A DNA stretch of 64,000 nt, from contig CBDCCK010000002.1 of the NCBI GenBank assembly GCA_965214835.1, positions 1,024,001 through 1,088,000 on the forward strand. Reading direction: 5' to 3'. Origin of the DNA: Nitrosopumilaceae archaeon. GTDB taxonomy: Archaea > Thermoproteota > Nitrososphaeria > Nitrososphaerales > Nitrosopumilaceae. Position numbers and translations under genes: made by a program. The stretch's first letter is position 1, and each line of letters opens with the position of its first letter. The notes under the pieces are model-generated. The model worked only from the letters and a program-made list of their open reading frames with translations, searched no databases and was not told the origin of the DNA. This document shows positions 1 through 64,000 of the stretch, piece by piece.

Positions 1-296
1 CATGCCCCTGATCGTGCTTTTTTTCCTTATTATGGGTTCGGATCGTAGCCGCCTACAAGGTTTTGCACATGGATGTGCGACTGGGCTGCGCCCCAGAGTA
101 GACCTTCATAGTACATGAACCAGTTGGTCTTCAGGAGCTGGGAAGTTAACTGGTGCTGATTCTCCTTGGGAAGCATCAGGTGCCGGGAAAGCATCGGGAT
201 CTGGAACTTGTGGTAGCAGGGAGTAGGTTTGCAGATTCTGTTAGCCGCCGAGTGATGCGAGGAGGTGCCTCATGGAAATGATACTTACTATACGAT

Positions 297-372
297 AGAC
301 TTTGCGTAATAGACCTGAATGAAATGAATTTGTTCCTAATAATCCTAGATCTGAACCGATTACGCAAAGTCT
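297..372. mobile_element. MITE family A (76 bp)
   Basis: Perfect 14-bp TIR AGACTTTGCGTAAT (297-310) / ATTACGCAAAGTCT (359-372); homologous copies at 20595-20762 and 10001-10022. Confidence 0.8.
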
Positions 373-661
373 CATGCCTGAAAAACTAGGACTTAATCAC
401 CAACATGATCAACGGTTCCCTGACCAAAAGAGTCAAGGATCACGAGGGCATCACATATGACATCCACTGGCATGCACTGGCAACACACGGTACGTCAAGG
501 GGCGCGCGCAGGCTTTCGTCGAGTACGACCCCAGATGAGCACAGGATCTCAAGTACACCAACCACCACAAGAAAGAGTCCTGTTCCTGTACGCAGACGGC
601 ATTATAATGGTCGGTGCTGTGCTCGGGATCGTACTGATGGTGCAGTATCCACACTACAATC

Positions 662-726
662 GATCATAATTTTGACACATCATGTCTATTCTGACACAAA
701 GACGGCTGGTTTTCAATCGTAGGCGC
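662..726 (+). repeat. Dispersed ~60-bp repeat (copy 1 of 3), probable IS terminal remnant
   Basis: GATCATAATTTTGACACATCrTGyCTATT...TTTTCAA also at 26656 and 37632. Confidence 0.7.
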
Positions 727-741
727 ACGGATGCCAACATC

Positions 742-1335
742 TCACAGTTCGGCTCTTCTCACCTCTCCGCCTGGGCTGGATTCTGCAAATACTATGCCTC
801 CAAATTTCAAGACCTCCACACCATCCTGCTTCCAGCAGTCCCTGCCTAGTCCGGCCTTTTGACACGTATGCTCTAGGAACTCCCTCTCGCTCCAGTCGTA
901 CTCTACTGGAACCTGCGGCAGGAGCAGTCCCGAGCTGGATCCCCTTCTTATCAGTAGTCCGTCTCGTCCGACCCTGATCTTCTCCGGATACTCCTCGAAG
1001 CCTTTGACGTCAATTGTCTCGGGCTCAGTCAGCACCGTGACCTCGAACGTTATCTCGCCTAGCTCCTCCGGGCCGACCGGGGCAAACCGTGGATCGTCTG
1101 TTGCCGCAGCAATTGCAGCATCCCTCAGTGCCGACGAAAGCGTCTTGCTGGGAAGCGGATAGCCGATACACCCCCTCAGGCCGTGGTTCTTGTTCAGCGT
1201 CACAAACACGCCTGATGGAAACGAGAACCTCTCCTCAAACTCCTTATCCGGCGACTCGTCCTTCCTCAAAAAGCACTCGACTGCCCTTCTTGCCTGTCTT
1301 ACAAGCAGGGTTCCGTCCTCATCTGACACGCGCAT
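742..1335 (-). CDS. AMMECR1-domain protein (TIGR00296 family)
   Basis: GVFVTL, LRGCIG, DPRF and GLLLPQV motifs; start placed at MRVSDEDG. Confidence 0.9.
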   Translation of the reverse strand: MRVSDEDGTLLVRQARRAVECFLRKDESPDKEFEERFSFPSGVFVTLNKNHGLRGCIGYPLPSKTLSSALRDAAIAAATDDPRFAPVGPEELGEITFEVTVLTEPETIDVKGFEEYPEKIRVGRDGLLIRRGSSSGLLLPQVPVEYDWSEREFLEHTCQKAGLGRDCWKQDGVEVLKFGGIVFAESSPGGEVRRAEL

Positions 1336-3244
1336 CCTGGCCCTCTCCCAGCTCCGTAATGTGCGAGCCTCCCGCGGGCAAGACCCGCACGAACTCGTCC
1401 AGTGAAATGGGCTTGGCAATCTCCTCGTGAACCTTGGTAAATTCCAGCTTGATCATCTTTGCGGCACTTGCCATGTCGCCGCTTGACGGCTCGATCGTGG
1501 CATAGCAGATGCTCTGCCTTTTTACGGGTCCGGGGGGGCCGCAGGTTACCAGGAAGCCGTCGTTGTACTGTATTATCCCGACTGCAAGCTTGAGCGATGC
1601 GACCCTCACGAAATTCCTCTGCCCGTCCACGATAAAGGAGCCCTTTGGCAGGAACTGCCCGCTGGGGGCCGCCTTTTTGATCTGCTCGGGCAGGACCCAG
1701 TACGAGCTCATGCCGTACATTGCCTCCCTCCACGCCCTGCTAAAGCAGACCGTCGCATGCGCGACCTCGTTGAGTCCGGCAGCCGTCGCATCCGCCGAGT
1801 TCTTTAAGATAAAAAACGGGGAGCCGAAGATCTCGGCATGAAAGACCCTGTCGTTTTTCTCCAGGTGCTTTCTTATCACCGCAGAGTTTGACGACGAGTC
1901 CCTTCCCCCGATCGCTATCATGTTGTCTGACGTGAAAAACCACCTGTATCTCTGGAACCATGCCCTTTTTACAATCTCCTGGAATCCTGCTGCCTCCTCC
2001 TGGCCCCTTGACTGGCCTTGCAGCCTTGCAATCCTTTTTTCCGTTCTTTTCATCTGATCCTCGATCGTCGGGACTGCATTGGACTGCTTTTTTGCCTCGT
2101 TGAATAGCGTAGATGCAATGGACTGCAGTGGCGAGCGTGGGTTTATCTCGATTTTCTCGTCTAGAACCTTGATGTAGGGAATCCCCTTGAGCGTTACAGG
2201 CTCTGCGCCGGCCTGCCTTAGCGAGTCGACTGCATGCTGCTCCTCTATCGAAAGTGTGCCCGTGGCGGCAAGACCCATGACTGCCTTTGCCACGCTTGTA
2301 ATCTGGCCGGATCTCTGCTTTACCGTCTCAACGGCCCGGGTCTGCTCCTCAAGCTGGCTTTGGTACTCCTGAATCTTCCTTTCCGTGGCACCCGACTGGA
2401 TTGTTTTTCCCGCATCCACTATACCCTCCGTAAAGATCCGATCCAGCCCCTCCATGAATGACGGAACCGGTTCTGCCCCGTCCTGCGTTGCAATCTCCAG
2501 CGGATATACCTCAGATGACTCTGCCCCTCTTACAATGATGCACTTGTGGTTGCCCTCCACGACGTCCCCGACCAGTTTTTTGGTCGTATCGTATATCTTC
2601 TCAATATCCCCCTCTGAGAGCGTGCTGGCCTGCCTTTTGGGATCAACTGCGGCCCTGTCAAAGATCTCCTCGGCATATTTTTTTGGAAGGCCCAAGCTCC
2701 TGCCCAGCCATCTGACTGACTCGATCTCTGAGCTTGCCATCCCATCAAAGTGCTCCCTTTTTACATCAAAGACATTCAGGCTGTTTGACGGGGGCGGGCT
2801 GTACTGCAGTCCTACTGCCAGCCTCCTGTGCCGCATGTCTATGGAGTGCAGCAGTGCCAGAATCTTCATGTCGGAATTGCACAGGATAAGGTTCCCGTCC
2901 CCGAACAGCTCTGCAACTAGGACGAACTCCTTTTCGAAGTTATTAAAGGTCAGGTATATGATGCGCTCTGCGCCGAACTGCTCGATTTTTATGACTTTTG
3001 CGCGTAAAAGATCATCTCGCAGCCTCTTTAGCATCCTGTTTGGCTCTATCGGATCAATCTTCCTTGACGTAGTCCATATTCCTGTGGTGGACAGCATCAT
3101 AAAGACATCCTCCCTTTCCGGATGATGCAGCTTGAATAGCAGGCTGCCCTTTGTAATGCCGTAAATGTTGCTCACATAGTACCCGTCGGTGCCCTTGCCT
3201 ATCTCGTTGACCAAATACCGCAACTCAATGCCTGCCAGATTCAC
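1319..3244 (-). CDS. Rqc2/RqcH (NFACT, FbpA-like) ribosome quality control protein
   Basis: NFACT-N (ELFGDGNLIL), coiled coil, NFACT-R (GGRD..N..V, FHA, G.FLPKGSF); GTG start inferred. Confidence 0.9.
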   Translation of the reverse strand: MNLAGIELRYLVNEIGKGTDGYYVSNIYGITKGSLLFKLHHPEREDVFMMLSTTGIWTTSRKIDPIEPNRMLKRLRDDLLRAKVIKIEQFGAERIIYLTFNNFEKEFVLVAELFGDGNLILCNSDMKILALLHSIDMRHRRLAVGLQYSPPPSNSLNVFDVKREHFDGMASSEIESVRWLGRSLGLPKKYAEEIFDRAAVDPKRQASTLSEGDIEKIYDTTKKLVGDVVEGNHKCIIVRGAESSEVYPLEIATQDGAEPVPSFMEGLDRIFTEGIVDAGKTIQSGATERKIQEYQSQLEEQTRAVETVKQRSGQITSVAKAVMGLAATGTLSIEEQHAVDSLRQAGAEPVTLKGIPYIKVLDEKIEINPRSPLQSIASTLFNEAKKQSNAVPTIEDQMKRTEKRIARLQGQSRGQEEAAGFQEIVKRAWFQRYRWFFTSDNMIAIGGRDSSSNSAVIRKHLEKNDRVFHAEIFGSPFFILKNSADATAAGLNEVAHATVCFSRAWREAMYGMSSYWVLPEQIKKAAPSGQFLPKGSFIVDGQRNFVRVASLKLAVGIIQYNDGFLVTCGPPGPVKRQSICYATIEPSSGDMASAAKMIKLEFTKVHEEIAKPISLDEFVRVLPAGGSHITELGEGQDARVR

Positions 3245-3344
3245 ACAATACTCTTGCAAATCTGAAATTAATAGCCTTGCTAATCGGGCCTGCCCTGACC
3301 AAAGATTTTAAACGAGGCTGGGCACAGTCACGATAGAAATTTCA

Positions 3345-3857
3345 TTGGCCAGATTCAAGAAGAAAAAATCAGCCCCGACAAAGGGACGGGACGAGCCTAA
3401 AAAGGAGGCCCCAGAGGAGGGTATTGAGCCTGCAGAGGGCCCCGGAGAGGGGCCGACAAGGGCGCCTCCTGCCGAGGACAGGGCACCTGCCACCGAGGAC
3501 GCCTCCAAGGACGAGTCCATCAGTGCGGCACAGCAAAACGAGAAGGACAGCAAGCTAAACAGGCTGTTCTGGATGAGGGTCGTATTTGCCATAGCTGCCG
3601 GCGTTACTGCAACCTTCCTCTTTGACTCCGTCGAGGGCGAGGAAAGAAGATGGGCCTCGATCGGATTCATGATAATCGTCTTTATTGCGACCATAGTTAT
3701 AGGAAAAACAATGCGCATTCCGTTTGCGCTTTCGGACAGAAAGAAGATTGTAACCCAGGGCATAGGAAGCTACATCTTCGTCTACCTGTTCATGTGGGTT
3801 CTATCGTACACCTTGGTCAACGTCGGCAGCGTAGAATCCGCCATGCCATTCCCGTAG
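3345..3857 (+). CDS. Hypothetical membrane protein (3 TM) with low-complexity N-terminus
   Basis: Three hydrophobic segments after an acidic Pro-rich linker; lies directly upstream of cbiT. Confidence 0.7.
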   Translation: MARFKKKKSAPTKGRDEPKKEAPEEGIEPAEGPGEGPTRAPPAEDRAPATEDASKDESISAAQQNEKDSKLNRLFWMRVVFAIAAGVTATFLFDSVEGEERRWASIGFMIIVFIATIVIGKTMRIPFALSDRKKIVTQGIGSYIFVYLFMWVLSYTLVNVGSVESAMPFP

Positions 3858-3867
3858 CTGATCTGAG

Positions 3868-4467
3868 ATGTGGAACCACAGGACTCCCGGCATTCCAGAC
3901 GGGGAGTTTGAGCGCACGGACAGGGTTCCGATTACAAAAGAGGAGGTGCGCGTAGTCCAGATAAGCAAGGCCAGGCTCGACGAGGGCCAGACCGTATATG
4001 ATATCGGCTGCGGCAGCGGCTCTGTTACCGTAGAGGCCGGACTGCAGGTGGGCGCCTCTGGAAGAATACTTGCAATTGACCTTGACGAGCGTGCAATCGA
4101 CCTGACAAAAAGGAACCTAGAGAAGTTTGGCGTCTCAAACGTTGACTTGATCCTAGGAAACGCCAAGGAAAAAATACCCGGCCTGCCGACTGCCGACTCT
4201 GTCTTCATAGGGGGTACGGGGGGGGATACGGCCGAGATCATCCGGCTGTGCGAGGGCAAGCTCAAAGGCGGCGGACGGATGGTAGTCGGAACCATCCTGA
4301 TTGAGACCCTTCACTCGGTTCTGGGCATACTTGACAGGCTTGATTTTTCAGAGGTGGACATCACGCAGGTCACCGTCTCAAAGAGCAAAAGAACCCCCAC
4401 CGGTACAATGATGCTTGCCAGAAATCCCGTTACCGTGATCTCTGCTACTAAAAACCGGACAGCTTAG
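3868..4467 (+). CDS. cbiT: Cobalt-precorrin-6B C15-methyltransferase (decarboxylating)
   Basis: ITKEEVR, DIGCGSGSV SAM motif, FIGG, ARNPV. Confidence 0.93.
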   Translation: MWNHRTPGIPDGEFERTDRVPITKEEVRVVQISKARLDEGQTVYDIGCGSGSVTVEAGLQVGASGRILAIDLDERAIDLTKRNLEKFGVSNVDLILGNAKEKIPGLPTADSVFIGGTGGDTAEIIRLCEGKLKGGGRMVVGTILIETLHSVLGILDRLDFSEVDITQVTVSKSKRTPTGTMMLARNPVTVISATKNRTA

Positions 4468-4497
4468 GTTTTAACTGGGATGGACACAAATCCCCTC

Positions 4498-5217
4498 ATG
4501 CCTGGACTGACTGCAATCGGGGTGGGCCCCGGCGACCCGGATCTTCTTACCGTAAAGGCCGTCAAGGCAATCCGGGATGCCGACGTCATCATGTGTCCGG
4601 CATCCGGGGAGGACAGGCCAAGCATCGCGCTATCCGTGGCAAGGCCGCTAATCGACGAGTCAAGACAGGAGATTATCAGGCTGATCTTCCCGATGACCAA
4701 GGATACAGGTATCCTGGAGGAGACGTGGAGAAAAAACGCCGGAATCATGGCCGAGACCGTGCTGACTGGAAAAAACGTAGTGTATCTTACCGTCGGCGAT
4801 CCATACCTGTACAGCACGTGGATCTACATGCACAGGAACCTGGAATCAAACCATCCGAACATGCAGATTACGGTGGTTCCCGGGATCGTCTCGATGTTCA
4901 CCTTTGCATCCAAGGTCGGCATCAGCATAGCGGAAGGCTCAGAAAAGGTGGCCATAATCCCGTCATGCTATGACCTTACAACCGTAAGGGAGATTGCAAA
5001 GAATGCCGAGACCATGGTGTTCTTAAAGGACGGCAGGTACTTTGACCAGGTAATCGACCTGCTAAGGGAGTCCGGGTTCCCTGACGACTCTGTCTTTGCA
5101 ATAGGGCAGGATCTGGGCACTGATCACGAAATCATAAGAAAGCTTACCCTGAGAGAGGTAAACGACGGGACGCTGACTACGAAATACTTTTCAATACTGG
5201 TGGTAAAGCGTGTCTGA
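4498..5217 (+). CDS. cbiL: Precorrin-2 C20-methyltransferase
   Basis: GVGPGDPDLLTVKA, FPM, GDPYLYST, YFS motifs. Confidence 0.92.
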   Translation: MPGLTAIGVGPGDPDLLTVKAVKAIRDADVIMCPASGEDRPSIALSVARPLIDESRQEIIRLIFPMTKDTGILEETWRKNAGIMAETVLTGKNVVYLTVGDPYLYSTWIYMHRNLESNHPNMQITVVPGIVSMFTFASKVGISIAEGSEKVAIIPSCYDLTTVREIAKNAETMVFLKDGRYFDQVIDLLRESGFPDDSVFAIGQDLGTDHEIIRKLTLREVNDGTLTTKYFSILVVKRV

Positions 5218-5980
5218 GGTCTTTTTTGTCGGCTGCGGCCCCGGCGATCCCGATTTAATTACGGTAAAGGCCAAGAAGCTAATCCAAAGGGCAGACGTCG
5301 TGGTCTATTCGGGCTCGCTGATCCCGGATAAAATCCTGAAGATGTGCAAAAAGGCAAGGCTTTATGATGCCTCCAAGCTGGTCAGGGAGGAGATCCTTGA
5401 GCTGCTTTACAGGAATGCAAAAAAGGGCAGATCCGTAGTCAGGCTTCACGACGGGGATCCTTCAATCTACGGGGCAATAAGGGAGCAAATCGACGGCCTG
5501 AGCAAGCGGGGGGTCACATCCGAGGTCGTTCCGGGAGTCACCGCGTTTCTGGCCTCCGCTGCCGCGCTGGGAACCCAGCTGACGCTTCCCGGCGTCACCC
5601 AAACCGTCATTATAACCCGGGCAGAGTCCCGCACCAGGGTGCCGAGGCGCGAGCAGATCTCCGAGCTTGCACGGCACAGGGCGACCATGGCGTTTTATCT
5701 CAGCGTGCATCTTCTGCCCACGATCGTCAGGCAGTCAGTCCAGGGGGGATACAAAAAGTCCACCCCGGTTGCAGTCGTGTACCGCGCAAGCTGGCCCGAT
5801 CAGAAGGTGGTTGTAGGAACGCTGGAGGATATTGCAAAAAAGATCCGGGATGAAGAGATCACCCGGACTGCAATCATAATCATAGGCGATGCCGTAAGGC
5901 CTGCCAGCTATGAGTACTCTAGGCTTTATGACAAGGAGTTCAGCCACGGATACAGAAAGGCAAGGCCTACAAAAAAGTAA
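5210..5980 (+). CDS. cbiF: Precorrin-4 C11-methyltransferase
   Basis: GPGDPDLITVK, RLHDGDPSIYGAIREQ, ASWPDQ, SRLYD.EFSHGYR. Confidence 0.94.
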   Translation: MSEVFFVGCGPGDPDLITVKAKKLIQRADVVVYSGSLIPDKILKMCKKARLYDASKLVREEILELLYRNAKKGRSVVRLHDGDPSIYGAIREQIDGLSKRGVTSEVVPGVTAFLASAAALGTQLTLPGVTQTVIITRAESRTRVPRREQISELARHRATMAFYLSVHLLPTIVRQSVQGGYKKSTPVAVVYRASWPDQKVVVGTLEDIAKKIRDEEITRTAIIIIGDAVRPASYEYSRLYDKEFSHGYRKARPTKK

Positions 5981-6719
5981 CCTTGTTTTTAATCCCCAGC
6001 CTTTTCAGGTTGTCCCCAAACGCACCAGTCTCATCCGTCGAGTAGATCCTCAGAGAGTTCTTCTTTGCAGGGCTGACCTTTTTGCCTATTTCCATTGCAA
6101 TGTCCCGTGCGGGATCCAGAAATTTTATCTCGGGAAACAACTCCTCTAAAAGTCCTCTTAAAAACGGCAGGTGCGTGCTTGAGAGCGTGGCGACATCGAT
6201 GCCGTCTTTCCTAAAACGCCTTTCCAGCGTGGCACGGATTACCTTCCTGGTTTTTTCCACGTCATTTAAAAAATCCCCGGACTCTACCAGCCCCACCAGA
6301 TCCGAGCAGTTAACCTTGTGAATCTTGATCACGTCAGAAATCCTCTGGCTCTGGATATAGGCTGGCAGTGACCTGCTTTTTACCATCGCCTGCGTTGTCA
6401 GGATCGCTATGCTCTTTGAGGCCGACTCCCTCTGGGCCCTTTTTATCGGCGGTTTCACGGCAAGAACCCTCGGTGACTCGACATCCAGCAGGATTGACGG
6501 CGTGTTTGATCCTACCACGATAAGGTCCGGGCCGAACCGCTCCTCTAGCATGCATATGGTATCCCCGATGATCTTTTTGAGTTCCGCCCTCCTCTTCAGC
6601 CCGTATGGAAAGTTTTTCTGATCTGCCAGGTAGATGATCTCGCACTTTACCTCCTCCCGGATTGCCCGGATGACAGACAGCGAGCCCAGCCCCGAGTCAA
6701 AGACCGCAATTCTTGCCAA
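5967..6719 (-). CDS. Glutamate racemase (MurI)-like protein with Ser at both catalytic positions
   Basis: FDSGLG, D..NFPYG; GSNT in place of ACNT and LSSTH in place of LGCTH. Confidence 0.85.
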   Translation of the reverse strand: MARIAVFDSGLGSLSVIRAIREEVKCEIIYLADQKNFPYGLKRRAELKKIIGDTICMLEERFGPDLIVVGSNTPSILLDVESPRVLAVKPPIKRAQRESASKSIAILTTQAMVKSRSLPAYIQSQRISDVIKIHKVNCSDLVGLVESGDFLNDVEKTRKVIRATLERRFRKDGIDVATLSSTHLPFLRGLLEELFPEIKFLDPARDIAMEIGKKVSPAKKNSLRIYSTDETGAFGDNLKRLGIKNKVTFL

Positions 6720-6828
6720 TATTGGGGACTGGCCCGAGCCTAGAGATAAGGGTTGGTTAGCTAAATTTAGCCTAAAGTCGATCTAAATATACACCGCCCA
6801 TTAAGAGTGGATTTCTAAAGAGTCAGCC

Positions 6829-7479
6829 ATGCCAAACTTTGACAAGAACTGGGCTCGTCAAGAGACCCAGAGCGTAACTGGCAAGCTTCGTGACGCGGTA
6901 AAGCCGCAGGGTGCGCTAAAGCCGCGCATCCAGACTGCAGTCAACAAGTTGCAGGTCCAGATCTCCAAGATGGACTCTATGCTTACAAAACTACGTGAAA
7001 GAGACGCGCAGCTCTTCCAGAGGATTGTAACGGCCATGCAGCAGCACGACACTGCAGCAAGCAAGGTTCTATCCAACGAGCTGGCAGAAATACGCAAGGT
7101 ATCAAAGATGCTTGGCAACGCAAGAATGTCACTCGAGCAGGTTCAATTAAGACTGACTACTATTCATGATCTCGGTGATGCCATGGTTGCAATCGGACCG
7201 GCAATGTCTACAATGAAGGGATTAAAGTCATCGCTGGGAAGATTCATGCCTGAGGCAGACTCTGAGCTAAACTCCATGACACAGACGCTCAATGGACTTA
7301 TGATGGACTCTCTTGCAGGAGATTCGTTTAACATGGAATCTGACGTCTCAAACGAGGAGACCGACAAGATTCTACAGGAAGCCTCCGCAGTTGCTGAGCA
7401 GCAGATCGGTGACAAGTTCCCATCTGTGCCAACTCCCACGGGACTCTCGTCTGAGACCTCAACCTCTACCTTTGAGTAG
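6829..7479 (+). CDS. ESCRT-III / CdvB paralog (Snf7 domain)
   Basis: Helical Snf7 pattern NELAEIRK..LEQVQLRL, C-terminal ILQEA and PSVP. Confidence 0.85.
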   Translation: MPNFDKNWARQETQSVTGKLRDAVKPQGALKPRIQTAVNKLQVQISKMDSMLTKLRERDAQLFQRIVTAMQQHDTAASKVLSNELAEIRKVSKMLGNARMSLEQVQLRLTTIHDLGDAMVAIGPAMSTMKGLKSSLGRFMPEADSELNSMTQTLNGLMMDSLAGDSFNMESDVSNEETDKILQEASAVAEQQIGDKFPSVPTPTGLSSETSTSTFE

Positions 7480-7497
7480 GTTGCAGCCAGGCGTCTG

Positions 7498-8163
7498 TCA
7501 TCCTTTTTGTTTATCCAGCAGCCTTCGAACCCTTCTGAATATCATGTTCCAGTCCCTCCAGAGCAGCCTTCCCGTCTGCGTGTTCTGCCTGCTTGGATGG
7601 TACGAGCACAGAACGGTGAACCGGCCGTGCTCAAACGTGTTTCCGTGCCCGAACCTCTGGCCCTTGATGCACAGGATCTCCGATACCGCATCAAAGGCGA
7701 TTTTTCCCAGGCATACGATGATCCTGGTCTTACTCAGTATCTGCAGCTCCTCTTTGAGGTATGCCGAGCACTCTTGCAGTTCCTGCCTTGTCGGCCTGTT
7801 TTGGGGCGGCGCGCACCTGGCGGCTGCCGTAAAGTATGCATCATGCAGCACGAGGCCGTCGTCTTTTGCCTCGCTGGTCGGCTGCGATGAGAATCCGTTC
7901 TCGTACAGCGTCCTTGCAAGCCAGTCCGCAGACGAGTCCCCCGTAAACATCCTGCCTGTACGCGTGCCCCCGTGCGCCGCGGGGGCCAGGCCCACTACCA
8001 GTACCCTGCAGTTGCAGTCTCCAAACCCCACAAGCGGCCTGCCCCAGTATTTCTGGTCTGCAAACCTTCGGACCTTCACCTTGGCAACCTCTGCGATGTA
8101 CTGCGTCAGTCTAGGGCATTTTTTACACCTGACGATCCTCCTGTTGAGTGATTCTAGGGACAT
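7498..8163 (-). CDS. Uracil-DNA glycosylase, family 5
   Basis: CxxCPRL, GLAPAAHGG.RTGR.FTGD, YHPS.QNT; start placed at MSLESLN. Confidence 0.92.
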   Translation of the reverse strand: MSLESLNRRIVRCKKCPRLTQYIAEVAKVKVRRFADQKYWGRPLVGFGDCNCRVLVVGLAPAAHGGTRTGRMFTGDSSADWLARTLYENGFSSQPTSEAKDDGLVLHDAYFTAAARCAPPQNRPTRQELQECSAYLKEELQILSKTRIIVCLGKIAFDAVSEILCIKGQRFGHGNTFEHGRFTVLCSYHPSRQNTQTGRLLWRDWNMIFRRVRRLLDKQKG

Positions 8164-8211
8164 CGGACTTGTCGTGTAACTGCCATGTAAAAATTGTTGG
8201 AAGTTACGTTT

Positions 8212-8292
8212 GTGCGTGGTCACTCCCCTACCAGTCAGGCACGGTTTTGCGTGCAGCTGTGGCTTTGTCCAGCAAAGAGACGTGACCCCATC
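8212..8292 (+). mobile_element. MITE family B, degenerate internally shortened copy
   Basis: GTGCGTGGTCAC...CCAGCAAAGAGACGTGACCCCATCC resembles the 93-bp units at 31139, 23869 and 41974. Confidence 0.65.
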
Positions 8293-8356
8293 CGAGTCAG
8301 AAAAACCACAAGCTGAAGATTTTGTATATTCCCTGAGAGGCCCCAGGCAGGCAAGA

Positions 8357-8480
8357 CTACCAGTCTTCCCAGGAGTAACCGACTCGTGGCGGTGCAGGAG
8401 GCGACATGCGGATCTGCAGGCAGCCTTGCTTGAACCTTTCGAGTTTGAAGCCGTTTTGCGGGTTACTTCTGGGAAGACGT
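8357..8480 (+). repeat. Repeat family C, partial copy
   Basis: GACTCGTGGCGGTGCAG..TGCGGATCTGCAGGCAG..GCCGTTTT matches reverse complement of 14770-14890 and 38673-38790. Confidence 0.75.
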
Positions 8481-8869
8481 GGGCCCGCGCCGGGCTCACG
8501 TCCGATATGAGACGACACATAACGGCAGAGGGCGACTGGGACGCCTACAATATCCCTACCATTTTTTATTTCCCAAGCGAAATGTGCAAGTATTTGATCC
8601 GCTTCCAGTTTTGTCAGCCTGGCACAAGCCTAGGACGCTTCGCTTGGCTACGAGTATGTCATTTCAGCATCCTGGGTTTTTTCGCTTGGTTCAGGGCATG
8701 CCAAATCCGGATGCCGTCATGCCGGGCAGAGCACCGGGAATCTGTCCTCTTCCTGCCGGACTTGTTGCAGAAAGCCAGGGGGCATGATCTCCGATGAGAG
8801 CAGACTGCCTCCGGATCCTGCAGGCCAGATCCCGCACCGAGGACCGCGCCTACCATGCACAGTACTGGT

Positions 8870-9901
8870 TCACGGATTCCAGAAGTCAATCGAGAGGACA
8901 TCTGCACGATCATGTTCGGGGGTCAGAAACATGATCGATCCTCCAATGCAATCGCATAAGAGACACGGTGCAGGTATGGGCAGATGCATCGTGTCGTGGA
9001 TCTCGATTCCGCGATCCGCATAGTAGTCATGTACCGTCTGGCCGTTTCTATCCCACGGAGTGGTCCAGCACTGGGGGTGCAGTATCTCAGTCCACACATA
9101 CTCGATATCGGGATCCCTTGTGTACGAGTCCCCGTCAAGCTGATGTCCCGACGTCTGGCTTCCGATTGAGACTCGGATCATGTCGCCTGACTGAGTGACA
9201 TAATACCCGTGCTCGTCGTAACCGTCAGCCCATACCTGCAGCGGCGTCTCGCTCAGGGGCATTATGGTCACAATGAACTGACGTGTCTCCCCCGGATGTA
9301 TCTCGGCTCTGGGAGTGTAAAAATCCCGACCCGGTAAATTATCACTCATAAACTCGTTTGGCTGAAGTGGAGGATACAAGGACAGAATCTTCACGTCCCC
9401 TACGAATTGGATCCGGAACGCGGCGTTGACCGGAGATGCGGTATGCGGGGACACGACGTCAAGTATGACGTCTGCACTCTGGCCGACTAGCGGCAGCTCC
9501 GGCATTCTGAGATCTATTTTCAGTCCGTCTTTTATGTGAGAGTCAGGACGCCAGTTTTCGTACTGGTCAAAATTGTCGGTATACTCGAACTCAATACTGG
9601 ATGCAAAATACTCCGGATATTCGTCCAGTACGAACCACCCGCTGTTTCCCAAATATCGCGCGGCAGGGGCATACGCGCATCCACGGTCATATTCAGGAGA
9701 CATCACCAGCATTGCCTCACCGCTGCAGAGGGATGTGCCCGTCGTATTTACCACCACTCCCATGGCGCCTTCCCGGTCCACAGGAATGGTGGCCCCCGGC
9801 TGGGATGTGCCCGTCGTATTTACCACCACTCCCATGTGTGCGGCGGCAATGAGTACCGCAGCTAGGGCGAGTAAAAGTCCGGCCGCCAAGAGTTTGATCA
9901 T
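8870..9901 (-). CDS. Secreted or membrane-anchored hypothetical protein
   Basis: N-terminal signal peptide; duplicated MGVVVNTTGTS; C-terminal CxxCxC. Confidence 0.7.
   Translation of the reverse strand: MIKLLAAGLLLALAAVLIAAAHMGVVVNTTGTSQPGATIPVDREGAMGVVVNTTGTSLCSGEAMLVMSPEYDRGCAYAPAARYLGNSGWFVLDEYPEYFASSIEFEYTDNFDQYENWRPDSHIKDGLKIDLRMPELPLVGQSADVILDVVSPHTASPVNAAFRIQFVGDVKILSLYPPLQPNEFMSDNLPGRDFYTPRAEIHPGETRQFIVTIMPLSETPLQVWADGYDEHGYYVTQSGDMIRVSIGSQTSGHQLDGDSYTRDPDIEYVWTEILHPQCWTTPWDRNGQTVHDYYADRGIEIHDTMHLPIPAPCLLCDCIGGSIMFLTPEHDRADVLSIDFWNP
9730..9836. repeat. 35-bp perfect direct repeat flanking a 37-bp unique insert (period 72)
   Basis: GGGATGTGCCCGTCGTATTTACCACCACTCCCATG at 9730-9764 and 9802-9836. 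Confidence 0.95.
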
Positions 9902-10022
9902 GGCAGAGCTACCGCCGTGTTGCTAAAAAGACTGCTGTTGTATGGTCTTTCCAAGCTTACACGAAAATGATTCCTCCATGGCACATGACATGAAATGGAG
10001 TAGACTTTATGCGTAATCGGTT

Positions 10023-11648
10023 GTACGAGTTTACCCCTCAGGCGACGCTGCCAGTCAGGGTCTTGACGAGCATTTCCCTCACGCCGCACCCCCGGGCGCG
10101 CCAGTTCATCGCGCACGTCATCAATACGGTGAACATCTCCATGCCTTCCATGGTACGGAGTCCTTGGAATACCTTGCGCGCAATTACGGACGGCCTCAGC
10201 ATGCGCTCGGCTAGGTTGTTGGTGGGCTCCATACCCGGATGCAGTATGAACGTGTAGAGAAATTCAGAGGCGTTCCCAAGCTTTGTGGCAAAGCTCTCGC
10301 ATCCGGCCTCCCTGCCGAATGCCTCGGCCAGCCCGCGCGTTTCTGCCACCAGCATGTCGTGCCGGGCGGCGCCCTCCTCCTCCGGCGGCCCCAGCCCCTT
10401 GGCATGGATGAACTTTTTCTTGAGTGTATCATACAGCGCGTGGGCCTGCCTGGAAGCCTTGCAGGCCTCCCTGGCCTCCCGGAGTATGCGGATCCGGCAC
10501 CACTGCCTGGTCTTGAATGCGGCGTATACGCCGTACCCGTCGACTGTGACCGGTTTGTCATAATACGGAAAGTTCATGTCAACTACGGCCCTGCCCCTAC
10601 TGGGTGCGGCCAGCGTGTGGACGCCGGTGACGGTGCCGTCCCTGTTCCTGCCCACGACCACCCATATGCGGGCCGTCCTGCCGTTGTATGGCATGGCAGT
10701 CTCGTCAATATGCAGATAATCAGAATCCCTGATGGCCTGCCTGATGCTCTCTACGCCGGGCTTTATCGCATTGGCGCCGGCCCTCAGGCACTGCAGCACG
10801 CCTGCCTCTGAGACATCCATGCCCAGGATTTCTGAGCACAGTGTGGCCGTGGCCTGTATGGAGGCAGGTGCCACGCGTATTGCGGCCATCATCCCCGTGA
10901 TGTTTGGTCCAAACTCGGTTCCCGGCACGTTCCATGACCTGTCGTCTTCGATACACATGTTGCCGCAGTCGGCGCATTTGCGCCTGTATGCGGTGTGCTG
11001 TGTCGTGACCGGCTCGGGCCTCTTGGGGGTATCGGTCACGGTCTTTGAGAACATCCTTTTTGGTTTCTTCATGTTGGCGCTGCCGCATTTGTCGCACTTT
11101 TTGGGGCAGTGCTTTACAAATTCGGTCGGCATTCTCTTGTGTGATATCCCCTCGTGTCCCTGCCTGCGGCCCGGCTTTGCCTTTGCAGATGCCGGTACGT
11201 TGCCTGATGCCTTTGCAGCAGCAGTCTTTTTCTGCCTGGTCGGAATCGAGTTCTGCGAGGATGGGGTGTGCGGGTTTTCGTAATATTTGATGTGCTGTCT
11301 GAGCTGCTGGTTTTCTGCTTTCAGTTCGGCAGTCTGCGCCTCAGATGCTGCTACCCCCTCTGATCCCTTTTGCCTGTACCAGCTGATCTGTGATGCCTGC
11401 ATCACGATTGTCACCGAGGACTCGGCCATCTGTTCGACAAGCATGGCTATCGTCTGATCCTTGTCTGCGATGATCCTGTCCTTCCTGCCCAATTCGGCTA
11501 TGGTGCGGGCCAACTCGTCGCGTAGTATCTTGGTCTCTGAATCAGGCAATGAATACAGGTGTGATCTGGATGCATATGGATCCAGATGGTGATCAAAAAT
11601 TGGCCTTGTGCTCAATCTAAATTATACGGATGAGGGGTAAACTCTTAC
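10023..11648 (-). mobile_element. IS66-family element (single ORF)
   Basis: TIR GTACGAGTTTACCCCTCA / TGAGGGGTAAACTCTTAC (17/18 match); no TSD. Confidence 0.9.
10038..11615 (-). CDS. IS66 transposase (TnpC-type)
   Basis: Coiled coil, zinc finger, HIDET, VDGY, PTNNLAERMLRP; the usual QxCWAH is altered to QWCRIR. Confidence 0.9.
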   Translation of the reverse strand: MSTRPIFDHHLDPYASRSHLYSLPDSETKILRDELARTIAELGRKDRIIADKDQTIAMLVEQMAESSVTIVMQASQISWYRQKGSEGVAASEAQTAELKAENQQLRQHIKYYENPHTPSSQNSIPTRQKKTAAAKASGNVPASAKAKPGRRQGHEGISHKRMPTEFVKHCPKKCDKCGSANMKKPKRMFSKTVTDTPKRPEPVTTQHTAYRRKCADCGNMCIEDDRSWNVPGTEFGPNITGMMAAIRVAPASIQATATLCSEILGMDVSEAGVLQCLRAGANAIKPGVESIRQAIRDSDYLHIDETAMPYNGRTARIWVVVGRNRDGTVTGVHTLAAPSRGRAVVDMNFPYYDKPVTVDGYGVYAAFKTRQWCRIRILREAREACKASRQAHALYDTLKKKFIHAKGLGPPEEEGAARHDMLVAETRGLAEAFGREAGCESFATKLGNASEFLYTFILHPGMEPTNNLAERMLRPSVIARKVFQGLRTMEGMEMFTVLMTCAMNWRARGCGVREMLVKTLTGSVA

Positions 11649-12192
11649 CATCTTGGAGGATGAGGTAGGCATCAAGTACGAAGGAGAGATAAACGTGCCT
11701 GCCAGCGGAAGGACGATCCTGGGATTTGTTCATTTTATAGGGCCGATTGGAATGAAAAACAAGATAAAAATCGATGCATCAAGAATAGAAAAAATGGCAG
11801 ATTCTGCATCAATATAGACGGTAACTGCATCTTATGAAGACCTTGAGGATTTTCAGGTAAACGGCTACACGCTCAACGAGGCAGTATCCGAAAAGATTCG
11901 CAGCACCATGCAGCGAATCAAGGTGCGGGATTACTATGACATATGGAAGATGCTTGGAAAAGACGGCCCTCGCGATTTTGATGCTACGTTGATTGGAGAC
12001 ATGGTCAGGCAAAAGTGTGCAATCAATGACATAGAGTATGATCCGTCAAAAATCTTTGATGCTGGCCGCCTTGACGGGCTAAGGGAGCACTGGGGAAAGG
12101 AGCTGGGGAGATTGGTTGCTGGAGAGCTGCCAGAACCTGACAAGGTTTTCAGCTACATACGGAACCTGCTCAGATTTCTCCCTGTAAAATAA
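11649..12192 (+). pseudogene. AbiEii-like nucleotidyltransferase toxin, 5'-truncated by IS66
   Basis: Frame reads KIKIDAS...YTLNEAVSEKIRSTMQR..VRDYYDIW; in-frame TAG at 11815-11817. Confidence 0.75.
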
Positions 12193-12309
12193 TCTTAAAA
12201 CAAACCCGCACAATCTGGGGCCGGAGCCACGCCAGATGGGGGAGGTGTCCGGGCACGACCTGCGCCCGTAAGATATCCAGAAGCGATATGGCGCCAAACC
12301 GGCAGGAAG

Positions 12310-13767
12310 CTACGGACAGGACAGCTCAGAGGACAGCCGCGAGCTTATCTCGGAGATCTTTATCCTGTATTGCTCCATCGAGTCGCGCTCCCGCAGCGTT
12401 ACGGTCTGATCCTCCAGCGTCCGGTGATCCACGGTTATTGCAAACGGACATCCGACCTCGTCCAGCCTCCTGTACCTTCTTCCTATCGCACCGGAGTGAT
12501 CTAGGAACGCGTCAAACCTCGTCCTGATTTCCCTGAAGACCTCGTCGGCTTTTTCCTTCAGGCCGTCCTTTTTTACCAGGGACAGCACGCCTACGTGGAC
12601 CGGGGACAGGTACGGCCTCAGCGACAGGACTGTTCTCTCGTTTTCCCTGTCATCTCGCATGCAGTGCTCTAGGATGGTGTACAGGCTGCGGTCTATCCCC
12701 ATCGAGATCTCAAATACGTGGGGAAGGACCTTCTCATCGCCGTCCATGACCTCGAACTTTTCCCCGCTTTTTTCGGCGTGGCTTGACAGGTCATAGTCGG
12801 ATCTATAGTTGCATGCAACAAGCTCCAGCCATCCGACGGTGGTATTTACCTCAAAGTCAAAGGCGACCTCCGCATAGAATGCCTTTTCCCTGTCGCCCAG
12901 CCTTCGGAACCTGCTCCGTGCCATGTCTATGCCGGTTTTTGCATAAAATTCAGCCAGTATCCCCAGGTAATACGCGACAAACTTGCTGGGAACCAGGCCC
13001 GAATCAACCGCCTCCTGGCACGTGACCTCCCTTGATTCAGAGCCCGCCTCGATTCGAATCCTTGTATCCCTGACCTCGTCGTATTTTTCCAGTCCGTCAA
13101 GCCTTGACGGATTGCAAAAGACCTCGATCTCTGCCTGGTAAAACTCCCTCAGGCGCAGGAGGCTCTGCCTCGGCGCTATCTCGTTTCTAAAACTCTTGCC
13201 TACCTGCGCGACTCCCTGTGGCAGCCTTCCCCTCATTGTCTTGAACAGCCTTGGAAAGTCCACAAATATCGACTGGCAGGTCTCCGGCCTCAGATATGCG
13301 GGCTCGCCCTCCGGACCAATTCCCACTTGGAACATCATGTTGAACTTTTTTGCAGGCTCAAAGCCCCCCTTGCACTTTGGGCACTTTATGCCGTTCTCAG
13401 CTATTGCTTTGTCAAACTCGTCAAGGTCTGCGCTTTCCGGTATCGTAACCCCTGCAGCCTCTGCAATCATCCTGTCTGCCCTGAACGTCGACTTGCACTT
13501 TGCACACTTTATGATCGGATCTGCAAAGCTGGCCAGGTGTCCTGATGCCTCAAAGACCGACCCTGACATTATCTGCGAGCCGTCGATCTCCAGCATGCCG
13601 TCCCTCCTGACCAGCTCCCGCCGCCACAGCTCGAGGAACCTGTTCTTCAGGCCGACGCCGGAGGGGCCGTACTCCCAAAAGCCCGCCTGCGCGTCCCCGT
13701 ACACCTCGCAGCTTGGAAAGTAAAATCCCCTCTCCAGCGCAAGCTTCATGACGCCATCATAGTCCAT
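12310..13767 (-). CDS. glyS: Glycine--tRNA ligase (archaeal/eukaryotic alpha2 type)
   Basis: LRPETCQ, GKSFRNEI.PR, REF.QAEIE, GAIGRRYRR.DE. Confidence 0.96.
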   Translation of the reverse strand: MDYDGVMKLALERGFYFPSCEVYGDAQAGFWEYGPSGVGLKNRFLELWRRELVRRDGMLEIDGSQIMSGSVFEASGHLASFADPIIKCAKCKSTFRADRMIAEAAGVTIPESADLDEFDKAIAENGIKCPKCKGGFEPAKKFNMMFQVGIGPEGEPAYLRPETCQSIFVDFPRLFKTMRGRLPQGVAQVGKSFRNEIAPRQSLLRLREFYQAEIEVFCNPSRLDGLEKYDEVRDTRIRIEAGSESREVTCQEAVDSGLVPSKFVAYYLGILAEFYAKTGIDMARSRFRRLGDREKAFYAEVAFDFEVNTTVGWLELVACNYRSDYDLSSHAEKSGEKFEVMDGDEKVLPHVFEISMGIDRSLYTILEHCMRDDRENERTVLSLRPYLSPVHVGVLSLVKKDGLKEKADEVFREIRTRFDAFLDHSGAIGRRYRRLDEVGCPFAITVDHRTLEDQTVTLRERDSMEQYRIKISEISSRLSSELSCP

Positions 13768-13800
13768 GGTTTTCCGGCCCCCGTCTGGCATAAATTCCTA

Positions 13801-14640
13801 TCATGCCAGATTCTTTACTGCCTCGATATTACCAGAGTCGGTGCGTATGTCGTCTATCGGCGTCTCCAGGATCATGGGGATCTTCTTCTTGTTTATCATT
13901 CTGACTATCTCCCCCATTCCGATCTCCCCTATGTTTCCCAGTCCTATGTGATAGTGCCTGTCCAGGTTGTTGCCCAGCTCCCCCTTGGAGTCATTGAGAT
14001 GCAGGATTTTCAGGTGCCTGAACCCCACCGCCTTGTCAAACTTTGAGAACGTGTCCCTGACATCCCTTGCGGTCCTCAGGTCGTATCCTGCGGCAAATGC
14101 GTGGCAGGTGTCAAGACACACCCCGAACCTGTCTGACGGCTCCAGCTGGGACAGTATCTCTGCCCACTGCCCAAAGTCCGAACCGACGGAGTTTTTCTGA
14201 CCGGCGGTGTTTTCCAGCAGTATCATCACGTCGTTGTCCACCTTTGCTGCCTTCATCAGGCCCTTTACCAGCCTCTTGATGCCTGCCTCCTCGCCTGTCC
14301 CCAGGTGGCTGCCCAGGTGGGTGACCAGGTACGGGATGCCCAGCCGCCCGCATCTCTCCACCTCCTTGACAATCGCATTGACTGACTTTTCAAATGCCTC
14401 CTTGTCTGGCGTTGCCAGGTTTGGAAGATACGGCATGTGTGCGACCGTTGCCATCCTGTCGATGTCGGATCTCTGGACCTTCTCCCTGAAGACCGAGATG
14501 TCCTTGTCTGTCAGCGCCTTTGCATGCCAGCTTCTGGGGCTTCTGGTAAAAATTTGAAATGCAGAACATCCTCTTTCAATAGCATTGTCCACTGCCCTGT
14601 CGACTGATCCCGAGATGGAGACATGGCAGCCCACTTGCAT
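13801..14640 (-). CDS. nfo: Endonuclease IV
   Basis: HMPY..NL, LENTAG, DTCH, HLNDS, DRH, ILETP. Confidence 0.95.
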   Translation of the reverse strand: MQVGCHVSISGSVDRAVDNAIERGCSAFQIFTRSPRSWHAKALTDKDISVFREKVQRSDIDRMATVAHMPYLPNLATPDKEAFEKSVNAIVKEVERCGRLGIPYLVTHLGSHLGTGEEAGIKRLVKGLMKAAKVDNDVMILLENTAGQKNSVGSDFGQWAEILSQLEPSDRFGVCLDTCHAFAAGYDLRTARDVRDTFSKFDKAVGFRHLKILHLNDSKGELGNNLDRHYHIGLGNIGEIGMGEIVRMINKKKIPMILETPIDDIRTDSGNIEAVKNLA

Positions 14641-14679
14641 ATACAAAATCCTCCATATGCTCAATTTAAACCCGATTCA

Positions 14680-14892
14680 TGGCAGCCTTCCCCAGATGCA
14701 GCCATACTCGCGGCGGTGCAGGCGGCGGCGTGCGGATCTGCAGGTTAGCCTGATTTGAATCGTTTCTAATACGCAGTCTTCCAAAAGTTCCCCATAAAAC
14801 GGCCCATGCTCGAAACAATTCAAGCCCTGCCTGCAGATCCGCACGCAGCCGTCTGCACCGCCACGAGTCACCACATCTGAAAAGACCGTAGC
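14680..14892. mobile_element. Repeat family C, full fold-back (MITE-like) copy
   Basis: About 75-bp imperfect inverted arms (GGCGGTGCAG..GTGCGGATCTGCAGG / CCTGCAGATCCGCAC..CTGCACCGCC) between divergent nfo and priL. Confidence 0.75.
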
Positions 14893-14933
14893 ATTGAACC
14901 AGATTTTTAAGGCCAAGCGACAGACCATGGGTC

Positions 14934-15986
14934 ATGATCACCTTGGGCCAGGACGAGATGGCAAAATACCCGTTCATCGGCGATGCCGGACAGTACCTGA
15001 GGGACAAGGGATTCGAGCTGGAGACCTTTGGAGATGATCCCGACCTTGCGCCCATAATCAAAAAGGCCTTTGAGCGCATCCGGGTCTCTACCGAGGGCCG
15101 CACCCATGACTCGGAAATGGACTCCTCCTTTGATACCAAGCTGCAAAAGGACAGCGTGTTGCCTACAGAGGTCCTGTCCTTCATCCTTGCCATCATTCTG
15201 ATAAAGTCTGCCAACGGACACTCGCTGATCAACCGCTTCTGCCTGTCTGAGGCAAGACGCGCGCACGGATTCCTCCTGCAGGATCTGAACAACCCAAAGG
15301 CAACTGACAGTGCCGAAAACAAGCTGAAGGAGACGGCGGTAAAAATCATCCATGAGATCTCCCAGATTTCCCTGACACAGAAAGAAAATTCTACCGAGTG
15401 GCTGATTCCGGTGGCCGACTATGTACGGCGTTCGGTCAACTTTCATGAAAGGCCCTGGAAGCTAATCAACCAGCGCGTACACAGGGGAAACGTAATCATG
15501 ACCTCCGGGGACATCGTACGCCTGATCCGAACGGAGATTCAAAACTATATCAAGTCAAAAATCAAGTCCATCATGAACACGTCCCAGTCCCTGTCCAACC
15601 AGTATGTCGCAGACGTCGAGGCCCTCGCCGAAAGGTTTACCCTGAAGATTGTAGAAACCGGGGAGTATCCCCCGTGCATAAAGCACGCCATTGACGTACT
15701 GCACAAGGGCGAAAACCTCCCCCACTCCGGGCGGTTCCTGCTGGCAACGTACCTGCTGAAGAAGGGGCAGTCCGTCGAGCAGATCGCGCCCCTGTTCAAG
15801 AACGCGCCTGACTATAACGAGCGCGTGACCATGTACCAGCTCAACAACCTTGCAGGAAAAACCGGCTCGGGAACCGAGTATTCGTGCCCCTCGTGTGAAA
15901 AAGTCAAGACGAACAACCTCTGCTTTGCGGTCCCGGAGTGCAGCGGCATCATAAATCCAGTCCAGTTTGGAAGGATACGGCAGTGA
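14934..15986 (+). CDS. priL: DNA primase large subunit
   Basis: KYPF, YPPCI, H.GRF.LATYL, Fe-S cysteines (CPSC..C..C), NPVQ. Confidence 0.92.
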   Translation: MITLGQDEMAKYPFIGDAGQYLRDKGFELETFGDDPDLAPIIKKAFERIRVSTEGRTHDSEMDSSFDTKLQKDSVLPTEVLSFILAIILIKSANGHSLINRFCLSEARRAHGFLLQDLNNPKATDSAENKLKETAVKIIHEISQISLTQKENSTEWLIPVADYVRRSVNFHERPWKLINQRVHRGNVIMTSGDIVRLIRTEIQNYIKSKIKSIMNTSQSLSNQYVADVEALAERFTLKIVETGEYPPCIKHAIDVLHKGENLPHSGRFLLATYLLKKGQSVEQIAPLFKNAPDYNERVTMYQLNNLAGKTGSGTEYSCPSCEKVKTNNLCFAVPECSGIINPVQFGRIRQ

Positions 15987-17104
15987 TCCCCGAAAAGGAC
16001 GTTCCCGTACTGGAGGGCGCGTTTAAAAAGTACTATTTTGATCACTTTGATCTAATCGGGGTGCCGGAGCGCACCAGGGAAAGGGAGTTTGGCTATCAAA
16101 GGTTCAACTCGGGTATGATCAGGCACATCTCCCTCAAAGACGACAAGGAGCTGCGCCTGATTCTGATGAACAACTCTCCCTCCGACGTCTACTGCTCCAA
16201 TGCCTACTATACGTTTCCCAACCTGTCGATGGCAGAAAAGGACTGGAAGGAGGCCGATCTTATCTTTGACATTGATGCAAAGGATCTCAACCTCGGCTGC
16301 AGGCAAAAGCACATCTCCTCCAAGTGCGGCGAGTGTAGCCTGGCATTTGCAGGCTCTGGCGCCTGCCCTGACTGCAGCTCCAAAAAGATCGAATCAAAGT
16401 CATTTACATGCAACGACTGCATCAAAATGGCAAAAAACGAGGTGAGAAAACTCTCACGAATCCTCATCGACGATCTTGGCATATCCGAGGAAAACATCCT
16501 CGTATTCTTTTCGGGGAACGAGGGCTTTCATGTCCAGGTTACAGGTTCGGGATACCGGGAGCTGGGATCAAAGGAGCGCTCGGAGCTGACCGACTATATA
16601 ATGTTCAAAAACATCCTTCCGGAAACACTTGGAATGAGACAAAATCCAAACAGGAGGGACTTTCCGGAGCTCGATGATGTCGGATGGCGCGGACGTGTGG
16701 CAGCCGAGATATTTGGCTCAAAGTCAAAGCGATCAAGGGTAATATCTGAGATCATCAAGAACGGCTATTCGTCGTTTCAAAACATGCTCCTAGAGATTGC
16801 CCCCAAAATCGGCGCGATAATCGATCCAAACGTAACCATGGACATACACAGGATTTTCCGCCTGTCTGGAACCCTGAACAGCAAAAGCGGCCTTGCAAAG
16901 ATGTACTGCGAAAACCTTGACAGGTTTGACCCGTATGTCGATGCATGCTTTATCGATGACTCCCAGATAGAGGTGCTGGCCAGCTGCCCGATCCCCTTTA
17001 CCTTGAACAGGAGGAAATTCGGCCCATATGACGGCCAGAGGGTCGTACTCCCGCAATATGCCGCAGTATACCTGATTTGCAAGGGTTTTGCCTCAACCGT
17101 GTAG
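15983..17104 (+). CDS. priS: DNA primase small (catalytic) subunit
   Basis: REFG, DLIFDID, FSGNEGFH, D.HRIFR; GTG start overlapping the priL stop. Confidence 0.93.
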   Translation: MIPEKDVPVLEGAFKKYYFDHFDLIGVPERTREREFGYQRFNSGMIRHISLKDDKELRLILMNNSPSDVYCSNAYYTFPNLSMAEKDWKEADLIFDIDAKDLNLGCRQKHISSKCGECSLAFAGSGACPDCSSKKIESKSFTCNDCIKMAKNEVRKLSRILIDDLGISEENILVFFSGNEGFHVQVTGSGYRELGSKERSELTDYIMFKNILPETLGMRQNPNRRDFPELDDVGWRGRVAAEIFGSKSKRSRVISEIIKNGYSSFQNMLLEIAPKIGAIIDPNVTMDIHRIFRLSGTLNSKSGLAKMYCENLDRFDPYVDACFIDDSQIEVLASCPIPFTLNRRKFGPYDGQRVVLPQYAAVYLICKGFASTV

Positions 17105-17224
17105 ATCTTACAAAACTGGTGTTTTTGGGCTAGATTATTCGCAAAATTATGACTGATTTGATAAATTACCTTGCGCCTAGGCATTTATCCGGTAAGACAT
17201 TAATTTATCATCGCCTGAGTATGT

Positions 17225-20083
17225 GTGATTTTGTATAACGCCTCGACTGACAAGGAAACCCCCCCACCGGACACCGGAAAGTACATTCGCCTAGGCATTG
17301 TGGCGGTAATCGGCATAGTCATCTTCCTGATAGTGGGCAACCAGGCAGTCAGCCTTTCGATGAACTTTAGCGAGTTTGGGGACAAGTTTACCAAGCCGCT
17401 TTACTATTCCGTCGTCTCTGCATTGATACTTGCCTCAATAGCACTAATCAGGGTTAACGGATCCTCCAGATCCTCGGTGTTCTGGTACATACTTTCTACC
17501 ATGCTGGGATTTATCGGACGGAACCGGCATGAGCCGATTGCCACCAGCGTCCAAAGCTTTGCCGATTACAAGCTATCCGGGGTCCAGTTTGCAGTATGGC
17601 AGATAACCAAGGTACTGCTGTTTGGCGCGTTCTTTGCAAACATCATGTTCGGCTTTGCCGTGGTGTCTGTCGCAGGCGGCACGGATCTGGGACTGGCAAG
17701 CATCCCGATCCTGTTTACCCTGCCGTTTACGACCCCCCCGACTGATCCGTCGTTTGCAACAGAGAACGTAATCCCCATGGTACCGGCCCTGCTGGTCTTG
17801 ATCCCCCCGGTTTTAGGGGCGATAGGACTGAGGCTGATCCTTTATGTCGGACTAAGCTCCATAGTCAAGGTTGTAACTGCATACATCAAGGACTCCTCTG
17901 AGGGAAAGCCGCGATATCTGAACTACGTATCAACCGTTGAGGCGATAATCGGCATCGGTGTAATCTGGGCCGGATTCAACCTGTTCTTCACTGACTTTAT
18001 AGACTATAACACAAGGTATGTGATCGCCGGAACCCTTCTTATTGGATTTGCATTAATCGGATTTTCGGTTCTTGACAGGATACGTGCACGCGTTCTGACC
18101 CATATGTTCCAGCGTGATCTGTTGATCCGAATCGCCGTAATCGTCCTCATCGGGATCATAGTCGTCGCCCTGGTTGCAGCCAACGACAGCATTGCAGACG
18201 CAAAGAAGATCGAGTTTTTGGGACCCTACAAGGCACAGGAAATCGGCGTCAACCGGCATCTGGCAGAGCTAGACAGCATATCTGAGACGACGCATGATGT
18301 CAAGCTGGAATCCATCTCACCTAACAATATCAACAACTATGTAAGCCAGAACAGTGATCTGCTGAACGTCATCCGCGTGTGGGACTGGGAGGCCGCATCG
18401 GCCAAACTCAAGCCGGAGATCGGCCTGATTCCATATGTCGACTTTAACGATCAGGACATCTTGCGCTTTAACGACACCCTTTACTGGACCGCATCAATGT
18501 CACCCATCCTTCCAAACACCGTGGATCTGGGAGACAGGTGGTACAATGAGCACCTAGTGTACACCCATGTTCCCAACGGATTTCTTACCCTGGAGGCGAC
18601 CGGGGGGCAGATTGTCGACAGCAGTGAGTTCTTCCAGCAGCGCTCCATTTACTATGGCGAGGGCGGACTGCTGACAGACCAGTGGTCGGCATATCCGACC
18701 GATAGGGTAGAGTCAGATGAGCTGAACCAGGCATTTTACAACGGATCCGGCGGCCTTGACGTGCCTCCGCCACTAAGCTGGATTTTCGAGCCGAACTTTC
18801 TACTGTCCTTTCCAAGCGAGTCTGTCCACATCATGAGGTACAAGGATATCAACGACAGGATGGGAGCCCTGTATCCCTACTTTTTGTATCACATGTTTGG
18901 CCAGGACATTGACACGTTCCCCGTGACTGACGGCCAAAACACCTACTGGCTCGTCCCCCTAATCGTTGGATTTCAGGCCCACAATGTACCTTGGTCTGAT
19001 GGAAGCCCGTACCTGAGACTGGTGGGATATGCGCTGGTAGACTCGTATGACGGCGATATCACATTGCTCAAGACCGGCGATGACTTTTTTGCAGAGATGT
19101 TTGCAAGCCAGTACGATGATCAGTTCCAAGACATTCCCCCGTGGCTGGAGGAGCAGATCAGGTATCCTGCCGAACTATTCAACTGGAAGACCGATCGATA
19201 CAATACCTATCACGTGACAGACGTTGAGACATTCATCCAGGCAAACGAATTCTACGAGATTCCGCGGGAACTAGACACGTACTATATAGAGGCCAAACCC
19301 CCAGGATTTGAAGAGTCCGAGTTTGTCGGACTGCTCTCGCTGGAGCTAAAGGGATCTCAGGGAAGAAACCTTGCCGGCTATATGATCGTTGAAAACGATC
19401 TCTCAAACCTGGGCAAGATGAAGTTCTACGAGGTACCCCTGAACTCAACTACCAAACTAATCGGCCCTACCGCCGTACGTGAGGCACTAGACAAGGATCC
19501 TGATTTTGCACAGCTCAAAACCCTACTGAGAACCCCAAGAATCGGTGATAATATCCTGTATCGCGTGGGAGAGCACGACACATACTTTGTCCCGGTATAT
19601 ACTGCTGGTGCCGGCGGTGTGGTGGCACAGCTGGGAACCATTGCAGCAGTTGGCGCATCCTTTACCGGCGAGTATTATGTCGGCCTGGGCGACACCCAGG
19701 AGGACGCATTCAAGGCATATCTGCAGAAGCTGTCCGGCGTCGTTGCGCCCTCTACTAACGGAATAGACGCCTTGGAAGAACTAGACAGGGACGACAGAAT
19801 CGGCATTATTCATGCAACCTTCTCTGAGAATGGAATTACCGTATTGGAGCCCACTTCAATCCAAATTCCACTGTCATTTGAGAAGGGAAGCATAATCTTC
19901 TATACTAATGCGGAAACCGAGGATACCAAGGAGCTAATCTCTACCTTCATTGATGACTTTGTAAAGCCGCGGACCGACAGGGTATTCCTGTGGGAGGAGG
20001 ATGATATAGTCAGCATTGGTACGATTATTGTGGAGGATCAGATACCTGAAATCCACTTTATCTCCATAGAGGTGGGAAGCTAG
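17225..20083 (+). CDS. UPF0182-family integral membrane protein
   Basis: Multiple TM segments, R.WD, W.NEHLVYTH, IYYGE, RYP.ELF. Confidence 0.88.
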   Translation: MILYNASTDKETPPPDTGKYIRLGIVAVIGIVIFLIVGNQAVSLSMNFSEFGDKFTKPLYYSVVSALILASIALIRVNGSSRSSVFWYILSTMLGFIGRNRHEPIATSVQSFADYKLSGVQFAVWQITKVLLFGAFFANIMFGFAVVSVAGGTDLGLASIPILFTLPFTTPPTDPSFATENVIPMVPALLVLIPPVLGAIGLRLILYVGLSSIVKVVTAYIKDSSEGKPRYLNYVSTVEAIIGIGVIWAGFNLFFTDFIDYNTRYVIAGTLLIGFALIGFSVLDRIRARVLTHMFQRDLLIRIAVIVLIGIIVVALVAANDSIADAKKIEFLGPYKAQEIGVNRHLAELDSISETTHDVKLESISPNNINNYVSQNSDLLNVIRVWDWEAASAKLKPEIGLIPYVDFNDQDILRFNDTLYWTASMSPILPNTVDLGDRWYNEHLVYTHVPNGFLTLEATGGQIVDSSEFFQQRSIYYGEGGLLTDQWSAYPTDRVESDELNQAFYNGSGGLDVPPPLSWIFEPNFLLSFPSESVHIMRYKDINDRMGALYPYFLYHMFGQDIDTFPVTDGQNTYWLVPLIVGFQAHNVPWSDGSPYLRLVGYALVDSYDGDITLLKTGDDFFAEMFASQYDDQFQDIPPWLEEQIRYPAELFNWKTDRYNTYHVTDVETFIQANEFYEIPRELDTYYIEAKPPGFEESEFVGLLSLELKGSQGRNLAGYMIVENDLSNLGKMKFYEVPLNSTTKLIGPTAVREALDKDPDFAQLKTLLRTPRIGDNILYRVGEHDTYFVPVYTAGAGGVVAQLGTIAAVGASFTGEYYVGLGDTQEDAFKAYLQKLSGVVAPSTNGIDALEELDRDDRIGIIHATFSENGITVLEPTSIQIPLSFEKGSIIFYTNAETEDTKELISTFIDDFVKPRTDRVFLWEEDDIVSIGTIIVEDQIPEIHFISIEVGS

Positions 20084-20303
20084 TCTATGCTCTTGTGGCC
20101 AACAGCCCCTGCCAGCCACCAAAGCACCCCTCCCCGGGCGAGGTGAAAAAGGCAGCAGGAACCGCATTGGATCCATGGGCGCGTCAGGGATCGGCATGTC
20201 CGGATCCCCTGATCAATACTGCCATCCCGGCATGTGCGGGTGCCAAATGACGGCATTCTGCATCAAAATTCCCGATCCTGCAAGAGCCAGGGAACGAGGC
20301 AGG

Positions 20304-20585
20304 TCACAGCCTGTCCCCATGAATGCAGTCAATACGCATCCTCAGTTCTTTTAGTTCTGCAACCAGCATGTTGTGCTCATCTGTATTGTCCTGGAGGGCA
20401 GATTCCCACGGTTCGCCGGACATGTCGCCGTGCGCATCCTTGATGTTCTGCCGCTCAAGCACCACCTGCTCAATCTGTTCGTTTACCGCGTCGATTTCTG
20501 ACTGGATCAGCATCCCACGTACCGAGGCAATCTCCGGCTTGGGAATTTTTGGATGTTGTAACCAGGGTGATATCGTTGCTGCCAT
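20304..20585 (-). CDS. Hypothetical coiled-coil protein
   Basis: 93-aa ORF with heptad pattern; ATG start. Confidence 0.5.
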   Translation of the reverse strand: MAATISPWLQHPKIPKPEIASVRGMLIQSEIDAVNEQIEQVVLERQNIKDAHGDMSGEPWESALQDNTDEHNMLVAELKELRMRIDCIHGDRL

Positions 20586-20594
20586 TCACGCATT

Positions 20595-20762
20595 AGACTT
20601 TATGCGTAATCGGTTCAGATCTATAGTGAAGAGCATAAGTTCTTCAACAACGGAAAGCATTTCCCTGCGTAGTTCATGCCCACATGTGTTGAAGAATTTT
20701 TGCTCGTCACTATAGGATTATTACGAACAAATTCATCTCATTCAGGTCGATTTGCATAGTCA
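20595..20762. mobile_element. MITE family A copy interrupted by another MITE
   Basis: Colinear with reverse complement of 297-372 once 20624-20714 is removed. Confidence 0.85.
20624..20712. mobile_element. MITE family D (89 bp, TA duplication, IS630/Tc1-like)
   Basis: 26-bp imperfect TIR TAGTGAAGAGCATAAGTTCTTCAACA / TGTTGAAGAATTTTTGCTCGTCACTA; TA on both sides. Confidence 0.85.
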
Positions 20763-20796
20763 ACATATATGACATGGCTGATCAAGGGATTAAATA

Positions 20797-21681
20797 ATGC
20801 GCGAGACTGACGCCGTGACATGGCCCAACTTCTTTCATGTCGGCCCCACAAAAACAGGGACAACTACAATGTACCACATCCTGAGGGGGATCCATGGAAT
20901 GTACGTTCCCCTCGTGAAGGAACTGAATTACTTTACGCGCCGCATCAGCAAGAGGCAGTACCTCTCGTTTTACAGGAATGTCAGAGACGAGAAGATACTT
21001 GCCGACACCTCGCAATACTACTTTAGCGGTACCGCATGCCGGCGGATCCGCACAGTCAGGTCGGACGCAAAAATCCTGATCACCCTGCGGGATCCCGTCG
21101 AGCAGTTGTTTTCGAAGTTCCTGGTTGAAACCATAACGTGGCAATGGAGCACCCTCTCTTTTACGCAAACAATTGATCGCTTCACCAGCGACGACTATGG
21201 TGCCCTGTGTCGCGGCGACGTCGACAACAACCGCGATCTGCTGGATCTCAGAAAGTCAAACAAGTACTATTACTCCGAGCCACTGTCCATGTGGATTTCT
21301 GCCTTTGGGAGGCATAACGTAAAGGTGTTACTCCTTGAGGATCTGGTCGAAAACCCAGGGGATACGGTGGCAGGCCTGCTGGACTTTGTGGGAGGGGGGT
21401 GTACTGCCGACCTTGACTCGTTCGTCCTCAAGGCCCACAACAGCTTCCACGCCCACCCCTATATACCGCACAAAATCATAAATCGTATACCACCGTCATT
21501 CAGGAAACGCATCCCGTCTGGAATCAGGAGGTTTGCCCTCAAAAAAACCCCAAAACAAAGCAGGCCAAAGCCGCAGATGGATCCCTCAGACAGGTACAGG
21601 CTAAGGGATTTTCTCTGGGACGACGTTTCTGAGACAGAAAGGATACTGGGGCGCAGGCTTCCATGGAAGAACTTCCGATAG
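20797..21681 (+). CDS. PAPS-dependent sulfotransferase
   Basis: 5'-PSB loop GPTKTGTT, KELNYF, 3'-PB motif LRDPVEQLFS. Confidence 0.88.
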   Translation: MRETDAVTWPNFFHVGPTKTGTTTMYHILRGIHGMYVPLVKELNYFTRRISKRQYLSFYRNVRDEKILADTSQYYFSGTACRRIRTVRSDAKILITLRDPVEQLFSKFLVETITWQWSTLSFTQTIDRFTSDDYGALCRGDVDNNRDLLDLRKSNKYYYSEPLSMWISAFGRHNVKVLLLEDLVENPGDTVAGLLDFVGGGCTADLDSFVLKAHNSFHAHPYIPHKIINRIPPSFRKRIPSGIRRFALKKTPKQSRPKPQMDPSDRYRLRDFLWDDVSETERILGRRLPWKNFR

Positions 21682-21768
21682 TACCACGCATGTACAAAAG
21701 AACGCTGATAATGTAGCGAATCTGTTACAAAAGATGCGGAAGAATCAAAAAGTTCTTGGAGAAAGGTT

Positions 21769-21888
21769 GTAACAGGAATAGCCCTTAGGCAGGGTTGAAG
21801 TCACGACCACCTGCCGGACAGGCGTGAAAATCACAACTGCAAGCAAACGTGCGCCTGATTGTTGCTTAGACAGGGGCTATCATATTGC
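21769..21888 (-). mobile_element. MITE family B2, degenerate inverted copy
   Basis: Reverse complement homolog of 21967-22084; ends GTAACAGG..TAGCCC / GGGGCTA..ATTGC. Confidence 0.75.
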
Positions 21889-21966
21889 GTCTAATGTATG
21901 GGGTCACGTCCCACTGCAAAAGGCCAGTCTGCAGCGAGTCCCTGAATATTTTTCATCAGATCTGCC

Positions 21967-22084
21967 GTAATAGGTTAGCCCCTGCCTAGGCAGCAATCAG
22001 GCACGAGCCTGTCTACAGTTGTGATTTTCATGCCTGACAGGTAAGGGACGTGACTCCAATTCTAGGCAGGGGCTAACCTGTTAC
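21967..22084 (+). mobile_element. MITE family B2 (118 bp, IS66-type ends)
   Basis: 23-bp TIR GTAAyAGGTTAGCCCCTGCCTAG; perfect 8-bp TSD GATCTGCC at 21959-21966 and 22085-22092. Confidence 0.92.
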
Positions 22085-22130
22085 GATCTGCCTGAATCAT
22101 TAAATTAGCCCAGGCATCTTTTACAGCTCA

Positions 22131-22673
22131 TTGCTGCTGGTTGTGGATAATGGCTCTGTTTTTACAAGGAGGATATCCGATCTTCTTGAATCTGCCAAGA
22201 CAGAATATGATCTAAAGGCATTCTCAAGCATCAACCTGGAATCAATCTCCAAGTATCAGGCATTCATTCTGTCCGGAAGAAAGAGCAATGACAAAAAAAT
22301 GAACTCCGTCAACTCCAAAATAATACAGCACAGCGTCGAGAACTCGAAAAAACTCCTGGGAATATGCTATGGCGCAGAGCTGCTGGCCCTTGCCTTGGGC
22401 GGGACCATACGCAAGATGAGCTCACCACAGAAGGGCGAGGAAAAGATCACCCCCACCGGGCCCAATTCTCTGCTATCCGGCCCCATCACCGCATATGAAA
22501 GCCATGGCTACGAGCTTGCAAAACTAGGACCTCTTCTCGAGTCAACTGCCTCCTCTGACTCCTGCCTGCATGAGATGATCCAGCACAAGAGCAGGAAAAT
22601 CTTTGGAACCCAGTTTCACCCCGAAATGAGCGACGACGGCAGCCGTCTCATCGAATCGTTTCTTGACCTGTGA
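22131..22673 (+). CDS. Class I glutamine amidotransferase (GMP synthase subunit A-like)
   Basis: VDNGS, ILSG, GICYG nucleophile, QFHPE. Confidence 0.88.
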   Translation: MLLVVDNGSVFTRRISDLLESAKTEYDLKAFSSINLESISKYQAFILSGRKSNDKKMNSVNSKIIQHSVENSKKLLGICYGAELLALALGGTIRKMSSPQKGEEKITPTGPNSLLSGPITAYESHGYELAKLGPLLESTASSDSCLHEMIQHKSRKIFGTQFHPEMSDDGSRLIESFLDL

Positions 22674-22706
22674 ACGTTTTTAACAACTGCCCGCGGAAAT
22701 CCTGTC

Positions 22707-23663
22707 ATGACCTCTGAAGAGCATGACCTGCTGCTCCCTCTGGTGACCGAAGAGAACACCTGTCTGCCCCTATCCATAAACGTCGTATCAAAGTACTGGA
22801 ATGTCGATATCTCGATAGCCGAAGCGCAAGATCTTGCAAAAAAATACCCCGGCGTCAGCGGCAATGTCCTAATCGAAGGCATCGAGCTTGCCGAAAAACA
22901 CGGCCTCGTATCAAAGATAATCCACTCTGACACAACTGAGCTAAAAAAACTCATTGACATGGGGATCCCACCGATCGTAATCCTGCCCGGCATACAGGAT
23001 ATCGTTCAGCATGCCTCGGTAATATCCGGCCATGACCCTGATGACAGGACCATCATGCACTACATCCCAAAAATGGAGCAAGACGGGGCGTTTCACGTGG
23101 GCGTAATTCCCGAGCAAAGGTTTGATGATAACTGGTCTGAGGACGGAAGGCTCGCGATAATAATCGCACCCCCCGACGTCGCATCTGATCTCAAGTCATA
23201 CCGGGAGGAAAGGTCAAACCGCCTGTGCTTTGAGTCTGAAAGGTACAGTCTGACGAAAAACCCCGGCCGCACCATCGAGCTACTAAACGAGGCAGTATCA
23301 CTTGAACCGGACAATGTCACGGCACACTCCCTCCTGGGCTCGGCCCTCAATGATCAGAACTCCTCAGACTGCATCGAGCATTATGAAAAATGCATAAGGC
23401 TAAACAGGCGCTCCTATCTTGCCTACAGGGGGTTGGGGAACTATTTTCTTAAAACCAAGCAGTATGACAGGGCAGAACAGTACTATACCGAGGCAATAGG
23501 CATCAATTCTGAGAGATACGGGCCAATCTACAAGAACCGGGGCATAACGCGCCTGGAGCAAAAAAACAACCCCGGCGCCAGGTCCGATCTGGAGCAGTAC
23601 CTCAGGCACACCCCCGGCGCCCGGGATTATAAAAACATCCGGGAGGCAATCAGGGAACTATGA
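22707..23663 (+). CDS. C39-like peptidase domain fused to TPR repeats
   Basis: ENTCLP Cys, QHASVISGHD His; C-terminal TPRs (AYRGLGNY, YKNRG). Confidence 0.7.
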   Translation: MTSEEHDLLLPLVTEENTCLPLSINVVSKYWNVDISIAEAQDLAKKYPGVSGNVLIEGIELAEKHGLVSKIIHSDTTELKKLIDMGIPPIVILPGIQDIVQHASVISGHDPDDRTIMHYIPKMEQDGAFHVGVIPEQRFDDNWSEDGRLAIIIAPPDVASDLKSYREERSNRLCFESERYSLTKNPGRTIELLNEAVSLEPDNVTAHSLLGSALNDQNSSDCIEHYEKCIRLNRRSYLAYRGLGNYFLKTKQYDRAEQYYTEAIGINSERYGPIYKNRGITRLEQKNNPGARSDLEQYLRHTPGARDYKNIREAIREL

Positions 23664-23691
23664 TTAAATATCGTACAGATGCAAAAACATC

Positions 23692-23865
23692 ATGGATGCA
23701 AGGTGTCCCGAATGCGAGCAGGTGGCGGTTCTGGACGACGAAATTACAAGGGTAAAATGCCCGCACTGCAACTTTGAGGCCGACTATGAAAAATACCTGG
23801 AAATAATGACGGATCAGGCAGTCAACATGGCAGCCGATTATGTCCCAAAACGCCCCGGCATGTAG
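23692..23865 (+). CDS. Small zinc-ribbon protein (57 aa; not in ORF track)
   Basis: MDARCPEC...KCPHC; TTAAATA box at about 23664. Confidence 0.8.
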   Translation: MDARCPECEQVAVLDDEITRVKCPHCNFEADYEKYLEIMTDQAVNMAADYVPKRPGM

Positions 23866-23868
23866 ATG

Positions 23869-23961
23869 TCATGCGGGGCCGCCTCCACTATGCATCTAGG
23901 CACAAATTTGCACGCAGTTGTGACTTTCATGCCTGGCCAGCAAGGGGACGTGGCCACATAC
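23869..23961 (+). mobile_element. MITE family B
   Basis: Core GTTGTGACTTTCATGCCTGGCCAGCAAGGGGACGTGGCCACATAC; lies between convergent genes. Confidence 0.8.
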
Positions 23962-23964
23962 TAG

Positions 23965-24087
23965 CTACCAGTAGCTTCCCTTGTCAGAGCAGTCCAGATG
24001 GGCGCCGCAGTTGGGGCAGAACATGTGACATGCCTGCATGTGCGCCATCTTGCTTTCACACTTGGGGCATGCAACCTCCTCTGCCAT
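23965..24087 (-). CDS. Small zinc-finger protein (40 aa; not in ORF track)
   Basis: MAEEVACPKC...CHMFCPNCGAHLDCSDKGSYW. Confidence 0.78.
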   Translation of the reverse strand: MAEEVACPKCESKMAHMQACHMFCPNCGAHLDCSDKGSYW

Positions 24088-24161
24088 ACCAAACTACCTT
24101 TGAAAGTCATTAAAAAATATGTCCAAACCTTAATTAGGAGTTTTGGGAGTCTGGTGCATAC

Positions 24162-24569
24162 TTGACAAACTTCAAGGTCACAGTATCTGACGCAAAGGGA
24201 AAGTCAGTAACAAAGGAGCTAAAGGACAGCGACGCCACCGCACTGATCGGACTTGAGGTCGGCGGCGAGGCCGACGCATCCATAGTGGGGCTGTCAGGAA
24301 AAATCAAGATAACCGGCGGCAGTGACAAGTCCGGCGTTCCAATACGCGGTGACGTGCACGGGGGTGCAAGAAAGTACGTGCTGCTCTCAAAGGGGGTAGG
24401 ACTGCAAAAGGCAGAGACAGGCCAGCGCGTAAGAAAGCTTGTCCGGGGCAACCAAATATCTGAGGAAATCTACCAGATCAACTGCCGTTATGACGGGCAG
24501 CTGCCTGCCGAGGAGGCTCCCGCAGAAGAATCTGCAGACGGCGCAGATTCCGAAGAAAAGAAGGAATGA
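24162..24569 (+). CDS. rps6e: 30S ribosomal protein S6e
   Basis: KITGGSDKSG.P, RK.VRGN, QIN. Confidence 0.95.
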   Translation: MTNFKVTVSDAKGKSVTKELKDSDATALIGLEVGGEADASIVGLSGKIKITGGSDKSGVPIRGDVHGGARKYVLLSKGVGLQKAETGQRVRKLVRGNQISEEIYQINCRYDGQLPAEEAPAEESADGADSEEKKE

Positions 24570-24600
24570 CTTAAGATACCCCGCCTGTAAATTTTTGACA

Positions 24601-25863
24601 TTGCACTGGAAAGAAACGCTTCCTGACTGGTATGTTGAAAAATACGGCTATCAACCATGCGTCAATATTGGTACGGCAGGGCACGTGGATCACGGAAAAA
24701 CAACGCTGATCCAGGCGCTTACCGGCAGCTGGACCAGCGTCCACAGCCAGGAGCTCAAGCGCGGCATTACAATCCGTGTGGGGTACTCTGACGCGGCGTT
24801 TTACAAGTGTCCCAAATGTGAGGAGCCACTTGGATACTCGACAGTCCCGACATGTCCCAACTGTAACGGCCAAAGCGAGCTGTCCCGGGTGGTCAGCTTC
24901 GTAGACAGCCCCGGGCACGAAAGCCTGATGGCCAACATGCTCTCGGGCTCTGCCCTGATGGACGGCGCACTGTTGCTCGTTGCATCAAATGAAAAGGTGC
25001 CAAGGCCCCAGACCAAGGAGCATCTCCTGGCACTCCAGACCCTTGGCATAAAGCAGATCGTCGTGGTTCAAAACAAGGTCGATTTGATCTCCTACAAGGA
25101 GGCAGTATCCAACTATTCTGACATCTCAAAATTCGTCAAGGGGACAAACGCCACAAGGGCGCCCGTAATCCCAATCTCCGCCCAGTCCGGACTGAACACC
25201 GACGCACTAATCGGCGCAATAGAGTCCACCATCAAGACCCCCGAGCGCGACGAGTCCAAGGACGCCATAATGCACGTGCTGCGCTCCTTTGATGTCAACA
25301 AGCCTGGAACGCCGATCAAAAACATCAAGGGCGGCGTTATCGGGGGGAGCCTCACGCAAGGCGGGTTCGCGGTCGGCGACGAGATTGAGATCAAGCCTGG
25401 GATTGTCAACTCCAAAAAGAACACGTACGAGCCCATCCGGACCGAAATCACTTCGCTGGGAACGGGCGCCGGGATAGTCGACTCTGTCAAGCCGGGAGGC
25501 CTTGTGGCGATAGGAACAAAGCTTGATCCCTCCTTGACCAGAAGCGACTCCTTTATCGGCTCAATAATCGGCAAGCCCGGAACACTACCTGAAAACTCCT
25601 CAAGCACTGCACTGGAGGTCAGCCTGTTTGATCTTGCCGTGGGCTCGCAGGAGGAGACCAAGGTCCTTCCGATACAAAAGGGCGAAAACCTGAGGCTCAA
25701 TATTGGCACCGCGCCGATACTCTCGCAGGTCTCCAGCGTAAGGGGAAGGGACGTAGCGCTTCAGTTCAGGAGGCCCGTATGCCTGTTTGAGGGCAGCAAC
25801 GTTGCTATAAGCAGAAGGATTGCCGACAGGTGGCGGCTGATTGGTGCCGGAGTAGTTGGCTGA
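24601..25863 (+). CDS. eif2g: Translation initiation factor 2 gamma subunit
   Basis: GHVDHGKT, RGITI, Zn knuckle, DSPGH, NKVD, WRLIG; TTG start at 24601. Confidence 0.96.
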   Translation: MHWKETLPDWYVEKYGYQPCVNIGTAGHVDHGKTTLIQALTGSWTSVHSQELKRGITIRVGYSDAAFYKCPKCEEPLGYSTVPTCPNCNGQSELSRVVSFVDSPGHESLMANMLSGSALMDGALLLVASNEKVPRPQTKEHLLALQTLGIKQIVVVQNKVDLISYKEAVSNYSDISKFVKGTNATRAPVIPISAQSGLNTDALIGAIESTIKTPERDESKDAIMHVLRSFDVNKPGTPIKNIKGGVIGGSLTQGGFAVGDEIEIKPGIVNSKKNTYEPIRTEITSLGTGAGIVDSVKPGGLVAIGTKLDPSLTRSDSFIGSIIGKPGTLPENSSSTALEVSLFDLAVGSQEETKVLPIQKGENLRLNIGTAPILSQVSSVRGRDVALQFRRPVCLFEGSNVAISRRIADRWRLIGAGVVG

Positions 25864-26224
25864 CGTTATCTGTGATACGAATTTTTTAATCCACCTGGCC
25901 ACCTCCAGGATTAAGAACATCTCGGGCCTGGATGCCGAGATAGGCCAAATCCGTTTTGTAGTCCCAAGGGTCGTGATATTCGAGCTTGGCAGGCTATCGG
26001 AGATCCCGTCCAAAAAGGGCAGGGCACTGGCGGCCCTTGATTTTGCCCGAGGTAAAAAAACCCTCGACATAGACGGGGACTTTGCCGACAAGGCAATCCT
26101 GGAACATGTCAGACTCCACGGGGGCATCGTTGCCACCCTGGACCGCGGCCTAAAGTCAAGGATCAAGGGCGCGGGGGGAAGCATACTCTCGCTCTCAAAC
26201 GACAGGATCGTCTTAGAGCCATAG
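25856..26224 (+). CDS. PIN-domain protein (Fcf1/Utp24-like)
   Basis: DTNFL, EL, AD..I, VAT.D; usual position after aIF2 gamma. Confidence 0.88.
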   Translation: MADVICDTNFLIHLATSRIKNISGLDAEIGQIRFVVPRVVIFELGRLSEIPSKKGRALAALDFARGKKTLDIDGDFADKAILEHVRLHGGIVATLDRGLKSRIKGAGGSILSLSNDRIVLEP

Positions 26225-26655
26225 GGCTCTGTAATCTTGGCGACCCGGAATGCAGATCTTCCACGAAATCTGCCGTCTGTGGGGCCCTGCCGGGTTACTG
26301 GGATACGGATTTTGTTGACCTGACGGGTGGCAGTGCATCCATCGCCGGTAAAGCCAGATGATGCGCACCGGCGGGGTGTCCGACATGCACGGCCTGCACC
26401 CGTAGTGGCAGCATGACAGACGCGGCAGAAGGCCTCATGCAGCCAGTCGGCTGGGTGCGCCGCCGGGCGAGGTGCTTAGGAGGGCGGCGTGGAGGCTCCC
26501 CGGGATCGAGCGGACGGGCAGGATCCCGATGTCGGGCCGGAGAAGGCCATGAGGGTGCTGTCCAGAACGGACAGCGTGATCGCCCCCCGGAAGCTCCGGG
26601 GCGACATGCTCGAGGGGATCGGAGTCCCGTACTATAGCCCGCACATCAAAAAACG

Positions 26656-26718
26656 GATCATAATTTTGACACATCGTGCCTATTTCGATAAAAAAACATC
26701 CCGTTTTCAACTGTGCGC
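26656..26718 (+). repeat. Dispersed ~60-bp repeat (copy 2 of 3)
   Basis: GATCATAATTTTGACACATCGTGCCTATTT...TTTTCAACTGTGCG. Confidence 0.7.
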
Positions 26719-26774
26719 ACTACACGACGGTCTGTAGATAAAGGCCGCCCTGATCTGGCTTTCTTCGGATCCGC

Positions 26775-27866
26775 TCATTTTGACCTGATGCCTTTGAGAA
26801 TGATGGCAAGCTTTTCTGCTGCCAGCCTGCTGTCCCAGTTCTCCTGTGTGAATCTTCTCCCATACCTGCCCATCCCATACGCCTTTTCTGGATTGTCTAT
26901 TAGCAGCGATATCTTTTGTATCCATTCTTTGTAATCTCCCTCCTTGACTAGGAATCCTGCCTTTTTATCCTTCATGGACTCGTGTACGCCGCCAACGTCG
27001 GTTGCAATTACGGGCTTCTCCATGGACATTGCGTGTTTTAGCGCATATGGTGACATCTCCTGACCGCTGGCAAGGCCGCATATCTCAATCGAGGACAGGA
27101 ACGCCTTGACCTCGCCAGGGTATTCCAATGATCCGAGCCATTCAAAATTATCAAACTTGGACAATGCCGAAAGCACGTCATTGCGGTACGGGCCGTCTCC
27201 GGCCCAATAGAACGTGACGTCTGGGAGCGCGCTCATCACCCTTGATAAAACAAGCATTTCTTTGGCTTTGTATCTGAATTTGGCATGTTGTACAAAGCCT
27301 ACACATGGGCGCCTTAATTCCATTGCATTCTCCTCTCCATCCCTCTTCCAATAATCTGTATCTATGCCAGAATACGGAAATGTGATGACTCTTTTTTTTG
27401 GATAATGTTTTTTTATGCTGTTGGATATGGAGTCGGTCTCAGACAATATGATGGTGGATTTTTTCAGACATTGACGTACTATGTGGTTTCTTGTCATCAG
27501 GAACATCCTGAAATGAATTGGGTTGCTGAACTCTTTTATTGTGTATGGAAATGCCCAGTCGTCCCAAAAATATGTCAGTAGCGGAATTTTCTTCTTGGCT
27601 ACGCTTGCGCCTAGCTCAGTTGGACTGTCAAATAGGACAAGATCTGGCTTGAACTCGTCTAACAGCCTCTCAAATTTTTTCGTTTTTGTTCTGTTTAGTA
27701 TGGGCAGTCTTCTGATGCCCTTTTCAATAAACTGATTCAGGCCGACGATCTTCCACACTGTCGAGTATTTTCCTAGGTTTTGGATGATCTCCTGTTCCTG
27801 AAGTAGTTTTGATTCCATGAAGACGCACAATAGCCTCAATGTGACATTTTGGTGGCTATCACACAT
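26775..27866 (-). CDS. Glycosyltransferase family 4
   Basis: AGDGP, E.SPYALKHAMSMEKPVIATDVGG; start uncertain (27866 ATG or 27839 TTG). Confidence 0.85.
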   Translation of the reverse strand: MCDSHQNVTLRLLCVFMESKLLQEQEIIQNLGKYSTVWKIVGLNQFIEKGIRRLPILNRTKTKKFERLLDEFKPDLVLFDSPTELGASVAKKKIPLLTYFWDDWAFPYTIKEFSNPIHFRMFLMTRNHIVRQCLKKSTIILSETDSISNSIKKHYPKKRVITFPYSGIDTDYWKRDGEENAMELRRPCVGFVQHAKFRYKAKEMLVLSRVMSALPDVTFYWAGDGPYRNDVLSALSKFDNFEWLGSLEYPGEVKAFLSSIEICGLASGQEMSPYALKHAMSMEKPVIATDVGGVHESMKDKKAGFLVKEGDYKEWIQKISLLIDNPEKAYGMGRYGRRFTQENWDSRLAAEKLAIILKGIRSK

Positions 27867-28384
27867 AAAAAACGTATGCGAGTTATTGACCGCATGTGAA
27901 GATATCCAGAGCAGGGCGATCAGACGGTACAGAACGTGTGCGGCCAGAGGGGGAGAAGGCAGTTCTGAATGGATCATGCATGGGTGGCATGGCTGACTGG
28001 CTTTGGAGAACGAACGCCACTTCTGACGCGGGCTGTCTACACGTGCGACTTTTCAATCAATGTATTGGTATGTGGTCACCTACCCCTAGATTATTTTGGC
28101 CACCTCATCCATGATGGACTTGCCCTGCAGCTTCCATGTCGACACGCATGTATTGAGCCATCCATGCCTTTCCGTCCAGACCAGGCCTCCCTTGATCTGG
28201 CCGCTTATCTTGAATTGAAGTACGACGGGGCGCAGCGCCCGCTCTGCACCATTGTTGGTCGGCTCGACACCCTCGTATTCCAGAAACGCAAACATGCACG
28301 GCAGGGCCCTGTGCATCCTCTTGAGGAGGGGCTCTAGCGGGCCGCCCCATGCATCAACGTATCCGAACAGCATGTTCTGCATGT

Positions 28385-29800
28385 CAGTAGTTCCTCGATG
28401 TACTTTTGCAGGCACGATAATTACGCAATTTGCCGAGATTTTTTGACCATCATACTATAGATCAGGCGGTGTGCCAACCATCATCATGATACCAACACAA
28501 AACGACGTGTTTGCACACCAGTTTGACATAACATCGAGACAGTTTAAAACATTGCGACGGCGGTTTCCCAAGCTCGGGCTGGCCGTCTCAAAGAGTCGCA
28601 ACGCAGTGTATGACCACATCGACGCACTGCGCGTTCTATATTTCATGTCTGAGAGGAGGATGTTTGCAGAATCTGCCGTGACGCACCTTCGCAGGCGGGC
28701 CTCAAAATGCAGCAGGCAGCAGCATGACGACGGGGCTGCCTCCAAGGGCGGCGCGTATAGTTGCCGTACGCCTAGTCCGGACTGGATCCTAAAGGCGATC
28801 CGGGGCGTCAGCCTGGATGATGCGCAAAAGTGGTGCAGCTCCATGCTGCAGCATACGGTAAGGTGCGCCCGCAGGTCAGGCATGCTGCACAACACGGACG
28901 TCGTGGCAGTGGACGTTACCGACGTGGAATACTATGGCAAGGGCCTGGAGGATATCGCCAGAAAGTCAAAGCCCAAGAACGGCACGTCGACGTTTCTCTC
29001 GCACATTACCATGCACGGAATAGGATCAGATGACGGGTCTGACCTCGTGCTTTCCTCGCTGCAGCTTCCAAAAGAGGCAAAACTGGCCGATTTCGTGCCT
29101 AAAATGATCCGCAAGGCGTCCAGATCAGGGATGAGGATCAAGACGTTCCTGTATGACCGCGGGTTCTTTAACGTGGACTGCATGAGGGCTGCAGAAACAA
29201 GCACGGGCAGCTACATCATGCCTGCCGTCAAGAACAGGAGGATAGTGGCGGCAATAGAGGAGCATGACCGCGGAGAACGCGGTGCGGTATCAAAATATAC
29301 AATGACCAACAAGGACGGCAAGAGCGCCACATTCAGGCTAGTCATTGTGGAAAAGGACGAGGTAGAAAAGGACGGCACGGCAGCAGCAAAGAAGGACAAG
29401 GCAGAAGAGACCATAGCCGACAGGTATCTGGTCTTTGCCACCAACATGTCTGCTAAAAGTGCAGAGGCAGTCATTGAGCAGATACCGGAGGAGTACCGCA
29501 GTCGGTGGGGAATCGAGACCGGGTTCAGGGTGATCAAGGGGATAATGGGCAAGACGTGCAGCAATTCCCCGGTCGTCAGGCTGCTGCTGTTCTATATGTC
29601 TGTCATACTGTACAACCTGTGGAGGACTGCCGTGTTCATAGACGTGGAATCCAAGTGGGACGGATTTGCAGGAGGGAAGGGGTTTACCATGATGCTGTTT
29701 GTCGCGTGCATTGTCGATGCGGCCGACTCGTTTGTAAACGATCGCGGAAAGTAGCGGAGGTGCCGTGTCGGGTCTGCAAAAGTACATCTAGGAAGTACTG
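28385..29800 (+). mobile_element. ISH3-family IS (1416 bp), copy 1
   Basis: 27-bp TIR CAGTAsTTCCTmGATGTACTTTTGCAG; 4-bp TSD ATGT. Confidence 0.9.
28486..29754 (+). CDS. ISH3/IS4-like DDE transposase
   Basis: AVDVTD, YDRGF, Y..RWGIETGFR (YREK motif). Confidence 0.9.
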   Translation: MIPTQNDVFAHQFDITSRQFKTLRRRFPKLGLAVSKSRNAVYDHIDALRVLYFMSERRMFAESAVTHLRRRASKCSRQQHDDGAASKGGAYSCRTPSPDWILKAIRGVSLDDAQKWCSSMLQHTVRCARRSGMLHNTDVVAVDVTDVEYYGKGLEDIARKSKPKNGTSTFLSHITMHGIGSDDGSDLVLSSLQLPKEAKLADFVPKMIRKASRSGMRIKTFLYDRGFFNVDCMRAAETSTGSYIMPAVKNRRIVAAIEEHDRGERGAVSKYTMTNKDGKSATFRLVIVEKDEVEKDGTAAAKKDKAEETIADRYLVFATNMSAKSAEAVIEQIPEEYRSRWGIETGFRVIKGIMGKTCSNSPVVRLLLFYMSVILYNLWRTAVFIDVESKWDGFAGGKGFTMMLFVACIVDAADSFVNDRGK

Positions 29801-31130
29801 ATGTTGGTCTCAAACCGCCGGCGCAGCTCCGGCGAGTGCCGCCCCATCAGTCCGCCGGCACTGCTTATCCCCGTCCTCTCCTCGAGCTCCCGGAGATCCT
29901 CCCCGGACAGCTTGTCCCAGCCCTCAAGACACTCCCTGGCATCCTTGAACAGCTGCTGCATCTGCCGGTACAGGACTCCTGTAAACAGCAGGGCACCCTT
30001 TTTCTGCGAGCCATACAGGAGGAACCGCAGCTCGTGCGCCCAGCACCTCTGGTGCCTTCCACCCGGATCGAACCTCTTGTATGCGGGATATCCGTCCGAT
30101 GTGACGACGCCCCCGTACCCGCCCATGTACTGATCCAGGATCCGGGCGCTCCTGGTGTCTGCATATATCATGAACACGCCCACCGCCGATAGCATGGCCC
30201 ACGCCCATCCCAGCCTGCCTGCCAGGTTGATCCCCGTCTCGTCTATGCAGACCGTCTTTGAGCTTCTTACCTCCTCTGCGATGGCCTCGGCAGGCGCCTT
30301 TGCGGCGTCGCAGACGCGTCCTATGCTGTTGATTGCGGTTGATTTTGACATGTGCACGCCCAGGATATCTGACATCATACCCGGGATCCTGTTGTATGAG
30401 ACGCCCTCGCTGCGCAGCTTGGTGGCGGCTGTGACCACGCTCGTGTCATAGCTGCCGCATCTGGGCAGGTCGTTGGGGGCAGTATGGTACGTGCCGCATT
30501 TCGGGCATACTGCCCTCTGTATCTCGTGGCGCGTCTCAGTCGTCTTTATCTTGAATCCTATCATGTCGCGCACCTGCGGTCTTTTTGCGATCTCCGTGGT
30601 GGTGCCGCACTTGCACACTGGTGCCCGTCCACCCGGAAAGCAGTGTTTCTGTACCCTGGTGGGCCGGTGGATGTGTGATATGCCCTTGTGACCCTTTTGG
30701 CCGCCGGGCTCTTTCCTGTCCCCCTTGGCGCCGTCCTCCACGGCTGCAGCATCGGACTGGGCCCTTTCCTTTCTCCTCTGCGCCTTTTGCCTCTTCCACT
30801 CTAGCGAGTCTGCCGACGGGGGCGAGTTCTCGTTCTCGTAGTATCTGAGCCTGTTGCCCTGCTCCCTGATGGTCTTGTCGCGCTTTTCAATGGTCTTGTT
30901 TAGCTGTTTAATGGTCCTGCCCTGCTCTTCAATGATATTGTCACGCTCCTTGAGGTCCTTTTTTAGATTCCTTATCGTCTCCGTGGGCGATGCTGTAGAT
31001 GCCTCGATCTCGCAGTATATGGGGGGTTGACCTTTCATAATGCCTAGTCTACGCGATCATAGTATATGGATCGGTGTCGTCAGGAATAGTTAACATAATG
31101 TGGGGGGTAGGTGACCTCATACAATGTATT

Positions 31131-31439
31131 AAATATTGGTACGAGGTCACCTACCATCATCAGTTAGGCATGAATTAGCATGAATGATTGTGATCTTCGT
31201 GCCTAGCTAGCAAGGGGACGTGACCACATACAAATATTGGTACGAGGTCACCTACCCCTATCAATCAGGCATGAATTGGCAGGTACAATTATGATTTTCG
31301 TGCCTAGCTAGCAAGGGGACGTGACCACATACAAATATTGTACGAGGTCACCTACCCCTATCAATCAGGCATGAATTGGCAGGTACAATTATGATTTTCG
31401 TGCCTAGCTAGCAAGGGACGTGACCACATACAAATATTG
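31131..31439 (+). repeat. Tandem array of three family B MITEs separated by AAATATTG
   Basis: Units at 31139-31231, 31240-31332 and about 31341-31431; AAATATTG at 31131, 31232, 31333 and 31432. Confidence 0.92.
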
Positions 31440-32322
31440 ATAAAAATAACGATCCGACGATGCAGACCAGCAACAAGAATGGCAGGGTCTCCATAGTGAT
31501 CCCCGTGCATAACAGTGAAAAATATCTGACAGAGTGCATAGAGTCTGCATTGAGTCAGACGTATGAGAACACCGAGATCATAGCCGTAAATGACGGATCC
31601 ACGGATGGCTCATCTGAAATACTGAAGCAATACTCAGACAGGATCAAAATAATAGACACCAAGCATTGCAACATCGCGGCGGCCCGCAACAGGGGCATCG
31701 ATAACATGACAGGAGAGTGGCTTGTCATCTTGGACTCTGATGACATCATGTATCTGGACGCGATAGATCAGATGGTACGTGCAGGCCAAATGCTCAACTC
31801 CTCATCATCCACCAGGATAATACCGTTTTTTGACTTGCAGCTGCTAAACCATGACGGAAGGCCAACGGGCAGGACGCTTGCGTATGACATGGACAATTCC
31901 ATGAATGCGTTTGAGCAGGGAGTCTCTATTTTTTACGGGCTTTTCGGCCACGGTGGCGTGACCCTCATACACAGATCCATTCTTGAGGAGGCGGGCGGTT
32001 TTGACGAAAGACTTTGGCGATCCGAAGACACAGAGTTCAACATGAGGCTGATCATAGTGTACAAGTACAGGTTTCATCACATTCCAAAGATCATATACGG
32101 ATACAGGAGGCACGATGGGCAAGCAATGTTTGATGCAGAGAAGAGTAAGACGGACAGGGACAGGATCATCCTGTCGGTCGTGTCCAATCTTAGCGGCGAC
32201 GATCAGAGACGGTACTACGATACGTTGAAAAACAACACCCGGAGAAAGGCAGTATGGATCAGTGATCTGGACCCCGTATTTTCGAACCACTTTTTGGGCG
32301 TTTTTGCGTAGCTCTGGCATCA

Positions 32323-33159
32323 TCATTTGCCTGCCTCCCTTTGGTGCCGTACGACGAACTCCATCGGAGTGAGATATCCAAGTGAGGAGTGTATTCTGTC
32401 ATGGTTATAGTCCCTAAATGCCTCCCTTATGACGTCTGAGGCGTCCTGGAAGGAGTCAAATTCATGGGGCCACAGGTATTCCCTCTTGATGCTTCCGTGA
32501 AACGACTCTATGTGGCCGTTTTGTTCTGGCGTCCTGTATGCTATGAGCTCGTGTCTTATTCCCAGCTGTTTCAGGGACTCCCTGAACATGCGCGACGTAT
32601 ACTGAGAACCGTTGTCTGTCCGCAGGGTCAGCATGCTGCAGTCCGGATCTGCTGCCGATACCGCATCGAGTACGGCCTGAACCGCATTCTCCTTTTGCGC
32701 CGTGGTATCAAAGGAGTATGCAAGCCACCTGCGCGAAAAGGCATCAAGTACGTTGAAACAGTAGCACCAGCCGTCCCCGCCGCAGTCCACGTATGTGATG
32801 TCTGCCTGCCACAGCCGGTTGGGGGCATCTGGCCTTGTAAGCTTGCGCGAGGCCCGTATTATGTCGTTTTTGGTCTTTTTGGGCTCGATCCAGCCTATCT
32901 GGCGGTAGATTCGCTGTATCTTTTTGCGGTTTACGCGCACGCCAGTCTCGCGCAATATCTGGTTTGCCATCCTCCGGGTTCCGTACGTCGGCCTTTTCTT
33001 GCCTATGGTACGTATGATTGAGACCGTCCCGGGGTCGGCTTTTCTGGCTCGTCTGTCGGCGTCCTTCCTGGCGTAATACCAGGTGCCCTTTGAGACGCCG
33101 CAGTATTCCAGGGCTGTATTGAGGCTCATCTTCTGGTGGCAGATCTGTACGGCATTCAT
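32323..33159 (-). CDS. IS3 OrfB (rve integrase-type transposase)
   Basis: W.ADITY, TDNGSQY, P.QNG.IESF, YN..R.HSSLGY.TP. Confidence 0.92.
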   Translation of the reverse strand: MNAVQICHQKMSLNTALEYCGVSKGTWYYARKDADRRARKADPGTVSIIRTIGKKRPTYGTRRMANQILRETGVRVNRKKIQRIYRQIGWIEPKKTKNDIIRASRKLTRPDAPNRLWQADITYVDCGGDGWCYCFNVLDAFSRRWLAYSFDTTAQKENAVQAVLDAVSAADPDCSMLTLRTDNGSQYTSRMFRESLKQLGIRHELIAYRTPEQNGHIESFHGSIKREYLWPHEFDSFQDASDVIREAFRDYNHDRIHSSLGYLTPMEFVVRHQREAGK

Positions 33160-33443
33160 CCTTTGCTCAGCTCCATTGTTTTTTTTAAAGCGTCACAGGC
33201 CACTGCATACTCGCCTATGATGCGTTTGAGATTCTGGTTCTCCTTTTGCAGGGCAGCCGCTGCCTTGTCATTCCGGCCCAGGATGGATGCCTTGCCGCCC
33301 TCGACGAACCTGTCCATCCACCTGCCAAACGTGGTGGGCGCGATGTTGTGCTTGCGGCACAGCTCGGCAGTGCTGATGCTGGTCTTGATGGACTCCATCA
33401 CTATGTCTGTTTTTTCGGCCAATGTGAACTTTTGTTTTTTCAT
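33156..33443 (-). CDS. IS3 OrfA (HTH)
   Basis: HTH plus leucine zipper; A8 slippery run at 33179-33186; ATGA overlap with OrfB. Confidence 0.88.
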   Translation of the reverse strand: MKKQKFTLAEKTDIVMESIKTSISTAELCRKHNIAPTTFGRWMDRFVEGGKASILGRNDKAAAALQKENQNLKRIIGEYAVACDALKKTMELSKG

Positions 33444-33721
33444 GCCCCGTATGCCCTCCTGTCACATACAAATTCTACGCATTTGGGTGGTTCGAATTTT
33501 ATGGGGTCCTCACCATCAGAGTATACAGGCATATGTACCATGTCTTGTATTCATTTACACATGACACGCACAAAAACATACTGGCAAGGATCGCGGCAAA
33601 GACGCTTAGATCACTTTCAAGAAATTCGTTAGTGTCTGGCGCCACAAGGATGTTAGAGTATCGTATAAGAACCGTCAAAATCAAGCCTAGACTCAAATAA
33701 GGAACCTATCCCAAAACTCTC

Positions 33722-34876
33722 CAATACGTAGTATTCACGTCAGCCATTTGTTCATCTCTACCACCTTTATCTCGCCCCTGCGCAGCATGACACGCAAGGG
33801 TTTCTGCATCCCGCCGACGGTCTTGTAAAGGCAGCTTGCAGTCGACTTTTTCAGCCCGCGCCACTACCCCTCCGAATTATTCAGCTCCGGCGTGTACGGC
33901 GGCAGGTACCGTATCGCCACATTCCCGTTCCATCCGGCCATCTTTCTCTTGAGTTCTGTAGACTTGTGGTACGATGCATTGTCCACGAACAGCGGCACCT
34001 TGCCGTACTTGCGGCGCAGCACCTTGAGAAACTTGAAGAACGTGTCCGTGTTGGCCTTTTTCTAAAAGCGGCAGTCAAAGCCGTTCTTTGAGGAGCCCCT
34101 ATGGCATAGAACCTCTTGGTCGACAGGTTGGACGGCGCAAAGACCGGGCCTTCCCACGGGATACCAGCTGTTCTTGACGTTTCATCCCAAGATGAACGAG
34201 GCCTCGCCCCCTATCATTACCGTGTACCCCCTCTTTGAATGGTACCTTACGTACCACCTAGCTTTTTTTTTGAACTCCCCTTTCTCGGATTCTGAGGCTG
34301 ATTTTGGGTGTTTTGGGCGGGGGCCTCCTGCATGAAAAGCCCAGGCATGTGCAGTATCTTGTATACGCTGGAGACGGCATAATCTACCTTGTATTTCTTT
34401 TTGATGTGCACTGCAAGCAGCGGTGCGGCCCACACCTCCGACCCTAATCCACAGCTTCGCGGGCCCGCAATCAGGTCGGCGTGCACCTGCTTGAGCTGTC
34501 CTGCATCCAGCCACATCTTGGTGCCGGGCCTCTTGATGTCGTACCTGCCCTGTATGCCAAGCTGCATGGCCCGTATCAGCCAGTCGCGTATCGTAGAGTA
34601 CCCCCGGCCAAGCTGCCAGGCTATCTGGCGTATCGAGTCACCTTTTTTGTGCCGTATGTAGGCCATCAGCCTAGCTGCGGCCTTGGAGTCGGTCTCATTT
34701 TTGTACCTCTCAAGGAGGGACGGGGCCGAGACGTTGGGAAGAAACTTGCCCCTGATTGGAATCATTGAGTCGTCTGGTTTCATGCGTATTGTTTCACTGT
34801 GTCGCATCTAGATCCATTGGTGAAAATTTCTTGTCCTTTTTGTGATTGGTTACTACGCATAGTTACTACGTATTTA
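33722..34876 (-). mobile_element. IS630-family element, degenerate
   Basis: HTH ORF 34247-34807, A9G frameshift site at 34262-34271, DNASYH and YLPPYTPELN motifs with stops; AATACGTAGTA inverted near both ends; ends approximate. Confidence 0.8.
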
Positions 34877-35044
34877 AAGGGGGTACATTTCCGTCTACTA
34901 CCAGACCAGCTAAGTGAAAAGTACCCTGAAATCGAGCAAAAACAAAAACCTGGCAGGTACAACGCCTCAATAGCAAGGCAGAACAACAAATCTAATTTAC
35001 ATTTCACTTAGCTGCAGACGAGGAAAGGTTATTACATTTGCCCC

Positions 35045-36166
35045 TTGACTCAAACACTATTGAAGGCGTGCTTCTTTGGCTCCTATCTAAGATCCACCAA
35101 CGGCATTCCGTGCAACAACACCGGAGACCTGCTAAAGGCAATCTGCGAGTCGCAGGGCTTTGAAACCGTGGAATGCCACGAGGACTGCCATTCCTACGGC
35201 TCGGCAGTCGTGGCGTACGTCCGGCTGTTCCTGAGGCACAGGAGGATCAGCTACGACGTGATGGTAATCCCGTGGCGGGGAATAGTCACGCTCCCGCTTG
35301 CTAGGCTGATCTGCAAAAAGCCGATAGTGTACTTTCCCACGCTGCTGCTCCACTACACGCTGGTGGCCGTCCGCAGGACAGTACCCAGAAACTCGCTGAG
35401 GGCAAGGCTTGTCCGCCTTGCGGAAAAGACCGCCTGCAGGTGGGCGGATCTGGTTGTAACGGAGAGCACCCATCAGATCGACTATTTTGTCAGGGAGTAC
35501 GGCCTGCCGAGGGAAAAGTTCCGCCAGCTCTGGCCTGCCGCATACGAGCCGCTCTTCAGGCCCCTGCCGTTCAAGGAGAGGACCGGCCAGTTCGTCGTGC
35601 TGTACTTTGGAACCTTCATTCCCACGTCGGGCGTCAGAACCATAGTGAGGGCGGCAGGGCAGCTGTGCGGTGAAAAGGACATAACGTTTGTCTTTTGCGG
35701 CACCGGCCAGGACGAGCCGGAGATCAGGCGGTATGCGGAGAAAAACCGCTTGTCCAACGTCAGGTTCATGGGACTCTTAAAGTCATCACCGCTGCTAGAG
35801 TGCATACGGAACAGCGACGTGTGCCTCGGATTGTTCCAGTCAAACAGCAAGATGGAGGGATCCATGTCCAACAAGATCAACCAGGCCCTGTCGTCGGCCA
35901 AGCCCCTGATCACACTGAGCACGTCTGCGACGCGCGAGGCAGGTCTGGTCGACGGGGAGAACTGCATGCTGGTGCACTCTGACTCGCCCGAGGAGCTGGC
36001 CCGGTGCATACTGCGGCTGAGGGACGATGACGGCCTCCGCAGACGCGTGGCCATGCAGGGACGGCGGCACTATCTCGACAAACTGTCAATTGATCGGTCG
36101 GGCGGGCAGCTGGGTCTGTACATGAGCGGCATGTGCGGTACTGAGTTGGGGGGGGGGCAAGCCTGA
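35045..36166 (+). CDS. Glycosyltransferase family 4
   Basis: LYFGTFIP, SDVCLGLF, NKI.QAL..KPLIT. Confidence 0.85.
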   Translation: MTQTLLKACFFGSYLRSTNGIPCNNTGDLLKAICESQGFETVECHEDCHSYGSAVVAYVRLFLRHRRISYDVMVIPWRGIVTLPLARLICKKPIVYFPTLLLHYTLVAVRRTVPRNSLRARLVRLAEKTACRWADLVVTESTHQIDYFVREYGLPREKFRQLWPAAYEPLFRPLPFKERTGQFVVLYFGTFIPTSGVRTIVRAAGQLCGEKDITFVFCGTGQDEPEIRRYAEKNRLSNVRFMGLLKSSPLLECIRNSDVCLGLFQSNSKMEGSMSNKINQALSSAKPLITLSTSATREAGLVDGENCMLVHSDSPEELARCILRLRDDDGLRRRVAMQGRRHYLDKLSIDRSGGQLGLYMSGMCGTELGGGQA

Positions 36167-36347
36167 ACCCGGAATGCGGGGCTGGCCTGCACAAGTGACG
36201 CATGCAGGCAGCATCGGGGGCCCATCGGCGTTCCGGAATCCCAACTGCGTTCTTTCTGTTTACCTCAGGCTGATCCGCCGCCTTGGCTAGTGGGGCGTCT
36301 TTATCATCTGTTCGATCCCCCACGGCACCGGGCCGTGACGGGCAGGC

Positions 36348-37327
36348 TCAGCCCTCTCGCGGTCTGATCCTTGTGGTTCTCAGGCGATCCGTCAGTGAGC
36401 CCACCAGACGACACACGGGCCTGCTTTCAAGCAGGGCCCCGAGCATCCCGGCTGCAAGCCGCGCCGCCGTACCCTCGTGGGTGCCGTACACGAACGAACT
36501 CAGGACGTGATCTGCGCGACGGCACGCAGATATGACAACGAACCTGCGTCCGACCATCCTCCTGGCCTCGGCGTATCTCCTCCTGTCCGGCCCGCTCAGC
36601 CGGTCTACGGTCAGCTCCAGGACCCTGCGCCTCATGACGCTCCTCTCCCTCGGGCCCATCTTGCTCTGCCCGTTGTGCTACCGGTGCCCGTATATGATGA
36701 CCGGAACGTGGTGGAACCTGTACCCGTGGTTTACGGTCAGCCGCATGCCAAACTCGATGTCCTCGCCTCTGTCAAGGCCCTCGTCAAATCCCCCGACGTC
36801 CTCCAGAATCGATCTGTGAATGATGGAGATGCACACTTGTGCAAAGTACATGCTGAACATCAGGGCGCCCTGCTCCAGCGCGTCCATGGAGTTGTCCATA
36901 TAGTACGACTGCGTCCTGCCGTTTGGCCTCCCGTCGGATCCCAACAACTGCAGGTCAAAAAACGGTATTATCTTGGTAGTCGAGGAGGAGCCGAGCTCCT
37001 CGGCGGCCCCGACAAGCCTCTCTACGGCATCAGGATACATTATGTCGTCGGCGGCCACTTCTGCAAGCCACTCCCCGGTCATGTGGGAGATTCCCGCATT
37101 GTAGGCTGCCGCACGGCCCGCGTGCTTGATGTTGACTATTGTGATCCTGTCAGAGTACCGCTCCAGTATCTCGGCCGACCCGTCGGTGGAGCCGTCGTTT
37201 ACGGCTATGACCTCGGTGTTGCCGTACGTCTGTACCAGCGCCGACTCTATGGACTGCGCCAGGTACCTTTCCCCGTTGTACACCCTGATTAGCAGCGACA
37301 CCCTGCCGCTGTTGTATGTCCGAGCCG
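36348..37327 (-). pseudogene. Glycosyltransferase family 2, paralog of 31460
   Basis: NDGSTD, AADD, ED; in-frame TAG at 36678-36680; MITE inserted at the expected start. Confidence 0.82.
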
Positions 37328-37417
37328 GTAAGAGCTTACCCTGGGCGACATTGCTGGCCGTATCTTGATCACCATGCCCCCCACGCCGCATCTTTGGGGG
37401 GGGGGGTAAACTCTTAC
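37328..37417. mobile_element. 90-bp internal-deletion derivative of the IS66 at 10023
   Basis: Ends GTAAGAGCTTACCC / GGGGTAAACTCTTAC; interior aligns with 10023-10089. Confidence 0.82.
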
Positions 37418-37631
37418 CCTGAGCTGCACCACTGCCTTTTAACCCCTCCTCTGGTTCTGCGTTTGACAATGCTGTAACTCCGCCCCGCATGATAGATATC
37501 TGTTTCGTGGAGGGTTCGGGATGCCGCGGCGACCGTAATTTTGGCCCGACCTCCTTCCGGGCCCCAGCATCCTTGCCACCTTTTCAAAATATCCCCTGAT
37601 CTGCGCCTTGTAGTATGAACATAAAATAATC

Positions 37632-37690
37632 GATCATAATTTTGACACATCGTGCCTATTTTTACAAAGTGCTCGATTTTCAATTGTGCG
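37632..37690 (+). repeat. Dispersed ~60-bp repeat (copy 3 of 3)
   Basis: GATCATAATTTTGACACATCGTGCCTATTT...TTTTCAATTGTGCG. Confidence 0.7.
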
Positions 37691-37699
37691 TAGTATGAT

Positions 37700-38012
37700 C
37701 CCGTGTTGGAACGCCTGTATCGACACGACATAGTCAAGCTGGCTCTCCGGATAGCAAGTCTACACAGCATAGCCTCCCTGCTAGATCCGGCCTCCGCCCG
37801 GACAGCTGTCTTATCGCCATGGGTGACGAGTCGATCCCGAGAATCTCCAGTCGAGTCTGCAAGAGGGATGAAGTTCCTCCCACTGCCGCATCCGGCATGC
37901 AGTCCGTCCCCGCTAGCAGCATCGGCCGCACCGGCAAGCATGCCTCCTATTTTATCGGTAAAATCCACGCTCGGGGCGTCCGAGTATCTCCCGTTTGTGT
38001 GTTCGGCACGCC
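37700..38012 (-). pseudogene. Class I SAM methyltransferase remnant
   Basis: LHAGCGSGRN in one frame and ILGIDSSPMAI in another; boundaries approximate. Confidence 0.6.
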
Positions 38013-38132
38013 GCTGCAGCATGCAGGCGCGAATTTTGTTGCAAGAGAGTTTGAACATGAAAGTCGAGGAGATCCAACCGATTACGAACCAGTCTTAGAA
38101 ATATTTAACTTTGCCAAAAACCACACTTCCTT

Positions 38133-38666
38133 ATGGCAGGCCTGTCCCTTACAAGTCCCAGCTTTGATCACGGGGCAGAGATCCCAAAAAGGTTCGGCTA
38201 CAAGCATGGCAACTCCAGCCCGCCGCTATCTGTCCAGGGCATCCCCGAAGACTGCAAGTCCCTTGCACTGATAATGGACGATCCCGATGCCGTGGGTGCC
38301 GTTGGAAGGGTCTGGGTTCACTGGGTGGTATGGAACATCCCACCCCCAAGCACAAGCCCCAACTTTGCCGAGTCAGTGGTACCGGAAGAAAACATCATGC
38401 CACCAGAAATACGTTGTTTCCCCCAGAGCTCCTACTTTGCCGAGTCAGTGGTACCCTCGGGCTCTAGGGAGGGAAAAACCGACTTTGGCCAAATAGGCTA
38501 CGGCGGCCCGGCGCCTCCTGACAAGCGCCATACGTACGTCTTCAAACTATACGCCCTAGATACAAAGCTTGATCTGGAGCGGGGCTCATCCAAGAAGCAG
38601 CTAGAGGAGGCAATGCGGGCCCACATAATTGCAGAGGCAAGGCTGGAGGGAACCTTTGCCCCATGA
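38133..38666 (+). CDS. YbhB/YbcL (PEBP, Raf kinase inhibitor-like) protein with a 24-aa insertion
   Basis: DDPDA, WVHW..WNI, GYGGPAPP, H.YVF.LYALD; FAESVVP occurs twice. Confidence 0.9.
   Translation: MAGLSLTSPSFDHGAEIPKRFGYKHGNSSPPLSVQGIPEDCKSLALIMDDPDAVGAVGRVWVHWVVWNIPPPSTSPNFAESVVPEENIMPPEIRCFPQSSYFAESVVPSGSREGKTDFGQIGYGGPAPPDKRHTYVFKLYALDTKLDLERGSSKKQLEEAMRAHIIAEARLEGTFAP
38349..38455. repeat. About 35-bp direct repeat flanking a 37-bp unique insert (period 72)
   Basis: 38355-38383 vs 38427-38455 match 27/29, with a perfect 22-bp core ACTTTGCCGAGTCAGTGGTACC. Confidence 0.9.
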
Positions 38667-38672
38667 CACATC

Positions 38673-38790
38673 TTGCAGCCTTCCCAGGCGTATCTGAATC
38701 ATGGCAGCGATAGGCGGCACCGTGCGGATCTACAGGCAACCCAATCTGAATTGTGTCAGACCTAGAGCCGTTTTGCGGGGAACCTAGAGG
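38673..38790 (+). repeat. Repeat family C, degenerate copy
   Basis: GCAGCCTTCCCAG..GTGCGGATCTACAGGCA..GCCGTTTTGCGGG. Confidence 0.7.
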
Positions 38791-38840
38791 GGGCCGTTTT
38801 GTTCAAAAGAGTAATAAACAATCTTTCCATCCCTTAATAA

Positions 38841-40964
38841 TTGGAAAACAGCGCGGAAAACGGTACAGCCAAAAAAGAGAGATTTCAATTTTCCCTGCGC
38901 CATGCAGCCATCATAGGAATTCTGGTGCTTGCGTTCTCGGCATCCTTTCTTATCCGCTCACAGGCCTTGGATTTTGGATTCGAGCTAAACGAGTTTGATC
39001 CCTTCTTCAACTACAGGGCCACAAACTACCTTGTAGAAAACGGCCTTGCAGAATATCTTGACTGGCATGATGAGATGAGCTGGCATCCTAACGGGCGTAA
39101 CATTTCTGCGACCTCCCAAAGCATGCTGCATTATACGGCGGCCACGACCTACCAGATCTTTGGCATGGGCTCTAGCCTTTACGACTTTACGATTATCTTC
39201 CCTGTCGTCTTTGGCTCCCTGACATGCATTGTGATCTTTGCCCTTGTTCGCGTTATCGGCGGTACAAACGCCGGACTAGTCGCGGCCCTGCTTTTTTCCA
39301 TCTCCGTCCCAATCGTCATACGCGGGTTAGTCGGCTGGTTCAAGTCAGAGCCGCTGGGGCTGTTCTTCGGACTGCTGGGAGCCTACCTGCTCCTGAGCGG
39401 GATCAAGACGCAAAACCGCAATGAAGGCGCCTTGAGACTTGCAGGAGCAGGCCTGTTCATGGCATTCGGACTGGCCTCGTGGGGCGGAATCCAGTTCTTT
39501 TTGATGCCGCTGGGCGTGTTCTTTCTGGCACTGCCGTTCCTTCGTGACGATCACAGATTTCAGACCTGGTCAATCCCCATATTTACCACAGTCTTGATGA
39601 TGACGTCCCTGCTGTTTGAAAGACCCGGACTCAGCTTTGTCACCGGAATCAGTGGGTTTACAATTGTCGGCCCGACCGTATTTCTGGTTGCCTGCAACGT
39701 CATACAGTCCAAAAGCCCCGTTGGTAAAAAGTTCCGCAACGGGATCCTGCTCCTTGCAGGAGTACTGGCTGCAGGAATATCGATCATAGCCCTGAGCTTT
39801 TCTACCAGTCTGCTGAACATACCAAGCTATAGATACCTCAACGCAGTCAATCCGTTCCTTACCACGACAAACCCGCTGACAGATTCTGTATCAGAGCATG
39901 CAACGACTACCCTGGAGCAGTCGTTTTTCTTTTTGTCGATAATGATGGTCTTTGCCGGAATCGGAGCATGGCTGATATTCCATGACAAAAAACTCAGCTC
40001 TAGGCAGCATCGCGACGTGATGGCGTTTGCGCTGATTATTGGCATTACCGGGGTCTATGTCAGCTCCTCGTTTATCAGGCTGGAGGTGTTTGCCTCGATT
40101 TCCGTAATAATCCTAAGCTCGATAGGAATCTCAAGGCTCATAGAAAACATCTCCGCTAGGGAGCCTGGCATAGGACTTCCGTTCAAGTCCGCACTGATCG
40201 GCGGAATAGTCATCCTGTTTGTCTCCCCGTTGGTCATTCCTGCCGAGGGGAACTGGATCGATTCGGTCAAAATCCCGCCGACCATACTCAACGGAGGAAC
40301 CGCCCTCCCATATGTTGCGCCTGACTGGCCCTCCACACTGTCATGGATTAGTGCCAACACCCCCCAGGACTCCATCATAGCTGCGTGGTGGGATTATGGA
40401 TACTGGATAACTGCCATTGGGGAGCGCACGTCCCTTGTTGACAATGCCACAATGGATACCGAGGCGATTCAAAACGTTGCAAGAATGCTGCTTGCAAATC
40501 CCGACGACTCTTGGAGGATGCTGCAAGAGATGAACGCCGACTATGTTGTCACCTTTGTCATGTCTCAGGCGGTACCCTCTGGCGGCGATATCACATTGTA
40601 CCGACTGGGAGGAGGCGGAGACGAGAGCAAAAAGTACTGGTTTGTAAGAATAGCCGAAGAGCCCCTGGAAAAATATATGCATGCCGACGGAGTTACCGGA
40701 AATGACTATTTCTGGAACGAGACCATGCTAGGCCAAATGTTCCCATATGTGCCAATAATCTACATTGATCCGGTAGCTGGTGCCCAGTCTGAGTCCTACG
40801 TTGCCGGTTATACCCCGCTTTATGTGAAGAGCGTCAAGCTGCCCTCTGATGGCGATGGCCCTCTGCGACTGGCATATGCATCCCCGACATTTAACGACGG
40901 CTCTCAAGTCTCCTTTGGCGTTTTCGTTTATGAGGTAAACGACGACTATGTCCTGAAGGACTAG
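38841..40964 (+). CDS. aglB: Oligosaccharyltransferase (STT3)
   Basis: EFDPFF, SVSEH, WWDYG, DN.T. Confidence 0.93.
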   Translation: MENSAENGTAKKERFQFSLRHAAIIGILVLAFSASFLIRSQALDFGFELNEFDPFFNYRATNYLVENGLAEYLDWHDEMSWHPNGRNISATSQSMLHYTAATTYQIFGMGSSLYDFTIIFPVVFGSLTCIVIFALVRVIGGTNAGLVAALLFSISVPIVIRGLVGWFKSEPLGLFFGLLGAYLLLSGIKTQNRNEGALRLAGAGLFMAFGLASWGGIQFFLMPLGVFFLALPFLRDDHRFQTWSIPIFTTVLMMTSLLFERPGLSFVTGISGFTIVGPTVFLVACNVIQSKSPVGKKFRNGILLLAGVLAAGISIIALSFSTSLLNIPSYRYLNAVNPFLTTTNPLTDSVSEHATTTLEQSFFFLSIMMVFAGIGAWLIFHDKKLSSRQHRDVMAFALIIGITGVYVSSSFIRLEVFASISVIILSSIGISRLIENISAREPGIGLPFKSALIGGIVILFVSPLVIPAEGNWIDSVKIPPTILNGGTALPYVAPDWPSTLSWISANTPQDSIIAAWWDYGYWITAIGERTSLVDNATMDTEAIQNVARMLLANPDDSWRMLQEMNADYVVTFVMSQAVPSGGDITLYRLGGGGDESKKYWFVRIAEEPLEKYMHADGVTGNDYFWNETMLGQMFPYVPIIYIDPVAGAQSESYVAGYTPLYVKSVKLPSDGDGPLRLAYASPTFNDGSQVSFGVFVYEVNDDYVLKD

Positions 40965-41122
40965 ATGTCCTGGTATCTCTCGGCCAGCCTATACCTCATG
41001 TACTTGTCATCGGGGGAAAATTTTGCGGGGTGCACGGATAGCGTATCCCCCCGACACTTGGGACACAAGGCCTTCATCGTATACGCCCTGCACCTAGAGC
41101 ACCTTCTTATCTGGTAACGCAT
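40961..41122 (-). CDS. nop10: H/ACA RNP protein Nop10 (53 aa; not in ORF track)
   Basis: C..C..YT....CP.C....HPAKFSPDDKY..YR; follows aIF2 alpha. Confidence 0.92.
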   Translation of the reverse strand: MRYQIRRCSRCRAYTMKALCPKCRGDTLSVHPAKFSPDDKYMRYRLAERYQDI

Positions 41123-41124
41123 CG

Positions 41125-41925
41125 TCATCCAACCCTTGTCTTCTTCGAGTCCTCTCTTTCGAACTTGAACGTACCCTTTTTCTTCTCTATGGACTGGTGA
41201 ATCTCTGCAATTACGGGCTTGATGGCCCTTTCTGCCGCCTTAAAGTCCGGGGCAGTAATCCCCAGTCGATATTTTGGCGCACCCAGGTAGGTAACCTCGA
41301 TTTTTACCCCCTCGTGCCCACTGATTGCGTCCTGCAGCGCCTTTTTGATAACCTCCACCCCGTCTGATCTAGAGCTTGTAACCTCCATTATTCCCCTAAT
41401 CTCGACTGAGGGAAGCTTGATCTTCGAGCATACCTCCTGCATGGCAGCCAGTGTCTTTTCTGGAATTTTGAGCGACTTGACTGCTATTACGCCCCTTGTC
41501 GCTACCTCCATGAACGCATCAAAGAGGGAGTCATATTTTGAAAACAGCAGATCCTCGATCTCCTCGCGCTCCCTGTCTGACAGCTTTGTCTTCTCAACTA
41601 TGCTGTTCATCAGCGTGTTTCCCTTCTCCTCCCGCTTGACCTCGAGAAGCTTTTTCTTTCTCTGGTCTGCGGAGACCTGCTTTAGTGACAAATCAATGTC
41701 GTTTCTACCCGGATTTACCTTTTTTACCAAAAGCACCTTTTTCTCCCCACGCTTTACGAACTTGCCGACGGACCTTATCCATCCTGGCGCAATCTCCGAT
41801 ATGTGCAGGAACCCCTGCATGTCGTCGTATTCGTCTAGCGTGACATATGCCCCGTGATCCATAATCTTTGAAATTGTGGCAACGACGATCTCCCCCCGCT
41901 CGGGCAGCTCTAAATCAGATGACAT
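41125..41925 (-). CDS. eif2a: Translation initiation factor 2 alpha subunit
   Basis: LPE.GE.V, S1 domain LHISEI, IDLSLK, YLGAPKYR. Confidence 0.95.
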   Translation of the reverse strand: MSSDLELPERGEIVVATISKIMDHGAYVTLDEYDDMQGFLHISEIAPGWIRSVGKFVKRGEKKVLLVKKVNPGRNDIDLSLKQVSADQRKKKLLEVKREEKGNTLMNSIVEKTKLSDREREEIEDLLFSKYDSLFDAFMEVATRGVIAVKSLKIPEKTLAAMQEVCSKIKLPSVEIRGIMEVTSSRSDGVEVIKKALQDAISGHEGVKIEVTYLGAPKYRLGITAPDFKAAERAIKPVIAEIHQSIEKKKGTFKFEREDSKKTRVG

Positions 41926-41973
41926 AGTGCTCAAGTCAAGTCATATGTAAATTAATGTTGCTTGCTAGAAACC

Positions 41974-42066
41974 GCGTGAGGCCACCTTCCCCTAAACAGC
42001 TTGGCACAAATTTACGTCTAAATTGTGGCTTTCATGCCTGACCAGCAAGGGGACGCGACCTCACAC
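41974..42066 (+). mobile_element. MITE family B (93 bp)
   Basis: GCGTGAGGCCACC...GGGGACGCGACCTCACAC; 8-bp TSD TAGAAACC / TAGAAATC. Confidence 0.85.
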
Positions 42067-42174
42067 TAGAAATCAATTCCCCGCTTGGCCTTGATCCCTG
42101 CTGCTGGTCGCATACACGTATCCTGTCGCCGTCGATTGCTAGAAATCAATTCCCCGCTTGGCCTTGATCCCTGC
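42066..42174. repeat. 36-bp perfect duplication of the cobO 3' end flanking a 37-bp insert (period 73)
   Basis: CTAGAAATCAATTCCCCGCTTGGCCTTGATCCCTGC at 42066-42101 and 42139-42174. Confidence 0.95.
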
Positions 42175-42672
42175 CCTGTATGGGTGCTTGATCTCCCTCA
42201 TCTCTGTAACCAGGTCTGCCAAACCGATAACCTCCGGCCTTGCATGGTTGCCCGTAAGCACCAGGTCCAGCCTTTCGGGCTTTGACTTGACCAGTCCAAC
42301 CACCTCGTCCAGGCTGACCAGGCCCAAGTTTACTGCATAGTTGATCTCATCAAGTATGACCAGGTCATACCTGCCTGATGAAATCTTCTCCCTGCAAATC
42401 TTCATTGCCTCCCTTGCAACCTCCTCGTGATCCGCCCTTGGACTCTTATCGTCCACTATTCCAACAAACCCCTTCCCTACGGCTGTCATCTCAAACTCCG
42501 GCTCCAGCCTCTTTGACGAGTCCATTTCACCGTAATGCCATGAGCCCTTGATGAATTGAATCATGCAGATCTTCCTGCTGTATCCTACGGCCCTCAGGGC
42601 CATGCCCAGGGCCGCAGTCGTCTTTCCCTTTCCGTTCCCCGTATAGACAATTACCAGGCCGTCTTCTCCCAT
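42139..42672 (-). CDS. cobO: Cob(I)yrinic acid a,c-diamide adenosyltransferase
   Basis: YTGNGKGKTTAA, QFIKG, ILDE, LTG, KHP..G..A..GIDF. Confidence 0.95.
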   Translation of the reverse strand: MGEDGLVIVYTGNGKGKTTAALGMALRAVGYSRKICMIQFIKGSWHYGEMDSSKRLEPEFEMTAVGKGFVGIVDDKSPRADHEEVAREAMKICREKISSGRYDLVILDEINYAVNLGLVSLDEVVGLVKSKPERLDLVLTGNHARPEVIGLADLVTEMREIKHPYRAGIKAKRGIDF

Positions 42673-42746
42673 GGCGTCTGTGAGGCCATACTCGGTAAAA
42701 AGATAACCAACAGACTATAATTGAGCAAGAACCCCACTCCCCAACA

Positions 42747-44102
42747 TTGAAGATACCCCGGGTTGTTTTGGCCGGCGCAGCAAGCGGCGTGGGCAAAACA
42801 TCGATCACCTGCGCGATCATCTACGGCCTACAAAAGCTTGGATACGGCGTACAGCCCTTCAAGGTCGGCCCTGACTATATAGATCCCAGCTATCTCTCAT
42901 CAGTATCTGGCCGGCCCGCCCGCAATCTTGATGTCTGGCTGATGGGGGCCAGACGGCTGCTTGAGGAGTTCACCCGCAACTCAAGGTCTGACATATCCAT
43001 CATCGAGGGCGTGATGGGCTATTATGACGGGTCTTCGGGGAAAAACAACCACTCCAGCACCCACCACGTGGCGGCCATCACCAAGTCAAGCACGGTTCTG
43101 GTACTGGATGCCGGCAAGGCGGCCAGATCCGTTGCCGCCACCGCGCTCGGATTTACAAGGTTTCATAGGAGTTCAAGGATTGCCGGGATCATACTCAACA
43201 GGGTGGGCAGCAAAAGGCATGAGATCCTGTGCAGGGAGGCACTGCAGGGACTGGGAATTCCGGTCATCGGAGTCATCCCCAAAAATCCGGAGTTTTTTCT
43301 GGAATCCAGGCACCTGGGGCTAGTCCCCGCCTGGGAGGAAAAAAGCCTGCAGGGGAGGATTCTGAGAGTGGCAAAGTCGATGTCTGACCTTTTAGACCTT
43401 GATCAAGTCTTGAGAGTGGCAAACAGCTCGCCACCGCTGCCCAGGCCTCAAAAAACCAAGTCAAAAAAGCCCACAGTCACAATCACGGTCGCCCTGGATA
43501 ACTCCTTCAATTTTTACTATCCTGCAAACCTCGAGTCCCTGCAACGGCAAGGCGCGCAGGTCAAATTTTTCAGCCCGGTTCATGACAAAAGGGTGCCAGA
43601 GTGCGACGGCATATACATTGGCGGCGGGTTCCCCGAGGTGTTATCGCCGTCGCTTTCAAAGAACACTGCAATGAGGAAGACAATCAGGAAACTAGCCGGC
43701 GATGGGATCCCAATCTATGCAGAGTGCGGCGGACTGATGTATCTTACCAACTCGATCCATGACGGCAAAAGGCAGTACCCGATGGTCGGATTCCTGGATG
43801 CTGATACAAAGATGACCAAGAAAATGAGACTGGGCTATACAAGGGCAGCCGTTACGTCCAGGTGCATCCTGTCTGACTCAAAAAAGCAGTTCCAGGGCCA
43901 CGAGTTTCACTATTCGGAGCTGTATGACGTCTCAAAGGATCTAAGGTTTGCCTATGATCTGGAGGTTGGGCATGGAATATCGGAGAAAAGGGACGGGATC
44001 ATCCAGGGCAATACGCTTGCATCCTACTGCCACCTGTTCTTGGACGCAAAGAACTTTGCCGGCACGCTTGTCTCAAACTGCAAAAACCATTCAAGGCGAT
44101 AG
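42747..44102 (+). CDS. cbiA: Cobyrinate a,c-diamide synthase
   Basis: SGVGKT, FKVGPDYID, EGVMG, SRHLGL, AECGG, GHEFHYS. Confidence 0.95.
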   Translation: MKIPRVVLAGAASGVGKTSITCAIIYGLQKLGYGVQPFKVGPDYIDPSYLSSVSGRPARNLDVWLMGARRLLEEFTRNSRSDISIIEGVMGYYDGSSGKNNHSSTHHVAAITKSSTVLVLDAGKAARSVAATALGFTRFHRSSRIAGIILNRVGSKRHEILCREALQGLGIPVIGVIPKNPEFFLESRHLGLVPAWEEKSLQGRILRVAKSMSDLLDLDQVLRVANSSPPLPRPQKTKSKKPTVTITVALDNSFNFYYPANLESLQRQGAQVKFFSPVHDKRVPECDGIYIGGGFPEVLSPSLSKNTAMRKTIRKLAGDGIPIYAECGGLMYLTNSIHDGKRQYPMVGFLDADTKMTKKMRLGYTRAAVTSRCILSDSKKQFQGHEFHYSELYDVSKDLRFAYDLEVGHGISEKRDGIIQGNTLASYCHLFLDAKNFAGTLVSNCKNHSRR

Positions 44103-44104
44103 GC

Positions 44105-44725
44105 CTAGGCTAGCCTGTAGAGCGCGTTGATTACCGCAGCTGCTACCGCGCTTCCCCCCTTTCTGCCCCTGTTGGAGATGTATTCGGCCCCCGAAGATAC
44201 CAGCTGCTCCTTTGACTCTGCTGCATTGATGAATCCGACCGGTATGCCTATTACCAGTGCAGGCCTAGCGGTCCCCTCCCTTATCATCTCCAGGACCTCC
44301 AGCAGTGCCGTCGGCGCATTCCCCACTGCGACTATCCCCCCCTCGATCTGTCCGGCAGACATTCGCATGCATACCTGGGAGCGTGTCCTTCCCTCCCGTT
44401 CTGCCCTCTCCATCACGTCTGCATCGGAGATTCTGCAGACAAGCTCGTTTTCATAGTTTTTTGGGTTCTGCTTGTTCATCCCGCCGATGACTCCATTTAC
44501 ATCCACCACTATGCTGCATCCGTCCTTTAGCGCATTGATTCCGTCCTGAATGGCATTTTTGGAGAACAGCATCGTGTTTTTACCCGCAAAGTCAAAGTCC
44601 GCAGTCGTATGGATGACCCTCCTTACTACCGGCCACTCTAGCTCGTCAAAATCATGCGGGCCCATCTCATCCTCGATTACCTGCATGCTTGCATCCTCGA
44701 TGGACTGTCCCCTCCTAGTCTGCAT
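44105..44725 (-). CDS. cbiC: Precorrin-8X methylmutase
   Basis: RRVIHTTADF, GNAPTAL, PVGF..AAESK, GRKGGS. Confidence 0.95.
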   Translation of the reverse strand: MQTRRGQSIEDASMQVIEDEMGPHDFDELEWPVVRRVIHTTADFDFAGKNTMLFSKNAIQDGINALKDGCSIVVDVNGVIGGMNKQNPKNYENELVCRISDADVMERAEREGRTRSQVCMRMSAGQIEGGIVAVGNAPTALLEVLEMIREGTARPALVIGIPVGFINAAESKEQLVSSGAEYISNRGRKGGSAVAAAVINALYRLA

Positions 44726-45467
44726 CCTCCACCTCCCTTGCACGCTCCAGTATGAGATCAACCATCTTTTCGTCGGCTCCCAGATGTCTTGTTATGCAGA
44801 CGTTTTCCAGATTCGACTCTTCGAGTGCCGGATTCAGATCCTCGTAAATGTCAGTCTTTACGTGCGCTCCCTCGTGCAAGAAATAAAAGACTATTGCCAA
44901 TGCCCCTGGGTTGTTTTTTTGGCAGGCCCTGACTCCGGCTGGAATGTCCGGCTGCTCTATCTCAAGGAAGCAGTGTCCCGCGTTCCTGTACCTGTCCCTC
45001 AGCCCGTCTACTACGTACTTTAGGGACATTTGTGCATTGGGATCCTTGCTTCCGTGGCCGATTACTAGCACGTCAACCTCGTCTTTTCCCAGTGCAATCC
45101 GCTTCTCCGCTAGTGCCGAGCCAATCCTGCTGTCGACCAAGTCAATCAGGGTTTGATGCATGCTCATCGGCTTGGTCACGACAAACTTCACACCGGTCTC
45201 CTTTTGATACTTCATCACGTCTGTCACTGCAATCTTGACCTTCTTTCCCGGATACAGAAAATACGGGACGATTGTCAGACTCTCAATATCCCTTGCCAGC
45301 GCCCCCCGGATTCCGTCCTCAATAAACGGAGGAACCACCTCTAGAAAACAAAAGTCTGCAAACTCATAGTTCCCCCTCTCCCTTACCTTTTCTGAGATTA
45401 TCTCCAGCTCCTCGGATGCCTCCCTCTCCCTGCTTCCCCTGTCGATAATCAACAGTCCCCTCCTCAT
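44715..45467 (-). CDS. cbiX: Sirohydrochlorin cobaltochelatase (two-domain)
   Basis: GSR, FLE..P, PYFL; GHGS, FL.EGAHV..DI. Confidence 0.88.
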   Translation of the reverse strand: MRRGLLIIDRGSREREASEELEIISEKVRERGNYEFADFCFLEVVPPFIEDGIRGALARDIESLTIVPYFLYPGKKVKIAVTDVMKYQKETGVKFVVTKPMSMHQTLIDLVDSRIGSALAEKRIALGKDEVDVLVIGHGSKDPNAQMSLKYVVDGLRDRYRNAGHCFLEIEQPDIPAGVRACQKNNPGALAIVFYFLHEGAHVKTDIYEDLNPALEESNLENVCITRHLGADEKMVDLILERAREVEDAD

Positions 45468-46525
45468 TCCGTCCTCCTTGCCACGGCAATGGTCAAGTCA
45501 GGAGGGAATTTCTGCTTTTCGACTACCAGCTTGCCCTTTGAGACTAGGAGGGCAGCTGCCTCCGATACGCTGGCAGTCCCCTCAAACGCCTTTACGGTAT
45601 CTGACGGGTTTGGGGCGCTTACGGCGGCCAGCTCCTCCCCTCCCACGTACTGAACCGGAACATTCATCTCGTCCCCTATCTGGACTAGTCCCTCAACATC
45701 CTGCGGCTTTTTTATCGAGGCCAGTCCGCTGATGGACTCCGGACTCAGCTTGTGCCTCTCAAAGGTCTTCCGTATTCCCTCCCTGATGGTATCACTGGAT
45801 GTGTCCCTGTGCAGCCCGATGCCTACCACCAGCGACCTTGGCCTGTATACTACCGACTTTGACGCCATGTCCGGATCTATTACTTTGTCGGTGATTATCA
45901 GGCATGCCTTGGAGTCTGACCTTCTCATCTCCTCCATGCTGTCAAAAACCGTGACGTTTCCTGGCAGCTCTCCCTTCCACCAGCCTTTCTCCCCCGCGTT
46001 TTGATAGACCCCGATCTTTTCATTGTTTACCATGTGTGCACTAGTTGCAGTTACCGTAGAGTCGTCCTCGATCCTCCATCCAAACTCTTTTCCGACTAGA
46101 TCGACTGCAATGGTCTTGTTTACATCTGCAGCCGTCGTAATGACGGGCGTGGAGTTCAGCCTGCCTGCAATCTCCTCTGCCAGCCTGTTTGCCCCGCCTA
46201 GATGTCCGGACAGGACACTAATGACAAAGTTGGCCCTGTCGTCTATTACAATTACGGCGGGATCCGTTTTCTTATCCTTCAGATGCGGCGAGACCAGCCT
46301 GATTACCGCTCCCAGTGAAAACAGGCATACGAGCGCCTCGCTGGATCTGAACAGCTCCCCGATTTTTTCTGCGGATGATTCTGAAAACCAGTCTATTCCC
46401 GGCTCCCGGGTCTTGAATTTTTCAGGGACATGCAGCTCCCAGTCCTGAAACGCGCCCTTGATTCTCCTGCCGATCTCAACCCCATTTTTTGTGATCGCCA
46501 CAATGGCTATTCTTTCCACAGTCAT
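45464..46525 (-). CDS. cbiG: Cobalt-precorrin-5A hydrolase
   Basis: DK.TDPAV, LSGH.GGAN, ITTA.D, SVSEAAAL. Confidence 0.93.
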   Translation of the reverse strand: MTVERIAIVAITKNGVEIGRRIKGAFQDWELHVPEKFKTREPGIDWFSESSAEKIGELFRSSEALVCLFSLGAVIRLVSPHLKDKKTDPAVIVIDDRANFVISVLSGHLGGANRLAEEIAGRLNSTPVITTAADVNKTIAVDLVGKEFGWRIEDDSTVTATSAHMVNNEKIGVYQNAGEKGWWKGELPGNVTVFDSMEEMRRSDSKACLIITDKVIDPDMASKSVVYRPRSLVVGIGLHRDTSSDTIREGIRKTFERHKLSPESISGLASIKKPQDVEGLVQIGDEMNVPVQYVGGEELAAVSAPNPSDTVKAFEGTASVSEAAALLVSKGKLVVEKQKFPPDLTIAVARRTE

Positions 46526-46552
46526 ACACACCAGTTTTTTAATAAAATATCT

Positions 46553-47623
46553 TTACTTTTGTGCCAGGACTGCCCCGTCAAAATCAAACAGTATCACCCG
46601 GATTGAAACCCTCCCCTCGGAGAGACTCTGCATGTGCCTGTAGACATTGTCGCATATTAGCTGGAAAAACCCGTCAATATTGTTCTCCTTTACTATCTCA
46701 GAGACGTGTCTGGCAGTATTGGCCTCTAGGATCTGCTTGGATACGCTCTTGCTTGCGCCGCACCGCGTGGACAAGTCCGACAGGAACCCCATGTCCACCT
46801 TGGATCCCTTTACGTGGGTCTGTTTTACTCCCGCTGCCATCTTTGCCAGCTTTCCAATGAATCCCACCACATAGGCCTGCTCCATCCCCTTTTTTGCACA
46901 CTGCTGAATCGTATATCCTGCAAAGTCGCCCATCTGTACAAAGCAGTGCTCGCTTTTATCCATGATTTTTCTTGAAAACTCCTCGCTGCGGCCGCCCGTG
47001 GTCAGCACGACAGTCCTGTCTCCTGCGGCAATGGCAACGTCAAGATTCTGGCGTATGGATGCAGCATAGGATGCCGTGGAGAACGGAACGACTATCCCGC
47101 TTGTGCCAAGAATCGAGATTCCGCCCACAATTCCCAGCCTTGGATTGTCGGTTTTTGGCGCCAGCTCCCTCCCCCTGGGCACAGAAATAACCACCCTGAT
47201 CCCGCTCCTTTCTAAGATATCGCCGCCGATCTCGTTGAGATTTTCAACAATCATTTTTTTTGGAACCGGGTTGATTGCCGCCTTGTTGATTTCCAGCCCC
47301 AGGCCCGGCTTTGTCACCGTGCCGACTCCCACGCCCCCATCTATCTCAATCCGGCCCCGGTTTTCTGTCAGCTCCAGATTCACGACGATCTCGGCGCCGT
47401 GTGTGACGTCCGGATCGTCCCCCCCGTCCTTTATTACCGAGCAGAGCGCATGTGACTCTCCAAACTCGCACCTCTCAATTTTGATGCTGATGCAGTCCCC
47501 CCTGGGAATCTTGATGTCTGCAGACCTGATGCTCTTTTGATCCCTTATTGCAAGCAGTGCGGCCTTTGAGGCTGCAGTGGCGCAGGAGCCTGTCGTAAAA
47601 CCGGTACGCAGCTTTGAGTCCAC
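46553..47623 (-). CDS. cbiD: Cobalt-precorrin-5B C1-methyltransferase
   Basis: GFTTGSCA, KDGGDDPDVTHG, NPRLGI.GGISILGT. Confidence 0.95.
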   Translation of the reverse strand: MDSKLRTGFTTGSCATAASKAALLAIRDQKSIRSADIKIPRGDCISIKIERCEFGESHALCSVIKDGGDDPDVTHGAEIVVNLELTENRGRIEIDGGVGVGTVTKPGLGLEINKAAINPVPKKMIVENLNEIGGDILERSGIRVVISVPRGRELAPKTDNPRLGIVGGISILGTSGIVVPFSTASYAASIRQNLDVAIAAGDRTVVLTTGGRSEEFSRKIMDKSEHCFVQMGDFAGYTIQQCAKKGMEQAYVVGFIGKLAKMAAGVKQTHVKGSKVDMGFLSDLSTRCGASKSVSKQILEANTARHVSEIVKENNIDGFFQLICDNVYRHMQSLSEGRVSIRVILFDFDGAVLAQK

Positions 47624-47664
47624 AAGCTGGGTATCCCGGCTGGGATTTTATCTCTTGCCACGCA

Positions 47665-47769
47665 GTACGAGACCATCCCCACCTGACCATCCATGCTAAA
47701 AAAAACCAGGCACGAACTGCATGCAGCTGTGATTTTCACGCCTGGCCAGCAGGAGGCGTGGCCTCGTAC
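47665..47769 (+). mobile_element. MITE family B
   Basis: TIR GTACGAGACCA / TGGCCTCGTAC; core GCTGTGATTTTCACGCCTGGCCAGCA. Confidence 0.8.
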
Positions 47770-47809
47770 ACGGCGTACCCTTAAAATCATAGCAGCCGCA
47801 CCTGCAGAC

Positions 47810-48655
47810 ATGCCTGACGGCCCCTCCATTGCCATTACCGGCGCCGGCGGCTTTGTCGCAACAAATCTCAGGAGGAGCCTGGGGGACTTTCAACTCTTGA
47901 GCTTTTCTAGGAGCGCACTCAGGCCGTTAAAAAACGAAAAACCCATACGTACTGACTATTCCTCCAGTGAACTGCTGGCCTCACAGCTCAAGTCCAGCGA
48001 TGTCCTGGTTCACCTGATCGGCATTGGTGAGAGCAGCAGCAGTTCTGGATTCGTTGATGTGAACATAAACCTCACATCCATGGTTGTCCGTGCTGCAAAA
48101 TCGGCCAAAGTCAAGCAGATTGTTTTTCTTAGCGGGCTGGGCGTGTCTCCAAACAATTCTGTAGATTATTTTGTCTCAAAGTTCCATGCGGAAAAAATCA
48201 TCCGCGAGTCCGGGATTGCCTATACCATCTTCCGCCCCTCCTTTATCATTGGCGAAAATGATCATCTGACGCAGCTGCTGAACCGACAGATCAGGACGGG
48301 AACCATATGCGTCCCTGACGACGGAAAATACGTCTTGGAGCCCATATCCATCCATGATGTAGTTGCCATCATCCGAGATTCGTTTATGAACGAGAAGTTC
48401 CTTGGAAAAACCATGGATCTTGTAGGGCCCACGGCCATGACCCTCATGGGTTTTGTCAAGCTGTTCTGTAAAAACAGGCGCGTAAGGATCTCCCCGGCCT
48501 CCATGGAGGACTGCATGCGGGATGCACTCACCAGTCAAAGGCCCATGTACAGCATAGATGATCTCATTCTTCTCTCCGGGAACTATTTTGGTAATTTTGA
48601 GAATCTGCGAGAGGCATACGGCAGGCCCATAAAATCAGTAGAAGACTTTCTATAG
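47810..48655 (+). CDS. NAD-dependent epimerase/dehydratase (atypical SDR)
   Basis: [22 protein letters not shown]. Confidence 0.85.
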
Positions 48656-49816
48656 CCCGGATTGCTGCCTCAGCGTGGTGGCCATGTCGGTGGATTCCCA
48701 CCTGAATTCGGGCTCCTCCCTGCCAAAGTGTCCGTATGCTGCAGTCCTTCTATAGATTGGCCTCTTAAGGTCCAGCTGGGAGATGATTCCGGACGGCCTC
48801 AAGTCAAAGTTATCCCTTACGACTTGCTCAATTCTTTCCTCGGGAACCTTGTTTGTTCCAAATGCGTTGATCATCAGGGATACCGGCTCGGCAACGCCGA
48901 TTGCATATGCGACCTGAACCTCACACCTGTCTGCAAGTCCCGCGGCGACTATGTTCTTTGCGACATACCTGCACATGTAGGATGCGGATCTGTCGACCTT
49001 GGATGGATCCTTTCCTGAAAACGCCCCTCCGCCGTGCCTGCCAAATCCGCCATAGGTATCCACAATAATCTTCCTTCCCGTCACCCCCGCATCCCCGTGG
49101 GGACCGCCTATCTCAAACTTTCCCGTAGGGTTTACGTGGATCTTGATATCGTCATTCCACCACCTGCCACAAACCGGCCTGACTATTTTTTCAACTAGCT
49201 CCCTTGAGATCTCATCATTGGAAACATCTGGGGCGTGCTGCGTTGATATCACTATTGTCTCGATTCTTACCGGCCTGTCATCCTCATAGCGAACGGAGAC
49301 CTGTGATTTTCCATCCGGCCTGAGCCATGCAATGTCCTTTGACTTTCTCAGCTCTGCCAGCCTGGCAGTCAGCCTGTGTGAAAGCAAAATCGGCAGCGGC
49401 ATGAGCTCCTTTGTTTCATTGGTGGCATATCCGAACATCAGGCCCTGATCCCCCGCTCCCTGTTCCCTGTCCTCCGTTGCAGTCACTCCCAGGCTGATAT
49501 CCGGGCTCTGAGAATGCAGCCTCAGCTCGACGGTACATGACTTGTCATCGAACCTCAGCCCGGGGTCGTCGTATCCGATGTCCCTGATCACGCTCCTGAC
49601 TAGCTCCTCCTGGGCGGCTTTGTCAAACTGCGCCTTTGACGTCACCTCGCCTGCAACAGCTACAAAGTCCGTTGAGGTCATCGTTTCCACGGCGACCCTG
49701 GAGTCAGGATCCTGCCTCAGCAGCTCATCTAGTATCGCATCTGATATCTGATCACATACCTTGTCGGGATGTCCCTCGGTAACTGACTCTGACGTAAACA
49801 GAAATGTCCTGGACAT
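48650..49816 (-). CDS. metK: S-adenosylmethionine synthetase (bacterial/eukaryotic type)
   Basis: [25 protein letters not shown]. Confidence 0.96.
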
Positions 49817-49829
49817 AAAATCACATGAA

Positions 49830-50072
49830 CTACAGCTCGTTTTCTAGCTTGATGAAAAGTACGTTGTTTCCTCTCACTATGACCCGCCCATAGTTTGCAA
49901 CTACCCTGCTCCCCTGGAGCTCCTCGGCATCAGTCATGATTAGGTTCATGTAAGAGTCCACATTGTCCATTTTTCCCTTGTATTCGACCTCGTTCTTCAA
50001 TCGGACAGTCACCGGTTTTTTTGTGCTTTTTTGCAGCGTTGTCAGTGGCCTTTTTGGACTTGTCTGTGACAT
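49830..50072 (-). CDS. Sm/Lsm RNA-binding protein
   Basis: Sm1 (D.YMNL) and Sm2 (RGNNV) motifs. Confidence 0.93.
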
Positions 50073-50176
50073 CTGTTAATCACTTGTGTGCTTTGCTTGC
50101 ATTCCAGAATAAAAGCCTTGCCTATTTTCATGCCTAGGGGATACTCCTTTAATTTTCCATGGTGGTTATCTTTAAC

Positions 50177-50848
50177 ATGGTTATCAGCAAAATACCCCCG
50201 GTTGACAATTTTTTCAAAAACGGAATTCCGGACGGGATTTTGATCGATATATTTGGCGCAAACGGCACTGGAAAGTCCCAGTTTGTCCTGCAGGCTGCGG
50301 TTCACACAGCTTCGGACGGCAAGCCTGTTCTGTTTCATGATACTACCGGCGCATTTAGGCCAGAAAGAATGCTTGAGATCATCAGAGCCCACAACCTGGA
50401 TCCGGCCATCCTAGACAGCATTACCGTCTCCCGCATAACCAACGTTTCAGAACAGACCAGCTCACTGTCAAAGATCAGACCGGAGTCCTTCTCATGCTTG
50501 ATCATAGATAACATATCTGATTTGTTTTCATTTGAATACTCTGATGAAGGGCGGTTCATTGAGCGAAACAAGCGCCTTCTGAGGTACATGAAGAGCCTTT
50601 CCACATTTTCCATAACCCGCAACACAACGGTCCTTTTTACCAACGTGGTGAGAAATTCCAATGACAGGCAGGTTGAAAATTTTGAAAGAACCATTGATTT
50701 ATTCACCCATGTAAAAATAAGACTTGAAAGGCAGGGAGGCAAGCACAGATGCACGTGCTTTTCTGCATTTGAGCAGAAAATCTTCGATTTTGAAATAAAC
50801 GCCTCCGGAATCTCTGTTCTCAGGCAAAACCATTCCGGAACCGATTGA
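50177..50848 (+). CDS. RadA/RadB-like RecA-family ATPase paralog
   Basis: G..GTGKSQ, DT.G.FRPER, IIDN, TN; lacks the RadA N-terminal domain. Confidence 0.82.
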   Translation: MVISKIPPVDNFFKNGIPDGILIDIFGANGTGKSQFVLQAAVHTASDGKPVLFHDTTGAFRPERMLEIIRAHNLDPAILDSITVSRITNVSEQTSSLSKIRPESFSCLIIDNISDLFSFEYSDEGRFIERNKRLLRYMKSLSTFSITRNTTVLFTNVVRNSNDRQVENFERTIDLFTHVKIRLERQGGKHRCTCFSAFEQKIFDFEINASGISVLRQNHSGTD

Positions 50849-50917
50849 ACATGGAGAGTGCTTGGCCCCTATCAGTTATTACCGTGATGCCGCCTGCTAT
50901 ATGTCTGGTGATGGCAT

Positions 50918-53668
50918 GTGGAAGAATCCAGACCAAGTCAAACACGCAGCCCCGGGATTGGGGATGTTCAAGAAAAGTTCTCCACTCTGGGATTTGACAG
51001 GCTGACCGAGATCCAGCAAAAGGCCATCCCCCTGATTCTGAACAGGAAGCACTCACTTTTGATTGCCCCTACCGGATCCGGAAAGACAGAGTCCTCCGTA
51101 ATCCCAATCTTTTCCCTGCTGCGGCAATCCAAAAAGCCCGGCAGGATCAAGGCGCTGTACATTACTCCCCTGCGCGCCCTGAACCGCGACGTCTTTAGAA
51201 GGATCACCAGGTACGCCCACAATGAAAACCTGACAATTGAAATCCGGCACGGCGATACGTCTCAAAAAATCAGGCGCAAGATCTCAGACAGTCCTCCCGA
51301 CGTCTTGATCACCACCCCTGAGACCCTCGTCATCCTCCTCACCCAGAAAAAATACCTTGACGCCCTCTCAGAAATCGAATGGGTGATTGTAGACGAGGTC
51401 CACGAGCTACTGCCAAGTGAGCGTGGGACGCAGCTGGCGCTTAGCCTGGAACGATTGCAGCGGAATTCTCAGATCCAATTCACGCGGATCGGACTGTCTG
51501 CAACAGTCGGCAATCCAAGCGATGCTGCACAATTCATTGCAGGAACAGGCCGAAGCTTTGCAATTGCCAAGGACACCTCGGTCAGAAAATACGACGTTGA
51601 CGTGCAGTACGTGGACGGCACGGTAACCGATGTTGCAGACTCTATCATAGATTATGTTGCAAGCCAAGGACTTGATTCCCCCGTCCTGCTATTTACAAAC
51701 ACGCGGGGGGAGGCAGAGTTTCTGGCATCAGTCCTCAAGGAGAAGTCCAGCATAGGCATTGAGCTGCACCACGGCTCGCTGTCAAAGGAGGTGCGTGAGG
51801 AGACCGAGGAGTCTCTCAGGAGTGGGAGTCCGGGCATAGTCGTGTGTACCTCCTCCCTTGAGCTGGGCCTAGATATCGGCTCCGTTGAGCTGGTAATCCA
51901 CTACGGCTCCCCTAGGCAGGTATCCAAACTAATTCAGAGAATAGGCAGAAGCAGGCACAACCGAAGATCATCTGCAAAGGGACTCATCATTACAAACAAT
52001 GCCGATGATGAGCTTGAGGCAAAGGCCATTCTTCGGAGGATCCAAGAGGGCACAATCGAGGAGCAAAAGATTCATTCTGGCTCACTTGACGTTCTGGCCC
52101 ATCATATGGTGGGACTCACGCTGCAGCTTGGGGAGGTCTCCGTCGAGAGGGGCTATGAGATTGCGTCGCAGTCGTTCCCGTTTAGGGATCTGCCCCTGGA
52201 GGAGTTCATCTCTGTTCTGGATCTGCTGGATTCCAGCTATCTGATCTTCTTTGATCGCAAAACAATGAGCTTTTGGAAGAAGGGCAGGACCTTTAGGTAC
52301 TACTTTGAGAACCTTTCGACCATCCCGGACATTCTAAAGTTCAGGGTCTTTGACGCGATAGGAAAAAAAACCATCGGCACCCTTGATCAGAGGTTTGTCG
52401 GAGACTATGGCGATCCTGGAAACGTCTTCGTACTCAAGGGATCCCACTGGAGAATTATCAGCGTGGACGAAAGATCCCTGATAGTAAACGTGGAGCCTGT
52501 TCGCGGCGCAGGCGTCACCGTCCCCTACTGGGAGGGCGAGAGCATACCCGTTGACTTTTCAACTGCACGCAAGGTTGGCCTGTTTCGGGCAAAGGCATCT
52601 GCGGGGGAGCTAGATGTCGCAAGCAGGGTAATCTCCGAGCTAGGGCTTCGGCCCGTTCCCGACGAGACGACGATAGTGATCGAGTCCGTCCGGACCGATG
52701 GAAGCATAGTCCTGCATTCATGCCTTGGCACTAGGATCAACTCCACGCTGGCCACCCTGCTGTCCTCGATGCTTTCTGCAGTCCTGGGCTACCAGGTGGA
52801 TGGCCGCTCTGACGCCTACAGAATCGCACTCACCTCCCGGGGACGGATCTCTGAAAAGATTCTGGGCGAGGTTCTGCATGACCAATACAACCTTGATGAG
52901 GTAGTCTCGGCGTCATTGTCTGGCACGCATAATGTGAACTGGAGAACCTGGTGCGTTGCCAAAAAGTTCGGGATCGTCAGCCGCGATTCTGTCTATGAGC
53001 GAAAGTCCGCGCGGTTTCTTTATGAGCGATATGTGAACACCCCGCTGGTCAAGGAGTCCCTCCGCGAGCTGTTTCATGACAAGTACGATCTGGACGGCAC
53101 GGGCAAGATACTAGAACAGATCAGATGCAACCAAATCAAGACGGTCTGGAATGATCTGGACGGCTTTTCAAAGCTGGCAGAGCCAATACTGGATCATACC
53201 GCAAAATATTACTCAAACCCGTCCACCGTCGATAAGGGAATCATGGACATGGTCAAGGCAAGGCTGCTGAAAACAAAGCATCGCTTGGTCTGTGTCCGGT
53301 GTGGGAGGTGGGAGCGCTCTGTCGAGACCGATGAGGTCAACTCGATCCTAGCCTGCCCCCGGTGCAAGGCGCGTCAAATCACTGCCACGTACTATTCTGA
53401 CTATGACCTACCTGGGATTGTGCGAAAAAAGCACGACGGCAAAAAACTGACTCCTGACGAGGAGCACAAGTTTGCGAGGGCATGGAAGGTCTCCTCCCTG
53501 ATTGAGAATTTTGGCAAGACTGCACTGATTGTACTTTCCGGTTACGGGGTGGGGGCTGACACTGCTGCCAGGATACTGCGCAACATGGTAGACGACGAGG
53601 TACTGTACAAGCAGATCTACGAGTCCGAAAGGCAGTATGTGATGACCAGGGGATTTTGGGATTCCTAG
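50918..53668 (+). CDS. lhr: Lhr-family SF2 helicase
   Basis: APTGSGKT, DEVH, SAT, HHGSL, QRIGRSRH, C-terminal Zn motif. Confidence 0.9.
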   Translation: MEESRPSQTRSPGIGDVQEKFSTLGFDRLTEIQQKAIPLILNRKHSLLIAPTGSGKTESSVIPIFSLLRQSKKPGRIKALYITPLRALNRDVFRRITRYAHNENLTIEIRHGDTSQKIRRKISDSPPDVLITTPETLVILLTQKKYLDALSEIEWVIVDEVHELLPSERGTQLALSLERLQRNSQIQFTRIGLSATVGNPSDAAQFIAGTGRSFAIAKDTSVRKYDVDVQYVDGTVTDVADSIIDYVASQGLDSPVLLFTNTRGEAEFLASVLKEKSSIGIELHHGSLSKEVREETEESLRSGSPGIVVCTSSLELGLDIGSVELVIHYGSPRQVSKLIQRIGRSRHNRRSSAKGLIITNNADDELEAKAILRRIQEGTIEEQKIHSGSLDVLAHHMVGLTLQLGEVSVERGYEIASQSFPFRDLPLEEFISVLDLLDSSYLIFFDRKTMSFWKKGRTFRYYFENLSTIPDILKFRVFDAIGKKTIGTLDQRFVGDYGDPGNVFVLKGSHWRIISVDERSLIVNVEPVRGAGVTVPYWEGESIPVDFSTARKVGLFRAKASAGELDVASRVISELGLRPVPDETTIVIESVRTDGSIVLHSCLGTRINSTLATLLSSMLSAVLGYQVDGRSDAYRIALTSRGRISEKILGEVLHDQYNLDEVVSASLSGTHNVNWRTWCVAKKFGIVSRDSVYERKSARFLYERYVNTPLVKESLRELFHDKYDLDGTGKILEQIRCNQIKTVWNDLDGFSKLAEPILDHTAKYYSNPSTVDKGIMDMVKARLLKTKHRLVCVRCGRWERSVETDEVNSILACPRCKARQITATYYSDYDLPGIVRKKHDGKKLTPDEEHKFARAWKVSSLIENFGKTALIVLSGYGVGADTAARILRNMVDDEVLYKQIYESERQYVMTRGFWDS

Positions 53669-55062
53669 CTTTTAGGCGTGATTTTTGAAAAACCGCTGAG
53701 GGTGAGATCAATCCTTCCCTCCATCCCCGACTTTGCATTCAGTCCTGTGATTGATACGACCTCCCCGATACTGCACTTGTCCACGAGCCTTGCCTGGTTT
53801 CTCCAGCCCTTGACCCATATCTGGCCACTGTCGTCCTCGACTAGCATTTCAGACAGGCTGACCGTCTCCCCGCTCCTGGTCTGAATGTCCCTGCGATCGG
53901 TCTTCTTGAGGATGACTGACTCTACGCACACGTTTCTTCCAACGGACACGTCTGAAATCTTGGTCCGCAGCGACTCGATTGTTGGAATGCCCGCATCCTC
54001 GTCCATCTTTCTCACAAAGGAGTCATTGTCCAGCCAGATCGAGTCTCCGTAGGCCTTTGACGGCATGCACTCTATGATGTCCCCCTCGCTGAACATCGAC
54101 GAGTTTTCAGACGAGTCCACAACATTGATGAAGCTCCCGTCCCTGTCGACCCCTAGAACCATATAGTCCCCCGACTCGCCTTTGGAGCTTGAGATTATCC
54201 TTGCCACTACTGGCCCCGGTTCCTTCTGATCATCGATCATGATTATTGTGGCGTCATTCCCGTGAATCTCTAGCCCCTGCGATCCCTGCTTTGCTCTTAC
54301 CCCGAATAATTTTACATTGGCCTTTGAGGAAATGATTTTGGGAATTGATGCCTCGTCCTTTCCCCACAGGACGACCCTGATTGAGCTGCCGTCGCTGCCC
54401 CTTAGTGACAGTTTCAGGGCCGTTCCCGGCCGGCCCCTCGAGTTTGTAAACTTCATTGGGGAGATCATTCCGTCCAGGGCCCCGGAGACGACGGCGTCGA
54501 CATCCCCCTCTTTTATGTCGCTTGAGTTCTTTGTTATAGAGTCAATCGTCGGAATATTGCTGTCGCTTTCGGTTGGCTCTACGGTGGAGCCTGATCCTAT
54601 GTTGATTGTCGGGGCCCCGTTCAGGTCGGATTTTACGTATGCCTTGATAATCTTTATCAGATCCCCGGGCTTGAGGCCCTCTATTCCCGGAAGATTTGCC
54701 TTTTCGTCCCACAGCTTTACGCTTGCCGTAGAGTCGCCGTCATATACCGTCATTGTCCTCAAAAGGAACGGAGAGCCGTCCTTTCTCGAATACTGCTTGG
54801 GCTCTGACAGGTTCAAAACCCTAGTCTCCAGCGACACCTCCTTTGCGCCTGCATAGAGATCCTTCAAGCCAATCTCCATCTTTGACGGCTCGCTCAGTGT
54901 AATTCCCAGGTCGGAGGCTATCAGAAATACCGCCCCCTGATCCGTCAGGTAGCCTGCGCCGATCTTGTCCTTCTTTTCCTGAATCATCCCCTGGATTTTT
55001 TCTCTAGTGAGATCGGGTCTTTGCTCCATTAGTTTTGACTGCAGCTCTTCTAGTGTAGACAA
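53665..55062 (-). CDS. Replication protein A / multi-OB-fold ssDNA-binding protein
   Basis: Repeated OB folds (D.TASVKLW, IRVVLW, DDSGQIWVKGW). Confidence 0.85.
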   Translation of the reverse strand: MSTLEELQSKLMEQRPDLTREKIQGMIQEKKDKIGAGYLTDQGAVFLIASDLGITLSEPSKMEIGLKDLYAGAKEVSLETRVLNLSEPKQYSRKDGSPFLLRTMTVYDGDSTASVKLWDEKANLPGIEGLKPGDLIKIIKAYVKSDLNGAPTINIGSGSTVEPTESDSNIPTIDSITKNSSDIKEGDVDAVVSGALDGMISPMKFTNSRGRPGTALKLSLRGSDGSSIRVVLWGKDEASIPKIISSKANVKLFGVRAKQGSQGLEIHGNDATIIMIDDQKEPGPVVARIISSSKGESGDYMVLGVDRDGSFINVVDSSENSSMFSEGDIIECMPSKAYGDSIWLDNDSFVRKMDEDAGIPTIESLRTKISDVSVGRNVCVESVILKKTDRRDIQTRSGETVSLSEMLVEDDSGQIWVKGWRNQARLVDKCSIGEVVSITGLNAKSGMEGRIDLTLSGFSKITPKS

Positions 55063-55122
55063 CTAGTTTGCATAATATTACTGCATTAATAAAAATTTCA
55101 TTAGCTACATTAGTGGCCTGAC

Positions 55123-56070
55123 TTGATCCCAGACATGCTGTGCATACGCGCCAAGTCGGTTTCAAAATCGTATGGCAACACGCTTGCCGTGGATGGCCTG
55201 GATCTGTCGGTTGAATCAGGACAGGTCTTTGGTTTTTTGGGGCCAAATGGCGCAGGCAAGTCCACTACCATCAAGCTGCTTACGACCCTGATCCGGCCCT
55301 CGTCGGGCTCGTTATATATACTTGGAACAGATGCGATCAAAAACCCCCTTCAGGCAAGATCGAGAATCGGCGTTGTACTGCAGCAGCCAAGCTACGAGCC
55401 AACCCTCTCGGTCGAAAAATCCCTCGACAAATACGGAATGATGTGGAACGTCCCCGCATCTGTCAGAAAAAAGCGGGTCGAGCGGCTCCTTTCTGACTTT
55501 GAGCTTGCACGAATCAGGAAAAAGAGAAACGAGGATCTCTCAATTGGCCAGCGCAGACGCGTCCAGGTGGCGCGTGAGTTCATGCATGACATGGACCTGC
55601 TCTTTCTCGACGAGCCCACCGTAGGACTCGATCCTTCCACCAGGAGAAGGCTGCTTGATTTTCTAAAAGACAGGGTAAAGTCGGGCCTGACCGTCTTTTA
55701 CACCACGCATGTGCTGACTGAGGCAGAGTATCTATGTGACAACATTGCAATAATCAATGAGGGAAGGCTGCTTACCATTGACACCCCAGAATCACTCAAG
55801 CGAGCCTATGGCCGTGAAAAAACCATCAAAATCAGAATCTCCAAGCCCCCCTCAGACATCGAGGGGATTAACAGGATTCCAAACTGCATATTTGATAAAA
55901 GACTCGGCCTGATCACAATCAACTCTGACATTTCCGAAAAAATCCTCTCAGACGTGCTTGGCATGCTGAGCAGGCAGCGGGTCGAAGTGGAGGATCTCTC
56001 CGTGGTTCCAACGAGCCTTGAGGAAATATTCCTAAGAATGGTGAATGGCAAGGATGCATCCGATAGTTAG
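55123..56070 (+). CDS. ABC transporter ATP-binding protein (DrrA-like)
   Basis: GPNGAGKST, LSIGQ, LDEPT, H-loop. Confidence 0.92.
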   Translation: MIPDMLCIRAKSVSKSYGNTLAVDGLDLSVESGQVFGFLGPNGAGKSTTIKLLTTLIRPSSGSLYILGTDAIKNPLQARSRIGVVLQQPSYEPTLSVEKSLDKYGMMWNVPASVRKKRVERLLSDFELARIRKKRNEDLSIGQRRRVQVAREFMHDMDLLFLDEPTVGLDPSTRRRLLDFLKDRVKSGLTVFYTTHVLTEAEYLCDNIAIINEGRLLTIDTPESLKRAYGREKTIKIRISKPPSDIEGINRIPNCIFDKRLGLITINSDISEKILSDVLGMLSRQRVEVEDLSVVPTSLEEIFLRMVNGKDASDS

Positions 56071-56815
56071 GCTGGTAAACCGAAACCTTACCATTTCACT
56101 GCATCCGGGATTCTTAATCTGGCAGGTCATATTCCCGCTAATCTACATCTTTGTCGCAGGATTTGCCTATGCGTCCCTGATCGGCGACATCCCCCTTGGA
56201 GGCAAGAGCCTCAACTATCCCGCATTTTTGGCTACTGGGATGATTGGGTTCAATATCATGAACAGCACGCTGGTATCCGGGATTATCATCTGGAATGATC
56301 GCAGGCATGGGATGTTCGAGCAGATCATGGCCGGACCATTCACTCGAACGCACTATATAATCAGTAATATCTGCACAATCGGAATCGTCGGTCTTGTGAG
56401 TGCCGCGCTAATAGCGCTGGTTGGATTCCCGGTTTTTGCCGACTCGATGGATTTTGAGGCCTATACCATTCCACTGGTAATCTTTGCCTCAGTCGTCGGC
56501 TCCATACTGTTTGGCTCCACGGCCTCAATAATCTCAACCCGCTTAAAGTCCAGCGAGGGGTTCAATGTGACAATCAACACCGTCTTTTTGTTCTTTGCGT
56601 TTGTCAGTGCAGCATTTTATCCCGCATCCGGCGCCCCTGAACCCCTGGCGACTGCCTTCTACCTGAACCCCCTGACCTATCTGGTCGACGTTATCCGGGC
56701 AGGCATGTTTGGGGCGATTACCGAGTTTGTAGTGATGGAGATGGCCGTGCTGATAGCGCTTGCGCTGGGACTGTTTTTGCTTGCCACCAGACTCCTGACC
56801 CGCCTGGATTTTTGA
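56045..56815 (+). CDS. ABC-2 type permease
   Basis: Six TM segments; F.S..FYP, NPLTY. Confidence 0.9.
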   Translation: MARMHPIVRLVNRNLTISLHPGFLIWQVIFPLIYIFVAGFAYASLIGDIPLGGKSLNYPAFLATGMIGFNIMNSTLVSGIIIWNDRRHGMFEQIMAGPFTRTHYIISNICTIGIVGLVSAALIALVGFPVFADSMDFEAYTIPLVIFASVVGSILFGSTASIISTRLKSSEGFNVTINTVFLFFAFVSAAFYPASGAPEPLATAFYLNPLTYLVDVIRAGMFGAITEFVVMEMAVLIALALGLFLLATRLLTRLDF

Positions 56816-56823
56816 GAGTCAGG

Positions 56824-56896
56824 TAGCCCGGCCCAGATTCGAACTGGGGTCAAGGGCTCCAAAGGCCCCTATGCTTGACCTCTACACTACCGGGCT
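56824..56896 (-). tRNA. tRNA-Gln(TTG)
   Basis: Cloverleaf AGCCCGG...CCGGGCT-A, anticodon loop CTTTGGA, TTCGAAT T-loop; no intron. Confidence 0.95.
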
Positions 56897-56934
56897 AACG
56901 GTATGGTGGGTCTTTTCTCCCTTAATGATATTTT

Positions 56935-57195
56935 CGTATGAGTAGCCTGCTGCACAGCCGTGCCTGAGCGCGTAAAAACGGCCTGATCCTCTGTGCCTAA
57001 AACCAGGGTTATGCATCCATGGTAAAACGCCCGCCAGTAACATGGCGACGTTCCTTTCGTCTTCTGATCCGTGCCTAGTCGGCCGGGCCGTGCTTTATAG
57101 CTAACGCTAGCAATACGCACGAGCCAGTCCTGTCGCACCTGCCAGGGTGCGGGCGGATCATTGGGTGGGTGGGTGGGGGATGGAAGGTGGCAATC
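56935..57195 (-). ncRNA. Structured 3' non-coding end of IS110 element; candidate bridge/seek RNA
   Basis: About 260 nt downstream of the transposase stop with nested stems (57065-71/57154-60, 57134-51, 57089-57121, 57032-47). Confidence 0.5.
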
Positions 57196-57848
57196 CTATG
57201 CCGTTCCCGCCAGTTCTGTCACCCTCTTGATCTTCTTGTCGTACAGGGCAGCATTGCGCGATGAATACGCAGTCTTTGTCGTCAGCATGTGCCAGATTAT
57301 CCTGAGCATCTTGTTTGCAACATGCGTTATCGCTATGACGTGGTTGTTGCCGTTCCTTTTGCGGACCCTCTCGTAGAACTCCCTCATCCTGTCGTCGTGC
57401 TGTACGGCGACGTTGGCTATCTGGATCATCAGCCAGTTGATCCTGCGGTTTGCATCCTTTTTCATGTGGCCGTGGTACTCGCGTTCCCCCGACTGGTACA
57501 CCCGGGGACACATGCCGGCCCAGGACACAAGCTGGTTCGGCGATGGAAACCTGGTTATGTCGCCGATCTCTGCTATCAGCAGCATTGCTGCAAAGGTGTC
57601 TATTCCCGTCATGCTCAACAGCAGCTTGGCATCCTCGTTCGATCCTGCCTGTCTTCCTATGTCCTCCCCTGCTTGGTCTATCTCCTCTGTGACGTGTACA
57701 ATCCTCCTAGTGCAGCTTGCCAGTATCCTGTCATCGTTTGGCATGTTCAGCCTGGTATCGGAGATCTTCCGTATGGCCTTCTTGGAGTACATCGTGGATG
57801 CATCTATGGCTATATCGTACTTGTCAAGCCAAGCTGTGCAGCCCGTTT
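57196..57848 (-). pseudogene. IS110-family transposase, 5'-truncated by ISH3
   Basis: GI....A..LIAEIGDITRF.SP.QLVSWAG.CP..YQSG, A.K.LRIIW.ML; DEDD domain missing. Confidence 0.9.
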
Positions 57849-59264
57849 CAGTAGTTCCTCGATGTACTTTTGCAGGCACGATAATTACGCAATTTGCCGA
57901 GATTTTTTGACCATCATACTATAGATCAGGCGGTGTGCCAACCATCATCATGTCAGTAACACAAAACGACGTGTTTGCACACCAGTTTGACATAACATCG
58001 AGACAGTTTAAAACATTGCGACGGCGGTTTCCCAAGCTCGGGCTGGCCGTCTCAAAGAGTCGCAACGCAGTGTATGACCACATCGACGCACTGCGCGTTC
58101 TATATTTCATGTCTGAGAGGAGGATGTTTGCAGAATCTGCCGTGACGCACCTTCGCAGGCGGGCCTCAAAATGCAGCAGGCAGCAGCATGACGACGGGGC
58201 TGCCTCCAAGGGCGGCGCGTATAGTTGCCGTACGCCTAGTCCGGACTGGATCCTAAAGGCGATCCGGGGCGTCAGCCTGGATGATGCGCAAAAGTGGTGC
58301 AGCTCCATGCTGCAGCATACGGTAAGGTGCGCCCGCAGGTCAGGCATGCTGCACAACACGGACGTCGTGGCAGTGGACGTTACCGACGTGGAATACTATG
58401 GCAAGGGCCTGGAGGATATCGCCAGAAAGTCAAAGCCCAAGAACGGCACGTCGACGTTTCTCTCGCACATTACCATGCACGGAATAGGATCAGATGACGG
58501 GTCTGACCTCGTGCTTTCCTCGCTGCAGCTTCCAAAAGAGGCAAAACTGGCCGATTTCGTGCCTAAAATGATCCGCAAGGCGTCCAGATCAGGGATGAGG
58601 ATCAAGACGTTCCTGTATGACCGCGGGTTCTTTAACGTGGACTGCATGAGGGCTGCAGAAACAAGCACGGGCAGCTACATCATGCCTGCCGTCAAGAACA
58701 GGAGGATAGTGGCGGCAATAGAGGAGCATGACCGCGGAGAACGCGGTGCGGTATCAAAATATACAATGACCAACAAGGACGGCAAGAGCGCCACATTCAG
58801 GCTAGTCATTGTGGAAAAGGACGAGGTAGAAAAGGACGGCACGGCAGCAGCAAAGAAGGACAAGGCAGAAGAGACCATAGCCGACAGGTATCTGGTCTTT
58901 GCCACCAACATGTCTGCTAAAAGTGCAGAGGCAGTCATTGAGCAGATACCGGAGGAGTACCGCAGTCGGTGGGGAATCGAGACCGGGTTCAGGGTGATCA
59001 AGGGGATAATGGGCAAGACGTGCAGCAATTCCCCGGTCGTCAGGCTGCTGCTGTTCTATATGTCTGTCATACTGTACAACCTGTGGAGGACTGCCGTGTT
59101 CATAGACGTGGAATCCAAGTGGGACGGATTTGCAGGAGGGAAGGGGTTTACCATGATGCTGTTTGTCGCGTGCATTGTCGATGCGGCCGACTCGTTTGTA
59201 AACGATCGCGGAAAGTAGCGGAGGTGCCGTGTCGGGTCTGCAAAAGTACATCTAGGAAGTACTG
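57849..59264 (+). mobile_element. ISH3-family IS (1416 bp), copy 2
   Basis: Near-identical to 28385-29800; no TSD (GTTT / AAGT). Confidence 0.92.
57950..59218 (+). CDS. ISH3/IS4-like DDE transposase
   Basis: Identical protein to 28486 apart from two residues after the Met. Confidence 0.9.
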   Translation: MSVTQNDVFAHQFDITSRQFKTLRRRFPKLGLAVSKSRNAVYDHIDALRVLYFMSERRMFAESAVTHLRRRASKCSRQQHDDGAASKGGAYSCRTPSPDWILKAIRGVSLDDAQKWCSSMLQHTVRCARRSGMLHNTDVVAVDVTDVEYYGKGLEDIARKSKPKNGTSTFLSHITMHGIGSDDGSDLVLSSLQLPKEAKLADFVPKMIRKASRSGMRIKTFLYDRGFFNVDCMRAAETSTGSYIMPAVKNRRIVAAIEEHDRGERGAVSKYTMTNKDGKSATFRLVIVEKDEVEKDGTAAAKKDKAEETIADRYLVFATNMSAKSAEAVIEQIPEEYRSRWGIETGFRVIKGIMGKTCSNSPVVRLLLFYMSVILYNLWRTAVFIDVESKWDGFAGGKGFTMMLFVACIVDAADSFVNDRGK

Positions 59265-59363
59265 AAGTACAGAAACAGGCTCAGAAAGTACGATCTGGCC
59301 AACAGTATCGTGTGCGGGCTGGTCAACCTGAGGATACTGGAACGGATAGCCGCTGTGGCCTGA
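59265..59363 (+). pseudogene. C-terminal fragment of an IS5-family transposase
   Basis: KYRNRLRKYDLANSIVCGLVNLR resembles the YRNR...GLxN tail of IS5/ISL2-type enzymes. Confidence 0.65.
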
Positions 59364-59455
59364 AAAACACGGCAGAAAACAACTGCAACCTGCCACTCGT
59401 AATTTAATTACGGATTGCTTCTCAGGAAAAGGGGACGTGGCCCTGTACATGTCTT

Positions 59456-60484
59456 TTATTTCAAGAGCTCCATCGTCTTGACTAGTACCGGGTATGGATC
59501 CTTCATCTGCCTTGTCAACTCTCTTGATTTTCTCAAATAGGCTCCTTTGTCGTCCATTAGGATTTTGTTTGCAAGCCTTGCAATCTTCACTGGATTCTCC
59601 TCCCTGCTGACGACCTTCTTTTTTATCAGATACTCCTCCACCAAATTCGGCACCGCGTTGTACGATATGGTCGGTACTCCCAAGAGGGCCGACTCTGCAG
59701 TCATGGTTCCCCCGGAGCCTACAAACAGGTCGGAGTTCATCAGCAAAGCCTTTCCATCGTATGATTTTACAAGAACCTTTATCCTGTCTCCGAACCGCCT
59801 TTTGATTTTCTTGATCTGCTCCGAGTATCTTCCCAATACTACAATCTCGGCGTCTGTGTTTTTAGACATGCTCTCGATGATCGAGTACGAGGGGCTTTTT
59901 TTGGAGATGTATGCCGCCTCCTCTTCCTCCATTCTGACCAGTACTGTCTTTTTATTCCCGGCAAACGGATTTTTTTGTTTTTTGGGGACAGAACGCCTTG
60001 CAGTTACAAACGCATCGATCGCGTTATATCTTACAATGTTTTTCTCCCGTATGCCAAACTGTACAAACTCTGACTTTGGTATTATCGACGGAATAAGCAG
60101 CTTTTGTACCAGCGGGGTGCAAAGCTTCATTGCTGCCGTTGCGTGCGGCGAGTCTGTAAATCCTATGTGCTTTATGCCCATCCCGTATGAGATCCTTGCC
60201 GCCTCCGGAGAGCAGAAGCTGATGGTAAGGTCTGGCCTTTCCTTCTCAACGAGCAGCTGAAGGCCCTTCATTCTCTGTATGCTGGCTCTTAACTTTGCCC
60301 CCGTGTCCTTTCCGCCGTGCTTGCCTACGAGCCTTAGCTTAAACTGCCTCATTTTTGCCAAGCTTGACAGTTCCCTGTATCTTCTAGCTGTACATACAAC
60401 GGCACGCCTCTTTTGCAGCTTTTCAGCCATCGGTTCAAAAAACAACAACTGCTTGGGGGTTAGAATATCTATCCAAATTTTCAA
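59456..60484 (-). CDS. DUF354 family GT-B-like protein
   Basis: KIWIDI.TPKQ..FF, GKHGG, SPEA.R, GGTMTAESALLGVPTI. Confidence 0.88.
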   Translation of the reverse strand: MKIWIDILTPKQLLFFEPMAEKLQKRRAVVCTARRYRELSSLAKMRQFKLRLVGKHGGKDTGAKLRASIQRMKGLQLLVEKERPDLTISFCSPEAARISYGMGIKHIGFTDSPHATAAMKLCTPLVQKLLIPSIIPKSEFVQFGIREKNIVRYNAIDAFVTARRSVPKKQKNPFAGNKKTVLVRMEEEEAAYISKKSPSYSIIESMSKNTDAEIVVLGRYSEQIKKIKRRFGDRIKVLVKSYDGKALLMNSDLFVGSGGTMTAESALLGVPTISYNAVPNLVEEYLIKKKVVSREENPVKIARLANKILMDDKGAYLRKSRELTRQMKDPYPVLVKTMELLK

Positions 60485-60547
60485 CTAAAACCTGCTTGAA
60501 AACCAAGTTCAATAAGTTTTTCTTACTCCCCTTTCCAACTATCTGCT

Positions 60548-61681
60548 ATGAGGAGCAAAGTGGCAGTCTACGGGCTCAGCACCGAGGGTTATTCCCTGGC
60601 ATGCCAAATGGCCATAAAGGGAGCCGACGTGTCCTTGATTGACGAGTCCACCCCCTCTGCAATCTCGATAAATGCCGAGGTCGCCAGAACATACCCCAAC
60701 ATACCTGCCTTCAAAGAAGACGAACCGCTGCTTCCACTAGAGCCCATTGATGTCGCGATTTCAAAGGTCCAGTACCTGTTTTTTACCCCACGGATACGAA
60801 AGATCGGCCAGGATACAAAAACCGAGGTTCATTCAAAGTTTAAAAACGCCTCCCAATCAATGAAGAAAAACAGCTCCGTTGTATACAACATACCTACTGG
60901 CTTTGGCGAGAACAATGAAAACATCTCCCTGCTGGAGCACGTTACCGGATTCGAGGTCGGAAAATCAATCAACTACTTTTACTATCCCATCTCAGCAATA
61001 AACTCCCCAAAAATCATTGGCTCCTTTGATGGAAAACCCGACGCCAGGCTGTCTGAACTGCTGACTGTCGGAAAAAAGAAGAAGAAATTCGCCAACCTGC
61101 CCGCCTCGGAGCATTTCCACGCCATTGACGTGCTAACGCAGTTTTCTAGCATGTGCAGCATTCTTGAAGTGTGCAAGTTTGCCCAAGATGAGGTTGCCAA
61201 AGAGGATCTGGTACTAGACGAGTTTACCAACATCTTTCTTGATGACATGATAAACGGAATGTACGATTTAAAATCACTGGGCTCGTCATTTGAGGGCGCA
61301 AACACTCTGACGTATCTGATTAATGGCAGTATGAGAGGAATTGACAGCTATGTTAAAAGACTGATCGACGAGATTCGCGGGATCCTTAAGAAACACGATC
61401 TCAAAGCCAGCAGAACAAAAATTGCCTTATCATGGACGCTAGATCAGTATGAAATGCGTGGAGACAAAATCGAGATGCTACAGGCGCTGACTACCAAGCT
61501 GCGTGATTACATTACCGATGTGGAGGCATACGAAGATCCGACGCTGGATCTTTTCCATAATGACAAAGCCATGGTTGTGGTCTCCTGCTCAAAAAAGGAC
61601 TATGAAGACATGTCTAAAAGCAGCAAACACAACGAACTAATCATCGTCAAAGCAAATCCGCTGTGCGAGACCATGCAATAA
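60548..61681 (+). CDS. Hypothetical protein, degenerate nucleotide-sugar dehydrogenase-like
   Basis: N-terminal KVAVYGLSTEGYSLA Rossmann-like segment; no GGxC catalytic motif seen. Confidence 0.6.
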   Translation: MRSKVAVYGLSTEGYSLACQMAIKGADVSLIDESTPSAISINAEVARTYPNIPAFKEDEPLLPLEPIDVAISKVQYLFFTPRIRKIGQDTKTEVHSKFKNASQSMKKNSSVVYNIPTGFGENNENISLLEHVTGFEVGKSINYFYYPISAINSPKIIGSFDGKPDARLSELLTVGKKKKKFANLPASEHFHAIDVLTQFSSMCSILEVCKFAQDEVAKEDLVLDEFTNIFLDDMINGMYDLKSLGSSFEGANTLTYLINGSMRGIDSYVKRLIDEIRGILKKHDLKASRTKIALSWTLDQYEMRGDKIEMLQALTTKLRDYITDVEAYEDPTLDLFHNDKAMVVVSCSKKDYEDMSKSSKHNELIIVKANPLCETMQ

Positions 61682-61714
61682 GAATAAATTTAGAAAATCC
61701 ATCAAAACCTTACG

Positions 61715-62263
61715 TTGACTGAAGAAACTGAGGACGTGGAATCAAGAGTCCCCGTAGAGCTTGCCGATGAGAAGCCTGATGGCCAATTTTCAGATCTCTC
61801 AAAGGAGGAGCTGCTTGACTTGACTTCTCAGCAAAATGCAAGGCTGCAAGACTATGAGGAAAAGCTAAAGCGCTCTCTGGCTGATTTTGCCAACCTGCAG
61901 AAAAAAACCGCCGCTGACATTGAAAACGGCACGAACAATCAGGTCGACAAATGCTTCCTGGATTTTTTACAGATTTATGATGATTTTATCCGCGCAAAGG
62001 ACGCATATGCGTCCGCTAATGTTGATACGGCCGGGCTAGAGTCAATCCTCAGAAACATGGACTCGTTTTTGACGAAATACCATGTCACGGCAATCGACGC
62101 ACTGGGGGAGATTTTTGATCCTCACCTTCATGAGGCAATTTCCCTCGTTTCCGATTCGGAATTAGATGATAATACCATAACGAAGGTAATCAGGAAAGGA
62201 TATATTTCTCATAATAGAGTTATAAGACCAGCGTTAGTCGAAATATCAAAAAAGGATGGGTAA
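61715..62263 (+). CDS. grpE: Nucleotide exchange factor GrpE
   Basis: ADF.N..K, FDP.LHEAI, KGY....RVIRPA.V. Confidence 0.93.
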   Translation: MTEETEDVESRVPVELADEKPDGQFSDLSKEELLDLTSQQNARLQDYEEKLKRSLADFANLQKKTAADIENGTNNQVDKCFLDFLQIYDDFIRAKDAYASANVDTAGLESILRNMDSFLTKYHVTAIDALGEIFDPHLHEAISLVSDSELDDNTITKVIRKGYISHNRVIRPALVEISKKDG

Positions 62264-62269
62264 TGAAAC

Positions 62270-64000
62270 ATGGCAAAAGTTATAGGTATTGATCTGGGCA
62301 CGAGCAACTCTGCGGCAGCAGTCATGATGGGCGGAAAGCCGACTATCATCCCTGCAGCAGAGGGCGCCACGGTCGGCGGAAAGGCATTTCCCTCCGTGGT
62401 TGCATTTTCCAAGGAGGGTGATCTTCTAGTCGGGGAGCCTGCCCGGAGACAGGCCGTCACGAATCCTGAAAATACGATCGTCGCAGCCAAAAGGAAGATG
62501 GGAAGCGATTTCTTGTTTAAAATTCAAGGCAAGGACTACAAGCCACAGCAGATATCTGCATTTATCCTGCAAAAGATCAAAAAGGACGCCGAGGCCTTCA
62601 CCGGCGACAAAGTGGAAAAGGCCGTAATCACGGTTCCCGCATATTTTGATGACAACCAGAGACAGGCAACCAAGGATGCCGGCACCATTGCCGGCCTTGA
62701 TGTTGTCAGAATAATCAACGAGCCGACGGCCGCTTCACTGGCCTTTGGACTAGACAAGACAAAGCAGGACATGAAAATCCTTGTTTTTGACTTCGGCGGC
62801 GGCACGCTGGATGTCACCATAATGGAGATGGGCGGGGGTGTCTTTGAGGTAATGAGCACCTCAGGCGACACCCAGCTGGGGGGAACCGACATGGACAAGG
62901 CGCTAATCGACTATGTTGTTGATGAGTTCAAAAAGAAGGAGGGAACCGACCTCTCCCAGGATTCGACTGCCATGACAAGGGTCAGGGAGGCAGCTGAAAA
63001 GGCAAAGATTGAGCTGTCCACCGTCATGGAGACTGACATCAATCTGCCCTTTGTCGCCCATGATCCGTCAAGCGGCCCGAAAAACCTTGAGCTAAGATTG
63101 TCAAGGGCAAAGCTGGAGGACTTGATCAAGCCCGTCGTTGACCGCTGCAAGTCCTCGATCGACAAAGCCCTGGAGGATGCAAAACTGACTCCCTCTGATA
63201 TCACTAAGACCGTTCTTGTCGGAGGGCCGACGAGGATCCCACTGGTGAAAAAATTCGTAAGCGATGCGCTCGGAAGGGAGGCAGAGTCCGGCGTGGATCC
63301 CATGGAGGCCGTGGCCATGGGAGCTGCCATTCAGGCCGGAATCATTGCCGGCGATGTTGAGAGCGACATCGTCCTTTTGGACGTGACCCCGCTGACGCTG
63401 GGAATAGAGACGCTTGGAGGAGTGCGCGAGCCGCTAATTGAGAGGAACACGACAATACCCACCTCCAAAAGCAAGACATTCACCACTGCCGCCGACAACC
63501 AGACGGCCGTAACCATCCACGTAGTTCAGGGCGAGCGGCCGATGGCAACTGACAACGTCTCGCTGGGCAGCTTTAACCTGACTGACATCCCGCCTGCCCC
63601 ACGCGGCGTTCCCCAGATTGAGGTAAAGTTTGACATTGACGCCAATGGCATAATCAATGTCACGGCAAAGGATCTTGGTACGCAAAAGGAGGCAAAGATT
63701 ACCATCGAATCCAACTCCAAGCTGTCCCCTGACGAGATTGAAAAGCTAAAGGAGGATGCCGAAAAGTTTGCCGACGAGGACAAAAAGAAGAAAGAGTCCA
63801 TCGAGCTCAAGAACGAGGCCGAAAGCTACCTGTATACAACCGAGAAGCTAATCAGCCATGACCTAAAGGACAAGATCTCCCAGGAGCAGGGCATCAAGAT
63901 TTCTGATGCGATAAAGGAGGTCAGAGAGGTCTTGGACAAGGGTGCAGACGAGCTCAAGCCAAAGCTAGAGTCACTAAAGGCACTGGTAAACGAGGTTACG
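62270..64000 (+). CDS. dnaK: Chaperone DnaK (runs off the window end)
   Basis: [43 protein letters not shown]. Confidence 0.97.

What the first reader, a model, noticed from the sequence alone, without database searches (positions are those of the whole stretch)
9730..42174. Recurrent 72-73 bp duplication-plus-insert scars: candidate off-target CRISPR-type spacer integration that remodels genes
Seen: three unrelated loci share one geometry, a duplication of local sequence around a unique insert. They are 35+37 bp (9730-9836), about 35+37 bp (38349-38455) and 36+37 bp (42066-42174, or 39+34 once a later MITE is removed). The duplicated segments are ordinary coding sequence, unrelated to each other, with only weak dyad symmetry. 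The inserts have no TIRs and I found no match for them in the window. Both intragenic events are exactly 24 codons and stop-free, and the 73-bp event leaves its gene intact, as expected after selection. Known: Cas1-Cas2 duplicates a repeat-length target around a measured protospacer and can integrate at non-CRISPR sites, whereas IS/MITE TSDs in this window are only 2-8 bp. Inference: a ruler-based integrase has left fixed one-spacer arrays at high density (3 in 64 kb) and inserts new peptides into proteins. No cas gene is visible in this window.
Basis: partly seen in the sequence, partly recalled or inferred. Interest (0 to 1): 0.9.

Follow-up and report, generated by a model that had tools for sequence, protein, structure and literature searches.

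The report
Off-target CRISPR spacer insertions genome-wide
An ammonia-oxidising archaeon's own CRISPR memory-writing enzyme appears to have inserted spacer-sized DNA pieces at about fifty ordinary places in its chromosome, some inside genes, so this immune machinery also acts as a natural mutagen.

Summary
All three loci exist as described.

- **Genome-wide signal.** Of 139 isolated two-copy direct repeats with periods of 40-130, 61 have periods of 71-76. Their length peaks at 36-37 nt.
- **Native match.** The native array has 148 identical 36-nt repeats and 35-40-nt spacers. A Cas4-Cas1 fusion and Cas2 lie beside it, with type I-G effector genes downstream.
- **Unit lengths.** 40 core events average 73.05 nt against 73.07 nt for the native array.
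- **Empty sites.** Eight events have an empty site in a sister species. Contigs from another study carry locus 3 in its empty form.
- **Insert origin.** 14 of 49 inserts copy other host loci, four of them beside the replication origin, and 8 of the 14 have a TTN PAM. None of the 147 native spacers matches the chromosome.
- **Selection.** In-frame events predominate inside long open frames.
- **Relatives.** One family member with 531 repeats shows the same scars at its own, shorter unit length. Another shows none in 400 kb.

Off-target integration is known from E. coli experiments; I found no report of this natural scale.

The parts
9730..9764 (.). Locus 1, target duplication copy 1 (35 nt exact)
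9765..9801 (.). Locus 1 insert (37 nt). It is a 100% copy of C2:906373-906409, which lies inside a cyclophilin-domain ORF about 6 kb from the orc1/cdc6 origin. On the minus strand it encodes PGATIPVDREGA, identical to the donor protein's peptide.
9802..9836 (.). Locus 1, target duplication copy 2
8870..9901 (-). 343-aa ORF with an N-terminal hydrophobic segment, no Pfam family and no relative found. It carries the in-frame 24-codon locus 1 event just after that segment.
38348..38383 (.). Locus 2, duplication copy 1. The last 29 nt are 93% identical to copy 2. The 5' 7 nt have diverged or carry an indel, so the 36-nt extent is inferred from the ortholog and the protein repeat.
38384..38419 (.). 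Locus 2 insert (about 36 nt). No source was found in the genome.
38420..38455 (.). Locus 2, duplication copy 2. It corresponds to the single copy in G002.
38133..38666 (+). PEBP-family gene carrying the in-frame 24-codon event. Pfam PF01161 aligns residues 16-175 to profile positions 1-135, i.e. about 25 extra residues.
41977..42065 (.). MITE-like element with 10 further partial copies in the genome. It is absent from G002 but present in the runs that lack the locus 3 event, so it predates that event. Its right end abuts the duplication.
42066..42101 (.). Locus 3, target duplication copy 1 (36 nt exact)
42102..42138. Locus 3 insert (37 nt). No match in the genome, viral contigs or metagenome contigs.
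42139..42174 (.). Locus 3, target duplication copy 2. It contains the last 11 codons and the stop codon of the cobA/btuR-type gene.
42139..42672 (-). ATP:corrinoid adenosyltransferase gene (PF02572), left intact by the 73-bp event

Best explanation
The three loci are three of about 49 independent off-target (ectopic) spacer integrations made by this archaeon's own type I-G adaptation complex, a Cas4-Cas1 fusion plus Cas2.

Proposed steps:
1. The complex captures 35-39-bp fragments. At least 29% come from the host chromosome, especially from DNA beside the replication origin and from insertion sequences. The Cas4 domain favours fragments next to a TTN PAM.
2. The complex normally joins a fragment at the leader-proximal repeat of the CRISPR array. 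Occasionally it instead attacks two phosphodiesters 36 bp apart on opposite strands of ordinary DNA.
3. Gap repair then duplicates that 36-bp target on both sides of the insert. The result is a one-spacer pseudo-array of 71-76 bp.
4. Selection removes frame-breaking events from genes. The intragenic survivors are therefore mostly 72- or 75-bp insertions that add 24-25 residues.

Shown here: the geometry, the genome-wide excess, the empty sites, the presence/absence difference between populations, the donor loci, the PAM, the cas genes, and the way the scar length follows the native unit length in a second genome.

Inferred: that Cas4/1-Cas2 is the catalyst, and why this lineage is so prone to off-target events.
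For: 1. Geometry. The duplicated length peaks at 36-37 nt. Of 139 isolated repeats, 61 have periods of 71-76. The native array has 148 identical 36-nt repeats and spacers of 37 nt (54), 36 (45), 38 (18), 39 (16), 35 (7) and 40 (4). Mean unit length is 73.05 nt for 40 core events against 73.07 nt for the native array, Mann-Whitney p 0.94.

2. Enzyme. The genome has one Cas1 homologue. It is a 566-aa Cas4-Cas1 fusion with Cas2 directly upstream of the array. Cas3g, Cas8g2, Cas7g and Csb2 lie downstream.

3. Insertion polarity. Of 17 events examined against relatives, 8 had alignable orthologous sequence in G002. All 8 sites were empty, with a single repeat copy. One of them is also empty in G004.

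4. Recent activity. Contigs of runs X5 and X6 (one study, 2019) join 42065 to 42139. They skip 73 nt, with 36 nt shared by both sides, and differ from the window by 0-1 letters over 3.2 kb. Run X1 carries the filled form. In 39 of 49 events the two repeat copies are identical.

5. Captured DNA. 14 of 49 inserts match another host locus at 97-100% identity over 28-38 nt. Of those 14, 8 have TTN directly 5' on one strand, against 11.9% for random sites, p 6e-5. The one native spacer with a known target, on contig C1, also has TTC beside it. The model I-U/I-G system takes 36-bp spacers with a TTN PAM in about 50% of unique spacers (PMC6547450, passages read).

6. Donor hotspot. Four donors lie at C2:900193-906409, next to orc1/cdc6, a PolD small-subunit gene and a 33%-GC stretch. 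The cumulative GC skew has its extreme at 0.88 Mb. An oriC hotspot for self spacers is known in Pyrococcus furiosus (PMC5737086, passages read).

7. Selection. None of the 147 native spacers matches the chromosome, against 14 of 49 off-target inserts, Fisher p 8e-10. Of 25 events inside open frames of at least 150 codons, 19 are multiples of 3. The native array's periods predict 41% (binomial p 5e-4).

8. Independent lineage. G066 has 531 native 36-nt repeats with period mode 71. In 400 kb its isolated repeats peak at periods 70 (7), 71 (6) and 72 (5).
Against: - No biochemical or genetic test links the scars to Cas4/1-Cas2.
- 35 of 49 inserts have no identified source. The locus 3 insert has no exact match in viral contigs or metagenome contigs.
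- Only 8 of 14 donors have a TTN PAM.
- A leader-like GG next to the duplication is enriched (16 of 40 against 13.5%). It does not predict insert orientation relative to the PAM: 1 case consistent, 2 inconsistent.
- Some curated events are atypical, with duplication lengths of 29-32 or 40-46 nt or a period of 69.
- Having the system is not sufficient. G004 has a homologous repeat and a Cas4-Cas1 fusion but shows 0 such events in 400 kb.
- Neither of the 2 G066 inserts tested has a second copy in G066.
- Locus 1 has no ortholog, so it has no empty-site test.
- The frame excess tested against non-ORF events is only suggestive (19/25 against 12/25, Fisher p 0.08).
Confidence: 0.93

Rival explanations
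1. A different ruler-type integrase or transposase, such as a casposase-like or unknown enzyme, makes 36-bp staggered cuts and inserts short DNA. Its match to the CRISPR unit would be coincidental.
For: The genome is rich in IS and MITE elements. One event abuts a MITE end. The catalyst has not been shown.
Against: - The genome has only one Cas1-family match, and it is the CRISPR-linked Cas4-Cas1 fusion.
- Both the duplication length and the insert-length distribution equal those of the native array.
- Both shift together in G066.
- The donors carry the PAM of type I-G systems.
- The inserts are unique sequences, not copies of one element.
Confidence: 0.03
2. The scars are tandem duplications from replication slippage or template switching, in which the middle part later diverged.
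For: Locus 2 has diverged repeat copies. The genome also holds many true tandem repeats.
Against: - In 39 of 49 events the repeat copies are identical while the insert shows no similarity to the flanks.
- 14 inserts are 97-100% copies of distant loci.
- Empty sites lack exactly one unit.
- Slippage gives no reason for a fixed 36-nt duplication or for a PAM.
Confidence: 0.01
3. The scars are assembly or sequencing artefacts of this genome.
For: Short repeats can confuse assemblers. I saw only contigs of public runs, not raw reads.
Against: - Locus 2 is bridged by contigs in runs from three studies.
- The locus 3 filled form appears in X1 as a 97-nt contig across the insert, plus the 36-mer at about double depth.
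- The locus 3 empty form appears in another study's runs.
- The same kind of scar occurs in an unrelated assembly, G066.
- An artefact would not copy PAM-flanked loci.
Confidence: 0.01

Closest known systems
Neo-CRISPR loci from non-canonical spacer integration by E. coli Cas1-Cas2 (Nivala, Shipman and Church 2018, Nat Microbiol). I know this only through citing passages in bioRxiv 10.1101/148544, PMC7054753 and PMC9456107. The paper itself is not held.
   Same: Cas1-Cas2 integrates a spacer at a non-CRISPR chromosomal site and duplicates a repeat-length target, which creates a one-spacer array.
   Different: That work used overexpressed type I-E proteins and supplied oligonucleotides in E. 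coli. According to one citing preprint it found only circumstantial evidence in two other species. Here the events are natural, number about 49 in one archaeal genome with a type I-G system, sit inside genes, are largely host-derived, and recur in a second lineage.
Type I-U/I-G adaptation module of Geobacter sulfurreducens (Almendros et al. 2019, PMC6547450; passages read)
   Same: A Cas4-Cas1 fusion plus Cas2, a predominant 36-bp spacer, and an upstream TTN PAM in about half of unique spacers.
   Different: The passages I read describe acquisition into a leader-repeat construct, mostly from plasmid DNA. I saw no mention of off-target sites there.
Self-spacer acquisition hotspots in Pyrococcus furiosus (Shiimori et al. 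2017, PMC5737086; passages read)
   Same: Most new spacers come from the host chromosome, with hotspots at oriC, transposons and CRISPR arrays. Here the donors include four beside oriC, two repeated elements and two within 50 kb of the cas locus.
   Different: Those spacers were read in CRISPR arrays of laboratory cultures. Here they are fixed or polymorphic at non-CRISPR sites in natural populations.
Casposons (Cas1-family casposase transposons). The features cited here are recalled, plus abstracts seen in the listing.
   Same: A Cas1-family integrase makes staggered cuts and leaves target-site duplications.
   Different: Casposons are multi-kilobase elements that carry their own casposase and have short duplications. 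Here the inserts are 33-40 bp, are all different, and the only Cas1 homologue is CRISPR-linked.

Membership tests
Off-target Cas1-Cas2 spacer integration (neo-CRISPR unit) | The target duplication equals the native repeat length | tested here: met
   The duplicated length peaks at 36 (14 events) and 37 (12 events). The native repeat is 36 nt in all 148 copies.
Off-target Cas1-Cas2 spacer integration (neo-CRISPR unit) | The insert length distribution equals the native spacer distribution | tested here: met
   Unit length is 73.05 nt against 73.07 nt, p 0.94. G066 scars follow its shorter native units.
Off-target Cas1-Cas2 spacer integration (neo-CRISPR unit) | The same genome encodes a Cas1-Cas2 integrase | tested here: met
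   The genome's single PF01867 match is a Cas4-Cas1 fusion, and Cas2 lies next to it.
Off-target Cas1-Cas2 spacer integration (neo-CRISPR unit) | An insertion into a previously single-copy site (an empty site exists) | tested here: met
   All 8 alignable orthologous sites are empty, and 9 further events were not resolvable. Locus 3 is empty in the runs of one other study.
Off-target Cas1-Cas2 spacer integration (neo-CRISPR unit) | The inserts are captured protospacers with the system's PAM | tested here: met
   14 of 49 inserts have donors, and 8 of those 14 have TTN against 11.9% by chance. The other 35 inserts have no known source.
Off-target Cas1-Cas2 spacer integration (neo-CRISPR unit) | Site choice resembles the leader-repeat junction | tested here: inconclusive
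   GG at positions -2/-1 occurs in 16 of 40 events against 13.5%. G/C occupies position -2 in 68 of 80 half-sites. Similarity to leader plus repeat is slightly raised. Orientation does not follow the PAM side.
Off-target Cas1-Cas2 spacer integration (neo-CRISPR unit) | Catalysis by Cas1-Cas2 demonstrated | not testable with these tools
   This needs an in vitro or genetic assay.
Functional CRISPR array | A conserved repeat family recognised by the Cas processing enzymes, with repeated acquisition next to a leader | tested here: not met
   Each pair of repeats is a different piece of host sequence. No G000 unit has more than one insert.
Type I-G (formerly I-U) CRISPR-Cas | Cas3g, Cas8g, Cas7g (Csb1), Csb2 (Cas5-6), a Cas4-Cas1 fusion and Cas2 | tested here: met
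   NCBIfam hits are above the curated cut-off for Cas3g, Cas7g and Csb2, and below it for Cas8g2 (100.8 against 125 bits). Pfam hits support Cas4-Cas1 and Cas2.
IS/MITE transposition footprint | One element sequence in many copies with terminal inverted repeats and a short duplication | tested here: not met
   The inserts are mutually unrelated, and 14 are copies of ordinary genes or IS interiors. Terminal inverted repeats were not scanned formally.

The most novel reading that the evidence does not exclude
In some large-genome Nitrosopumilaceae, off-target integration by a very active type I-G Cas4/1-Cas2 module is an ongoing and quantitatively important mutational process.

- It occurs about once per 65 kb in this genome and is at least as dense in the sampled part of G066.
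- It writes 24-25-residue insertions into proteins. In one case it copied a 12-residue peptide from one protein into another, in frame.
- Because the off-target units escape autoimmune selection, they form a natural, largely unselected archive of naive acquisition. That archive shows a host-derived share of at least 29% and a donor hotspot beside the origin.
Probability: 0.6. Interest if true: 0.85.

Novelty: new variant of a known kind. Interest (0 to 1): 0.8.

Why it matters
- **A cost of adaptive immunity.** It would show, in nature rather than in an overexpression experiment, that the CRISPR adaptation machinery damages and remodels its host's genes. That is a measurable cost of adaptive immunity and an unrecognised source of indels and new peptide segments.
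- **A view of naive acquisition.** The scars record what Cas4/1-Cas2 captures before autoimmunity filters it. None of the 147 native spacers is self-derived, against 14 of 49 off-target inserts. This makes the self versus non-self question testable from genomes alone.
- **A practical signature.** An isolated direct repeat of native repeat length at the native unit spacing could be searched for in every CRISPR-bearing genome. It would also flag false one-spacer "arrays" in CRISPR annotation.

Tried and rejected
- **Nivala et al. 2018** (PMC5832444) is not held. I know it only from citing passages, so I cannot say how its natural examples compare. Supplements were closed and may bear on that.
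- **Literature searches** turned up no report of large-scale natural off-target integration. That covers only the held library.
- **Locus 1 ortholog.** The search for related loci with the locus 1 protein found no relative. A DNA search of four genus members also found no ortholog, so locus 1 has no empty-site test.
- **Unresolved empty-site tests.** Nine events gave no usable orthologous alignment. For ev2366624, ev2369026, ev3116143, ev3125695, ev3127496, ev2810966, ev2201735 and window locus 1, only repeated elements or contig ends matched. The ev2453982 region could not be aligned.
- **Donor of the locus 3 insert.** No exact match in viral contigs or metagenome contigs.
- **Orienting events by a leader-like GG.** Rejected: 1 consistent case against 2 inconsistent with the PAM side.
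- **Read-through from the ribosomal-protein operon into cas4/1.** I considered this as the cause of hyperactivity and set it aside. A tRNA-Asn gene and a hairpin lie between them, and nothing was tested.
- **The 39+34 reading of locus 3.** Rejected.
- **The palindrome cluster at C2:34.4-35.7 kb.** It looked array-like but has irregular spacing and was dropped. Two microsatellite-like hits were dropped with it.
- **RNA evidence.** No RNA holder was listed.
- **G066 inserts.** Neither of the 2 tested has a second copy in that genome.
- **Post hoc statistics.** The enrichment of integration sites at 2.20-2.48 Mb (15 of 49) and their paucity below 1 Mb (5 of 49) use windows chosen after seeing the data.
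- **Not used.** Complex prediction, structure prediction, and the protein homology searches search for homologous proteins and the search of protein representatives.

Full report
**The observation.** The three loci are as described. The repeat finder on the whole window, with copies at most 150 bp apart, returns five direct-repeat families. Three are the reported pairs:
- 9730/9802: 35 nt, 100% identical, spacing 72.
- 38355/38427: 29 nt, 93% identical, spacing 72.
- 42066/42139: 36 nt, 100% identical, spacing 73.

The other two are a 3x101-nt tandem and a weak 22-nt pair. Locus 1 lies in a 343-aa ORF on the minus strand, just after its N-terminal hydrophobic segment, and keeps the frame. Locus 2 lies in a PEBP-family gene and keeps the frame. 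Pfam aligns 160 residues of that protein to a 135-position profile. At locus 3, repeat copy 2 holds the last codons and the stop codon of a CobA/BtuR-type adenosyltransferase gene, which is intact.

**Genome-wide test.** The window is C2:1024001-1088000 of a 3.22-Mb, two-contig genome. The titles of its relatives place it in the Nitrosopumilaceae, the ammonia-oxidising archaea. An exact-word scan shows a large excess of direct repeats at periods 72-75. I then excluded the two native arrays and required that no other repeat lie within 300 bp. A mismatch-tolerant scan under those rules finds 139 isolated two-copy repeats with periods of 40-130. Of these, 61 have periods of 71-76 (72: 25, 75: 13, 73: 12, 74: 5, 71: 4, 76: 2). 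Most other periods hold 0-2; the largest, period 42, holds 9. The duplicated length peaks at 36 nt (14 events) and 37 nt (12 events).

I curated 50 events with duplication lengths of 29-46 nt and periods of 69-77. Three tandem or palindromic clusters were dropped, and locus 2 was added. One event sits in a duplicated segment and so occurs twice, which leaves 49 independent events. That is about one per 65 kb. No unit in this genome holds more than one insert.

**The native system.**
- The genome has a single Cas1 homologue.
- It is a 566-aa Cas4-Cas1 fusion followed by Cas2. Both lie directly upstream of an array of 148 identical 36-nt repeats.
- The array's spacers are 37 nt (54), 36 (45), 38 (18), 39 (16), 35 (7) and 40 (4).
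- Downstream lie an IS630-family transposase gene, then Cas3g, Cas8g2 (below the curated cut-off), Cas7g and Csb2. This is a type I-G system.
- The 40 core events have unit lengths indistinguishable from the native array: mean 73.05 against 73.07 nt, p 0.94.

**Insertion polarity and age.** I compared 17 events with four genomes of the same genus. Eight had alignable orthologous sequence in G002, which is about 85% identical at the nucleotide level. In all eight, G002 has one copy of the "repeat" and lacks the insert. One of these sites is also empty in G004. Nine events could not be resolved, and none showed a filled orthologous site.

The runs of public data add a population view.
- Contigs of two runs from one other study (X5 and X6, 2019) join 42065 directly to 42139. 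They skip 73 nt, with 36 nt common to both sides, and differ from the window by 0-1 letters over 3.2 kb.
- Those contigs contain the adjacent MITE. The MITE therefore came first, and the event is 36+37.
- Run X1 (2024, possibly the source sample) shows the filled form. It has a 97-nt contig across the insert and the 36-mer at about double depth.
- Locus 2 is filled in runs from three studies. Its copies have diverged, so it is older.

These are contigs, not reads, so they show presence and not absence of minor forms. In 39 of 49 events the two copies are identical.

**Where the inserts come from.** 14 of 49 inserts match another place in the host genome over 28-38 nt at 97-100% identity.
- The locus 1 insert is 37/37 identical to C2:906373-906409.
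- Four donors lie within C2:900193-906409. That region holds orc1/cdc6, the PolD small-subunit gene and a 33%-GC stretch.
- The cumulative GC skew has its extremes at 0.88 and 2.34 Mb. The hotspot therefore sits beside the probable replication origin.
- Two other donors are repeated elements.
- 8 of 14 donors have TTN directly 5' on one strand, against 11.9% of random sites (p 6e-5).
- The only native spacer with a known target, on the 13-kb contig C1, has TTC beside it.

These features match what I read of the model I-U/I-G module, which takes 36-bp spacers with TTN in about half of unique spacers (PMC6547450). They also match the self-spacer hotspots of Pyrococcus furiosus at oriC, transposons and arrays (PMC5737086).

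None of the 147 native spacers matches the chromosome (Fisher p 8e-10). This is the pattern expected if self-targeting spacers are lethal in a processed array but harmless at sites that yield no crRNA. That last step is inference. Inserts without a source have host-like GC (52.1%, against 47.9% for native spacers). This is only a weak hint that more of them are host-derived.

**Consequences and site choice.** Of 25 events inside open frames of at least 150 codons, 19 are multiples of three. Elsewhere the figure is 12 of 25, and the native unit lengths predict 41%. At locus 1 the insert landed in the donor's own sense and frame, so the peptide PGATIPVDREGA now occurs in both proteins.

Target sites are not random.
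- G or C occupies position -2 in 68 of 80 half-sites and position +1 in 63 of 80.
- GG precedes the duplication on at least one side in 16 of 40 events, against 13.5% expected. The native leader also ends in GGG.
- The sites are GC-richer than the genome, fold slightly better, and resemble the leader plus repeat slightly more than random sites do.

This motif does not predict insert orientation. I therefore claim only a bias.

Integration sites are denser at 2.20-2.48 Mb (15 of 49). That region is both the terminus side and the stretch just upstream of the cas locus. The window was chosen after seeing the data.

**Relatives.**
- Cas1 is found in 19 of 61 sampled family genomes, and several carry the fused form.
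- G004 has a homologous 36-nt repeat, about 36 repeats and a Cas4-Cas1 fusion. It shows no such scar in 400 kb around its cas locus.
- G066 belongs to another genus and has 70% GC. It has 531 native 36-nt repeats with periods of 71 (199), 72 (148), 70 (82) and 73 (68).
- In 400 kb, G066's isolated repeats peak at periods 70 (7), 71 (6) and 72 (5), with lengths of 33-43 nt.

The scar length therefore follows each genome's own unit length. The phenomenon also seems to go with very large arrays, though that rests on three genomes only.

**Mechanism and rivals.** The best explanation is off-target integration by Cas4/1-Cas2, as set out in the Best explanation section. A different integrase, slippage with later divergence, and assembly artefact are each contradicted by several independent results: the single Cas1 homologue, the donor copies and PAM, the empty sites, the independent runs, and a second assembly.

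**Comparison with what is known.** Off-target integration that creates neo-CRISPR loci has been shown experimentally in E. coli. According to a citing preprint, natural evidence existed only as circumstantial cases in two species. I could not read the original paper. My six literature searches found nothing describing dozens of natural events per genome, gene remodelling, or this lineage. I therefore file it as a new variant of a known kind.

**Limits.**
- The catalyst is inferred.
- Most inserts have no known source.
- Only contigs of public runs were seen.
- Only one read-laying run and parts of two relatives' genomes were available.

Noticed in passing
L002:13621-14829 (G000 C2:2475820-2477028): The ribosomal protein L24 (L26e/L24P family) ORF is 402 aa, with a long C-terminal part made of 66-75-bp tandem repeats. 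That seems unusually long for this protein (its Pfam profile has 82 positions).
   Followed up: partly
G000 C2:34400-35750: About 20 copies of a 24-25-nt perfect palindrome at irregular spacing of 50-100 bp. It is not CRISPR-like and could be a cluster of protein-binding sites.
   Followed up: partly
L002:17547-17623 and L003:1-15519 (G000 C2:2479746-2508418): The cas4/1-cas2-array-cas3g-csb2 island starts right after a tRNA-Asn gene downstream of a ribosomal-protein operon. An IS630-family transposase gene lies between the array and cas3g. A 1045-aa UvrD-like helicase with a Cas4-type nuclease domain and a TIR-domain protein follow. Together these look like a defence island.
   Followed up: partly
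L004 (G000 C2:135821-136368 and neighbours): A second small array of 8 repeats, in two variants of the same 36-nt repeat, lies beside VirB4- and VirD4-like conjugation genes. It is possibly carried by an integrated conjugative element.
   Followed up: partly
G000 C1 (13,188 bp): Native spacer 41 matches C1:6366-6401 (36/36) with TTC beside it. About 42% of C1 is made of copies of chromosomal repeats, including a 1.76-kb element with more than 10 chromosomal copies.
   Followed up: partly
window 42065/42066: The left edge of the locus 3 duplication coincides exactly with the right end of the older MITE. Two other events (C2:2201735, C2:3116143) also touch repeated elements.
   Followed up: no
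G000 C2:608098, 1995606, 2707231; 1736693 and 2257292: A multi-copy MITE-like family carries an internal 25-39-nt direct repeat at periods of 72-75. It may be a mobile element that picked up an off-target unit, or it may be unrelated.
   Followed up: no
G000 C2:1301320 and 1301520: Two separate events with different repeats lie only 200 bp apart.
   Followed up: no
G000 C2:900193, 902180, 904377, 906373: The four origin-proximal donor sites are spaced about 2.0-2.2 kb apart, all on one side of the AT-rich stretch. This may be chance.
   Followed up: no
G066 C1:2939634-2939850 and 2989807-2990020: Two places where the same non-CRISPR 36-40-nt segment occurs three times at spacings of 69-72. These are possible two-spacer neo-arrays. 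One begins with the last 11 nt of the native repeat and lies 1.5 kb from a native array.
   Followed up: no
window 31131-31432: Three tandem copies of a 101-nt unit (100%, 88% and 69% identity to the first).
   Followed up: no
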